In this document: piece after piece, positions 1 through 64,000 of the stretch
How the letters are laid out: every line of letters begins with the position of its first letter
Numbering within the stretch: the first letter of the stretch is position 1
NCBI RefSeq assembly: GCF_004010195.1
Contig: NC_057718.1
Coordinates: 8,731,181-8,795,180 of the forward strand
Source of the DNA: Chiloscyllium plagiosum
Taxonomy: Eukaryota
Direction: 5' to 3'
DNA length: 64,000 nt
Notes under the pieces: generated by a model
Told to the model about the DNA's origin: nothing
Databases searched by the model: none
Seen by the model: only the letters and a program-made list of their open reading frames with translations
Program-made: the position numbers and the translations under genes

Positions 1-1685
1 GGGAATATCTTCCCTCAGCACAGCTGTAATGCTATCCCTTATCAAAAATGCCACTCCTCCTCCTCTCTTGCCTCCCTTTCTATCCTTCCTGTAGCATTTG
101 TATCCTGGAACATTAAGCTGCCAGTCCTGCCCATCCCTGAGCCATGTTTCTGTAATTGCTATGATATCCCAGTCCCATGTTCCTAACCATGCCCTGAGTT
201 CATCTGCCTTCCCTGTTAGGCCCCTTGCATTGAAATAAATGCAGTTTAATTTATTCGTCCTACCTTGTCCCTGCCTGCCCTGACTCTTTGACTCGCTTCT
301 GTTCTCAACTGTACCAGTCTCAGGTTGATCTCTTTCCTCACTATCTCCCTGGGTCCCCACCTTACTAGTTTAAATCCTCCTGAGCAGCTCAAGCAAATTT
401 CCCTGCCAGTATATTCGTCCCCTTCCAATTCAGGTGCAATCCGTCCTTACTGTACAGGTCACTTCTACCCCAGAAGATATTCCAATGATCCAAAAATGTG
501 AATCCTTCTCTTGTACATCAGCTCCTCAGCCATGCATTCATCTGCTCTATCCTCCTATTCCTACCCTCACTAGTTCGTAGCACCGGGAGTAATCCAGATA
601 TTACTACCCTCGAGGACCTCCTTTTTAAATTCCTGACTAATTCTCTGTAATCTCCCTTCAGAATCTCATCCTTTTCCCTTCCTTGTTGTTAGTTCCAATG
701 TATACAGTGACCTCCTGCTGGTCCCTCTCCCCTTTGAGAACATTCTGAGACATCCTTGATCCAGACACCAGGGAGGCAACACACCATTCTGATTTTTTGC
801 TGCTGGCCACAGAAATGCCTGTCTGTGCCTCTGACTAGAGAGTCCCCTATCACAATCGAACACTTAAAACCCAATGTACCCCTCGTTACATTAAAGCCTG
901 TCTCGATATCAGAAACTTGGCTGTTTGTGCTACTTCTCCCCCTGAGAGCCCATCATCCTCTAAATTTTCCCAAACGGCACACTTGTTTGAAATCGGGATA
1001 GCCACAGAAGACTCCTGCACCACCCGCCTACTTCTCTTACTTTTCCTGGAGATAACCCATCTACCTGACTCTATCTGCAGATTTTCTCCCTTCCTGTAAC
1101 TGCTGTCCATCACACCCAATAACTCCAGGCTAACTTAGTACTTATGGTTTATACTTTTAAAATTTAATCAAGAGATAGATCTCAATAAAACACATAATCA
1201 AGGAAGAACCCACTTTACTCTCTACTGTATACTTACAGCAAGGTTACATGGTAAAAAACTATGCACATATCTATTCCTGTGCTGTGAGCTGTCCCACACA
1301 CGTTCCTCCAAGGTCAGCTGTGAATTTTGCTGTTTGTTCATTTTTCCTGGACGTACTCTGATGTCCAGAGATACATGAACTCAAACAGTAAAGGCAGTAA
1401 CTGTGCAGATTCACTGCGGTGTCAGTTATCAGTGTAGGTTTCTTTCTATCTCTCCCTCACTGACCATGTGATCGCTGCCTTTTGTCTGTCTTTCTCCCTT
1501 TTAAAAGTGCCATTGTTTTGACTTGTTTTTCTCCAAAGTTGCAAAACAGCACAACAGCTTATAAAACAGTGATTGCTGTTCCTGGAATTCAAGGAAATCA
1601 CCTCCAACACCGAAAACATCTCAAAAAAGGAGATCTTACAGCCACAATTTTTCCCCTCCTCCATCTTGAATTACCCAGAATCCAT
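1..1685 (-). mobile_element. CR1 LINE 5' portion: probable 5'UTR (~1121-1685), degraded ORF1 esterase (~400-1120), start of ORF2 APE endonuclease (1-252)
   Basis: Minus strand 252->1 reads LNCIYFNARGLTGKADELRAWLGTWDWDIIAITETWL...RKDRKGGKRGGGVA (APE endonuclease). 689-874 reads IVIGDSLVRGTDRHFC...RMVCCLPG (SGNH esterase typical of CR1 ORF1). The UTR assignment is inferred from position. Confidence 0.9.
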
Positions 1686-2254
1686 TGAATGTGGATGTGA
1701 TTGTTTGCAAGTCTGTACGTATTATTGATTGTTGAGTGTGTGATCGAGAAACTATCAAAACTTTGACACGCTATTTAGTTATAATGGCTCATCAATTTCC
1801 TTTTACACAATGACATTGACCTGTTCATTATTTGGTAAATGCCATTGATATTTGCTACAACTCCCTGGTTAAATGTGCACTCAGACTTGGTATTTAGTAC
1901 ATTGGCAGTTTGAGAGATAAAGTGATTGCATAACCTTTAAATATTGTGTAAAACCTCATCACTTTGAAGGGATGGGAAATGTCATTTATGATGGGCATCT
2001 TGACGTTAAACTCAGATTGATTGTACACAGCAGAATACAACGCAACATAAAGCTAAAAAATTGTGACAGATTATTTACCTGCAAAGATTTTGAAATACAA
2101 TGATAAGAACCACTGACCTTTACCCAAACCCATCTGATTAGCTTATGAGATTGACAGCAGCAGGTAAACAGCCAATGGTAATTATGTACTGACTTGTGCA
2201 GCTAGGCAGACTGCTGCTCCAAGTATATTTTCGAGGGACAATTGAATATATTTT

Positions 2255-2538
2255 TCTGTATTCATTCACAGATTGAGAGCCATCATGGCTAGGCAGCATT
2301 TATTGCCCAACCCTAATTACCTGAAGGGCAGCTGATAGTCAACCCCATTGCTGGGGTCTGGAGTCATGTGTAGACCAGACCAGGAAAGGATAGCAGCTTC
2401 CTTCCCTCAAAGACATCATTGAACCCAAAAAGTGTTTTCCCAATGGATTTATGGTCACCATTAGATGTTTAAATGCAATTTTTAAAGAATGAATTAAATT
2501 TCCACCATCTACTATGGTAGGATTTGAATGCAGTTCCA
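2255..2538 (-). mobile_element. tRNA-derived SINE, type B (tail shared with L2/Crack-like LINE)
   Basis: Reverse complement matches copies at 3535, 12650 and 26383 (ggtggaatttgaattc...ggttcactaatgtcc...gactccagacc...gggcaataaatgct). Confidence 0.75.
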
Positions 2539-2544
2539 CAGAAC

Positions 2545-3355
2545 CACCCCCCCGCCCACCCCCCCAAGTCCTTACCTACCACACCCCCGTCCAAGGCCCC
2601 AAAGGAGCCTTCCACATCCATCAGAGATTTACCTACACTTCCATCCATGTCATTCACTACATCCGTTGCTTCTAACACCTAAAACTATGCACTTATCTAC
2701 TCCTGTGATGTGAGCTCACCCACACAGGTTCCTCCAAGATCAGCTGTGAATTTCACTGTTTGTTGCAGTCTCCTCTACAGTGGGGAGACTGGACGCCTAT
2801 TTGCAGAATGCTTCAGAAACCATCTCCAGGACACATACACGAAGCAACCCCACTGCCCCTTGGCTGAGCGCTTTAACTCCACCTCCCACTCTGCCAAGGA
2901 CACGCCGGTCCTGGGCCTCCTCCATTGCCAAACCCTTACCAGCCGATGCCTGGAGGAAGAAGGCCCCACCTCCTGCCTTGGGACCCTCTAACCACATCGT
3001 ATCAATGTGGATTTCACCAGTTTCCTTATTTCCCGTTCCCCCCCCCCACCTTATCCCAGTTCCAATCTTCCAACTCGGCACCTCCCTCTTGACTTGTCCT
3101 ACCTGTCCATCTTCCTTCCCACCTATCCGTTCTACCCTCCTCTCTGACCTATCACCTTCTCCCCCACCTTCATCTACTTATTGCACTCTCAGCTACCTTT
3201 CCCCAAACTCTACCCTATCCCACTTATCTCTGACCCCGCCTTGGCCCACATTGCTCATTCCTGATGAAGGGCTTATGCCCAAAATGTTGCTTCTCCTGCT
3301 CCTCGGATGCTGCCTGACTGGCTGTGCTTTTCCAGCACCACACTCTCGACTCTTT
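2545..3355 (+). mobile_element. Penelope-like element (family 1) 3' part, degraded GIY-YIG endonuclease plus terminal region
   Basis: Translation TPVQGPKGAFHIHQRFTYTS..IHYIRC / CSLLYSGETGRLFAECFRNHL (GIY-YIG); pyrimidine-rich spacer; terminal ctgatgaagggcttatgccc...ttttccagcaccacactct. Confidence 0.88.
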
Positions 3356-3534
3356 GATTGACAGTCCAACAATGATACCACCAGGCCAGCACCTTCCCAG
3401 GGGCCACCTGTTAGATGGGCTATTACACCAACACCCCATCTGCTCCCTCAGGTCGCCCTTCAATGTTTTGAAGGAGACGAGAGGATTTATTTACTCCTGA
3501 CTCCTGAACTATAATTTATCTTTCACTTCAAGTC

Positions 3535-3850
3535 ACAGGGAGCTAATGGTCTAGTTATTATCACTGAGCTATTGATCCAGAGACCCAGGTAATATTCTGG
3601 GGTCCTGAATTCAAAATGTAATGGATGGTGGAATTTGAATTCAGTAAAAGTCTGGAGTGAACCATCTATTGATAGCCTTGAAACCACTGTTTGTGATGGA
3701 ACAGAAGAATCATTTAGTTCATTAATGTCCTCAGAGAGGGAAATTGTTGTTGGTATCTGGTGTGACCTAAATATAGTTGACTCTCAAATGCCCTCTGGGT
3801 AATAAATACTGGCCTAGCCAGTGACACCCACACCCTGTGAATAAATAAGA
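3535..3850 (+). mobile_element. tRNA-derived SINE, type B
   Basis: Degenerate A/B-box head, ggtggaatttgaattc core and ggcctagccagtgacacccaca tail. Confidence 0.7.
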
Positions 3851-4029
3851 AACAGATCAACTGGCCACTTGCTATAATTGTGGGATCTAACTGTGCACAA
3901 ATTGGTTTTGGCGTTTGTTAACAGCAATGACTACGCTGCAAACTATGGGCAGTACTAGTGACCTGGGAGAGCTGGATGTCAAGATAAATTTTCAATTCTT
4001 TCTATTTTAGCAAAACCCGATGTCAGTAG

Positions 4030-4860
4030 GTTTCGAAGCTACATCCTGTGGTGGCTGGTGTCACACCTGGCACTGAGGAAAATGTGGTCATCAACTAGCA
4101 ACTATTTTAGCCCTGGGATCTTTTTTTTTGCATAGTTGTTCAAATGATGCGTGCATCACTGGTTCGGCCAGCATTTATTGCCTATCCCTAATTGCCCTTG
4201 AACTGCACAGTTTCCAGGCCATTTCAGAGGCCAGTTAAGAGTCATTTAAGAGGCACTGCTGTGAGTCTGGAGTCACATGTCACAGACACTGGGTAAGGAT
4301 AATAGGTTTCCTTCCTTCAAGGGCATTGGCCACCCAGGTGGGTATTTGGAACAATCAGCAATGGTTACATTTGTCATCAATACAGCAGTTTTTCATTCCA
4401 GATTTTATTGAATTCAAATTTCATCATGTGATTCAATTCTGAACCTTAGTCTGGGACTCGGGACTATGAGCTTAGCGACGCTACCATTATACCATTGTCT
4501 CTCCTAGTACAATGAGAATTTTCAGGGAATAATCCTTGGCCCAGCCATCTGCACTGTTCAGATGACAACGTTCAATTCATATTTCATCCACAAATTAAGC
4601 AGCTCTGGGCATGTCTCAGCAGTCCATGACTCTCCATGTAGAAGATTGGGCAGACAGGTGAGAAAGTATCATTTGCTCAAGAGAAGCAGTGGGTAATTAT
4701 TCATCTCAAACAAGAAAAAAATACCCTGTCATGTCCCATGTAATCCTCAATAATAACTGTCCCAAAAATCCACCATCTTCAGTCTCATTGGAGTCAACAC
4801 TGGCGAGTGATATTCATTCCAACACTGTGGCTCTCATGCTGTGTATACTTAAAGAGCGCA
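4030..4860 (+). mobile_element. Old L2/Crack-like LINE RT fragment, interrupted by a SINE at ~4140-4500
   Basis: Degenerate similarity to the reverse complement of the RT region of the 25760-29810 element. Confidence 0.45.
4140..4500 (-). mobile_element. tRNA-derived SINE, type B
   Basis: ggccagcatttattgcctatccctaattgccc...gagtcacatgt...attgaattcaaattt. Confidence 0.72.
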
Positions 4861-4884
4861 TTAATATTTGTATTTAACATGAAG

Positions 4885-5085
4885 CTGATATAATGGTGAC
4901 CATTCAACCAATGCTAATTGTTGTAAAAACCCATCAGGTTCACTAAAGCCCTTTAGGGAAAGACAATCTGCCATCCTTACTTGGTCTGGCCTACATATGA
5001 CTCTAGATTCACAGTCATGTGATTGACTCTTAATTGTGGACAATTAGAGATGGGTAATCCATGTTGTCCTACTCAGTGATCCTCA
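4885..5085 (+). mobile_element. SINE type B, 3' half
   Basis: ggttcactaaagccctttaggg...ctgccatccttacttggtctggcctacatatgactc. Confidence 0.7.
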
Positions 5086-5089
5086 CTTC

Positions 5090-5320
5090 CAATTCCTTCG
5101 CCCAAAGGTCATAAATCTATGGAATTCTCTGTCTCTTGAGGTTAGGGATGCTCATTCATTGAGAATATTCAAGGCTGAAGTCAATAGATTTGTAGCAAGA
5201 AATAAAGCTAAGGGATTTGGCAACCATGCTAGAAGGTGATCAACTCAGATCATGTTGAATGGAGGAGCAAGATTGAGGGACGAAATAGTATACTCCAGTA
5301 GTATTCTTTATTTTCTTATG
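5090..5320 (+). mobile_element. Old CR1 3' end fragment
   Basis: tggaattctct...atattcaaggctgaagtcaatagattt...gaatggaggagcaag, CR1 3' terminal pattern. Confidence 0.6.
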
Positions 5321-5671
5321 TACTGCTTTCCCCTTGCCAATGCAGGCTTTACTAGCTTTGTTGGCAGAACATGACCTTCTTACTCTCAGGAATTGTGGGT
5401 TCAAGTCCCATGCGGGGTACTGTTGTGTTTACGTGAAGAGTTGATGGCCCCAGTGAAATTATTGCCAATAATAAGTGGACATAACTTTGAAGTGAAAGGC
5501 AGGATATTTAGAGGAAAACTTTTTTTTTGCCCAGAAGGTGGTTGGAGTTTGGAATGCACTGTCTGGAAGGATGTTTAAGGTGGGAAACCTCACAAACTTT
5601 AAAAAATACTTGGTAGTACAGATAGTCAACACTTTATCCAAAATCTGAAAAGCTCTGAAATCCAAAGGTTT

Positions 5672-6515
5672 TAGAGTCATAGAGTCATAGAGATGTACAG
5701 CATGGAAACCGACCCTTCGGACCAACCCGTCCATGCCGACCAGATACCCCAACTCAATCTAGTCCCACCTGCCAGCACCCGGCCCATATCCCTCCAAACC
5801 CTTCCTATTCAATCACCCATTGAGATGCCTCTTAAATGTTGCAGTTGTACCAGCCTCCACCACATCCTCTGGCAGCTCATTCCATACACGAACCACCTTC
5901 TGCGTGAAAAAGTTGCCCCTTAGGTCTCTTTTATGTCTTTCCCTTGTCACCCNNNNNNNNNNNNNNNNNNNNNNNNNNNNNNNNNNNNNNNNNNNNNNNN
6001 NNNNNNNNNNNNNNNNNNNNNNNNNNNNNNNNNNNNNNNNNNNNNNNNNNNNNNNNNNNNNNNNNNNNNNNNNNNNNNNNNNNNNNNNNNNNNNNNNNNN
6101 NNNNNNNNNNNNNNNNNNNNNNNNNNNNNNNNNNNNNNNNNNNNNNNNNNNNNNNNNNNNNNNNNNNNNNNNNNNNNNNNNNNNNNNNNNNNNNNNNNNN
6201 NNNNNNNNNNNNNNNNNNNNNNAGCACCTCACATTTATCTGAATTAAACTCCATCTGCCAATTCTCAGCCCATTGGCCAATCTGGTCAAGATCTTGTTGT
6301 ATTCTGAGGTAACCTTTGTCGCTGTCCACTACACCTCCAATTTTGGTGTCATCTGCATTACTAACTGTACCTCTTATGCTCGCATCCAAATCATTTATGT
6401 AAATGACAAAAAGTAGAGGACCCAGCACCGATCCTTGTGGCACTCCACTGGTCACAGGCCTCCACTCTGAAAAACAACCCTGTGTCTTCTACCTTTGAAC
6501 CAGTTCTGTATCCCT
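5672..6515 (-). mobile_element. Young CR1 (HER1-type) LINE 3' part spanning a gap
   Basis: RT motifs SGVPQGSVLGPLLFVIYINDL..ADDTK; RGNFFTQKVVRVWNELP; (ctatgact)n tail. Confidence 0.93.
5953..6222. other. Assembly gap
   Basis: Run of N. Confidence 1.
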
Positions 6516-7319
6516 GTAATCCATGAGATTTTTTTTCTCACTAACAAGCTTGTTTGGCATGCAAACAGTTAACCCAACTCCACACCCACTCGATGCATGT
6601 CACTCAGATGTGACATGGGGGACGTGTCCCAGCACTGGCAGGCCTCAATTCAGTCTCAGGGCCCGTGGTGCTCACAGTGTCTGCTGCTCAGTAAGAATTG
6701 TTAAAATTTCACCAAACTTTCTCTTATTCTGAAATTTGAAAAATTCCGAATTCCAAAAACCAGCTGGTTCCAAGTGTTTCACCTAAAGGATTTTGTACCT
6801 GTAATATATTTTTGGCAGTATGGACTGGGTGGGTTGAAGGGCCCCCTCTATGCTGTAGGATTCTATGATTCAATTGATAGATCAGGCTGGAATCCTGTCA
6901 TTGCAGAATTCCAAAGAACAGAAGAACCAGATAAGGTTGAAAATTGACCACTACCTTCTCAGTACAAATAGGGATTGGTGGTAAATGGAGCTTTGCCAGT
7001 GGCCACTGTAACTTGAGAACAAATTATGTTAGAACAAAGTATTGCCATAGCTGGGTTTTGAAAGTCATCCTTTCCCTTTAGACCTATGACTTATACAGGG
7101 ATGTCAGAACCACACAAAATCAGATCATGTGGCTACTTAAAAAGATACAGTTCCTACAAACACCAAATCTCCCGAGCAAGTGCTGGTCACCTGATATTTG
7201 AGGGATCGGGAGCAGAGGGCATTGAACCTGCTAACCTTATGAAGATTTCATTGATAGGATGACAAGAGGAGGTGGATAGGGTTGAAATCTGTAAAAGGCC
7301 CTTGCAGATTTATGTTAAA

Positions 7320-7548
7320 CAAAACAAAACCCAAAGAGTTACAAATGCTGGAAACCAGAAATGAAAGCAGAAATTGCTGGAGAAACTCAGTAGGTCTGAC
7401 AGCATTTGTGGAGAGAGAGTAAGTTAATGTTTCGAGTCTGGGGATTTTTCTTCTGAAGATGAATCTGAAGAATAGGAACTGGATCTAAAACGTTAGCTCT
7501 GCTTTCTCTCTATAGATGCTGCCAGACCTGCTGAGTTTCTGTTTTTGT
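7320..7548. mobile_element. Fold-back mini Penelope-like element (family 3)
   Basis: Inverted arms agaaactcagtaggtctgacagcat / atgctgccagacctgctgagtttct; degenerate ctgaagaa..aaaacgtt core. Confidence 0.7.
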
Positions 7549-8336
7549 TGTATATTTACATTCTTTGTCCCAAAAGGTCTTATGTGCTTACAGCTCAGCA
7601 ATGTTAGAAAGCCATCAGTTTACTTATTCTGCATGACTGCCTGACAAACCTGTATATTATACCATGTTAGCAGTTACTCGGAAAGCATTGTCCAGTGAGA
7701 ATAGAGCCATAGACTGTTACAGCACAGAATGAGGCTGTTCAACCCAAAATTTCTCTGCTGGCTCATGGCTAGCACAATCAAAAACCAACCCGGTTTCCCA
7801 AGTTCAGTGTCTCTCTGTACTCCAACTACTTATCTAATCTTGTCTTCCTCCACTATTCCCAATATCAAAGCACTTCATGGTTCACATACCACACTACTCA
7901 AAGAAACATCTTCCTACCACTGTCCTCCCTCTCATTTTAAAATGCTGGTTCCATATCACTAATTTCCCAATTACAGGAAATATTCTTGCCCTGCTCATTT
8001 TATCAAAAACAGTTCACATCATGAAGCATTCAATTAAATTTCCTGTTGGCTTCACATTGCTGGTATCATTCTGGTTCATTTACACTGAACACTTTATAGT
8101 TTTAATATCTTCTTTAATGACAAGGTGCCCCGAGTTGGACAGCACTGGGTGTATTATCTTGTAGAATTTCATTTTAAATTTTCCATAATTTCACAAACAA
8201 TAGATGCATCCAATTATAACCTCAGAAACTTAAGGTTTGTGTTGCCAGGAAACTGGCAAATTGAAGAAATGATTGTCCACGGTTCTTCTAGTCGTTTGTT
8301 GACAGGAATGGTTTCGCTTTCCCTTTGAGAAAAAAC

Positions 8337-8745
8337 GTCAGAACTAGGAGCAGGAGTAATCCCTTCAGGCCCTCCAGCCTGCTCCAACATTTGATACAAT
8401 CATGGCTGATCTCCCCTTGACCTCAGCTCCACTCTCCTGCCCCCCTCTCCATAACCTATTACTAATTAAAAATCTGTCTGTCTCTGCCTTAATTTTATTC
8501 AGTGTCCCAGCATCCCCCACACTCTGAGGGAGTGAATTCCAGATCCATGACCCTCCTCATCCCTGTTTTCAATCTGCCACCCCTTATTCTAAACCAGTGA
8601 CCTCTTGTTCTAATTACCCCACATGAGGAAACATCCTCTCTATGTTTACATTCCAAAGCCTTTTAGCTTCTCAGCTAGACCTCTGACCATCGTTCTGAAC
8701 CAGAGAGACTGTAGCACTAAACTGCTCAATCTTTCCTCATAAAAC
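8337..8745 (-). mobile_element. CR1 3' fragment
   Basis: gaactaggagcaggagt...cagcctgctcc..cattt...atcatggctgatct, reverse CR1 3' terminus. Confidence 0.7.
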
Positions 8746-8819
8746 CATCATCTCTGAATGAGACGCTGTCTGACTCTTGATCTACACCATATCGTACATC
8801 GCACTGCTCTCTGCATTTC

Positions 8820-9172
8820 TTTTTTACCTCATTCGCACGATAGGATGTCGTTGACAAACATTTATTGTCCATCCCTTATCACCCAGAGGGGAGTTAACCA
8901 CATTGCTGTGGGTCTGGAGTTACATATAGACCAGGCCAGACCAGACCAAGTAAGGATGGCAGATTTCCTTCCCTTAATGACATTAGTGAACCAGGTGCGA
9001 TTGTTCCTGAAAATCAATTTCACATTCTCCATTAGACTCATAATTCCAGATTTTTACTGGATTCAAATTCCAACATCTGCATGTCAGGGTTTGAAACCGG
9101 GTCCCCAGAATGTAACTTGAATCTCTGGATTAATAAGGTCTAGCAATAATAGAGCGAGGCCATCAGCTCCCT
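8820..9172 (-). mobile_element. tRNA-derived SINE, type B
   Basis: cacattgctgtgggtctggagt...gtaaggatggcagatttccttccc...gacattagtgaacc; reverse B-box ggtttgaaacc. Confidence 0.78.
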
Positions 9173-9344
9173 AACTCACAAGAATACATTTCTTCCTTCA
9201 GTTTCTTGTACAGAATGGCTAATATCACTCACATTATTGCATCGGCATCACCATCTCACTATCATGCCCATTCTCACTACAACACGCATATCGTGAGAAT
9301 AATACCACAGCAGCCAGATTGCTCTCCTTATCCTCATTCTCTAG

Positions 9345-10028
9345 AGAGTAGAGTCATGGGATGTGCAGAATAGAAGCAGGTCCTTCGGTCCAACACATCT
9401 ACGCCGACCAGATATCCTAAACTAAGCTAGTCCCATTTGCCAGCATTTGGCTCCATCGCCACTCCCTCACCACCCGACGCCTGGAGGAAGAATTCCTCAT
9501 CTTCGCCTCGGCACCCTCCAACCCCATGGCATCAATTTGGACTTCACCAGTTTCCTCATTTCCCTATCCCCCCACCTTACCCTAGTTCCAAACTTCCGGC
9601 TCAGCACCGTCCTCGTGACCTGTCTTATCTGGTCTGCCTTCCCTCCCACCGATTTGCTCACCTTCCTCTCCAACCTATCACCTTCACCCCCACCTCCATC
9701 CACCTATTGCATTCTCAGCTACCTTCCCCCCAGCCCCACCCCCTCCCATTTATCTCTTCACCCCCGAGGTTCCCAACCTCATTCCTGATGAGGGGCTTTT
9801 GTCCGAAATGTCGACTTTCCTGCTCCTCGGATGCTGCCTGACCTGCTGAGCTTTTCCAGCAGTACTCTAATCTTGACCCATATCCCTCCAAATCCTTCCT
9901 GTTCATCTACCCATCCAGATGCCTTTTGAATGCTAAAATTGTACCAGCCTCCACCACTTTCTCTGGCAGCTCATTCCAAACAAGCACTATCTTCTGGGTG
10001 AAAAAGCTGCCCCTTAGGTCCTTTTTAA
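9345..10028 (-). mobile_element. CR1 (HER1-type) 3' end, split by a Penelope insertion
   Basis: agagtcat tail; ctagtcccatttgccagcatttgg resumes at cccatatccctccaaatcc after 9873. Confidence 0.85.
9449..9873 (+). mobile_element. Penelope-like element (family 1) 3' part
   Basis: cgacgcctggaggaagaattcctcatcttcgcctcggcaccctccaacc (GIY-YIG C-terminus) and terminal ctgatgaggggcttttgtccgaaatgtc. Confidence 0.88.
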
Positions 10029-10189
10029 ATCAATCAATCCCCATTCACCTACGATCTGTTCGACTGGGTTTCTCAAGTGTAGCATGATTACTGAGTTACT
10101 CCTCTTGGCAATCTGCGCAGGCAGTGGTGGCCCTGCTGAGATTGTGATGCGCTTTGATGGCGTGAAATTTCGCAAAAAACTCTGCACAA

Positions 10190-10822
10190 AAGCAGTATCA
10201 AAAATGTGCAGATGGAGGGAAAGTTTGAGAAAGTGGATCAAAAGACAGGCAGCATCGTGGGCTTTATAAGCAGAGAGATAGAGCTTAAAAGTAAGGTGGT
10301 TATGAGTAACATTTTGTCGAACAGTGACCCAGCCTCAGCTGCAGGATTGCGTCCAACTCTTGCCATTACACTTTGGGAAAGGTATAAAGGTTTTGGAGAG
10401 GCTTCAGGAAAGATTCACTAGCGTGGCTCCAGGGATGAGGGGCTCCAGTTACGAGAACAGACTGCAAACTGAAACTGTTATGATCGAAGACCAGAAGGTT
10501 GAGAGGAGATATCTTAGATGTGTTCACAATCATGAGGGGTCTGGGCAGAGAAGATAGTGAGAAACTGTCCCCTTTGACATAAGGTTCAAACCAGAGGACG
10601 TTGAATTTAGGTGTTTGGCAAAAGGACCAGAGGTGAGATTTAGAAAATCCTTTTGGAACAATGAGTATTTGGGATCTGGAAAATGCATTTCCTGATAGTG
10701 TGGTGGAGGCAAAATCAATTGTAGTTTCCAAATAGGAAAATTCTTTCACTCAAAGTATTGCGAATCTTTGGTAGGTTTTACCCCAAAGTATTAGGGAAAC
10801 AATTTCACTGAATATGTTCAAG
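10190..10822 (+). mobile_element. Old CR1 ORF2 C-terminal fragment(s)
   Basis: IKVLERLQERFTSVAPGMRGSSYENRL, homologous to CR1 LERVQRRFTRMLPG. Confidence 0.75.
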
Positions 10823-10847
10823 GTTGGTACAGACAAATGGAATAGGT

Positions 10848-11052
10848 GAAGGTGAGGACTACAGATGCTGGAGATTAGAGTCGAGAGTGTGGTGCTGGAA
10901 AAGCACAGCAGCTCAGGCAGCATCCGAGGAGCAGGAGAGTCGACATTTTGGAGTGAGTCTGATTCCTGATGAAGGGCTTTTGCCCGAAACGTCGACCCTC
11001 CTGCTCCTCAGATGCTGCCGGACCTGCTGGGTTTTTTTCCAGCGCCACACTT
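10848..11052. mobile_element. Fold-back mini Penelope-like element (family 1)
   Basis: Minus-strand terminal arm followed by plus-strand arm; arms are reverse complements. Confidence 0.85.
10962..10996 (+). ncRNA. Minimal hammerhead ribozyme motif, core intact
   Basis: attc-CTGATGA-A-GGGC-tttt-GCCC-GAAAC-GTC-gac. Confidence 0.65.
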
Positions 11053-11309
11053 TCAATGAATGTAATATTGAGTGAAGTGACCATGTTTAGTCATTCAGTT
11101 TAATCTGCACATTATGACTGACATCATCTGCTGTCAGGCTGAGAGATTGTGGACATAAAAGCAGATTAATTCATTTAGCCTCTATTGAATTTGTTAGCTT
11201 GATACTTGGACAGATGAGTGAGTGGAAAATAAAAATGGTCAATTCATCTGAAAAGCCAGCGTACATTCTAAAGGCAGTTCAAAGGTACTAAAGTCACAAA
11301 GACGGATGA

Positions 11310-11600
11310 AAAAAGAATCACAGAAAAGAGTCATGAAACATAGCAAGGTCATTAAGATCAATGGTTTTCACAACATACAGAGGTAGAATCTCATTAATGA
11401 ACACTGACACTTCTGCTATGATTGTGACTTGGAGAGCAAGGACATTGAACAGCGTGAAGGATCCACCACAATGGGGACAATGTAAGCCTTTGGAGCATTC
11501 AAAAAGGGAATTTGGAAACAGTCCAGAGACAATCTGCTTGTCATCAAGAGTGACATCAACTTTGATCACCCATGCAGGGAGTATCTGATCCCTGGTGGCC
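11310..11600 (+). mobile_element. Possible highly decayed RTE-clade LINE fragment
   Basis: Stop-interrupted frame HFCYDCDLESKDIEQR...AFGAFKKGIWK resembles RTE FxYLGS..D.EI..RI..A..AFG.L...VW. Confidence 0.3.
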
Positions 11601-11704
11601 ACAGACCCTGAATGCCTAAATTTAGGAATATGGGAAAGATTTCTGTATTGTTAGACCTAGACCAACACTTCAGAAGTAAGTATGTTCAAGGCTTAGATAG
11701 TCCA

Positions 11705-12575
11705 GAAGATAAAGAAGCAGAGTTAGGGTTAGCCCATTTGGCCCAGCAAGTCTGCTCGACCATTTGATCATGTTTCACAACCCCAGTCTCCCCTTAACAA
11801 TCAAGAAAGCATTTCTCTCTATCTTAAATACACTCAATAACTTGACCTTCACTACCAATGAGTTCTACAAATTCACCACCCTCCAGCTGAAGAAAATCTT
11901 CCTAATCTCAATTCCGAAGGGTTGTCCCTTCACTCTGAGGCTGGGTCCTAGTCTCTCTTATTCCTGAAAACATCTTCTCCATGTCAACTCTCTCCCGGGG
12001 CCTCTCAGTATTCTCTTAGTTTCAATTTGATTCCCACTCATCTTTACTTTCACCAAGTACAGACCCAGAGTTCTCAACCTCTCCTCATAAAACAAACGCT
12101 TCATAACCAGGATCATTCTTGCAAACCTTCTCTGGACCCCTTCCAATGCCCGCACATCCTTCCTTCGATACAGAGGCAAAACTGCTCACAATATTCCAAA
12201 AGCAGTCCGACCAGAGCCTTACAGAACCTCAGCAGTAAATCCCTGCTATTGTATTCTAGCCCTCTTGAAATGAATGTTGACATTACATTTGTCTTCCTAA
12301 CCGCCAACTGAACCTGCATATTAACCTTAGGAGAATCCTCAATTAGAACTCCTAAATCCCTCTGTGCTTCAGATTTCCAAAGCCTTTCCCCATTAAAAAA
12401 AAGTCTGTGCTTCTATCCTTCCAACTAAAAGGTAGAGCCTCACGCCTTCCCACACTGTATTCCACCTGCCACTTCTTTTCCACTCCCCTAGTCCTTACCA
12501 AGTCCTTCTGCAGCCTTCCTGCCTCCTCAACACTACCTTGTCACTCCACTCACCATTGTGTCATCTGCAGCCTCG
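11705..12575 (-). mobile_element. CR1 ORF2 3' fragment
   Basis: ALEGVQRRFARMI; LLRFCKALVGLLLEYCEQF; CR1 3' terminus at 11705-11770. Confidence 0.88.
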
Positions 12576-12649
12576 GTCCAAACATGGACAAAAGAGCTGA
12601 ATGCCAGAGATGAGGTGAGGCGGATGTTCTGATGGACCTGCCTGAGTGT

Positions 12650-12900
12650 GAATCCTGCCATGGTGGAATTTGAATTCAATAAAAATCGGGAATTAAGAAT
12701 CTAATAATGAATTGATTGCTGGAAAAACCCATCTGGTTCACTAATGTCCTTCAGGGAAAGAAATTTCCCATCCTTATCTAGCCTGGACTACATATGACTC
12801 CAAACCCATGGCACTGTGGTTGGCTCTTAACTACTCTCTGGACAATTAGGGACGGGCAATAAATGTTAGTCTAGTCAGCAATGTCCACATTGAATGATAT
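12650..12900 (+). mobile_element. SINE type B
   Basis: ggtggaatttgaattcaataaaaatc...ggttcactaatgtcc...caattagggacgggcaataaatg. Confidence 0.8.
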
Positions 12901-13917
12901 TTTTAAAATTGCGTTGTTTGTACTTTGGTGTGGGCTGTGTCACAGAAAATCTGGTGAAAGGCCATTTTGACTTCAGCGTTCATGAATATACAATGTGTTG
13001 CAGGCAGTTTTCACAGGTAAGCTAAACACAGCAAGCTGGAGGGGAGACCTTTATTGGCTTTGAATCGAAGCAGCGAGTACATCCACACACCAAGACTTGT
13101 AGCTGCCTATTTACTAGAGTCACACAAACCTGAATAAGCTGTTACTTTCATCATCATTCTGCAAGTTAAGAGGTGAACCACATTAACCTGCTCACAATTT
13201 CTCTCAGGCAAATAGCAGCTGTATTATTCAATATCATAGCAATTGCCTAAAGCCTAGTGCTAATGTCAGAAGGGAAAGACACTCTTATTACCAATCACTG
13301 CGACACTACAGTTTAATTAATAGAAGGACCCACCAGCCTTTATTCCTGATTTTAATTCATGCATACCCTATTGCTGTTTTATGTGCAATTTAGGAACACA
13401 TCACCATGTGTATGCGACACATAACAGAGATGTCATTTAGATAGTTAATGTAAAACATGTTGGGTTTAATCTGGTATGGAGATTGCTTTTCCCTTATCTG
13501 ACAAGCAGCAGTGAGAGAGTAATAAGGCTGCAACTACAGGTATCCATCACTGACGGAGACCAGTATGGAATAGCTGATGGATGTGCATTGATGTAGACAG
13601 CAGGACTTCTCTCAGCCTTTCTTAACAAACTGTCCGTCTCTAACATCTTCCAGTCAGGAAATAAGGTGTGTGTCAACAGGAAGCATTTTACTGGGAGATG
13701 AGGGTGGGCAGTTTAGCAGTGGGAAATGTTCCTGTCTAAAACAACTATAACTCATTCTTTGCCCAATATTCCAAACTGAAAAGCAAGTCTATGTCAGAAG
13801 AAAGTTAGCCAAAGCAGAAACACAAAAGAGATAGTCTATCTCATTGTTTGACAATATACTGCCCCCACAACATTCAGTTCCATCAGTAGGGAGTATAATG
13901 CACGCACAATGCACACA

Positions 13918-14285
13918 TTATTGATTGATTGATTAATTGTTGTTGCATGTACTGAGATACAGTGAAAAATGGTGATTTGTGTGCTCTGCAGATTGTACCA
14001 AACAAGGTGGATCTGTGTAGCAGAACAGAGTGCAGAACGCAGGGTGACAGTTGCAGAGAAGATGCAGAGACAGAGAGACTCAGGCTTAACATTTGAGAGG
14101 TCTGTTCAAGAGTCTGGTAACAGCAGGGAAGAAGCTGTTCTTAAGTGTGTTGGTACATGTTTTCAAACTTTTATATCTTCTGCCTGACAGAAGAATGTGG
14201 AAGAAAGTACAACCACAGTGGGAGAGGGTCTTTGATTATGGTGGTAGCTTTCCCAAAGCAGTGGCATGTATAGATGGGTTGATGT
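13918..14285 (-). mobile_element. Rex1/Babar LINE 3' end
   Basis: (caat)n tail; similar to the 3' end of the 50811 element (IIKDPxxxG..LLSGRRYKSL-like). Confidence 0.7.
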
Positions 14286-14321
14286 ATATATTGTACATTC
14301 CACATACAAGACTCACCAACA

Positions 14322-14582
14322 GTCATACACTCCACCTATCATACAATCCGCCTGTCACACTGTCCACCTGTCATGCTCTCCGCCTGTCATGTTCTCCGCT
14401 TGTCACACTCTCCGCCTGTCATACGCTCCACCTGTCAGATTCTCTGCCAGTCAGGCTCTCCGCCTGTCATACACTCTGTCTGTCATACTCCACGCCTGTC
14501 ATACTCCACGCCTGGCTCTCCGCCTGTCATACACTCTGTCTGTCATACTCCACGCCTGTTAGACTCTCCGCCTGTCAGACTC
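14322..14582. repeat. Minisatellite, ~17-19 bp unit (tcatacactccgcctg-like)
   Basis: Directly visible tandem degenerate units. Confidence 0.9.
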
Positions 14583-14757
14583 TTCATTTACCAGCTCCTT
14601 CCATTATAAGTTCCATTTGCTATGCACTTCACCTGTTACTTTTTATTTAACCTAATGCAACACAGCAGTGCCCAACTTCACCCATTATAAACCTCCTTGT
14701 AGAACACTTGTTAGATCCAGTGATACATCAGCTTGTTAAACACTGCACCTCTTACAA

Positions 14758-14872
14758 GATATTTGTTATTCAACCTGTTCAGAGAGACTACAGCATATCT
14801 CAGGAGAGGTAGGACTTGAAACTGGACCTCCTGGCTCAGAGGTTGGGAAACTATAACTGACCACAAGAGCCC
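14758..14872 (-). mobile_element. Short (~110 bp) tRNA-derived SINE, type C
   Basis: Reverse complement matches 39398-39510 (ctcttgtgg..B-box..ctgaacaggttga). Confidence 0.6.
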
Positions 14873-14873
14873 T

Positions 14874-15402
14874 ACTGCCCTATTACACACTCCACCTGTT
14901 ACACACTGCCTCTGTTACACACTGCCCTGTTGCACACTCCACCAGTTGCACACTCCACCTGTTGCACACTCCACCTGTTGCACATTGCCCGTGTTACACA
15001 CTTTGCCTGTTGCACACTCTAGCTGTTGCACTCTGCCCCTGTTACACACTCCAGCTGTTACACATTGCCCCTGTTGCACACGCCACCTGTTGCACACTCC
15101 ACCTGTTGCACACTGCCCATTACACACTCCAGCTGTTGAACTCTGCCCCTGTTACACACTCCACCTGTTACACACTGCCCCTGTTGCACACTCCACCTGT
15201 TACACACTTCCCCATTACACACTCCACCTGTTACACATTGCCCCGTTACACACTTCCCCGTTACACACTCCAGCTGTTGCACACTCCAGCTGTTGCACAC
15301 TGCCCTGTTACACACTCCACCTGTTACACACTGCCCCTGTTACACACTGCCCCTGTTACACACTCCAGCTGTTGCACTCTGCCCCTGTTACACACTCCAC
15401 AT
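14874..15402. repeat. Minisatellite, 16 bp unit (tt[a/g]cacactccacctg / tt[a/g]cacactgcccctg), about 30 units
   Basis: Directly visible tandem array. Confidence 0.95.
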
Positions 15403-15724
15403 TTTTTCCGCTCTACTTGTTGTTTACTTCCCCTGTTGACCTTCTACCTGGTTTATGCCATACCCATTCAATATCTCTCGTAGATTCCATGTACTGTACA
15501 CTCCTCTGTTTTACTATCCACCGGTCAGGTACTTCGCCTGTTAAATGCCCCATGCTTACAACCCCCTTTCAGTGTGCATGGTGCCATTATAGAGCCTCAA
15601 ATGTACTTTCGGGAGCTGCATTGACATGCACGCTGTGGAGTCACTTGGTACTGAGTGCTGTAAAGATCATGATGCACCCTGGATGTTGACTTGGCGTTTA
15701 CTGTCTGTAGTCATCATTTCAATC

Positions 15725-15932
15725 CAGGTCATTCTGCTATAACGTGCGTTTTGTTAATGCGAATCTCCTGTAATACGATTGGGGACCCTGTTTCTAAAGA
15801 ATGAATTTTTGAAACGTGTGTTGGCTGTAACGTGATTACATCACCAACACTTTAAGTACTGTTTCTCAAGCGCGATGTTTCCATAACGCAGGGTTGCACA
15901 AGAATGCAACAATCACACTATAGAACTGACTG
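15725..15932. mobile_element. pogo/Tigger-type MITE
   Basis: caggtcattctgctata ... tatagaactgactg|TA degenerate TIRs. Confidence 0.5.
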
Positions 15933-16368
15933 TAATCACAAACCATGGATTACCTATTGACCGGACTGAACCAGCCTGGTTGTATGGAGTGATTTGTCAG
16001 AATCTCCAGCGTATATCTCACCAGTGACCATCTCTATCTTCTTCCACATATAGGCTTGTGTGCAAAGTGATTCCGCCTCCTGCCGTGACAATGTTACTTG
16101 CCCTGTACTTGAAATGCTATCTTCTCACACAATCACTGAATCGTTATAACGCAGGAGGAGGCCATTTGGCCCATTGTGTTTGTGCCAGCTCTTCCGAGAA
16201 GCATCATCACCTTGAATTGATCTCCTGTTTTATCCCCATATTATATCTATCTATATAACCATCCAATGCCCACTTGAACGCCTCAAATGAATCTGTACCT
16301 CTCCTATTTCCAGCGTGCGCATTCCAGACCCTAACAACTTGCTGAGTCAAAACCTATTTTCTAACATC

Positions 16369-16650
16369 AGATTAGATTCCCTACAGTATGGAAACAAGCC
16401 CTTCAGCCCAACAAGTCCACACTGACCGTCCGAAGAGTTACCCACCCTGACCCATTTCCCTCTGATTAATGCACCTAACACTATGGGTAATCCACCTGAC
16501 CTGCACATCTTTGGGACTGTGGGAGGAAACCCACGCAGACACGGGGAGAATGTGCAAACTCCACACAGACAGTCCCCTGAGGCTGGAATCGAACCTGGGA
16601 CCCTGGTGCTGTGAGGCAGCAGTGCGAACCACTGAGCCACTGTGCCACCC
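16369..16650 (-). mobile_element. HE1-type SINE
   Basis: tRNA head gggtggcacagtggctcagtgg..ggttcgattcc, V-SINE core gtgtggagtttgcacattctccccgtgtctgcgtggg, tail shared with HER1/CR1. Confidence 0.93.
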
Positions 16651-16951
16651 TTGTTTCTTTTCCACATCACTTAAATCTATACCCTTTCATCCTTGTTTCT
16701 TTTATGAGCCAATCACTGTTCCCTTGGGTGAAGTCCTCTGTTCTATTTGCCTCCTTTCTTTACCTGGTGATTGTTCTGCCTTAGGCCTGACACAAGGCCT
16801 AACACAAGGCCCAATCAGTTCTGTCAAGAATAAGCTTTAGCTGTTGGTCCCATGACCTCTATTACCCACAAGGACAAAGGCTTCAGATGGATGAGAAGAC
16901 CATAACTTACAAGTCCTCCTTCAAGCCACGCATGCTGACATAGAAGTATAT

Positions 16952-17088
16952 CTAGGCAAAAGTGAGGACTACAGATGCTGGAGATCAGAGTCTAGATTAG
17001 AGTGGTGCTGGAAAAGCACAGCAGGTCAGGGAGCATCGAGGAGCAGGAAAGTCGACGTTTCAGGCAAAAGCCCTTCATCAGGAATGAA
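16952..17088 (-). mobile_element. Mini Penelope-like terminal element (family 1) with hammerhead core
   Basis: Reverse complement attcCTGATGAAGGGCttttGCCTGAAACGTCgac; candidate TSD atagaagtata (16940-16950) / atggaagtata (17092-17102). Confidence 0.85.
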
Positions 17089-18102
17089 TGTATGGAAGTA
17101 TACCACTGGTTCTTGGAGGAGAGGAGACTGAGGGGCACATGAACAAGATGCACAAAACTGTGAGGGCCACATGCAGAGTAAATGGGAAAAAACCTTCCCC
17201 TTGTTGGAGGGATCAACAACGAGGGGCTGAGTTAAACAAAGGGGCAGGAGGTTTAGAAGGGAATGTGAGGCAAGCTGTTTTACCCGGATGGACCTAGCAC
17301 CATATTAGGGCAATAGGGCTCAGAATTGGCATTACAAAGCAAAAGGCATAGGATCATTGTAGAAAAGGCCATTCATCTCACTGTGCTTGCCCATCTTCTA
17401 AAGTGCCATTCAATTAGTCCTGCTCCCTGACCCTATGCCCCTTACATAGATATGCTTCCAGTTGCCTTATGAATGTTACCATTGAATCCATTTCTGCCAC
17501 CTTTTCAGGCAACACTTTACAATCCACACTGCAAAAGGCAAAAAGCCTCATCTCTGCTCTAGTTACTTAGCAAAGGCGTGCTGGGTTCACCCATCTTCAA
17601 AACTATTGCGTCAGATAAAAATTAGCGCGCCTTCCTCACATGTCCAGAGAGCTGCTACATGTCCTTCCAAGTCATCTCTAACTGTGTGTTTTATCAATGA
17701 TTCCTGATTATTTTACTTGTAGTTCTCTGCCCAGAAACTCCAACGTGTTGTGAAAAGGTCTCTCCACTCTCGTTTTTTGCTTTCAATTGGTTTGAATATC
17801 TTCCTCCTTTGCCAATTCTAGTAATTTATGTTTTGCAATTTATAGACTGCAATGTGGCGATCTCCCAGTCTCTTCTTTCTTGCAGACCCTCGAGTCTCTC
17901 TTCATAAACCAGCTCCCAACCAACAACTACTCAGGTCAATCTCAGTGTCCACACTGAATACTGGCAAAGCTGAAATGAGGATTGGGAATTATCTCCATGA
18001 CCTATAGTAAGGAAAGATCCCAGCAGCCACCTTATATCCCGCGTGCAGAGCTGTCGGAGCTGCAGGAGACCATATGACTATTGCTACTGCTGTGCCATCA
18101 AT

Positions 18103-18401
18103 GATTAGATTCGATTCCCTACAGTATGGAAACAGGCCCTTTGGTATACCAAGTCCACACCGACCCTCCGAAGAGTAACCCACCCAGACTCATTTCCCTC
18201 TGACTAATCCACCTAACACTATGGGCAATTTAGCATGGACAATTCACCTAACCTGCACATCTTTGGATTGTGGGAGGAAACCGGAGCAGACACAGGGACA
18301 GTGTGCAAACTCCACACAGACAGTCGCCTGAGGATGGGATCGAACCCAGGACCCTGGTGCTGTGAGGCAGCAATGCTAGCCACTGAGCCACTGTGCCGCC
18401 C
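18103..18401 (-). mobile_element. HE1-type SINE
   Basis: Same head, core and tail as 16369. Confidence 0.93.
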
Positions 18402-18653
18402 AACGAGATCATGACTGATCTGATAATCCTCTACTCCACTTTCCTGCCTTTTCCCCATAACTCCTTGTTTCCCTTCCTGATTAAAGACATTAAACTGCTC
18501 ACTCTGAATGTAAACAGAACATTACAGCGCAGTACAGGCCCTTCGGCCCTCAATGTTGCGCCGACCTGTCAAACCAATCTGAAACCCAACTAACTGACAC
18601 TATTTCAACATTGCATCTTCTCCAAATTTGTTAAAGAAGAGCTAGGGAGTTGT

Positions 18654-18753
18654 AACAAGAACAGAAATTGTTGGAAAAGCTCAGCAGGTCAGGCAGCGTC
18701 TGCGGAGAGAAAGCAGAGTTAACGTCTCAGGTGGGGTGACCCTTCCTCAGAAC
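18654..18753 (-). mobile_element. Penelope-like terminal fragment (family 3)
   Basis: Reverse complement gttCTGAGGAAGGGTCaccc..GAGACGTTaactctgctttctc. Confidence 0.7.
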
Positions 18754-19227
18754 CCACCCACTTATCAAAACTTAAATCATCTGATCCGCTATCGTGTTGT
18801 TGGAGCTTGCTGTGCTCAAATTGGCTGTTGTGTTATAAAAAGGGCTGCACTTCCACTGGAGAGGACTTTGGAACATCTCAGTTTGTGAAAGTTGCTGAAC
18901 AACTGCGAGTCTGCCTTTGAGTGGTTCCTCTTCTGAGAAGGTATTGAACGATACATGGATAGAAATAACCCGCAAGGCTATAGGGAGAAAGCAGGAGGTT
19001 GCCAGTAAGTAATCATGTTCATTTGGGCCGAATGGTCTCCCTCTGCTCCATCACACTTCTGTTTTTCAAAATAAAATCCCCGGTTTCAAACTAAAAAGTG
19101 GAAGGAAGCTTTCAGATATTCTGCTCCAAGATCAGTCGGGTTTAGGCTATTAACGAAGCATTATCGACTGGGCCGTCTTCAATGGAAAAAGTTTAAAGAT
19201 AATCATTGAATGTTGAACAGACCCAGC

Positions 19228-19440
19228 TGAAATATCTCGACAGAGGCTGGTATCCTGTCACCAAGTTACCCGTTATTTATACATGCATCGTACATGACAC
19301 TAATCCAGCTCCCTCAGAGTGAGCAGTACCTCTGATACTGCTGTCAGCCAGGGCTCCCTGATTGGACCAGTTTAACAGCCCCAAACAGGGAACTCATACC
19401 CTATGAGATCCCCCTGACTGACCTTGTTACAATCACTACA
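19228..19440 (-). mobile_element. Short solo LTR (Gypsy/BEL-type)
   Basis: Reverse complement TGTAGTG...ATTTCA with TG..CA ends; flanks ccagc/ccaac (near-TSD); related LTR at 39278. Confidence 0.6.
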
Positions 19441-20428
19441 CCAACACTCCTTTCCACTTTATGCTAAGTCCGAATACATTCAAACAAATGAATGAAGTAT
19501 ATTAATTTTCAGGGCATTGATGGTTCTTTAATGTTAAATTTAATTATTTTTTCGGAACTCCAGAGATAATTCTCAATTTCCTGAAACCACACGGCAAATT
19601 TATTGCACTAGCCAGGCAGTTTTCAAATTCGTTTTTGAGAAGCACAGAGAGGGACTGTCACTTGCTTCTTCATTCTGCAAGGAAGTGTTTGAATCATTTT
19701 GGCGACCTGTTCTCTTGTGGAGCTTTTCACTGGCACTATAATGGCATTTTTTGTGTCCATCGTGAAACCCAGCAGCTGACTTGTACACAGCAAGATCCCA
19801 GAATTGAAGTAACGTTGTCACTGTCTTACTGACCATAGGGCTGCTCGTTCGTTCGAGAGGGGAGACAGATGGTGGTTTAACCTGAGGTCAGTACATCTCA
19901 GGAGAGGGGTGAGGTTGAGAAGGAGAGATCTTCATGGTAACTTGTGCAGGAATTGAACCGTTACTGTTACCATCACTCTGCATTGCAAACTCAGCTATCC
20001 AGCCAACTGAGCTAACCGGCCCTCATCATTCAGACATTAATGACCAGATAATGTCTTTATTTTTAAGTGATATTGAGTGAGGGTTAACTATCGTCCAGGA
20101 CGCATGGGAAAGATCCCCTATTCATTCTCTGATAAGGCTGGGCAGCACATTGCAAGCCTCTGAATTTAGGATGGGTACTTTGCTATCTTACTGTTTTAAT
20201 TCGATCCCCCCTTTTTCCCTCAAGTAAACGCTTTCACACTGACCCGAGCAGGATGGCAGGCAGCGAGACGTCAGTTTAGATGTCAGTTTCTCTCCGTCTC
20301 TGAGATCCGAGTCAGAACACTTTGGCAAAGAGGTTATGTAGACGCTGAGCTGACATGGAAAATTCCAGATTCTGGTTGAGTGATGCTGGAAGAGCACAGC
20401 AATTCAGGCAGCATCCGAAAAGCTCCGA

Positions 20429-20464
20429 AATCGACGTTTCGGGCAAAAGCCCTTCATCAGGAAT
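20429..20464 (-). ncRNA. Minimal hammerhead ribozyme motif, core intact
   Basis: Reverse complement attc-CTGATGA-A-GGGC-tttt-GCCC-GAAAC-GTC-gatt. Confidence 0.65.
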
Positions 20465-20667
20465 AAAGGCAGAGAGCCTGAAGCTTGGAGAGATAGGCTA
20501 GAGGAGGGGGGGGGTGGGGATAGAGTAGCATAGAGTACAATAGGTCAGTGGGGGAGGAGATGAAGGTGATAGGTCAGGGAGGACAGGGTGGAGTGGATAG
20601 GTGGAAAAGGAGATAGGCAGGCCGGACAAGTCCGGACAAGTCAAGGGGATCATGTTGCTGGAGGTTA

Positions 20668-21389
20668 NNNNNNNNNNNNNNNNNNNNNNNNNNNNNNNNN
20701 NNNNNNNNNNNNNNNNNNNNNNNNNNNNNNNNNNNNNNNNNNNNNNNNNNNNNNNNNNNNNNNNNNNNNNNNNNNNNNNNNNNNNNNNNNNNNNNNNNNN
20801 NNNNNNNNNNNNNNNNNNNNNNNNNNNNNNNNNNNNNNNNNNNNNNNNNNNNNNNNNNNNNNNNNNNNNNNNNNNNNNNNNNNNNNNNNNNNNNNNNNNN
20901 NNNNNNNNNNNNNNNNNNNNNNNNNNNNNNNNNNNNNNNNNNNNNNNNNNNNNNNNNNNNNNNNNNNNNNNNNNNNNNNNNNNNNNNNNNNNNNNNNNNN
21001 NNNNNNNNNNNNNNNNNNNNNNNNNNNNNNNNNNNNNNNNNNNNNNNNNNNNNNNNNNNNNNNNNNNNNNNNNNNNNNNNNNNNNNNNNNNNNNNNNNNN
21101 NNNNNNNNNNNNNNNNNNNNNNNNNNNNNNNNNNNNNNNNNNNNNNNNNNNNNNNNNNNNNNNNNNNNNNNNNNNNNNNNNNNNNNNNNNNNNNNNNNNN
21201 NNNNNNNNNNNNNNNNNNNNNNNNNNNNNNNNNNNNNNNNNNNNNNNNNNNNNNNNNNNNNNNNNNNNNNNNNNNNNNNNNNNNNNNNNNNNNNNNNNNN
21301 NNNNNNNNNNNNNNNNNNNNNNNNNNNNNNNNNNNNNNNNNNNNNNNNNNNNNNNNNNNNNNNNNNNNNNNNNNNNNNNNNNNNNNNNN
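20668..21389. other. Assembly gap
   Basis: Run of N. Confidence 1.
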
Positions 21390-22142
21390 GGGAACGGTCT
21401 TTGCGGGAGGCGGAGAGGGGTGGGGAGGGAAATATATCCCTGGTGGTGGGGTCTGTTTGGAGGTGGCGGAAATGTCGGCGGATGATTTGGTTTATGCGAA
21501 GGTTGGTAGGGTGGAAGGTGAGCACCAGGGGCATTCTGTCTTTGTTGCGGTTGGAGGGGTTGGGTCTGAGGGCGGAGGTGCGGAATGTGGACGAGATGCG
21601 TTGGAGGGCATCTTTAACCACATGGGAAGGGAAATTGCGGTCTCTAAAGAAGGAGGCCATCTGGTGTGTTCTGTGGTGGAACTGATCTCACAGTCTCCTT
21701 GCGAGAGCCCCTGGCACTGTTCTTCAGCTGCAAAAAGCTGTGGATCTTCACTTGAAGCTGCAGGAACCTCAATGTCAAAGCTTGTCCCTCTAGTTACTCC
21801 TGCTGTGGAGAGGAGACCCATCACTGAATTTACTTGAACTTCAGGAATTTTTAAAAAAAACAAACCCTGTTTACTTTTCCTTCCCTTCCGAAAGCTATTG
21901 TATCAATGTTTGCCTCAGCCGGCCGATGAAGTGGTGTTTTCCGACTGCGTTAATCTGACACTGACACCTAAGTCTCAGACCTTTTTTTATTATTAGTTAC
22001 TCACAGAATGTGGTTAGCACTGCTGCCTCACAGCACCAGGGACCCCGGTTCGATTCCACCCTCCAGTAACTGTCTGTCTGGAGTCTGCACATTCTCCCAC
22101 TGGGTTTCCTCTGGGTGCTCCAGTTCCTCTCATAGTCCAAAG

Positions 22143-22267
22143 TTAAAAATCAAGCAACACCAGGTTATAGTCCAACAGGTTTCTTTGGAAGTACTAGCTT
22201 TCGGAGCACTGCTTGTGTTGTGAGATTTTTAACTTTGTCCACCCCAGTCCAACACCGGCTCCTCCAA
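22143..22267. mobile_element. Fold-back mini Penelope-like element (family 2)
   Basis: Arms agttaaaaatc..caacac / gtgttgtgagatttttaact; ctagctttcggagc; TSD ctcatagtc(c/a)aaag. Confidence 0.75.
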
Positions 22268-22292
22268 CTCATAGTCAAAAGATGTGCAAGAT

Positions 22293-22482
22293 ATGGATTA
22301 GCCATGGATAATGCAGGGTTACAGGGATGGTAGATGGATTAGCCAAGGGAAATGCAGGATTACACGGATAGTAGACAGATTAGCCATGGGAAATGCAGGG
22401 TTATAGGGATGGTAGATGGATTAGCCATGGGGAATGCAGGATTATAGGGATGGTAGATGGATTAGCCATGGGGAATGCAGGA
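22293..22482 (+). repeat. 41-bp tandem repeat (about 4.6 copies) inside the HE1 SINE
   Basis: Unit atggattagccatgggaaatgcagggttatagggatggtag. Confidence 0.9.
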
Positions 22483-22540
22483 GTCGGGTGGGGGTGTGTG
22501 GGTGTGAGTGGAATGCTCTTTAAAGGGGCAGTGTGGACTT

Positions 22541-22854
22541 GATTAGATTAGATTCCTTACAGTATGGAAACAGGCCCTTTGGCCCAACAAGTCCACACCG
22601 ACCCTCTGAAGAGTAACCCACACAAACCCATTCCCCTATCCTATATTTATCTCTGACAAGCACACTTACTACTCTGGGCAATTTAGCCGGTCGAATTCAC
22701 CAACCGGCACATCTTTGGAGTATGGGAGGAAACCCACGCACACATGGGGAGAATGTGCAAACTCCACACAGACAGTTGCCCAAGGTGAGACTTGAACCCG
22801 GGTCCCTGGCACTGTGAGGCAGCAGTGCTAACCACTGAGCCATCATGCCACCCC
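22541..22854 (-). mobile_element. HE1-type SINE (nested)
   Basis: Full head, core and (ctaat)n tail. Confidence 0.92.
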
Positions 22855-23319
22855 TGAATGATGGGCTGAATGGCCTGTTTCCACGCTGTAGGGATTCTAT
22901 GAATGTGGTTGTTGGTGGCTAGATCAGTATTTATTGCCCATTCCCCATGGTCCAGAGAGCAGTTAATGGTCCCCACAACATTGTTGTGGGCCAGACTAGG
23001 TGACGGCGGTTAATTTGACCCAGAGAAGAAACAGCAATATAGTTCTAAGTCAGGATGGTAAGGGGCTTGGAGGCAGACTTGCAGGCTGGACTCTGTTTCC
23101 TGCTCCTTTCTAAATTAAAATCAAGGGACGGGCAATTAGGAAACAATGAAGAGGTATCAAAAAGCAAGGCTTCATGCAATTGGTAAACTATCCTCTTGAT
23201 GCTCTGTACTAGTCTGTGGAAATCTCACCTCTTGGTCGTTAGCTGGCTGGATGCCATTCCAAACTTACCCACTATTGGGATACTTCTCTGGTTTTGGATG
23301 GTGTGCTGTGTTTAGACAC

Positions 23320-23569
23320 TAGAGTCGAGAGTGTGGTGCTGGAAAAGCACAGCAGGTCAGGCAGCATCCGAGGAGCAGGAGAGTCAGTGTTTCGGGCAAG
23401 AAACCTTCATCATCAAGAGCCCTTCCTGATGAAGGGCTCTTGATGATCAAGGTTTCTTGCCCAAAATGTCGATTCTCCTGCTCCTTGGATGCTGCCTGAC
23501 CTGCTGTGCTTTTCCAGCACCACACTCTCGACTCCGATCTCCAGCATCTGCAGTCCTCACTTTCTCCTA
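23320..23569. mobile_element. Fold-back mini Penelope-like element (family 1)
   Basis: About 105-bp inverted arms centred on ctgat (23426-23430); degenerate TSD gctgtgtttagacac / gttgtgttaatacac. Confidence 0.88.
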
Positions 23570-24185
23570 GTTGTGTTAATACACCAGTCAGTTGTGATCA
23601 CCACTGAAGTCAGGGTACAGTCTGATTTAAGAGTCATTTAGACAGACACTTGAATATGAGACAAGTGCAAGAAATTGGAATTGGCGCATATGAGGTGGTA
23701 GTTATGTTAGTGCAGATTTGATGGGCCGAAATCCATGAATCTATGAATTGAAGGGGAAGGAACAGAGGGATATGGACGAGTAGACTTATAGCATGAGTTT
23801 AGAATGAGATCATAGGCACTACAGACATGGTGTGCTGAAGAGTCTTGTTTCTGTCCTGTTCCATGTATGCCAATGTTATTCTTACCCAACGAGTTTGGGT
23901 AAAATTCATTCCCATAATGGCTCTTTAACAATAGGAAAATGACAGCGAGCTTGGCCAGTCTGTGGTCAGGGTTTCACCAGAATCAATTTGAACACTGTGT
24001 TGTAATGTAGTTGACCAGGAGTGGTGGGGGTCAATCCCTCAGTAACAGGAATGAAGCAAACTGGACCATCACAATAAACAGGAAGTAAGTATCTCTGATG
24101 ATGCCAGTGAATGTGCTGAAGGGCAGGGTGCTTTGGTCTGTGTTGTTGAGAGATCAGCAACCTCACCCACCCATGCCACCTGCAG

Positions 24186-24432
24186 AGCCACTGTGGCCAG
24201 CACAGCTGCCTCACGGTATCAGGGGACCTGGGTTCAATTCCGGCCTCAGGAGACTGCCTGTGTGGAGTTTGCACGTTCTCCCTGTGTCTGTGTGGGTTTC
24301 CTCCCGTTGTATAGGTAAGATGGATTTGGCCATTCTAAATTGTCTGGATTAGCCATGTGGGGGTGGTCAGGGAGGGTTGGCGAGCACTTGGTAGGCTGAA
24401 TGGCATGCATCCAGACTGTAGGGATTCTATGA
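24186..24432 (+). mobile_element. HE1-type SINE (degenerate)
   Basis: gggttcaattcc B-box, gtgtggagtttgcacgttctccc core, tail ctgtagggattctatga. Confidence 0.85.
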
Positions 24433-24497
24433 TTGTTGTTCAGGTGGGATATCAAACACAAGTACATAAGGTGGCATCCTGAGGTAACACCTTAAAG

Positions 24498-24729
24498 TAC
24501 CTGTATCATGGACATTAGCGTTTCGTTCCAGTAAGACTTCTATTGACTTTTGGTGATAAATTGAATACTTTTTCAGAGTCTATGGTGCCTGCCGAAGGGC
24601 CTGTTTCCATACTGTAATGTAATCTAATCTAATCTACCTGTACCATGGACATTAGCGTTTCGTTCCAGTAAGACTTCTATTGACTTTTGGTGATAAATTG
24701 AATACTTTTTCAGAGTCTATGGTGCCTGC
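24498..24729 (+). repeat. 95-bp direct duplication flanking a 42-bp HE1/HER1 3' tail
   Basis: 24498-24592 equals 24635-24729 with 1 mismatch; insert cgaagggcctgtttccatactgtaatgtaatctaatctaatc. Confidence 0.92.
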
Positions 24730-25550
24730 TCTTATTTGCTTGGAGATAATTATCAAAGTTTACTCTCAGGTTAATCATTCCCTTTCTTATTCCTGTTTCA
24801 GGTTTGAATCCAAACTGTGTTTCACTGACCTCTGCAGAAATGAAAATGTTATTATTTCTTTCAATTCTGATTTTCAAAACCACTTTAAAATCGATGATTC
24901 TTTCACCTTATCTTCCGGCACTCCAATGATTCAGATTCCTGACAGAACCTAATGAATAAAGAGATCTCAGCTCAATTGGAATTTATCCTTTTGTATATCC
25001 TTGATCACAAATTTCTGCGATCACTTTAAATTCTGCTTCTCCACAGGTATTTCGATATTTTATTGTTCCTTCATCTATGCCTGGACCTTTTCCTGTCCTC
25101 ATCAATTTCAAAGCATTCTTTAAACTCTGATATTGTACGGTTTCATCTATTGACTGTTTCCAATAACTTGAAGCCTCCCTGGATTTGGATCATCATACAA
25201 TTCATTCATATATTCTGTCCACCCTTTTGTTACTCCATTGCTTTCAAACAATATTTTACCATTTTTGCCTTCACTCCACCCATTTATTATTTCTTTCTGT
25301 CTGTCAACAATTTCATCTTCGAAAGCATAACTTTCATTCTGTGATTTATTTCCAGCTCCAGCACTTGATCACACATTTCATTGGACCATCCGTCTTCAAC
25401 CTGCTGACAAGCATTTTGTATTTTCTTGACACATTCCCCGTACTCAGTTCTGTTTCTATTCTTTTCCCCTCAATCATCATTGTTGATATCTCAGTTGTTC
25501 ACACTTCCTTTGTATTCTTTATATTTGGGACCATGCAGAGAACATCAGGC
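24500..25550 (-). mobile_element. Highly decayed RTE-clade LINE ORF fragment
   Basis: Reverse-strand peptides NACQQVEDGWSNEMCDQVLELEINHRMK, ISAEVSETQFGFKPETGIRKGMINLR and IDSEKVFN match RTE QFGFR..GTR..I..LR / IDYEKAFD. Confidence 0.6.
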
Positions 25551-26382
25551 TAAAGAAAATGGCCAGTCCAATGCGTTTCAGACGAAGACAGGTGTATAAC
25601 AGTTTGGGCATACCTGGGCAATTTTCCACCTTAACAGGTAGATGGCAGTGTTGTAAATGGTACCAGAACAGCTTGATTAAGGGAGAGGCAATTTTTGGAG
25701 GACGAGTCTTCAGTAATATTGCTGAAATGTTGTCAGGGCCTACAGCATTTGCAGTTTTTTAAATTAATTGGTGAGATGGGGGCATCCCTGGCAAGGCCAC
25801 ATTTATTGCCCGTCCCTAGTCGCCCCTTGAGAAGGTGGTGGTGAGCTGCCTTCTTGAAGCCTTGCAATCCACCTAACGTGAGTTGATCCACAATGTCATT
25901 AGGGAGGGAATTCCAGGACCCAGCAACACTGAAGCATCGGTGATTTATTTCCAAGTCAGGATGGTGAGTGGCTGGGAGGAGAACTTGCAGATGGGGAAGG
26001 GGGGGGGGGTGGTGTTCTCATGTATCTACTGCCCTTGTCCTTCTTGATGGAAGTGATCGTGGATTTGGAAGGTGCTGCCTGAGGATCTTTGGTGAATTTC
26101 TGCAGCGCATCTTATAGATAGTACACACTGATGCTACTGAGCTTTGGTGGTGGAGGAGGGACAGGATGCCTGTGGATGTGGTGCCCAAAGTGGACTGCTT
26201 TGTCCTGGGTGGTGCATTCGCGTGTTGCTGGAGCTGCACCCATCCAGGTAAGTGGGGAGTATTCCAGCTGACTCCTGACTTGTGCTTGGTACATAGTGGA
26301 CAGGCTTTGGGGAGTCAGGAGATCAGTTACTTGCTGCAGTATTCCCAGCTTATGACCTGCATTCGTAGCCTCTGTGTTCACC

Positions 26383-26732
26383 GGGGAGGCAATGGCTTGA
26401 TGGTATTATTGCTGGACTGCTAATCCAGAGACCCAGGTAATGTTCCGGGGAGCCTGGTTCAAATCCTGCCACAGATGGTGGAATTTGAATTCGATAACTA
26501 ACTATCTTCAATTAAGAGTCTAATGATGACCATGAATCAATTGTCAGAAAAAACCATCTGGGGTTCACTAGTGCCCTTTAGGGAAGGAAACTGCCATCCT
26601 TACCTGGTCTAACCTACATGTGACTCCAGACCCACAGCAATGGGGTAAACTCCTAAACCCCTTCTGGTCAATTAGAGCTGGGCAATAAATGCTAGCCTAG
26701 CCTGTGATGCCCTCACTCTGTTAATGAATAAA
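26383..26732 (+). mobile_element. tRNA-derived SINE type B, near full length
   Basis: A-box-like tggcttgatgg, B-box ggttcaaatcc, core and tail. Confidence 0.85.
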
Positions 26733-28228
26733 CGTGGTGAATTCAGTTGAGTGTCTGATCAATGCTAATGCCCAGGATGTTGATAGAGGGGTATTCAGTG
26801 ATCATAACATCATTAAATGTCAAGGAGCGGTGGGTGGATTGTCTCTTATCAGAGATAGTCATAGCCTGGCATTTGTGTGGTGGGAATATAACTTGCCACT
26901 TGGCAGCCCAGGCCTGGATATTGTCCAGATCTTATTGCATTTGAACATGGATCACTTCATTACCTGAGGAGCTGCAAATGGTGCTGCACCATTGTACAAT
27001 CAGGGAACCTCCCCACTTCTGTCCTTACGATGGAGAGAAAGTCATTGATGAAGCAGGTGAAACTGGTTGGAGCTGAGGACACTACCCTAAGGAAGTCCTG
27101 CAGAGATGTCCTGGAACTGAGATGACTGACCTTCAACAACCACAATCAACTTCCTGTGTGCCAGGTCTGACTCCAAATCCCCACCGGAGCGTTTGCCCTC
27201 TGATACTCATTGTTTCCAGTTTTGCAATGGGGAAGCAATTGGCTGGGTGGATTTGTCCTGCTTTTTATGTACAGGACAGCCCTGGGCAATTTTCCAAATT
27301 GTGGAGTAGATGCCAGCATTATAACTGTACTGAGAGCTTGGCTAGGGGAGCGGCAAGTTCTGGAGCACAAACCTACAGTCGCATTACCAGGATGTTGTCA
27401 GGGCCTGTAGCCTTAGCAGTATCCAGTGCCTCCAACCATTTATTGATATCACGCGGAGTGAATCGAATTGGCTGAAGACTGGTATCTGTGATACAGGGGA
27501 CCACTGGAGGATGCTGAGATGGGTCAACCACTCAGCATGTCTGGCTGAAGATTACTGTGAGAGCTTCAGCCTTATCTTTTGCACTGATGTGTTGGGCTCT
27601 TCCATTATTAAGGATGGAGATATTTGTGGAGCCTCCTCTTCGAAGGAGGAGTTGTTTAATTCTCCATCACCATTCACGACTGGATGTGGCAGGACTGCAG
27701 AACTGTCTGCAGTATGTTGGTTGTGGGATCACTTAACTCTGTCTATCACTTGTTGCTTATGGTGTTTGGCATGCAGGTAGTCCTGTTTGGTAGTTTCACC
27801 AGGTTGACACCTCATCTTCAGGTTTGCCTGATGCTGCTGCTGGCATGCCCTCCTGCACTCTCCATTGAACCAGGGTTATTCCCTGGCGTGATGGTAATGG
27901 TTAAATGGGGAATATGCTGCACCATAAGGTTACAGGTTGTGCTAGAGTACAGTTTTGCTGCTGTTGATGGCCCACAGTGTCTCATGGATGCCCGGTCTTG
28001 AGTTGCTAGCACTGTTTGTAGTCTATCCATTTAGCACAGTGATAATGCCACACAATATATAGTGAAGGATGTTCTCATTGTGAAGGCAGGATTTTGTCTC
28101 CATGAGGACTGTGCAGAGGTCATTCATACTGATACTATCATGGTCAGATGCATCTGCAGCTAGCAGATTGGTAAGAATGAGGTCAGGTATGTTTTTCCAC
28201 TCGTGTTGGTTCCATCACCACCTGCTGC

Positions 28229-29278
28229 TGTTACGACACAGTGGTGAACCCCTCTGTTAATTAAACCAGACACCCAGAAAAGCTCACCTCGCTTCATAAT
28301 CGGTTGTTAAAACCGAGAACTTCCAAATTCCACTAAAGAAAATAATATCAATTTATTCCTTAACTCTAAAAGTGAACATTAAATTACTTACAGTGTGGAA
28401 ACAGGCCCTCCAGCCCAACAAGTCCACACCAACCCTCTGAAGAGCAACGCACCCAGACCCATTCCCTTACATTTACCCCTTCACCTAACACTACGGGCAA
28501 TTTAGCATGGCCAATTCACCTAACCTGCACATTTTTGGACTGTGGGAGAAAACCCAGACAGACACTGGGAGAATGTGCAAACTCCACACAGACAGCTGCC
28601 TGAGGCAGGAATTGAACCCGGGTCTCTAGCGCTGTGAGGCAGCAGTGCTAACCACTGTGCTACCGTACCATAGTTAAACAACACCTATTCACAACTCTAA
28701 GTCCTCTTTTCTCTTAACTGCTTATTATCTACCTACAAATCTATAACAATATGCTGTTCCAATAAAACTCTTATTAAAATTACATCAACTTAATTTCAAA
28801 TCCATACAGTAGCTGTCACCATCGGTATCTGTTTTTAACTGAACATCTCCATGGGTTGTCTTCTTCCTTCTAGTGCAAATATATTTTATATGAAAAGGTA
28901 CCTTTGTTAGAGAATGTTTTTGAATGGCAGTCTTTCTTGATGGCAGTTATTCTGTCTGACTTTCAAAATGCCTGTTCGATTTTATACCCCCAGCATTGCA
29001 TCATGTCATTGTTTCGATGTTGGCAAAACCATAAATTCAAACTCGATTGGATTTTAGTATCCTGGGGCATAGTTTAAACTGATTGTTTAAATTTGAATTG
29101 TTATCAAAACAGCAACCAACTCTGGTATCTATTTCACAGCCAAGTGTTACAGGTTTTCAATTATTCAGTACACTCTGAGACTGCTAGCTAATCATAAGAC
29201 AGGTGCTTATAAACGCTCAGTGCAAAACAGCATTTATTCTCTCTTAAAGGTATAGTACACGCCTTCAACTTCATAACA
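28229..29278. mobile_element. Solo LTR (Gypsy-like) containing an HE1 SINE
   Basis: Ends TGTTACGA..TCATAACA (short inverted termini); 4-bp TSD ctgc (28225-28228 / 29279-29282); host LINE continues on both sides. Confidence 0.8.
28382..28669 (-). mobile_element. HE1-type SINE
   Basis: Head, core and tail as in other copies. Confidence 0.9.
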
Positions 29279-30985
29279 CTGCAGACCCAGTGTAGCAGCT
29301 GTGTCCTTTAGGACCCGACCAGCTCAATCAGTAGTACTGCTGCCAAGCCACCCTTAGTGGTTGACATTGAAATTCCCCACCTAGAGTACATTTTGTGCCC
29401 TTGCCAATCCTCAGTGCATCCTCCAAGTATTGTTCAACATGGAGTAGTATCAATTCATCAGCTGAGGGAGGATGGTATGTGAGAATCAACAGGAAATTTC
29501 CTTGCCCATGTTAAACCTGAAGCCACGAGACTCATGGGTCCAGAGTCAGTGCTGAGGACTTGCAGGGGAACTCTCTACCAACTGTATCCCACTGTGCCAC
29601 CACCTCTGTTGGGTCTGTCCTGCTGGTGGGAGAGGACAATATCCAGGGATGGTGATGATGGAGTCTGGGACATAGTCATACTTACAGAATCATCCGTTAC
29701 AGACAATGTCAGGCTGCTGTTTGACTAGTCTGTGAGGCAGCTCTGTCAGTGTTGGCACCAGCCCCCAGGTGTTAGTGAGGAGGATTGTGCAGGGTCGACA
29801 TGACCATTTCTGCCTTTGAAAGCTCTGGGCTTTCTATTGGAGAGAGAATAGTAGAGTCATGTCGATTCCTCTACTGTGCAGCTTTATCTGAAAGATGATA
29901 TAAGAGACCTGGAAAGATTGGAGAGACAAGAATCACTCTCATTGGATCAAAGAAGACCAAGAGGAAATTCAGTCAAGATTATAAATGATTTCTCAGATTT
30001 ATAAGAAAAGATTATTTTCTTGAGATGCGGGACCATCATTTGATATTGAAAAAGAAACTTTCCCATCGAGTTGGGGCCATCCAGATTTGAGCCAAGAAGC
30101 ATTGTGGGCCAGAAATTGGGTTCATGGACTGTTGATTTTCAAGAATAATAGAAAATCCTCAAAATAGTTAGCAAGAATTTAAATGCTGCTGAGCAGACTT
30201 GTATAATTCACTATTGTGAATTGGGCCAGACAAGCAACATCTTAGAAACACACCTAAAGCAGACATTATTCCAGTTAAAAGGAGGAACAGAAGAGGGTGA
30301 AATACTTCCACCTTAAGGCAACCAAGCATGGGGTACTCTTGGACATCTGGCTCCATTTTCCCAAGGAAATTGCAAACTGTGGTCGAACACCTCACAGGAT
30401 CCATCAAATAGCAAGTGCAGTCAAGACAGATCACAGTAATTTCTCAACAATCCCTCAGAAATTTGTGACTTTTGAAACTTTGTCTACAAGGGTTTAAAAT
30501 GTCCAGTTTTGGAACTCCATCAAAAGCATGGACTGACTCCAATGAAAAGATCAACTCCTGGCAGATCACATTAACTGAGGAAAACCTGACTGCAGAGAGA
30601 TGTCGAGGCTGGGCCATGAAGAGTATTCAAGGTTTGGAGAGACGCATTTTTAATCAGGAAGGGAATCAAGGGGGAAAAGGCAGGAAAGAGACGTTCAGAA
30701 TGATCAGGTCAGTCATGATCTCATTGAACAGCCAAGCAGATCCTGTGGGCTGAATGGCCTACCTCTGCTCCTCCATCTGCATGTCTTATATGACGTGTTC
30801 TGATTCTTCCAGGAAAAGCTTCTGTTATGGACCAGGCCAGACCCACTTTCATTATTTTAAGAAGATAGCGCAGAAGATAGCATTTTCTTATTTTAAAGGG
30901 AGATGTGATGTGGGTGTTCCAGGTGTGATGCAGCTGGTCAAACCACTCGGCTTTAAGCAAAACAGAATTTATTTAAAACGCTACA

Positions 30986-32170
30986 CAGGGGAACCTCGAT
31001 TATCCGAATATCAATTATCTGAATTTTGGATTATCTGAAGAAGATCAAGATCCTGATAGAAACATTACATCAAAGAGGTGTTTCCAACACTGATTGCATC
31101 TTTTGTTTACAGCGATTAAGAATGATCTCGGCTTACTGAAATGCTGCCGAGAACAATCCTGGATCTCGATGGGACCCCAGGCACTGTATCCAAATGACTG
31201 ACCTCCTGCCCTCTCTCTCTCCCCCCCCCCTCACTTTCCCTGGAGTTCTAAACAGGGGTGTACCCTAAACCCCCCTTCCCCAGATAATCTCTCCAACATT
31301 GTCCAGTATAAGGCAGAGGTGGAACCTGTCAAAATGTTGCAGTAAAAAGTTCTGTCTGTTTGTGCATATGTGTGTGTGTGTCTGCATCTGCATGCATGTC
31401 TGGGCTGCGTGTGTGTTTGGCTGGTGTGTGTGTGTGTATGTCTGTGCGTGTGTGTAGCTGTGTCTGTGTGCGTACGTATGTGTGTGTGGCTACATGTGTG
31501 TTGCTGTGTGCGGCTGTGCGTGTGTCTGTGTGTGCCTATCTGCGTGTGTGTGTCTGTGTGTGCGCCTGTGCGCCTGCATGCATGCGTGCGTGTGCCTGTG
31601 CCTGTGTGGGCCTTTGTGCATGCGTGTTCATATGTGTGTGTGTCTGTGTGCGTGGGTGTGCATCTGCGTGTGTATGTGTGTCTGCATGTGTATGTGCGTC
31701 TGCATGTGTATGTGTGTCTGCATGTGTATGTGCGTCTGCATGTGTATGTGCGTCTGCATGTGTATGTGCATGTGTGCTATTTTGAGACACACCCTACAAA
31801 GGCAGTATCAGTCTTGCTGTTGATGTCCAGTCTGGCTGCCTCAAAGAGGGGCATTGGGGGGGGGCACGGGCAGGCTTCTCGCTCCTGAACAGGGAAGGGA
31901 CTTAGCAAGTGCTGGCTGTGTCAATCCCATTGCACTGATTGGGGGCGGGGTGCGGGAGGCTTGATCAATGCTGTAGGTCCCTTACACACAAGTGTGTGTC
32001 TACTCAGAAACAAACCCTGAGAAAGAGAGAGGGAGCAAGAAAGGCAGAGCGATAAAAAGGAAACTGCAGAAAATTCTGAGCCCTAGAGGAGAGAGTCAGT
32101 TAACTGAATAATCAATTATCCGAACAAAATTGTGCCCGCCCATCACGTTCAGATAATTAAGGTTCCTCTG
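30986..32170. mobile_element. pogo/Tigger-type non-autonomous DNA transposon
   Basis: TIRs caggggaacctcgattatccgaa / ttcagataattaaggttcctctg|TA; related copies at 56636 and 62481. Confidence 0.8.
31355..31776. repeat. (TG)n-derived complex microsatellite with 18-bp higher-order unit tctgcatgtgtatgtgYg
   Basis: Direct inspection. Confidence 0.95.
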
Positions 32171-33344
32171 TAGTTGAAACGTGAACAAAAGAAAACGGAA
32201 TTTAGAATAACTTAATTACTGGAAAACTTAATCAACCCAATGCAGTAACCATTACTAATTAATTGTTCCAACCCAGTAACATCCCATAAACACACCCCTT
32301 GGCAAAAAGGTAAATCCAAATACAGACTCTTACAGGCAGGAGGGAACAACGTCCAAAAAGAGATTTCAGAAGAAAATCAGAAGAATTCTTTACTGAAGAT
32401 TGCATCTTTCATGGACTCACACATCTTGTGTCTGCTACAGTTAAAGAAACTAGGTATACCTGAACTGGGAGAACTGGCCACTCCCCATCCATTGTTAAAC
32501 TAGACTCTTCGGCACCTCTGCATTTCTGACCTCCCTTCAAAAAAGCCAAGGACAAAATAAAGTGACAACATCGTCACACCTCAGAAAAATCAGGCAGTTG
32601 AGTGACCACCAAATGTCCCCCCTCTTTCTTGAATCAAGACCCCCGAGGTGGAACTCCTGCCCATATTGAGAACCTTTGGCCAATCACAGGCTGACATTTC
32701 TTGCACTGACCAGGACTACAGAGCAGGCCAATGAAATAGCATTCCTAGGATCCCAGATACACAAAGGACCCAAGTTAAAGGTAAGTGATTTATGGTAGAT
32801 GTTGGGTGATCTCCCTTTGGGTTTGGATTATGGAGATAGGAGAGCATGTGGGACAGGGTGGTGAATGATAGAAGGATCGTGTGCAAGGGTGAGTGGGGGG
32901 GGGGGGGGGGCAAATAACACCCAACGGGCAATCCTTCACCACCTCAAGCTACATGCAGCCCACAATCTGATGACCCCTCACCCCCGTCACATGTAGTATG
33001 GATGCTGTTGTGCCCATCTCATAGCAGCAGCCTGGTCTGTAGCTGGGTCAATCCCGTTGGTGATGAGTTGGGGCTGTTGAGTGACCATTGGTTGGCCTAT
33101 CCATGCCCTCTATTGGGAGTGGGTTGGGGAGAGGGAAAGGGTGAATGCTTCCTGCCCAGATCTTTACTCCAGCAAAGGGAGATTGCGAGGAAGTTATTGT
33201 AACCTACATAAATGACTATCCTGCTCCATGCTCAACACCCCGGGGCGCCAACGATTCCACCCTGTGTTTCCATGGTGTGTTTACCGCAAAAAACCTCTCT
33301 CAACTACACCTCGTTTTGGGTTCCCTTTGACCTGGCATGCCTGC

Positions 33345-33925
33345 ATCGACACACAATGCCTGTCTAAACTAAAACCTTTTACCTCTGTGTAGTCTGTATC
33401 CCTTCATTCCCTGCATTTCATGGGTCTGACAAGATGAATCTTAAACACTGTTATTAAAGTTAAAAGTGGGTAGGTTTAAAGGAGATGTGAGAGGCAGGTT
33501 TGTTTTTAAACACAGATGGTGGTAGGTGCCTGGAACGTGTTCTATCTTCAGCACCCCCTCTGACAGCACGTTCTCGACACTTCCCACCTCTAAAAAAAAG
33601 TTGCCTCTCATCTCTGTTAAACATTCCCCCCTTTAACTTAAACCTATTTTCCCCTAGTAAGTGACATTTCTAACCTGGGAAAAAGACTCTGACTATCCAT
33701 CCTGTCCATGCCTCATAATTTTGTAAACTTCTATCAGGTCACCCCTCAGCCCCCGATGTTCAAGTGAAAACGAACCAAGTTTATCCAATCTCTTTTCATA
33801 GCTACTGCCCTCCAAACCAGGCAATGTGCTGGTAAATCTTCTTTGTATCATCTCTGAAGCCTCCATATCCTTCCGGTAGTGTGGGAACCAGAACTGTACA
33901 CACTATTCCAAATGCAGCCTATCTT
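33345..33925 (-). mobile_element. CR1 3' fragment with an inverted ~85-bp CR1 piece at 33455-33541
   Basis: ccagaactgtacacactattccaaatgcagcct (reverse RLHLEYCVQFW-like); ggtcacccctcagcc. Confidence 0.75.
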
Positions 33926-34589
33926 ATAGTTATACTCCCAAACATTTTCCCACAGTGACCCCATCTTGGGCTTTGAAAGTTGTCGCAAGCCCTTGCTGAG
34001 CGGTTGGTGGATGGGAATGATCTCGGGGAGAATGGAGGAGTGGATTGATCATTGTAGCCTCAGAGCTCCCAAATGCAAGATCTCAGCTCATGACCCCGTT
34101 CTGGAAGGTAACAGTTGTGAAGGAGGTAATGTTCATGCTGCATTTAGGTCCACCCAACTGGATAACCTCCCACAGTCTTTGGGTGAAGATTATGTTCTAC
34201 ACAAGTATCTGAAGGCAGCAGATGTGATCAGTACAGCTACCAACAGCCTTGAGTGATTACACCTAGCAAGCTGACACAAACTGTGCTTATTGCTATCATG
34301 AAGAAAGCTAGCCATTAGACAAGACAAGTACATCATAATGTCTAGATTCCTGAGTGGTCTATCTGCTCCCATTGATAATTCGCCAGGCCCTAGACTATGC
34401 AAATAGAACAAAGCATTGTGACAGCAAACATTCCAAACCAAAATACCTGAGAATACACCAGACCCCATCTCCAATCAGAAGCGAGTCTCACAAGATATCA
34501 GATGGAATTTAACAAGAGTGAAATAAATAAAAACAATTTTGAGACTGAGCCAGGAGATAAGAGGGTCGATGACTCAAAGTTTGATTGAA

Positions 34590-35105
34590 GTTGGAATACT
34601 GCATGCAATTCTGGTCTCCCTGCGATAGGAAAGATGTGAAACTTTAAAGGGTTCTGAAAAGGTTTACAAGGATGTTGCCAGGGTTGGAGAGTCTGAGCTA
34701 TAAGGAGAGGTTGAATAGGCTGGGATTGTTTTCCCTGGAACGTTGGAGGCTGAGGCGTGACCTTATAGAGGTTTATCGAATCATGAGGGGCATGGAGAGA
34801 GTAAATAGACAAGGTCTTTTCTCTGGTGTGGGGGAGTCCAGAACTAGAGGGCATAGGTTTAAGAGGAGAGGGGAAAGATTTGAAAGGGATCCAAGGTGCA
34901 ATGTTTTTGCACAGTGGGTGGTGTGTGCGTGGAATGAGCTGCCAGAGGAAGTGGCAGAGGCTGGTACAATGACAACACTGCAAAGACTCCTGGAAGGGTT
35001 TAGAGGCTTAATGCTGGCAAGTGGGACTAGATTAGTTTGGGATATCTGGTCAGCATGGACGAGTTGTACCATAGGGTCTGTTTCCGTGCTGTACAGCTGT
35101 ATGAT
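34590..35105 (+). mobile_element. CR1 (HER1-type) 3' fragment
   Basis: MLPGLESLSYKERLNRLGLFSLERWRLRRDLIEVYRIMRG...WNELPEEV. Confidence 0.92.
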
Positions 35106-35555
35106 ACTACGACTTATGGCTGGCTTCAAGGAACATCTTAAAAAGGTGACTGAATCATAGAAATATGGAGAGATTTAAGGATCGATTTCCAGAACTTTGG
35201 CCAAGATATGAATGGGGGTGTAAGAGAAATTGGTGATGTACATTAGGTTAGAATTAGTGAAGTGCAGAGGGCCCAACAGCCCCTGAGGAGGGGAGGGGTC
35301 TGCAAGAGTCAACAGAGAGAGGAAAGGATGAGATCACAGAGGGATTTCAAAGCTAGGGCTTTGTTCTCTGGTTATCGGGTGGAGCAAGTCCAGTAGCAGA
35401 CGGGTGATTGAGATTTGGAGTTCATTAAGAAAGGAGCGGCAGAACTTCAGGTGAGAACAACTTAGAGACATAGAAACAGGAGTAGGCCATTCAGTCCCTT
35501 GAGTCTGTTCCGCCTTTCAAAGAATTTGTCGCTGATCTGTGGCCTTACTCCATAT

Positions 35556-36079
35556 TATACACCACACACACACACAAGTTTGTGGGGCGAATTTGTACTT
35601 GCAGAATTACATTTTACTTTGCTCAAAAACTGCATGAATCCATGTAAGATACTATAAATCCGTTTTTTAGATTCGAATCAGTCTGCCTATTGTGGCATAG
35701 ACAGCCTCACAGGGAAGCTAACACCTTCAATACATTATCTGGACCGATATGACACCAATTGTTAAAGTTCACTTGAGAGTGCAACTTTTAAAAAAGGTTT
35801 TGCGATTTACGTATGAATGAACTGAAACCAACATGGTCATTCTAAAAGATGAAAGACTTAACAAACAATCCAGGTCTTTTTTAATGTATAATTTCAGTTA
35901 CATCACACGAAACTTTTGTTATAAATTCTGAGTCTTACAATCTTATTCTCCACAGCCATCTGATGAAGGAGCAGTGCTCCAAAAGCTAGTGTGCTTCCAA
36001 TTAAACCTGTTGGAGTATAACCTGTCGTTGTGTGATTTTTAACTTTGTACATCCCAGTCGAACACTGGCATCTCCAAAT
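35556..36079 (+). mobile_element. Penelope-like element (family 2) 3' non-coding part, inserted in a CR1 3' end
   Basis: ctgatgaaggagcagtgctccaaaagctagtg core; terminal gatttttaactttg shared with 22143/43236; 11-bp TSD ccttactccat (35543-35553 / 36080-36090). Confidence 0.8.
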
Positions 36080-36289
36080 CCTTACTCCATTTCCTGCTTT
36101 TGGCCATATCCCTAAATACCTCTGCTTAACAAAACAGACTCAGTTGGGAGAAACTTGAGAACAATGCAGGATCAGGCTTACTGAGAATGGAGAGCTTTGT
36201 TGGGTCAGAACACCAAGGCATACAGACCAAAGGGGAATAAACACTGTTGCTCATCCTCCCCCCTCCAAATATTCTATGCCGTACTCAGA

Positions 36290-36585
36290 GCCATCCTTGC
36301 AGGAGGAAACACCATTCCAGAGTCTCGCTCACAGCCACAAATGTCTACCTGTGCGCCTCACTATAGTGTCCCCTATCAGTACTGCTCCCCTAAACTTTGA
36401 CCCTCACTGCCCTACAACAGTGCAGGTCATTCTCCCCACAGCTATATCCAAAGCAGTAAACCTGTCAGAGAGGGGAATAGTCACAGGACACTCCTATACT
36501 ACCTGCCTACCTCTCCCAGCAGTCACCCATCTATCTGGCTGTACCTTTGGTGTGACCACACCCCTGAAACCCCTATCTATAAAAT
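36290..36585 (-). mobile_element. CR1 ORF1 fragment
   Basis: Similar to 770-1070 (ggaggaaacaccattc..gtcccctatca; acccatctatctg); QPDRWVTAGRGRQVV. Confidence 0.65.
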
Positions 36586-36856
36586 GCTTTATCTCCCAGT
36601 TAATTTCTGTGGGAATGCTGGGAAACAGGGCAAACAATTGTCTTGTGTTTTTTTTTCTGCTGTCTTTTCTGATCACCCTCCATAGCTACAATGAGACAGG
36701 GCAGAAAATTTGAATCAGTGTTTCTCTTCTGTTAGTCTTTTTTGCTTGATCAATGTAATTCTAGTGCTAATATTGTTAAGTAAGGTTTGCACTGTGAATT
36801 CACTACAGACATGCACACAATACAGTCCAAGTGCAAATGCACCAATTAAAGCCATA

Positions 36857-37108
36857 AGGGTGGCAAGATGGGTCAGTGGTTACCTCACAGCACCAGGGAC
36901 CCGGGTTTGATTCCAGCCTCGGACGACTGTCTATGTGGAGACAGTCTCCCCATGTCTGTTTCCTCCCACAATCCAAAGATGTGCAGGTTAGGTTATTAGT
37001 TAGGGTTAAATATAGGGTAGCAGAATGGATTTGGGTGAGTTACTCTTTGGAGGGTTGGTGTGGACTTGTTGGGCCGAAGGGCCTGTTTCCACAGTGTCAG
37101 GATTCTAA
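36857..37108 (+). mobile_element. HE1-type SINE (internally deleted)
   Basis: B-box gggtttgattcc; tail gggccgaagggcctgtttcc. Confidence 0.85.
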
Positions 37109-37339
37109 TGCTTAACCTGTGTTTATGTTATTCTGTGGATAATCCATTATTCCTTTACTTCATTCACCCTGGAAAATGCAAGGTCACAGTAGTTATTTTC
37201 AGATTGTAATTGGTGTAATTAGTATTTAAAAGCAAGAGCCAGGTAGCAATGTCTCCACAGACAGAGGCTGTGGAGAGAGTTTTGATGTGACTGAGATCTT
37301 TTAAAACTATCCAACCTGGAGAGATGCCTATCATCCCTA

Positions 37340-37770
37340 AAAACAACAGAAATTGCTAGAGAGACTCAGCAGGTCTGACAGCAGCTGTGAAGAGAAAGCA
37401 GAGTTAATCTTTTGAGTTCAGCAACCCTTCTTCAGAACTGATAGTTGCTCGGAAAAGGTGGTATACATGCTGAAAACAGGGGGGTGTTTGGGGGTGAAGG
37501 GAGACAGGATAGATGGAGATGACACCCATCTGCAGTAGGCTAGGCTTCCTGCATTCGATAATCACCAACTCCAACTATCTGCTCTCTCTTGACCCCCTGT
37601 TATCAGCATCACCTTTTCCTACCCGCTATCAGTTCCGAAGGAAAGTCATTGAAATTGAAATGTTAACTCTGCTTTCTCTCCACAGATCCTGCCACACCTG
37701 CTGAAATTCTCCAGCAATTCCTGTTTTGGTTTTAGATTTCCAGCATCCACAGTTCTTTGTTTTATTTTAG
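37340..37770. mobile_element. Fold-back Penelope-like element (family 3)
   Basis: Inverted arms (agaaagcagagttaa / ttaactctgctttctc). Confidence 0.75.
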
Positions 37771-37899
37771 TTCCATCATCCTGGTTTATTAGCCCAGGTT
37801 TCTGATGTAACCAGTCCAGAAACACAGTGACTTACATTATAGCTTCCAACCATATCCGCTACTTAAGAACAGCACTGGACGACGCTACTTATAGACACA

Positions 37900-38107
37900 C
37901 ACCCGCTGTTTTCAGCGCATATACCACCTTTTCTGAGCAACTATCAGTTCTGAAGAAGGGTCACTGGACCCAAAACATTAACTCTGCTTTCTCTCCAAAG
38001 ACACTGCCAGATCTGCTAAGTCTCTCGAGCAATTTCCGTTGTTCTTAGGAATGAGAGGCGTCTCTCCAGGTTGGATGGTTTAAAAGATCTCAGTCACTTC
38101 AAAGCTC
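37900..38107 (+). repeat. Inverted duplicate of 37275-37480 (family 3 Penelope arm plus flank)
   Basis: Reverse-complement match including ~65 bp beyond the element; core agttCTGAAGAAGGGTCactgGACCCaAAACaTTaact. Confidence 0.8.
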
Positions 38108-38114
38108 AATCTAG

Positions 38115-38263
38115 AAGGACATTTAAGCGACTGCTGGACAAGCACATGGATGGCAGTAAATGGAGGAGCGTGTGGGTTAGGTTGATCTTAGATTAAGATA
38201 AATGCTCAGCACAACATTGTGGGCCGAAGGACCTGTACTGTGCTGTACTGTTCTATGTCCTAT
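38115..38263 (+). mobile_element. CR1 3' terminal fragment
   Basis: acatttaagcgactgctggacaagcacatgg..gggccgaagg..tgttctatgt tail. Confidence 0.75.
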
Positions 38264-39277
38264 CCCTAAGCGTGCCAGCAATCTAAGGGTTAATGCCACC
38301 ACCAAAGGAACGAGCCAGTGGTTTAGTGCATCAGCCAGATCTGACCATTAAAAGACAGCATCCTTCCAGAAGTATCCCTGCGTTGGTAGTTGCAGTAGTA
38401 CACTGAGGGTCCAGGGGCAATGTTACACATTCTGAAGTGAAATAAAAACATACAACAGCCATGAGCCTATCTGGGGGAAATTTGGCTCATGGTTTTAACC
38501 TACCCCCCCTCCCCCCTCCCTCTCACATGTGGCCCAGGCATCTGTCAGTTCAATCTCTATCTCAATGGTCAGACTCGCAATTTTACATATTACTCCAGGG
38601 TAACCCTTCAGTAGCGAGTATGCTTGGAAGCTATAATGTAAATCATTGTGTTTCTGGACTGGTTAAATCAGAAATCTGGGTTAATTCACCATGAGCACTT
38701 TGAGAATTTGAATGCAATTTAATGAAATCTGGATTTTTTTTTTTAAAAATCTGGTGTCAATAAAGGTCAACATGAAAATGTTGTTTCAACCAGTTCATTA
38801 TCTTCACTGAGGGCACACCTCCCATAGTCCTTAGTCAGTACTGAAAAATGTAGTGACAAACTAAGCTCAACATGCAGGCTTGAGGGGCTGAATAGCCTAC
38901 CTCTATTTCTTACTCATTTATTTGTATCAGTTCTAAGACTCTCTATCACTTTTTCAAGGCAACTGGAGATGGACGTTAATTGCAAACATATAAACAAGGA
39001 GCAGGAGAATCTATTAAACTCCTTCAGCCTGCTCTGTCATTTGATAAACACGATAATTGATCTGATTACTTCACATTTCTGTTTGCCCCAATAAGCTTGT
39101 TCATTAAAATCTACATACCTCAGCCTTCAAAATATCGAAAAACTCAGTTCCATTACCTTTGGAGAAGAGTTCCAATGACTCAAGATCATCAGTGAAAAGA
39201 GGTTTTCCTGATCACTGCCGGAAATAGGCGACCCCTTATTTTTAAACAATGATGCCCAGTTCCTGACCTTGACAACT

Positions 39278-39925
39278 TGGTAGTTATAGTGATTGGAATC
39301 AGATGGACCTCATTGACTACAAGGTCACTGATTGAAGTCATTAACCTGGACCAATCAGAAAAGCCTTGGCCAACCATGACAACCAGGAGAAGGGGATCTC
39401 TTGTGACTCAGTGGTAGTATCCTTACCCCAAGACCAGAAGGCCCAGGTTCAAGTCCCACCTGCTCCAGAAGTGTGTAATAATGTCTCTGAACAGGTTGAC
39501 TAGAAGAATAGATCCTCCAGAGGGAAAGAAATATTACCAGGAGAAAAAAAAATGAACAAAAATCAGGAGATGCAGAAGATTTAGAATTTCCTCAGTTCAG
39601 GCGACTGACTCTGAGCTGTCTGATCACAGCCAGTATACTGTGTACTAACAAATAAAGGGTGATTTGATGATGGGATTCTGTCCTCTGTGCAGTTAATTCA
39701 ATAGCAACGACAGTGGGATGAGGAGTCCCAGAAGTACACTACAATTAATACCTGTTAGTGTTTATATCAATATACAAGACTACCAAAACAAAATGACCAA
39801 GAGATTAAAATCTCCTCAGTTGAGGACTGACTCCATGCTGGCTGGCCACACCAGTGTAGTGTGCACAAGTAAATTAAGGGTGCCTTGGTGATGGACCCAG
39901 TTTCTGTGCACATACTTCAGTAGCA
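39278..39925 (+). mobile_element. Degenerate LTR (same family as 19228) plus a second LTR 3' half; SINE inserted at 39398
   Basis: ggacctcat..ctgattg..ccaatcag and aataaagggtgatttgatgatggg..ctctgtg..ttaattca; 3' half repeated at ~39810-39920. Confidence 0.5.
39398..39510 (+). mobile_element. Short tRNA-derived SINE, type C
   Basis: A-box-like tgactcagtgg, B-box ggttcaagtcc, 3' ctgaacaggttga. Confidence 0.65.
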
Positions 39926-40007
39926 ATACTTACATCTTCACAGTTCATCTTTCACAAGATAGTCAACTGAAGCGCCACTGTCTGTTTCATTGGCTCATAT
40001 TAACGAC

Positions 40008-40218
40008 AAAGGAAAATCTGCAGATGTTGGAAACCAAAGTAGATAGGCAGGAGGCTGGGAGAACACAGCAAGCCAGGCAGTGTCAGGAGGTGGAGAAGTT
40101 GACATTTCAAGTGTAACCCTTCTTCAGGACTCAAGAAGGATTGATACCCGAAACGTTGACATCTCCACCTCCTGATGCTGCCTGGCTTGCTGTGTTCTTC
40201 CAGCCTCCTGCCTGTCTG
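40008..40218. mobile_element. Fold-back mini Penelope-like element (family 4)
   Basis: About 80-bp inverted arms; left arm reverse complement agtcCTGAAGAAGGGTtacACTTGAAATGTCaact; right arm ACCCGAAACGTTgaca. Confidence 0.8.
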
Positions 40219-41269
40219 TAAGTGAATTATATGGCATTGTTTAAAGACAGCTTTCAACATCCTGGCCTGCATTCCCTTATCATAAATAGATTTTTTTTCT
40301 GTTTTTTTTCAGATGCTATTTGTGTGTTTGCTGTTTGCAAAATGTTGACGTATTCATCTGTGCAAGTTGCTTCACACTAAAGTATTCAGTTACACTTGCT
40401 GATTCCAGACTAGTGCTGGAAAGTGAGACCAGAACAGACTTTGTGTATTGTTGGTGTTTCATACTCAGTAGGGTCTTTTCTGTACAGCATGATTCTATGA
40501 TTAGTGCCTTACCTACCTTTTCCCTTCTGTATTTTTAGCAGTTTTCATAAACAGGTCCGAGGACTAGCTTTCACTGATTTGATTTCCTAAAGGTGGAAAT
40601 CGCCCACAGAATGAGAGTGAGTGGAATCATGATAAGGAATCAAATTGTTCATGCAGAAACCCTCACACAGTCTGGATGCCAAGAGCCAGATCAGATAATT
40701 ACACCCTTTCCACATCCCTGTTTTATATACAACCAATCACATTAATACCTTTCCCTGAATTATAACATTGGCTGTCTCATTGTTGAAGAATTATTTACGG
40801 AGCCTGCTGTGGGAAAGAAAACATGAACCTTATTTCAGTAACATTTTACTGTGGCTTCATTTTAACATCAAACTGTAAGAAAAGATAAGATTAGATTGCA
40901 TTACTTCCCGTGTTGACGTATATTGTCTCAATAGCATCTCACAGGGTCAGAATTAACCCTTTGTGTAGCACCTGTGATTACCTCAATACAACGAGGTGAA
41001 GGCATCTCTCCAGAAAGTGCAAGCCAGGCTGGATAGAGAAATGGAGTTGATGGGTGGCATCGCCTGGGCATGGAGGCGGGAAGTATATTTAATTACATGG
41101 GATGGTGATGAGCCAAGCCCCGGTTATGAATCCACTTTTGCCAAAATTAAGTCCTGGGCAGGAAAGTCCATGTTCCATTTTTCAACCTCAGTTGAGGCCC
41201 TCATTCATGAGTTCTTGAGGAATTCATCTCCAGCCCTATCTCCGCAACCCTCGAATACCATACACTGGG

Positions 41270-41655
41270 ACCTTTCTCCCTGGAGTGTAGGAGGTTGAGG
41301 GGTGACTTTTTAGAGGTTTATAAAATCATGAGAGGTATAGATAGGGTTAATGGGAGGTGTTTTCCCCCCTAGAGTGGGAGATTTCAAGACCCTATCTACT
41401 GTTTAAGGTAAGAGGTCAGAGATTTCAAAAAGACATGAGGGGGCAATTTTTTTTACACAGAGTGATTTGCCTGTGGAATAAATTTCCTGAGGAAGTGGTG
41501 GATGTGGATACAGTTACATTTAAAAGAAATTTGGATAAGTACATAAATAGGAATGGTTTGGAGGGATATAGACCAGAGGCAAGCAGGTGCGACCAGTTTG
41601 GTTTCGGAACATTTGAGCACTGACTAGGTGTGTTTCTGTGCTGTATGACTCTGTA
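41270..41655 (+). mobile_element. CR1 3' fragment
   Basis: FKVRGQRFQKDMRGQFFLHRVICLWNKFPEEVV; tgactct tail. Confidence 0.88.
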
Positions 41656-42319
41656 TAAGCAGCTCTGTTTTGAAGCCTTGTACAGAATTCACCTCCATCA
41701 TTCTCTCAGGCTGCCAGACACACGGATCCGTTGAATGTTCTGACCTCTGTGCATCAGATTTCCAGCATTCGCAGGGCAATGTGTCCAGTGCAATTGTTGC
41801 CTTGCCTCTGCAGATAGTGCGCGTTAATGGAAGGAGGGTGCGAGCTGGAATTTAATCATACTAGTCAGCAATGGGACTTGCACATCATTATTACATTGCC
41901 GGAGTGATTTGCAGTGTTGGACAGTCACTAGATCTCCATTAAGGACGATCAGCAATTATCTCTTCCAGTGTTGCTGTCAATCACAAGAAGGGAAAGTTGT
42001 ATACTGTGTCACAGTGAGTTTTGATTGGAACAGGATTTCAGTTTGAACAAAGAGACAGTTCATTAGAGGTGAAATAAAATTGAGTGTCTCGTGGCCTGGG
42101 GGATTTTTTTTTTATTATCTTTTCTTGTGATGTGATACTTTTCTTCATTAAAGTGAGCGATGGAATTGCGTTCTTCAGAGTCATCTTTTATTGAACGACA
42201 ACCTTAGAGACGTCAGAAAGCTGACGGTATTAAGGACTTAAACAGTAATTTGGCTGAATATAGCCACATTGAAAGAAATGACAAACCTGAGGCCATTCCA
42301 TCTCCTTTCACACCACACT

Positions 42320-42540
42320 CAGTATTTTTCTGGGACACTGGGCCCAACATGAGAGACTCTCGAAATGATGCATCTGCACACATCCTTGTGGCTCCCCAAG
42401 TGAGAAACGGCACCCTCAACACTGCAGAAATCCCTCAGCTCTGTACTGCACTGGCAGTGTCCATCCAGATTGTGTGCACTGGTTTCGAGAGTGAACCTGA
42501 GACCCCACAGTGTGCAATGGCTGGACACTACACAGCGCTA
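42320..42540 (-). mobile_element. Degenerate Deu-domain SINE (SacSINE1/AmnSINE1-like)
   Basis: Partial reverse match to 62690-62900. Confidence 0.4.
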
Positions 42541-42599
42541 ACCAAAAGACTGGCCAAGAGGGGAGATCAATTTACAGAAGAAAGTCTATAAGAATCCAC

Positions 42600-43188
42600 T
42601 GCCATGCCGCTATACAGGACATTGATCAGGTTCTTTTGCAATACTGTATACAATTCCGATCGTCCTTCTATAGGACAGATGTTGTTAAACTTGAGAGAAT
42701 GCAGTAACAATTTACAAGGATGTTGCCAGGGTTGGAGGGTTTGAGCTGGATACGCTGGGGGCTTTTTCCCTGGAGCATCAGAGGCTGAGGGGGTGACCTT
42801 ACAGAGGTTTATAAAATCATCAGGGGCATGGATAGCCAAGGTCTTTTTCCCATGGTAGGGGGAGTCCAAAACTAGAAGCCATAGGTTTAAGATGAGAGGG
42901 GAAAGGTTTAAAAGGGACCTGAGGGGTAATCTTTTCATGCAGAGGACGGTATGTGTATGGAATGAACTGCCAGAGGAAGTGGTGGAGGCTGGTAAAATAA
43001 CAACATTTAAAAGGCATCTGAATGGACTTGAATAGGAAGGGTTTAGAGGGATATGGGCCAAATGCTGGCAAGTGGGACTAGGTCAGATTGGGATATCTGA
43101 AATGGGGTTAGGTCAGATTGGAATGGTTGGTGCAGGTGAGTTGGACGAAAGGGTTTGTTTTTGTGCTGTATGACTCTATGACTGTATG
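42600..43188 (+). mobile_element. CR1 (HER1-type) 3' fragment
   Basis: LQYCIQFRSSFYRTDVVKLERMQ; (ctatgact)n tail. Confidence 0.9.
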
Positions 43189-43232
43189 ATTTCAACCAGT
43201 TTGCTCCAGTTAACGCATAGTCAATTCAAGTT

Positions 43233-43305
43233 ATGTCGCTCCGAAAGCTAGTGTGCTTCCAATTAAACCTGTTGGACTATAAACTGGTATTGTGTGATTT
43301 TTAAC
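43233..43305 (+). mobile_element. Mini Penelope-like fragment (family 2)
   Basis: cgctccGAAAGCTAgtg..; 12-bp TSD tcaattcaagtt (43221-43232 / 43306-43317). Confidence 0.8.
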
Positions 43306-43927
43306 TCAATTCAAGTTGTTCTCTTCAATTGAACAGCATCACTGCCATTGACAAGGAATCAGCAAGTCTCCTAGCCTTCTGGTTCCCACATAGCAAACAC
43401 TGCCTTCAAATCATGGCCAGTCTGTTAACCATGGTTTTGAGGGGAGTGGAGCTGGTAAATGTTCTTATCGAGAGACAGACAGGTTGCAGATCTCCAGCTG
43501 CTTGGAGGAGATAGGCACATGAGATTCTTTTGCAGTAACATGAGGGCCCGTGCACCCTAATCCACATTCAGGGGACTGATCCAGCAAACAAGGATCACGT
43601 ACCAATGACTTCCTGAGCCTCAGACGACATGCAGGGAAATGCAAAGGGAATCAGGCAAACAGCAGAACAACCAATACCAGCTGCATAAGGTTTCTCAAGG
43701 TTAGGGTTTTTTTAAGCACCTTAAATGATGTGCATGATATGGACATGTGCACCCTCCTGAAACCAATTCACTTATTAATTCTTGAATGATTATTTACTAC
43801 ACACAGTAATTAAAGAAGAAAAATAAGATATTTTTAAATAATTATTAAGCTACACAGTCAGGCAGAAGGCCTTAATTCCAAATAAATGATGATGCAGTCA
43901 TTCACAGAAGCTAAATTCAATCTGATA

Positions 43928-44120
43928 AAGTCAGGTGGCACCAGGTTATAGTCCAACAGATTTATTTAAAACCGTAAGCTTTTGGAGCGCAGCCCCTTCA
44001 TCAGATGAAGTCACTCCACCCAATGAAGGAGCAGCCCTCTGAAAGCTTATGATTTAAATAAACCTGCTGGACTAATACTTGACTTCTGACTTTGTCCACC
44101 CCAGTCGAACATCATGGCTA
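43928..44120. mobile_element. Fold-back mini Penelope-like element (family 2-related)
   Basis: Inverted arms; cores ctgatgaaggggctgcgctccaaaagctt and atgaaggagcagccctctgaaagctt; 10-bp TSD caatctgata (43918-43927 / 44121-44130). Confidence 0.75.
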
Positions 44121-44255
44121 CAATCTGATAGTGATTGAGATGCTTAACAGGAAAGTGGCCATAACTGGTGCTATCACTGCATTGGGAGTAACGGAGGATT
44201 TATGGCACAGAATTTAGTCATGGTCCATGAGGGTTCAGAGGTGTTTGTTACTGGT

Positions 44256-44296
<41 letters not shown>
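44256..44296. repeat. (GA)n microsatellite
   Basis: Direct inspection. Confidence 0.95.
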
Positions 44297-44807
44297 CGTG
44301 GTTATAAAGGGGCACCACTTTGGGTTCAAAATGGGGAATACAAGGAGGGAGACCCCCATTAACTACCACCGCTGGAATGGGGATTGACACTAATTCACAT
44401 CATCTTTAAGCCATCTAGGTGACTAAGTTAGGAAAGTCGACTGAGAAATTGATGATTCCTGACTGACCTGAGTGCAGCATACCTGCCAGCATTGACTTTG
44501 TTGGGCTGAATTGATCCTTATGGTTTCTGAGGTTCTAGCTTTCTGAGAAATACATGCGTCAGAGAAAGAATAAACTTTCATTTACTCTGCACTACAATTG
44601 ATCTCTGCGTCTTCTCCATTTCACTAAAAACCTGACCAAATCTCATTAAGATTGGATAAATACATTAACGTTTTGGAAAATAATTCAAAGTCAATCCTAA
44701 CTCCTTTTGACTGCTCGGTCTTAGCTTGACAAGGTAAGGGTCTCATCTTTCAACTGAACATGAGGAAACTAAAATGAATGAGTCATTTAAACCAGCACAG
44801 CTTACAT

Positions 44808-45570
44808 TATCAGTTAGATAAATGCAAGGTACTGCATTTTGGAAAGGCAAATCTTAGCAGGACTTATACACTTAATGGTAAGGTCCTAGGTAGTTTTGCC
44901 GAACGAAGAGACCTTAGAGTGCAGGTTCATAGCTCCTTGAAAGTAGAGTCGCAGGTAGATAGGATAGTTAAGAAGGGATTTGGTATGCTTTCCTTTATTG
45001 GTCAGAGAATTGACTATAGGAGTTGGGAGACCACGTTGTGGCTGTACAGGACATTGGTTAGGCCACTGTTGGAATACTGCATTCAATTCAGGTCTCCTTG
45101 CTATTGAAAGATGTTGGGAAACTTGAAAAGGTTTAGAAAAGATTTACAAGGATGTTGCCAGGGTTGGAGGATTTGAATTTAAGGGAGAGGTTGAATAGGC
45201 TGGGCTGTTTTCCCTAGAGCTTTGGAGGCTGAGGGTGATCTTTTAGAGGTTTATAAAATCATGAGGGGCAAGGCTAGGGTGAATATCCCCAGAGTAGGGG
45301 AGTCGAGGACTAGAGGGCATAGGTGAGAGGGAAAAGATTTAAAAGGGGCAACCTTTTCACACAGAGGGTGGTGCATGTATGGAATGAGCTGCCAGAGGAA
45401 ATGGTGGAGGCTGGTACAATTACAACATTTAAAAGGCAACTGGATGGATATATGAATAGGAAGGATTTAGAGGGATATGGGCCGAGTACTGGCAGGTGGG
45501 ACTAGATTGGGTTGGGATATCTGGTCAGCATGGACGAGTTGGACTGAAGAGTCTGTTTCTCTGCTGTACT
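44808..45570 (+). mobile_element. CR1 (HER1-type) 3' fragment
   Basis: KCKVLHFGKAN...LYRTLVRPLLEYCIQFRSP; FTQRVVHVWNELP. Confidence 0.92.
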
Positions 45571-45587
45571 CAGTATGGGACTGGTCG

Positions 45588-46143
45588 AATAGAATAGCTT
45601 TTATTGTCATGTACACTTGATAAGTGCAACGAAATGTTTGTAATGTCACTTATTGGTGTCATCTTAGGTACAGGGTACCCAGGTATAGATACTTTCAGTG
45701 TTGTTACAGAATTGAAATAATAAATAAAAATAGACTAGCTTGAGAATTCAGAGTTTAAAGAGTTCAGACTAAAAATAAAAAGTGTTTTTAAAGTACTCAC
45801 GTTCTAGTCCTTTTCCACTGAGACTGTGCCTGCAGGGCTTCAGAACATGAGGCCTCGCCGGCTCCACAAACTGGCCACTGTCCCAGACTCAGCTCCAAGA
45901 TTTATCCACCCAGCCAGCCCACCCTCACGCTGCACCCCACTCCAGGCTCTGGTCATTACTCACTTGCCACGCTGGCCCGCTCTGTTCTCCACTCCCTCCA
46001 GGTAGGATAGTTTAAGAAGTTAAAAGTTAGTGGGGGGGGTGGGGGAAGAAAAACTGCAGCAAAGAGGGAGAAATGAAGAAAAGAAAAGGAACTGTCAAGC
46101 TGAGGAACTCCGGCTGTAACATCCTACCTTGCTGCCATCTTGA
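45588..46143 (-). mobile_element. Non-coding element with Rex1-like 3' tail
   Basis: Reverse complement ends tgcacttatcaagtgtacatgacaataaaagctattctatt; putative 5' end caagatggcagc. Confidence 0.4.
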
Positions 46144-47305
46144 ATTCAAGTGTGAATTAATCTTTACATTTCTGCCATTGCTATGAATTACCATTTATTT
46201 ATTGTAATGAGTCCAGCAATCTTCTTGCTGCCCAGTGCAATGATATTCTGCAAATGGCAAATGTTAGTTTTCTTCCAATCTTCATTTCAACTGTTAAATG
46301 TCGCTATCACAGGCCATTTAGGTTGTTCGAAACTAACTCAACTCACTGAAAATAGATGATTCCTTTCATCTTTGAGATTTTCCCTATATTTCCGTGACTC
46401 GTTATTGCCAATTATGATGGTGAAACACCAATGGATCAGTTTGAAATTGTTTGAACACTCTGAGAACTCATGAAGTGTTCTTGATACATGAGTCTCTGCA
46501 GCCCTAGATGTTGAAGGATCGCACTAAGATTCAAAGCATCTCTCTCTGCCTCACAGCGAACATTAAGTAATGTTGTGTTAAATAGACTCACCAGTAGTCA
46601 TTAAATTATGGTCAGCTGCCCCAGTAGCATTTACCAGTTCCGAATTTTTCACTCAAGTCAGGGAAAAGAAAACGTGCAGTAATTCTACTCGCTAAATTAT
46701 CCTTTTAAAAGAAGCATATTCGAAAGTCTACATCCGAGGAGCAGGAGAGTCCACGTTTCAGGCATAAGCCACTCATTATCCCGACTTGGAATTACATCAC
46801 TGTTCCTTCACTGTCACTGTTTCACAATCCTGCAACTCCCCACCCCAATCCCCTCCCCAGTATTGTGGGAATACCGACACTACATGGAGTCTACCACCAC
46901 CAACTCCAGTGCAATAAATACTTGCCCAGCCAGTGATGTGCATGTCTCATGAGTGAATGAGAAAAATAGAATTCTGAAGCTTGGTGTTGATGCAGATACC
47001 TCTGATACCTCTTCCAGCCTTATAACTAACTTTTGAAGAACTTGCTATCCCTCTAGTTCTGCTTTCCACTATTGACAGTTGCAGTTTCAGTAGCCAAGAC
47101 TCTAATTTCTAGAATCCCTGATTTCAGTTTGCCCATCTCACTTTCCTCCTCTTAGATGCCCCTTCAAGAATCACACATTTTGCCACTGGCCCTAAAATTT
47201 CTGCCTTTGACTCTGTGTTAACTTTTACAAAGTATTACTAATTACCACACAGAAACAAGCCATTCTGTATCACTGTTTAAGTTCTTGCCTCTCACCCCTC
47301 TGTCA

Positions 47306-47622
47306 GGGTGGCACAGTGGCTCAGTGGTTGGAACTGCTCCCTCACAGCACTGAGGACCTGGATATGATTCCACCCTAGGGCAACTGTCTCCATGGAGTTT
47401 GCACATTCTCCCTGGTTTCCTCTGGGAACTCCAGTTTCCTCCCACAGTCCAAAGATGTGCAGGCTCGGTGGTTTGGTTGTGCTAAATCGCCCATAATGTT
47501 CAGGGATGTGCAGGCTGGGTGGAATAGCCATAGGAAATGTAGGGTTACAGGGGAGTGGGTTGTACTTCAGAGGGTCGGTGAGGACTCGATGGGCTGAATG
47601 GCCTGCTTCTACACCTCTATGA
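47306..47622 (+). mobile_element. HE1-type SINE
   Basis: gggtggcacagtggctcagtgg head, core and tail. Confidence 0.9.
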
Positions 47623-48349
47623 TCATCTTTTCCCGAACATGATTCCTTTCATCCCTTTTCTCCCTTGTGCTGGCAAACGTCCTCTCAAATCCACCTTGGT
47701 CTTATCAAGCATCGTAGATGAATTTGCAAGGTTAACAGTGTTATATAAATACCAGCTGTGTGTTGCTGTACTATTCTCTTCCAATCATGGAAAGTATCAG
47801 TCCACTGAAGAGGATGGGGGCAACGTTAAATGTTGCATTGTAGAGTTGCCAGTCAACCTCAGCACTTCCTCCTGTTAATGGGAAAACAGATGATGGACCA
47901 TTAGATTTACGGGGCCAACGTGAGTCACGTGGTAAATGTGAAAGGAGGTAGCTGGGGCCCAGAGAAATGATGAATAGAGGGTTAGTGCTAATAAATATGA
48001 ATGGAGCCTGTGAGATGCCCATGGCTCTGCAGATTAATTAACATTTATCGCTGCTGTAAAGCTGCTCACCAGCAATTTCAGGATTTTTAACATTGCCCAC
48101 AGTGCTGGAATTTGATTGAGCAAATGTCAGAGTATGAAACTGGCAGCAATATAAAACAGAAAGTCCTGCAACTTTTGTACTCCAAAGAAGAGTCACATTG
48201 GACTCCAGCCTTGGTGAGACTGCAGCTGGAGTATTATGAACTTGTCCCTTTGTCTCAGGGAAGAACAAACCTGCCATAGAGAGAGTGTGGCAAAGGTTCA
48301 CCAGCGTGATCCTGGGAGGGCAGGGCAGCAGTTGAGGAGAATGGGCCTA

Positions 48350-49120
48350 GACTGCTACCTGCCCCTTGTCAGCCCAAACTTGGATATTGTCCAGGTCTTG
48401 CCACATGTGGGCATGGGCCCCAGTATCTGAGGAGTTGTGAATGGCGCTGAAATCAAATTGCGTGTCACTGAGCAGGTTATTGCTGAGTGGGTGCTGCTTG
48501 ACAGCACAGTTAATGATCCCTTCCATCACTTTATTGATGATCAAGAATAGACTGTTGGGCAGTCATTGGCTGGGTTGGATTTGTCCTGCTTTTTTTAATG
48601 TGCAGGACATATCTGGACAATTTTCCGTATTATCAAGTAGATCTAGTGTTGTAGCTGTGCTGGAATAGCTTGGCCAGGGGAGTGGCAAGTGCTGGAGCAC
48701 AGGTCTTCAGTACGATTGCCAGAAATTTGTCAGGCTCTTTAGCATTTGAGCAGCCACTCCTTTCATTCATTTCTTGATATCACATGGAGTACATTGAATT
48801 GGCTAAACGCTGGTATTTGCGATGCTGGGGACCCCTAATGGAGTTCGAGATGGTCCAACCATTTGGCCCTTCCGACTGATGGTTGCTGGAAATATTTCAG
48901 CTTCATTTTTTGCACTGATGTGCTGAGCTCCCCCTCTCATTGAGGCTGGAGATATTTGTGGAGCCTTTTCCTTCAGTGAGTTGTTTAATTATCAACCTCC
49001 ACTCACGGCTGGTTGCGTCTGAACTGCAGAGCTTCGATCTGACCTGTTGGCTATGGAATCACATAGCTCAATCTATTACTTGCTGCTTATGCTGTTTGGT
49101 ATGCAAGTCGTCCTGTGTCA
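48350..49120 (-). mobile_element. Old L2/Crack-like LINE fragment
   Basis: Collinear with 26890-27790; KVMEGIINCAVKQHPLSNNLLSDTQFDF. Confidence 0.75.
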
Positions 49121-49782
49121 TTTCCTTATCTTTTTCTCCTGGCCTTGTAAGAGTTGCTTCCATTCTTGAAGGAGAAAGATCGTCAAATATGAGGGAATGA
49201 GAGGATGAGGAGCTATCACTTTCTGTGAAGGATTAAACATGCCCAGGAAACGAAGACCCTCTTATTTGCTCAGGGACGTTCATATTAAGGTGGAGAGAAA
49301 CCACTGGCAGAAAACTCAAACCAAACCCAAAATTGTAAAAAATTCAAGATGCTGTATCCATTATTCATCAACAACGTGATCGAGATGTATATTTTACCAC
49401 TTACTCCTGATTGTATGATGGGTAGGGAAAACATGGTGCCTTGTGCTTTTTCATTCTCTACTCAAATGTACATAACTCTGAAAGGTTGAGAATGTTGAAA
49501 TGATGTAAGGTTGTTTTCCAACTGAGTTTCTAACTTAGCAAGCGCTGAAGGAACTGTTTTGTTTTAAAAGATAACATTTCAAACTGATATTTTCATTAAA
49601 TTGGCAGGTTCGGTCTGTGAGTCGGCTTAGAATTCAATTTCCAAACGTTACAACAATATGTTCAGCAATGTTATCGCACACCTCTAGAGCTGGTGCGACT
49701 TGAACCAGGGTCTCCTCATGTAGAGCTGAAAATGTGTTGCTGGAAAAGCACAGCAGGTCAGGCAGCATCCAAGGAACAGGAG

Positions 49783-49818
49783 AATCGACGTTTCGGGCAT
49801 AAGCCCTTCTTCAGGAAT
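49783..49818 (-). ncRNA. Minimal hammerhead ribozyme motif, core intact
   Basis: Reverse complement attc-CTGAAGA-A-GGGC-ttat-GCCC-GAAAC-GTC-gatt. Confidence 0.65.
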
Positions 49819-49900
49819 GAGGAAAGTGTGCCCAGCAGGCTAAGATAAAAGGTAGGGAGGAGGGATTTGGGGGAGGGGCGTTGGAAATGCGATAGGTGGA

Positions 49901-50498
49901 NNNNNNNNNNNNNNNNNNNNNNNNNNNNNNNNNNNNNNNNNNNNNNNNNNNNNNNNNNNNNNNNNNNNNNNNNNNNNNNNNNNNNNNNNNNNNNNNNNNN
50001 NNNNNNNNNNNNNNNNNNNNNNNNNNNNNNNNNNNNNNNNNNNNNNNNNNNNNNNNNNNNNNNNNNNNNNNNNNNNNNNNNNNNNNNNNNNNNNNNNNNN
50101 NNNNNNNNNNNNNNNNNNNNNNNNNNNNNNNNNNNNNNNNNNNNNNNNNNNNNNNNNNNNNNNNNNNNNNNNNNNNNNNNNNNNNNNNNNNNNNNNNNNN
50201 NNNNNNNNNNNNNNNNNNNNNNNNNNNNNNNNNNNNNNNNNNNNNNNNNNNNNNNNNNNNNNNNNNNNNNNNNNNNNNNNNNNNNNNNNNNNNNNNNNNN
50301 NNNNNNNNNNNNNNNNNNNNNNNNNNNNNNNNNNNNNNNNNNNNNNNNNNNNNNNNNNNNNNNNNNNNNNNNNNNNNNNNNNNNNNNNNNNNNNNNNNNN
50401 NNNNNNNNNNNNNNNNNNNNNNNNNNNNNNNNNNNNNNNNNNNNNNNNNNNNNNNNNNNNNNNNNNNNNNNNNNNNNNNNNNNNNNNNNNNNNNNNNN
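49901..50498. other. Assembly gap
   Basis: Run of N. Confidence 1.
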
Positions 50499-50518
50499 CT
50501 GCTGGGCACACTTTCCTC

Positions 50519-50554
50519 ATTCCTGAAGAAGGGCTTATGCCCGAAACGTCGATT
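50519..50554 (+). ncRNA. Minimal hammerhead ribozyme motif, core intact
   Basis: attc-CTGAAGA-A-GGGC-ttat-GCCC-GAAAC-GTC-gatt. Confidence 0.65.
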
Positions 50555-50709
50555 CTCCTGTTCCTTGGATGCTGCCTGACCTGCTGCGCTTTTCCAGCAA
50601 CACATTTTCAGCTCTGATCTCCAGCATCTGCAGTCCTCACTTTCTCCTCCTCATCAAGAGTTAGAAACATTATCACTGTGCCACAAGAGTCAGTTTAAAA
50701 TTGTTTTAG

Positions 50710-50811
50710 ATATTTTCCCGAGTTAACCTGTTCAGAGATGTTATTACACTTCTGAAGCAGGTTGGGCCTAAACGTGGGTCTCCAGGAGTAGAGGTACAGT
50801 CACTACCACTG
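50710..50811 (-). mobile_element. Type C SINE; its head resumes at ~52212 after the Rex1 insertion
   Basis: aacctgttcagagatgttattacac..ctaccactg | tgtgccacaaga. Confidence 0.55.
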
Positions 50812-52211
50812 AATTGAATTGAATTGAATTGAATTTATTGTTATGTGTACCGAGGCACAGTGAAAAGCTTTGTCTTGTGAGCAATATAGGCAGATCACAG
50901 AGTTAAGTAGCATAGACAGTAAATAACAGGTAAACAGCGGCAAAAACAAAACACAGGTACAGGGGAATGTTTGTGAGTCCATTCAGTATTCTAACAACAG
51001 TAGGGTAGAAACTGTTTCGAAACCAGGTGATGCATGTGTTCAGGCTTCTGTACCTTCTCCCCGATGGTAGAGTTGTAGAAAAACATTGCCAGGGTGGGAT
51101 GGATCTTTGAGAATGCTGGTGGCCTTTCCTTGACAGCAGGCCTGGTAGATGGATTCTATAAATGGGAGGTTGGTCTTTGTGATTGTCCGGGCCGAGTTCA
51201 CCACTCTCTGTAACCGTCTACGATCTTGAATGGTACAGTTGCCATGCCAGGCAGTGATACATCCAGACAGAATGCTCTCGATGGTGCACCTATAAAAGTT
51301 GGCAAGGGTCTTCACCGTCATACCAAATTTCCTCAGCTGCCTGAGGAAGAAGAGATGCTGTTGGGCCTTTGTAACCAGTGCATCCACATGAAGAGTCCAA
51401 GAAAGCTTGTTGTGGATGACCACTCCCAGGAGCTTGGCACTCTCCACTTGTTCCACCTCTGTGCTGTTAATGTGTAGGGGGGGCATGAGTAACATCCTGC
51501 TGAAAGTCAATAATGAGTTCCTTGGTTTTGCCAGCATGGAGAGCTAGGTTGTTCTCAGTGAACCATTTTTCCAGGTCTTCCACCTCTTGTCTGTAGTCTG
51601 TTTCATCACCATCAGAGATTCAACTGACTATGGTGGTGTCATCAGGGAACTTGCAAATGGCATTAGTCTGGTATTTGGTGACACAGTCATGGGTATACAG
51701 AGAGTACAGTAGGGGGCTGAGTACGCACCCCTGGTAGGCTCCAGTGTTGAGTGTTAGTGAGGATGGAATATTGTCCCCAATCTTCACTGATTGTGGCCTG
51801 TGGGTCAGGAAACTGTTGAAACTAAAGAGAGTGAGGCTTAATCTGAGATCATTAAGTTTAGTAATCAGTCTCGAGGGGATAATAGTATTGAAGGCTGAAC
51901 TGTAGTCAATGAGTAGGATTCTTACACAGCTGTTCTTGGTGTCAAGATGTTCTGGGGTGGAGTGAAGGGCAAGTGATACGGCATCTGACATGGATCAGTT
52001 GATCCAATAGGTAATTGGAGTGGGTCAAGAGTAGTGGGGAGGCTGGAGTTGATTAATGTCATGACCAGCCTTTCAAAGCACTTCATGACCACCGAAGTTA
52101 GGGGCACTGGGCGGTAGTCATTGAGACATGCTGCATGAGCCTTCTTAGGCACAGGGATGATGTTGGCCCTCCTGAAACAGGCAGGGACAGGGGCCTGCTG
52201 CAGGGAGAGGT
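50811..52211 (-). mobile_element. Rex1/Babar LINE, 5'-truncated, frameshifted RT
   Basis: [85 protein letters not shown]; (caatt)n tail. Confidence 0.93.
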
Positions 52212-52687
52212 TGTGCCACAAGAATCCACTCAAAATTCATCTTAAGTATTTTAAGCGGTGTTACTACACTCTATGGAGTAAGTGGGACAAGCCACATTAT
52301 TTTAATGACCTACTGATGCTGACGTAATCCCATTTCTGTTTAATGATATTTGCGAACAATTTCAAGAGATTAGATTTTCTTTCCGAAACAAATTGTTCTA
52401 CCTGAGTTAACCCTTGAATTGGTGTGATCGCTGTTAGCTACTTTTGTTTGTGATTGCCGTGGAACTTCACACATTGGAATAACAAGGCAACGCTGAGATA
52501 AGGTGAATTTTGTTTTCTCTCAGAGAGTCTTGAGTTTTTGGAACTCTCTTTCAAAGTGGGTAGACCTCAAGAGTTTAATTATGATGATGTGCTAACTCTC
52601 ATCAGAAACACAGCTACTGTTGAGTTAACAATAAGCAAGCACCTCACATATCACAAACCTGTGATATCACAAACATAACACAAACCT

Positions 52688-52805
52688 TTCATTCCTGATG
52701 AAGGGGTTATGCCCAAAACGTTGGCTCTCCTGCTCCTCAGATGCTGTGCTTTTCCAGCAATACACTCTCAGCTCTGTCCGGTATCTGCAGTGCTCACTTT
52801 CTCCT
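52688..52805 (+). mobile_element. Mini Penelope-like terminal element (family 1)
   Basis: attcctgatgaaggggttatgcccaaaacgtt; 14-bp TSD acatatcacaaacc. Confidence 0.82.
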
Positions 52806-53384
52806 ACATATCACAAACCATCCATTTGAATGGTTTGATTGACCTCCTGGAGCTCCCGAACCATTGTGAAGAAATCCACTATTTATCATTTCAGTTCTCT
52901 CTTGATAAGCTTGTCATAGGCCCTTCTCAGTCTTTGCTCAGCATTTTGATGCAGTTCGCTCCTAACTTTGTGCTACTTTTCTTGCAAGTTAATCAGTCAC
53001 CAGAAACGATGGACCGAGCAGCAAATGTGACTCATCGAGTCTGCTTATTACTGCTGACAGATCTTTCATCAAAAGTCTCTACCAAACACGGGGGAAAGAT
53101 AGAATCAAACCTTCCACAGACTCAAAGGAAAACTAATCAAGCTTTCATTAGTTAGGTTAGAAAGGACTGACCCTACTGATGGATAACGTTGGTGTGAACG
53201 TTTCGTTTTGAATGTTTGGCTTCAGGTGGAAGGTTTCCAATGAGCTTTTCCTGTCTGAAGAGGTGGCTGCAATAACCCTTCTTTAATGGTGATGCCATGA
53301 GTTGGTGTTGCTTATCACTCAGACTTATCACAAAAGGTTCACATCCAAACCATACAGCCAACTTTCTTGCCTGACAACAAGGTC

Positions 53385-53522
53385 AAAGTAGACAGGCAGG
53401 AGGCTGGAAGAACACAGAAAGCCAGGCAGCTTCAGGAGGCAGAGAACTCACATGGCTTGCTGTGTTCTTCCAGCCTTCGGCCTGTCTACTTTGGATTCCA
53501 GCATCTGCAGTTCTTTTTTGGC
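53385..53522. mobile_element. Fold-back mini Penelope-like element (family 4), hammerhead core deleted
   Basis: caaagtagacaggc..ggctggaagaacacag / ctgtgttcttccagcc..gcctgtctactttg. Confidence 0.78.
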
Positions 53523-53809
53523 TCTGACGTTTAGTTTGAGACATTTTGGGGTAGAGATTCTGCCTTTATCACAATCAGCAGGCTATGCACAAACTGCACA
53601 CAATATTGCACCTGAACAAGGAACAGGAGTAGACCATTCAGCCCCTCAATCATGCTTGACCATTCAGTAAGATCATGGCTGATCTGACTGCAACCTCAAA
53701 TCTACTTTCCCACCAACCTCCTGATAATCTTTCAGAGCCTTGTTTACCAACAATCTATCTACTTCTCTCTCGAAGATGTTCAAGGAGGTTTGTGTCACAT
53801 GTAGTCAGG

Positions 53810-54432
53810 ATGCTTAAGATGTTGTTTAGCCTTCATTGCTCAGACCTTTGAGTATAGGAGTTGGGGCATTGTACAGGATATCGGTGAGACCTCTTTTGGA
53901 ATACTGTGTCCAGTTCCAGTCACCCTACTATAGGAGGCATATTATTAAGCTGGAGAGCATTCAGAAAAGATTTACCAGGATGTTAGAGGGGGAATGGAGG
54001 GTTTGAGTTATAAGGAGAGGCTGTGCAGGCTGGGACTTTGACTGCAGGGTAGGAGGTTCAGGGGTGACCTTATAAAGGTTTATAAAATCATGGGGAGCAG
54101 AGGTAAGGTGAATAGTAGGTACCTCCTTCCCGAGGATGGGGGCTTTCAAGACTAGTGGGCATATTTTAGTGAGAGATGCAAGATTTAAAAAAGGTGCGAG
54201 GGTCATCTTTTTCATGCAGAGAGTAGTTCTTGTGTGGACTGAACTTCTAGAGGGAGTGGTAGATGCAGGTGCAGTTACAATGTTTAAAAAACATTTGGAT
54301 AAGTACATGGATAAAAAATGTGTGGTGGGTATGGGCCAAGCACAGGCAGCTGGGACTAGTTTGGTTTAGGATTATAGGTCAGCATGGACTCGTTGGACCA
54401 AACGGTCTGTTTCCATGCTTTGTGACTCTATG
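53810..54432 (+). mobile_element. CR1 3' fragment
   Basis: ggaatactgtgtccagttc; FFMQRVVLVWTELLEGVV; tgactctatg tail. Confidence 0.85.
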
Positions 54433-54509
54433 TCTCTGCTTCTCTAACACCTTTTCAGAAAGAGAGTTCCAAAGACTCAGGACTCTCTGAGAGAAAATAA
54501 AATTCACAC

Positions 54510-55020
54510 ATAGAGTCATAGAGATGTACAGCATGGAAACAGACCCTTCGGTCCAACCCGTCCATGCTGACCAGATATCCCAACCCAATCTAGTCCCACC
54601 TGCCAGCACCCAGCCCATACCCCTCCAAACCCTTCCTATTCATATACCCATCCAAATGCCTCTTAAATCTTGCAATTGAACCAGCCTCCACCACATCCTC
54701 TGGCAGTTCATTCCATACACCTACCACTCTCTGACTGAAAAAGTTGCCCCTTAGGTCTCTTTTATATCTTTCCCCTCACACCCTAAACCAATGCCCTCTA
54801 GTTCTGAACTCTCCAACCCCAGGGAAAAGACTTTGTCTATTTACCCTATCCATGCCCCTCATGATTTTATAAACCTCTATACGGTCACCCCTCAGCATCC
54901 AACTCTCCAGGGAAAACAGCCCCAGCCTGTTCAGCTTCTCCCGAAAGCTCAAATGCTCCAACCCTGGTAACATTCTTGTAAATCTTTTCTGAAGCCTTTC
55001 AAGTTTCACAACATCCTTCT
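54510..55020 (-). mobile_element. CR1 (HER1-type) 3' fragment
   Basis: KLERLQKRFTRMLPGLEHLSFREKLNRLGLFSLE. Confidence 0.92.
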
Positions 55021-55364
55021 AGTAGGATAATGTCTGTTTAGAATGGGGACGCCCTGATTCTTGATCCCTCTAAAGGAGGAATCCCCCTCCCTACATTTAC
55101 CCCAGTAACACCTCTCAGCATCTTACATGTTTCAATCAAGGCTCAACTTATTCTTTCAAAATCCAGTTAAAAAGTTTCCTTGTAGGATAATCTTCTTCAC
55201 CTCCCCCATCTTCAGCTCCAACAGCACCATAATTCCATGTCTTCATCTGTTAAACCTTCTCTGAATTCTCCCAATACATGAGTGTCTTAGGTAGTGTCAC
55301 TAATACTGTCCACAATACTCCAGATGCAGTCTTACCAGTGCCCTCTACATCTGAAGTATAGACT

Positions 55365-55748
55365 GGGGCTTTTTTTAACTGCAGTGTAGGAAGCTAAGGA
55401 GTGGTTTTATAAAATCATGAAGGGCATAGGTGTGGTAAATAGCTAAAGTCCCTAGGGAGGGGGAGTTCAAAGCCAGAGGGTATGGGTTGAAGATGAGAGG
55501 GGAAAGAGTTAAAAGGGATGTGCGGGGCAACGTTTTCATGCAGAGGGTGGTGCATATATGGAACAAGCCACCAGAGGAAGTGGTAGAGGTGAGTATAATT
55601 ACAGCATTCAAAAGATATTTGGACAAATGGATGGAGAGGAAGGGTTAGAGGGATAAGGGTAAAATGCAGACAGATGGATGAGTTCAGTTGAGGAAATTGG
55701 GTTGGCATGGACGAGTTCGGCCTGTTTCCTGTTGTATGATTCTATGAC
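55365..55748 (+). mobile_element. CR1 3' fragment
   Basis: ttttcatgcagagggtggtgcatatatggaac; tgattctatga tail. Confidence 0.82.
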
Positions 55749-56116
55749 CCTATATCCTCCCACTTTGTATTTAATTCTCCTCACAATAAAATATAATATT
55801 TTATGAGCTTTCCTGATCACTTGCGATACCAGCACATCAATCTCCTGTGAATCAAGTCTCGGACACCCAGATCCCTCTACCTCACTGAGCTCCGAAATGT
55901 CTTGCCATTTAGATCATATGCTTTTCCGATCCTCTTGCCAAAAAGGAAAATTTTGCATGTTGCCACATTATATTTCACCTGGAAGATTTTTCCAACTCAC
56001 ATAACCTATCGATACATTTGCTTTTCGTTTCTTAACATCATCTTCACAATTTACTTTACTGTACTTATTGCTGTCTCTCCAGCAAATTTGGCACCCATAA
56101 CTTCTGTCCCTTCACC

Positions 56117-56460
56117 GAGAATCACAGAATCCCTACAGTGGGGAAGCAGGCCGTTCAGCCTATCATATCCACACCAATGCTCTGAACAGCATCGCACCCA
56201 GACTCAACCCTCTAACCTATCCCTGGATTTCCCATGGCTAACACACCGAGCCTGCACATCCCTGGACACTATAGGTAATTTAACTTGGCCAATCCACCGA
56301 ACCTGCACATCTTTGAATTGTGGGAGGAAACTGGAGCACCCAGATGAAACGCAAGCAGACGCAGGAAAACATGCAAACTCCACACAGAAAGTTGCCCGAG
56401 GGTGGAATCGAACCTGGGTCCCTGTGCTGTGAGGCAGCAGTGCTAACCACTGAGCCATTG
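56117..56460 (-). mobile_element. HE1-type SINE
   Basis: Head, core and tail. Confidence 0.9.
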
Positions 56461-56635
56461 TATTGTAAAAATTGGGGTTCCAGCACTGATTACTTATTTC
56501 AGCTTGCCAACTCTCTGTTTCCTGTTGGACAGACAATCTTCTATCCATATCAATATGCAACCCCCTACACTATGAGCTAACTGCTTTTGATGTGGTGATT
56601 TATGAAACGCCTTTTGGAAATCTCTAAGTACAGTA

Positions 56636-56809
56636 CAGAACAAACTCGGTTATTCGAACATCAATTATCTGAATTTTGGATTATCGAAACAAGATGTTAA
56701 GGTCCTAGAAAATCTTCCCTTGCTTACGAGCAGATCACTTATCTGAACAATCAGTTATCCAAACAAAATACTCCTTGCCTGTCTCATTTGGATAATCAAG
56801 GTTGTTCTG
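56636..56809. mobile_element. pogo/Tigger-type MITE
   Basis: TA|cagaacaaactcggttattcg ... ggataatcaaggttgttctg|TA. Confidence 0.78.
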
Positions 56810-56904
56810 TACATGCACCATATTCACCTCCTCAAAAAATCTCCAATAGATCTACCAAACATGATTTTCCCTTTAACTAAACCATGTTGATGCTGTCTGA
56901 TTAT

Positions 56905-57241
56905 CATAGAATCCCGACAGTGCAGAAACAGGCCCTTTGGCCCAACAAATCTACCCCAACCCTCCAAAGAGTAACCCACCCAGACCCTCTCCCCCTACCC
57001 TATGTTTGTCCCTGACTAATGCACCTAGCCTACACATCCCTGAACACTATGGACAATTTAGCATGGCCAATCCACCTAACCTGCACATCTTTGGATTGTG
57101 GGAGGAAACCAGAGCACTTGAAAGAAACTCACACAGACAAGGAGAGAATGTGCAAACTCCACACAGATAGTTGCCCGAGGTGGGAATCGAACCTAGGTCC
57201 CTGGCACTGTGAGGCAGCAGTACTGAGCCACTGTGCAGCCC
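56905..57241 (-). mobile_element. HE1-type SINE
   Basis: Head, core and tail. Confidence 0.9.
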
Positions 57242-58247
57242 TCACGGTATCCTGACCTTATTCAAGGGAGTTCTTATAACTTTTTAAATCATACATTCTA
57301 ATATTTTCCTTATGATGGATGTTAAGGCAACTTTTCAGCTTTCTGTCTCCCTCCATTTTTTGAATAAGAGTTAGATTTGTTATTTTCTGATCTAATGAGG
57401 CAATCCCCAAACCATACACATTTGGAAAAATAAAAACAGTGCCTCAATTACCTCACTATCTACTTCTTTTAAGATCCTGGGATAAAGTATATCAGGCCCA
57501 GACACTTGTCAGTTCATAGTTCCAAAATTTTATTCGGTACCACCTCGATGGTTATGATTTTTCTGAGTTCCTCCCCCATATTCACTTGCTGATTTATCAT
57601 TTCCTCTGGGAGGTCAATTGTATCCTTTATAATGAAGACCCTTGCAAAATACCTGTTCAAGTCATCTGTCACTTCCTGTGTTTCCTTTAATTCTCCAGCT
57701 GATCTCTACATGACCAACGTTCACTTTAATAACTCTTTTTCTTATTTATACGTTTCCAGAAACTTTTACTGTCTGTTTTAAAACTTCTGGCTAGCTTTTT
57801 GTCATACTCTAATTTTTCCCACCTCGTTAATGTTTTGGCCATTCGTGGCTTTTTTTTTAAAAGATATTCTGTTCAACTTTCTACCATGTTACCAGTCTTT
57901 ATACAAGTAAATGTTTTTTTTATTTTTGATGCTGGCTTTAAAGTTCTAGCCAACCACTGAAGGTAGCTCCATTGTTTGGAGATTCTCTTACACTTTGTGA
58001 TGTATCTATTTGGTATATTCTGAAATATCACCATAAATCTCTGTCACTACGTCTGCATTGACTCATCCTTTTAACCTAATTTGTCAATTCATTTTAGTCA
58101 ACTTTACTTTCATGTCTTCATAAATGTCCTTACTTAAATGCTTAAAAAGTTGTCTTGGCTACACACTCTCTCAAACTGAATGCAAGATTGAATTATGTGT
58201 GGTCACTGCTACATACCTTCACTATGCACCCTACTGTGTGTACATCA

Positions 58248-58495
58248 TTAGAATCCCTGCAGTGTGGAAATAGGCCCTTTGGCCCAACAAGTCCATACCG
58301 ACCCTCTAAAGAGTAAATCATCCAGACCTATTCCCCTAACTAATGCACCTAACCTACACATCCCTGAATACTACGGGGTAATTTAGCGGAGAGAATGTAC
58401 AAACTCCACACAGGCAGTGGCCGAAGGCTGGAATCGAACCTAGGTCCCTGGCACTGTGAGGCAGCAGCGCTAACTACTGAGCCACCGTGCTGCCC
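58248..58495 (-). mobile_element. HE1-type SINE (internal deletion)
   Basis: Head and tail present, part of the core missing. Confidence 0.88.
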
Positions 58496-60022
58496 AAAAG
58501 GCAGCCTTTGTATCACACCTTTTACCTCTTGCCTTCATCATTTTTCTTGTCTACCCGAACCATTTCCATACCTTGGTTTCCTGAACTTGGGTCATCATTT
58601 CTATTTGGCTAATATCATCATTTACTAGCAGAGCCACCCCTCCACCTTCTCCTAGCTTCCTGTACTTCCTAAATGAGCTGCAATCTTCAGGCTCCAACCC
58701 GTGTCACCCTGCATCCTCTGCAATGGCTATCAAAATATGTTTGTTTATTTTTGTTTGTGCTTTCAGTTCATCTGTTTTGTTTTAATGTTCCACATTCAGA
58801 TACAGAGCCTTTATAGATTCATAGATTGATACGGTGCAGAAAAGGCCCTTCAGCCCATCGAGTGTACACTGACAATAACTACCACTAAAGATGCACTAAC
58901 CCAATGACCTGCACTTGTCCCATTCCCTGAATGTAATGATATTTGAAGCACTCCATCCAAATATTTTTTATAGGTTGTAAGGTTTCCAGCCTCCACTACC
59001 TTCCCAGACAATGCCTTCCAGATCCCCATCACTTGCTGAGTGAAAACATTTTTTTTTCAAATCCCCTCTGAATCTCCTAAAACTATGCCCCCCTCGTGAC
59101 TGACCCCTCAACCAAGGGGAACAGCTGCTCTCTATTCACCCTGTCCATATCTTGTACACCTCAATCATGCCCCCCCCCCACCCCGCCCCAGTCTTCTCTG
59201 CTCTAAAGAAAATATTCCAAGCCTATCTAGTCTCTCCTTATAGCTCAACTTCTCCATCCCAGGCAACATCCTAGTGAACCTGCTCTGTACCCCCTCCAGT
59301 GTTATCACATCCTTCCTGTTGTGAGGTGACCAGAATTGTGCACAGTACACCAGCTGTGGCCTAACCAACACTCTGTATGCCAACGTTACCTCCTTACTCA
59401 TACTCTATACCGTGACTATGAAAACAAGTGTCCAACATGCCTTCTTTACTATCCTATTCACATACTCTGCCGATTTCAGGGATCTGTGAATAATTACCCC
59501 AAGATCCCTCTGTTCGTTGAAGCCACCCAGTGTCCTGCCATTCAATAAATACTCCCTCATTTTGTTTCTTCTTCCAAAGTGCATCACCTTGCACTTAGTG
59601 AGCTAAATCTGCCAATAGTCTGTCCATCTGACCAACCCGTCTTCCTGTAACCTACAACCATCTTCTTTGTTATTAACCACTCCAAGAAACTTGGTGTCAT
59701 CTGCAAATTTGTCCAACATTCCCCCCATATTTTCATCAATATCATCTACGTATATAACAAACATAAAGGGTCCCAGTATTGATCCTTGTGGTACACCACT
59801 AGGGCATTGGCCCCCTATCATTCAATCAGCTTTCTACCACAACATTTTGTGCCGTATTGCTTCACCATTTTCTGTTCCAAGCTTCCTTCTATTCCATGGG
59901 ATTTACCATTCGCAATCTGGCTCCCATATGGGACCTTTCCAAAAGCTTTGCTAAAATCCATATAAATTGCATCAACTGAACTTCCCTCATCCACACACTT
60001 GATCACATTTTCAAATAAATTT

Positions 60023-60398
60023 GGGTGGCACAGTGGCTCAATGGTTAGCACTGCTGCCTCACAGCACCAAGGTCCTCGGTTCAATTCCAGCCTCAGGTGA
60101 CTGTCTGTGTGAAGTTTGCACGTTCTCCCCGTATCTGTGTGGGTTTCCTCCGGGTGCTCCGGTTTCCTCCCACAGTCCAAAGATGTGCAGTTGAGGTGGA
60201 TTAGCCATGTTAAATTGCCCGTAGTGTTCAGGGATGTGCAGGTTAGGTGAATTGGCCATGCTAAATTGCCCATAATGTTAGGTGTATTAGTCAGAGGTAA
60301 ATGTAGGGGAATGAGTCTGGGTGGGTTACTCTTCGGAGGGGCGGTGTGGACTTGTTGGGCCGAAGGGCCTGTTTCCATACTGTAGAGAATCTAATCTA
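60023..60398 (+). mobile_element. Full-length young HE1-type SINE
   Basis: Intact A/B boxes, core, duplicated internal unit, (ctaat)n tail. Confidence 0.94.
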
Positions 60399-60539
60399 AA
60401 AAAAATTGTTAGGCATGAGCTTCCTCCAACAAAGCCATGCTGGCTATCCCTAATTAAACCATGCCTTTCCAACTAGATATTAATTCGCTCCTTCAGAATT
60501 TTCTCCAATAGTTTCCCTCCCACTGACGTGAGACTCACC

Positions 60540-60716
60540 GAGTGTGGCGCTGGAAAAGCACTGCCGGTCAGGCAGCATCCAAGGAATATTCCAGATGAAG
60601 AGCTTATGCCCGAAAAGTTGATTCTCCTGTTCCTTGGATGCTGCCTGACCTGCTGTGCTTTTCCAACACCACACATTTTGACTCTGATCTCCTGCATCTG
60701 AAGCCCTCACTTTCCC
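60540..60716. mobile_element. Fold-back mini Penelope-like element (family 1), degenerate core
   Basis: ggtcaggcagcatccaaggaa / ttccttggatgctgcctgacc; candidate TSD tgagact. Confidence 0.8.
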
Positions 60717-61402
60717 CTATGAGACTTTCCTGGTTCATCTCTTACATCCCTCTAACCACGTGGAACCACATTAGCTGTCTTCCAGTCTTCTGGCAGTTTT
60801 CCTGTGGCCAGAGAGGAATTAAATAAATTTGGTATTATCTTTTAATCTCCTTGTTAATTCTAGAATTATTTGTTGGTTTACTTGTGGATTTAAAATCCCC
60901 TTTCGACTTGTCACTTTAATCAATAGACGTTTTCAAATCTTAGTTTTTGGCTTCGACTCTCCTCTTTGACTTATTTGCAACTCTCGAAATTTGATCCCTC
61001 GCCTCCTAATAGTCCTGTGTCGTGAAAAGTGGGTATTTTTTGAATTAAAAGCCCATCAGATTTGAAATCTAAACCTTCAATCATCAGACACAATAGTGCA
61101 GCATTTTAAAACGTGCCTTCATATTTTAAATCGGATTTTTAAAAGTAATCTTTGACATCCTTAACAGCACAGTTTGAATGATGGGAGTGAAAACGTATTG
61201 AATTGTCAAAAAAATCAGAATATCTGTGCATTTCCAAGACACTGATTACTAAAATTTATTTTGGAAACATGCAGAACCAATTGTTAAATATATTGGGATA
61301 TGGGAGAGAGTTTCTTCGTAATTTTAAAAATTATATTTAACAAATTTCACAACAATACTTTGTGCCCAAATGTCCTGTTTAGTTTCTTTTGGATGCCACA
61401 AT

Positions 61403-61895
61403 TAGAGTCATAGAGATGTACAGCACGGAAACAGACCCTTCGGTCCAACCCATCCATGCTGACCAGATATCCTAAACCAGTCTACTCCCATTTGCCAGTA
61501 TTTGGCCCATATCCCTCTAAATCCTTCCTATTCATATACTCATCCAGATGCCTTTTAAATGTTGTCATTGTACCAACCTCCACCACATCCTCTGGCAGCT
61601 CATTCCATACACGCACCACCCTCTGTGTGAAAACGTTGCCCTTTAGGTTCCTTTTAAATCTTTCCCCTCTCACTTTAAACCTATGCCCTCTAGTTTTGGA
61701 CTCCCCCAGCTCGGGGAAAGACCTTGTCCATTTACCCTATCCATGCCCCTCACGATTTTATAAATCTCTATAAGGTCACCCCTCAGCCTCTGACGCTCCA
61801 GGGAAAACAGCCCCAGCCTATTCAGCCTCTCACTGTAGCTCAAATCCTCCAACGCCGGCAACGTTCTTGTAAATCTTTTCTGAACCCTTTCAGGT
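61403..61895 (-). mobile_element. CR1 (HER1-type) 3' fragment
   Basis: ERVQKRFTRTLPALEDLSYSERLNRLGLFSLERQRLRGDLIEIYK. Confidence 0.93.
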
Positions 61896-62480
61896 TTTGT
61901 GTGCAACTAATGAAAATGCATCTTGATAATTAATTCAATCGAGGGAAACAGGATATTTGCATAGTTTTATAGCAGGATTATAGAGTACAGTGTGTTTAAA
62001 ACAAGCAGAAAAGATCAGCAAGAATTGATTTGCATTAATTTGTGTTTCAAATTCTGCAATATTCTGCTTTTGTTACACTGACTTTAGGCAAATTGCACTC
62101 AAGAAAGCCAACGCAAGTTAATCAGTGAACCCTACCTCATCCAGCGTTCAGTGGGAACAATGCTGTTCAGATATCTATCTCGTCAGATGCTTTAAATGTA
62201 ACTTCTGAATTGGCAGGAAATTATATTTTCGCTTTCAGAGTCCAGAAGTGAAAAGAACAATGCACACTCATATCATGTCTGGATATCACAGCAACACATA
62301 AAGGCTATCGCCTGTGAAAAGCTATCCTTGAATAATGTGCAATGATTATTAGCAATGTGCCTTAAAATATCACTGTCCCTTCTGTGCCAGATTTTCAATA
62401 TGTTTCTGGAAGTGCTGAGAAATAAAAGCTTTGTTTTGCTGCATAGAATGCAAGGGATGGTCTGAGTTGTGGGGGAAATA

Positions 62481-62623
62481 CAGAGGAACCTCGATTATCC
62501 AAACGACATAGGCGGGGAGTATTTTGTTCGAATAATCGAATGCCGGATAACACTATTTAGCCAAGCATCGGGACCTTCTGACCTTGTTCGAATAATCCAA
62601 AATACAGATTTGAGGTTCCTCTG
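62481..62623. mobile_element. pogo/Tigger-type MITE
   Basis: TA|cagaggaacctc ... gaggttcctctg|TA, perfect 12-bp TIR. Confidence 0.85.
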
Positions 62624-62689
62624 TAAACGGAGTATCTCCAGGAGCTCTGGTGTTTCTGGACACAGGCAGTTTTTCTGCTTGTCAGCTAT

Positions 62690-62905
62690 GGGTCAGCGGG
62701 CAGCACTCCCATCTCATCACATCAAGGATCTGGGTTCCAATCCTACTCCAGGGCTTGAGGATAAGGAATTGAGGCTGAAGGGTGTACTGGAGGGAATGCT
62801 GCACAGTGGAGGTGCTGTCTTTCAGGTGGGATGTTAAATTGTGACTCAGTGCTGGGTAAACATAAAAGACTCCATACCACAAATGTGAAAAAGGGTGAGA
62901 GCACC
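62690..62905 (+). mobile_element. Deu-domain SINE (SacSINE1/AmnSINE1-like)
   Basis: tRNA-like head with ggttccaatcc; gtactggagggaatgctgcacagtggaggtgctgtctttcaggtgggatgttaaa resembles the Deu-SINE central domain (recalled from memory). Confidence 0.55.
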
Positions 62906-63399
62906 GATTGCATCGGTTCAGCACACCATCTAGAGACCTGAGTATACAGTACAGACTTACACATCAAGTGATGGGATGGCAGTGTCAGGTGAATAATAAA
63001 CTGAAGCTTAGCTGCCTTTGCAAATGAATATAAAAGATCCCTCATTGTCATGGTGGCTATACTTCAATCGTATATAAGCAACGTACTGGAGACATGAAAT
63101 AAAACCAGAGGTGAAGGGGGAAATTCAGCAGGTCTGGCAGTACCTGCTAGAGAGAGAATTAGAGTTGACATTATATCATGTGGTTTGATATCAAATTACG
63201 CTGTTGGGGTTTGAGACAGACTTACTAAGGAGGAGACAAAGTCAAGAACTGTCTTTCGGCATAGACTTCAAAGTGACCCACTTTATTATGCGTTAGTAAT
63301 AAATACTGCGTGGTACACATGTATACTAGAGGATGGCTTCCAACTGCATCAGATAAGGTCTACTCTGTCATCTTCTCCTGTCCATGTCCATGTTGCAGT

Positions 63400-63781
63400 C
63401 AGGTCTGGTGTGTCTCATGTCCAAACACCACCCACCGGCGTTGGAGTTGAGTTTGGGCAGGTGCTGTACCCAGTGGCATCAGTGGCGTTGGCATTGCCGA
63501 GGACTCATATGGCGAGGAGGTACGATGGTGCTGATGAGTGGACGGCTTTCATTCTAGTGACGGCACAGTGTGGGGGCTCGTGATTGGAGGAGAACTTCAC
63601 AAGGAGGACTGTACAGTTGAACACTTTTTCTTTATCTCTTTATTCCTCTGCCTTTATATTCCACGTTTTGGTTTAATTATCTATATTTTGAGATGGCGCT
63701 GAGAGTGGGGATATGATACAACACGTTTCACTGTATTTTGTCACAAAATACATGTGACAATCAATAAATCAAATCAAATCA
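63400..63781 (+). mobile_element. Non-coding element with Rex1-like 3' tail
   Basis: tttcactgtattttgtcacaaaatacatgtgacaatcaataaa(tcaaa)n; 5' boundary uncertain. Confidence 0.45.
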
Positions 63782-63916
63782 GACTGCTCTAATTATGCAC
63801 AGTGTTGCACAGCTCCATGACATCATCGTAAGACTGCTCCAGAGTCACGTAACAATTTCAAGTCCAATATGACTCTCCTTACTTGACGAAGGATATATTG
63901 AATTGAATTATACAGC

Positions 63917-63990
63917 CATAGAGTCATAGAGATGTACCGCATGGAAACAGACCCTTCGGTCCAACCCGTCCATGCCGGTCAGATATGCTG
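63917..63990 (-). mobile_element. CR1 (HER1-type) 3' terminal fragment
   Basis: atagagtcatagagatgtaccgcatggaaacagacccttcggtccaacc. Confidence 0.88.
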
Positions 63991-64000
63991 AATTTGTTGT

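Follow-up and report, generated by a model that had tools for sequence, protein, structure and literature searches.

Minimal hammerhead motifs in probable 3'-terminal modules of Penelope-like elements in a shark genome

The repeats in a 64,000-nucleotide stretch of the Chiloscyllium plagiosum genome (contig NC_057718.1, hereafter the window) raise the question whether a small recurring motif is a hammerhead ribozyme of Penelope-like elements (PLEs), as had been predicted from the letters of the DNA, and how such a short ribozyme would cut. The window was found to hold four related repeat families with a minimal hammerhead motif, represented by about 24 copies or fragments. In all four families CUGANGA is followed by an extra A, stem II and GAAA, and helix III, as predicted, has no loop and is just a self-complementary tetranucleotide (15.1-15.2-16.2-16.1), AGCU in family 2 and ACGU in the other three. 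Of 45 distinct sequences, 44 have A as the extra purine expected after A9 and one has G. The strict descriptor matched 6 window sites and none in 300 first-order Markov simulations, the loose pattern gave 11 matches against 4.1 expected, and the covariance model R1 gave 15 matches at E<0.001. The core (boxes CUGANGA and GAAA; H17, not G) was exact at 6 window sites and had at most one mismatch at 9.

Matches to the core were also counted in the genome of the same species (3.56 Gb), with 15,996 for family 1, 1,786 for family 2, 179 for family 3 and 1,814 for family 4; reversed-pattern controls gave 0 matches. Thousands of genomic copies of families 1, 2 and 4 carry the exact core. The sequences were re-read at every site named in the original prediction and all were present as described, while the statement that the core is invariant apart from CpG decay is not strictly true, other changes being seen at 60585(+), 18713(-) and 37628(+). 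The Rfam hammerhead families share the catalytic core with the shark motifs, yet no model matched at any threshold tried, neither at the gathering score nor at E<=10, over the whole window or a 101-nt stretch. The proposed check against the Rfam hammerhead model is thus unworkable, and the minimal form falls outside the curated Rfam hammerhead models. The motif and the first reading of it are confirmed at the level of the sequence, on which the window appears littered with dead shark PLE copies.

Intact family 1 hammerheads were located in two head-to-head pairs and in one 5'-truncated PLE copy. The pair at 10832..11055 has its hammerhead at 10959-11001(+) (core 10966-10993; R1 score 56 bits), with the predicted cut site between 10993 and 10994, and a 5'-truncated inverted partner at 10832-10951(-). 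The truncated copy at 20356..21687(-) comprises an ORF remnant (21390-21687), an N run (20668-21389) and a non-coding 3' region with the hammerhead at 20425-20467(-) (core 20433-20460; 58.6 bits), for which the cut is predicted between 20433 and 20432 and the short 3' end lies at about 20365. The pair at 49726..50648 flanks an N run (49901-50498) and carries hammerheads at 49779-49821(-) (core 49787-49814) and 50516-50558(+) (core 50523-50550), with loop UUAU, A at N7 and 60.9 bits each. A copy with the optional tail at 16951..17088(-) has a C11.1>U change in its hammerhead at 17046-17088 (core 17054-17081; 59.8 bits).

The partner at 10832-10951(-) was additional to the sites first listed, as were the following family 1 copies. 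A 5'-truncated PLE copy at 2571..3341(+) has an EN-domain ORF remnant (2571-3015; tblastn to PLE proteins, E 1e-9) followed by a family-1-type hammerhead at 3254-3296 with G12>A, C15.2>U and C17>U (43.9 bits). The copy at 9589..9866(+) has G as its extra base and C15.2>U (hammerhead 9778-9820; 45 bits), and that at 52685..52746(+) has G12>A and C17>U (hammerhead 52688-52730; 41 bits). An inverted pair at 60544..60718 combines a decayed hammerhead with U4>A at 60585-60627(+) (31.7 bits) with a partner at 60544(-), and a fragment at 46731..46789(-) is 5'-truncated within its hammerhead (46744(-)). In an inverted pair of a variant form at 23333..23568 (R1 match 23419-23478(+), 34.1 bits; partner 23378(-)) loop 2 holds a 20-nt insert, itself able to form a hairpin.

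Family 2 is represented by a copy with the optional tail at 35953..36075(+), whose hammerhead at 35953-35996 (core 35960-35988, helix III AGCU; predicted cut after A17) is complete but has G12>A, and by a 5'-truncated copy at 43236..43305(+) which begins in the 3' strand of stem II; the window thus has no intact copy of this family. Two further sites were added, a decayed inverted pair at 43940..44080 and a fragment at 22142..22207(-) truncated within the hammerhead and adjoining an inverted partial copy. A complex insertion of family 3 at 37277..38107 contains one inverted copy with its hammerhead at 37398-37442(-) and two direct copies 315 nt apart, at 37628-37672(+), with tail, and 37943-37987(+). 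The hammerhead at 37950(+) has G12>A and G16.2>A; that of the copy at 18669..18757(-) is more decayed, with GAGA and a broken stem II (18713-18757, core 18721-18750; 34.7 bits). The copies at 37398(-) and 37628(+) are new to the list of family 3, together with a strongly decayed family 3-like copy at 7459..7540(+) (13.5 bits, E 0.099). Family 4 had been described as a composite of two arms, and the inverted pair at 40018..40209 does consist of two decayed arms, 40093-40134(-) and 40133-40157(+) (51.4 and 16.6 bits), but the undecayed genomic form ends GUC-GAC and not GUU-GAC.

The effect of sequence divergence on the stems was analysed across the families. Six of the 11 base pairs (2.1-1.1, 2.2-1.2, 2.3-1.3, 10.3-11.3, 10.4-11.4 and 15.2-16.2) were altered on both sides between families, 10.1-11.1 was G-C in all four, and 38 of 40 family-level cells were paired (permutation P = 4e-5), in a sample of only four lineages of which families 3 and 4 are close. 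For the alignment of families 1, 3 and 4 the covariation score was 0.224 against 0.159 in shuffles (0 of 500 reached it) and at most 0.087 when the partners were slid, whereas the number of pairs with both-side change (4) was reached by 156 of 500 shuffles. The covariation claimed for stems I and II is borne out by the both-side changes and the score but not by the pair count. Stem I of family 1 is imperfect, as stated, with a helix I of 2 bp, a mismatch and 1 bp. The selection on structure that was read from this covariation would apply only to lineages that are still copying; the inserted copies decay freely, at CpGs.

The linkage of the hammerheads to PLEs was examined through the ORFs upstream. 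Decayed ORFs were found on the same strand 130-270 nt upstream of the hammerheads of families 1 and 4 and of the 3254 copy, with reverse-transcriptase (RT) motifs, a Zn-finger-like C-x4-C-x2-C linker and GIY-YIG; on sequence grounds this is the PLE architecture for families 1 and 4. The closest proteins were from Chiloscyllium sharks, and the homologues carry, as precomputed domains, RVT_1, PF28514 and PF26215 with or without GIY-YIG. The window frame 21390-21687(-) leads, after the N run, into a family 1 hammerhead. Its 99-aa piece had 57,717 first-look candidates in the genome, 150 of which were scored and were 91-100% identical to it, and a family 1 hammerhead came next on the same strand in 11 of 16 fetched genomic loci with the piece. 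An unmasked genomic copy reads C-x4-C-x2-C and then LLYIGETG, and the linker was seen in loci L048, L009 and L060. The GIY-YIG profile PF01541 scored 22.7 bits (cut-off 22.6) in locus L054, where the ORF ends 201 nt before the hammerhead, and 32 bits, above the Pfam cut-off, in locus L009. The hammerhead lies 134-270 nt past the ORF match in loci L048, L049 and L054, and 246 nt past it in the window (3015 to 3261). Upstream of the EN region, locus L036 read by eye contains what we take to be RT motifs; the RVT_1 profile gave no score on the fragments.

Family 4 hammerheads follow decayed EN-like frames, 48-54% identical to the family 1 protein, after 203 and 205 nt (loci L060 and L065). The single ORF of EN+ PLEs, with RT and then a C-terminal GIY-YIG, was thus found in family 1 and as diverged ORFs upstream of family 4 and not in families 2 and 3, for which 0 of 20 sampled loci (10 per family) had an RT/EN domain within 1.5 kb. 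The Penelope identity proposed for all families stands for families 1 and 4, with a decayed ORF upstream on the same strand; families 2 and 3 were never seen beside an ORF and owe the PLE label to the 3'-module anatomy that they share. All four families have two 3' ends about 33 nt apart through an optional tail, each end being seen in about half of the copies (counted by eye). Inverted 5' partners were seen in 5/40, 4/13, 1/11 and 4/11 copies, partial tandems had units of 315 nt (window), 406 nt (locus L012, with a 10-bp target duplication) and about 480 nt (loci L006 and L004), and nearly all copies are dead as 5'-truncated, tandem or head-to-head insertions. Tail, inverted partners, partial tandems and target duplication are in accordance with the PLE passages of PMC8557442 and PMC11167929. 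A CX2-5CxxC linker before GIY-YIG is assigned in the relevant passage of PMC8557442 to Neptune/Nematis and not to Penelope/Poseidon, and the linker motif may point to a clade of the Neptune/Nematis type rather than Penelope/Poseidon proper.

Overall, the prediction of minimal type I hammerheads of PLEs was supported. The sites are most probably (about 0.85) the 3'-terminal modules of several PLE lineages in this orectolobiform-type shark genome, with a minimal hammerhead predicted to cut as a dimer. Such a module would comprise a type I hammerhead of minimal form (2-4 bp in helix I, 4-5 bp in helix II, a single unpaired A following A9, and a loop-less helix III with self-complementary A-C-G-U or A-G-C-U), 60-90 nt downstream with a conserved hairpin, and the two alternative 3' ends set by the tail. 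By analogy with the literature, two palindromic tetranucleotides, in a tandem pseudo-LTR transcript or in two RNAs, would pair into a shared helix III; each core would then cut after position 17, probably helped by the element's protein or host factors, and the cutting would trim a read-through transcript. The motif would be maintained by selection only while a lineage copies itself and would decay after insertion. The dimer requirement for loop-less variants, put forward originally as an inference, is on comparison with the literature a proposal already published. Against this reading, two-strand folding of family 1 preferred an overlapping GUCGAC palindrome to the ACGU helix III, by which the cut site would be buried, and the in-vitro activity of such dimers is described as low in part of PMC4209133.

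The cutting itself is where the alternatives diverge. None of 96 copies covering the downstream block begins at the cut site, the read ends of one poly(A) single-cell RNA run, a library ill-suited to the purpose and with reads from both strands, form no pile there, and passages of PMC11167929 report that insertion in vitro does not require the ribozyme and is unaffected by its mutants, and that no RNA-seq reads end at the cut site. The 5' ends of truncated copies cluster instead at the 5' edge of helix I (by eye, 6 of the 9 boundaries of family 1 that fall within 60 nt upstream, and 5 of 11 copies of family 3). These observations would suit a motif conserved for another role, as a protein-binding or 5'-terminal module, a promoter or translation-start element, or a selfish PLE passenger, so that the core rarely or never cuts in vivo; PMC8557442 adds, in part, that Naiad PLEs thrive without hammerheads, which 'may simply parasitize PLEs'. 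Such a role is quite unlikely, as the exact catalytic core (G12, G8, G5, H17) is kept across four families with diverged flanks, the stems change by compensation, which a pure protein-binding sequence would not need, and cleavage of related motifs is published, albeit weak or protein-assisted. In a further, improbable version the multiplied unit, present in tens of thousands of copies, would be a short 'hammerhead-first' RNA (about 110-170 nt), with the hammerhead mainly a 5'-terminal module and not mainly a position-17 cutter. The 5' end of this RNA would lie exactly at the 5' strand of helix I and its 3' end at either reverse-transcription entry site, the two sites being flanked by the conserved stem that links GAUGCUG with the beginning of the optional tail; the hammerhead would serve to set or shield the RNA end, or to signal a reverse transcriptase stop or template switch.

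A ribozyme that works as a monomer, the element's protein stabilising the two-base-pair loop-less helix III so that dimers are not obligatory, is likewise rather unlikely. According to passages of PMC11167929 a single-hammerhead RNA stayed uncut unless the element's protein was present, and the cut needed C3 and G8 and not the nuclease active site, but pairing of two RNA molecules was still possible at the 500 nM of that assay. A loop-less hairpin is impossible, and self-complementarity of the tetranucleotide holds in all four families, family 2 having G-C in place of C-G. Tentative, at somewhat less than even odds, is the proposal that non-autonomous elements of retrozyme or SINE type account for families 2 and 3 and for the family 1 tandem units of 400-480 nt; such elements would have borrowed the 3' module of PLEs, whose proteins would copy them in trans. 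The absence of RT/EN domains in the 20 sampled loci and the short tandems described above, one with a target duplication, speak for it, as does the derivation of animal non-LTR retrozymes from PLE pseudo-LTRs proposed in part of bioRxiv 10.64898/2026.07.22.740005, which gives a mean unit of 363 bp in the single chondrichthyan surveyed. However, heavy 5' truncation by itself gives the same picture, the sample was 10 loci per family with 1.5-kb flanks, and family 4 looked alike until two longer copies revealed its ORF.

The dimer-cutting PLE module, the preferred reading, leaves knowledge of the ribozyme itself unchanged, the minimal hammerhead of this kind having been described in 2014. It extends the host range of PLEs with hammerheads to cartilaginous fish and reveals one shark lineage that is very young and extremely abundant, in which about 16,000 ribozyme cores are identical and ORF pieces agree at 91-100%. 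This youth and abundance make the genome a good natural data set for asking the role of the minimal hammerhead and for training a covariance model of the form that Rfam does not recognise.

Among known systems, the type I hammerheads of newt satellite 2 and Schistosoma Sm-alpha have, like the shark motifs, a weak helix III with palindromic ends, and show the activity as dimers in multimers that is predicted for the shark, following the double-hammerhead model of Forster et al. 1988, in the parts of PMC4209133 and PMC6765202 concerned; they keep a helix III of 1-2 bp with a 2-4-nt loop and loop-loop tertiary contacts, and the shark motifs have neither. Animal non-LTR retrozymes likewise consist of short tandem units with a type I hammerhead each (PMC7229834 and passages of bioRxiv 10.64898/2026.07.22.740005), the latter source reporting one positive chondrichthyan species, whereas the shark copies are mostly dispersed single modules with PLE-type 3' ends. 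The Poseidon element PAc of Anolis carolinensis, as described in part of PMC11167929, similarly has a hammerhead about 65-100 nt upstream of two reverse-transcription start sites, which set an optional 30-40-bp tail, and an ORF with GIY-YIG EN. Its ORF starts inside the hammerhead, unlike in the shark elements, where the AUG inside CUGAUGA opens only 17 codons in family 1 or 8 in family 2, and the shark linker is that given by PMC8557442 to Neptune/Nematis, not to the Penelope/Poseidon side of PAc.

The closest likeness is to the minimal hammerheads of metazoan PLE pseudo-LTRs (Cervera and de la Pena 2014, PMC4209133), for which the relevant passages describe the same absence of helix III and loop 3 with palindromic 15.2-16.2, the same G10.1-C11.1 and short helix I, compensatory changes among several consensus families in one genome, copies in the thousands of which most are solitary and truncated, and opposite-strand pairs 100-700 bp apart. 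The hosts given there include fish, coelacanth and frog, sharks not being named in those passages. Helix II is 4-5 bp in the shark motifs against 7-8 bp in Schistosoma, and family 1 of the shark, with about 16,000 exact cores, exceeds the totals reported there for coelacanth (4,000) and Xenopus (9,000).

The hammerhead motifs listed in the original prediction were present in the window at the places named. The family 1 motif is (A/U)UUC-CUGA(U/A)GA-A-GGGC-loop-GCCC-GAAA-CG-UC followed by GA. Reading of the sequence revealed intact copies at 10966-10993(+), 20433-20460(-), 49787-49814(-) and 50523-50550(+), and one carrying C11.1>U at 17054-17081(-). The family 2 pair was upheld for one member: the copy at 35960-35988(+), with a 5-bp stem II, AGCU as helix III and A at position 17, is complete but carries G12>A, while the copy at 43236(+) is truncated inside stem II. 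The window copies of family 3 (37950+, 18721-) and the family 4 arms (around 40093-40157) are decayed, and intact forms of both were found elsewhere in the genome. The GUU triplet attributed to family 4 proved to be a CpG-decay state, the undecayed genomic triplet being GUC-GAC. About 24 copies or fragments of the four families occur in the 64 kb, more than the original prediction listed; the further ones belong to family 1 (3254+, 9778+, 23419+/23378-, 46744-, 52688+, 60585+/60544-, 10832-10951-), family 2 (22142-22207-, 43940-44080) and family 3 (7459+, 37398-, 37628+). The inverted pair at 23378-23478 is a family 1 variant in which loop 2 carries an insert of 20 nt, common to both arms and able to fold into a 6-bp hairpin.

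The original prediction read the sequence correctly and carefully, and the motif is real, well beyond what chance would give. Eleven matches to the loose pattern CTGAWGA-N6-30-GAAA were found against 4.1 expected, a number reached by one of 100 shuffles. A strict descriptor, which demanded the exact core with one extra base at most, 3 bp or more in stem II and 2 bp or more in helix I, both pairs of helix III and H17, gave 6 window sites and none in 300 first-order Markov simulations. The covariance model R1, built from families 1, 3 and 4 and run with filters off, matched 15 window sites at E<0.001; the copy of family 2, which was not used in building R1, was unmatched at E<=10. The Rfam search of the whole window and of a 101-nt stretch, at the gathering score and at E<=10, returned no hammerhead family, and the Rfam matches in the window were miRNA-like only, on inverted repeats.

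The covariation of the stems was analysed on 45 distinct sequences (20, 8, 8 and 9 per family). The families were parsed with hand-written patterns because MAFFT displaced family 2 by one column. The commonest states showed two-sided change between families at 6 of 11 pairs, namely 2.1-1.1 (C-G / U-A), 2.2-1.2 (U-A / A-U), 2.3-1.3 (G-C / C-G), 10.3-11.3 (G-C / A-U), 10.4-11.4 (C-G / G-C / U-A) and 15.2-16.2 (C-G / G-C). Family 1 has U-U at 2.3-1.3 and a weak helix I, in accordance with the imperfect stem I predicted for it. Across families, 38 of 40 family-level cells were paired (P = 4e-5 on permuting the 3' letters among families). For families 1, 3 and 4 (23 sequences), 89.8% of the cells were paired against 85.9% in shuffles, and the covariation score was 0.224 against 0.159, neither value being reached in 500 shuffles; slid partners scored at most 0.087. 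The number of pairs with two-sided change in this set was 4, which was equalled by 156 of the 500 shuffles. The sample comprises four lineages, two of them close, and the covariation support is real but modest.

The link to Penelope-like elements (PLEs) was analysed through open reading frames (ORFs). Of the 173 window ORFs of 75 aa or longer, 168 were searched with Pfam, which found LINE pieces only, Exo_endo_phos at 1-369(-) and, within 51043-51994(-), RVT_1 (51623-51994) and ALKBH8_N (51043-51543), and no PLE-type reverse transcriptase (RT) or endonuclease (EN) domain; the other five ORFs lie in the simple repeat at 31234-31885. PF01541 over the shark's own genome gave one match, locus L009, among 150 scored of 14,403 candidates, and this weak GIY-YIG match shares 71% identity with window 21406-21540(-) across 45 residues. 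The minus-strand order at this place is ORF remnant (21390-21687), N run (20668-21389), C-rich non-coding region, intact family 1 hammerhead and 3' end. For the 99-residue ORF piece (21390-21687(-)), a first look at the genome gave 57,717 candidates, of which the 150 scored were 91-100% identical, and a same-strand family 1 hammerhead lies downstream of it in 11 of 16 fetched loci. An ORF copy without the N run carries a C-x4-C-x2-C motif followed by LLYIGETG. In another copy, motifs of RT type lie upstream. GIY-YIG exceeded the Pfam cut-off (22.7 vs 22.6 bits) in an ORF ending 201 nt before a hammerhead, and RVT_1 had no score on any fetched ORF fragment. The closest database proteins came from Chiloscyllium punctatum at 85-90% identity, followed by those of Rhincodon and Stegostoma; among 65 homologues listed, 28 bear RVT_1, PF28514 and PF26215, and four bear GIY-YIG.

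Local tblastn over the retrieved sequences placed two family 4 hammerheads 203 and 205 nt past decayed EN-like frames, whose identity to the family 1 protein is just 48-54%, and the family-1-like copy at 3254 lies 246 nt past another diverged EN remnant (2571-3015). With the family 1 ORF, the family 4 frames and this remnant, at least three PLE lineages are tied to these hammerheads. For families 2 and 3, 86 ORFs around 20 loci with 1.5-kb flanks gave no Pfam domain match. The predicted Penelope identity is thereby borne out for families 1 and 4, which adjoin PLE-type ORFs, but not for families 2 and 3, which were never beside one in those 20 loci. Two pairs of hammerheads on the same strand, spaced by about 2.0-2.1 kb in loci L010 and L011, were considered as ORF-bearing elements and proved to be unrelated mosaics.

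Runs of N occur within or next to PLE copies in the window (20668-21389, 49901-50498, 5953-6222) and in loci L034-L056. In 11 of the 16 ORF-piece loci the run begins at one identical position of the element, immediately ahead of the endonuclease linker, and differs in length. These runs could represent sequence that was withheld or masked, or the assembly may fail there systematically; according to PMC8557442, PLE structures break short-read assemblies.

The 3' module has two alternative ends about 33 nt apart in all four families, each found by eye in roughly half of the copies. Head-to-head partners accompany 5/40, 4/13, 1/11 and 4/11 of the hammerhead-bearing copies of the four families. 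Partial tandems occur at 315 nt (window 37277-38107) and at about 480 nt (loci L006 and L004). Locus L012 (G000:C1:3866500-3870500, minus strand 1673-2171) holds a clean insertion of 1.23 tandem units, the unit being 406 nt of non-coding family 1 sequence; the insertion runs from hammerhead C3 to the short 3' end, with a target duplication of 10 bp on its flanks. All 9 minimum-energy folds computed for families 1, 3 and 4 pair GAUGCUG, 3' of the cut site, with the CAGCAUC that opens the optional tail, as at 16956-17053(-) and 50551-50648(+) of the window and L006:1529-1626; inside the stem lie a GCUG-N8-CAGC hairpin and also the short 3' end. This stem showed no covariation in the three families because both strands are conserved; it may form a reverse-transcriptase entry structure. 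None of the 96 copies covering the downstream block starts at the cut site. By eye, the 5' boundaries of truncated copies cluster instead at the 5' strand of helix I, no more than about 5 nt away (family 1: L003, L010, L012, L013, L027, L030; family 3: L015, L016, L019, L021, L022); the automatic boundary count overstates this clustering for family 4, in which 5 of 11 copies have a common diverged C-rich upstream region.

Regarding the mode of action, two copies would pair through the palindromic tetranucleotide, form a helix III in common and cut in multimeric transcripts. Lunse, Weinberg and Breaker reportedly have a paper on dimeric PLE hammerheads. According to PMC4209133 and PMC6765202, a hammerhead that lacks the loop of helix III is unable to close alone, and two such hammerheads can pair by this tetranucleotide and cut in multimeric transcripts. 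The in-vitro activity of the dimers is given as low (PMC4209133, text available in part), and for the one PLE studied biochemically, PMC11167929 states that cutting depends on the protein of the element and that insertion can proceed without cutting. What the present analysis shows is the motif, where it sits in the 3' modules of PLEs, and that it is conserved. Other results count against this mode of action or are of no help to it, among them the absence of copies starting at the cut site. The hammerhead dimer was not recovered by two-strand folding, which favoured a GUCGAC palindrome overlapping the helix III tetranucleotide; since the cut site lies in this preferred palindrome, the scissile bond would be hidden. 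This second palindrome spans the cut site as GUCGAC in families 1 (window 10989-10999) and 4 and GUUAAC in family 3. A raw poly(A) single-cell RNA run yielded 841 reads, derived from both strands and without any accumulation of read ends at the cut site; a second raw run yielded none. In mapping at 90% likeness over window 20356-20640, reads and contigs fell on just two short blocks, one being the hammerhead (20426-20465) and the other the downstream block (20386-20415), with about ten-fold lower depth between and beside them; these blocks are the parts common to subfamilies.

The core patterns, exact or CpG-tolerant, gave 15,996, 1,786, 179 and 1,814 matches for families 1 to 4 in the 3.56-Gb genome, with 0 for each reversed control. 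By eye, both G12 and G16.2 were lost at 55 and kept at 11 of 100 listed family 3 places (of 179), and G12>A was seen at 23 of 100 listed family 2 places (of 1,786). As these losses show, copies are not under selection once inserted. An unrelated, very common repeat of at least 360 nt also has at least 12 window copies on both strands (54586-54960, 61503-61851, 45165-45509, 42743-43081, 34685-35002, 5755-5951 and others); in locus L011 a family 2 insertion splits one copy of it with a 5-bp target duplication.

The coverage of Cervera and de la Pena 2014 (PMC4209133), in its available text, is of fish, coelacanth and frog; sharks were not found named in that text, a literature search on hammerheads in shark Penelope elements brought up no relevant paper, and its supplements may list shark sequences, as may those of a 2026 preprint on retrozymes in one chondrichthyan (bioRxiv 10.64898/2026.07.22.740005, available in part). 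Every structural point of the finding is already in the accessible text of PMC4209133. The min-HHRs (minimal type I hammerheads) described there likewise lack helix III and have G10.1-C11.1 and a palindromic 15.2-16.2; covarying families per genome, opposite-strand pairs, thousands of solitary copies and the dimer model are also reported. The two 3' ends match the optional tail of 30-40 bp that is described as unique to PLEs in PMC11167929 and PMC8557442. The shark linker C-x4-C-x2-C, compared by motif, fits the CX2-5CxxC given for Neptune and Nematis, not Penelope or Poseidon, in the latter source. The hammerhead is of a kind already known, and the shark sequences are a new and unusually abundant member of it.
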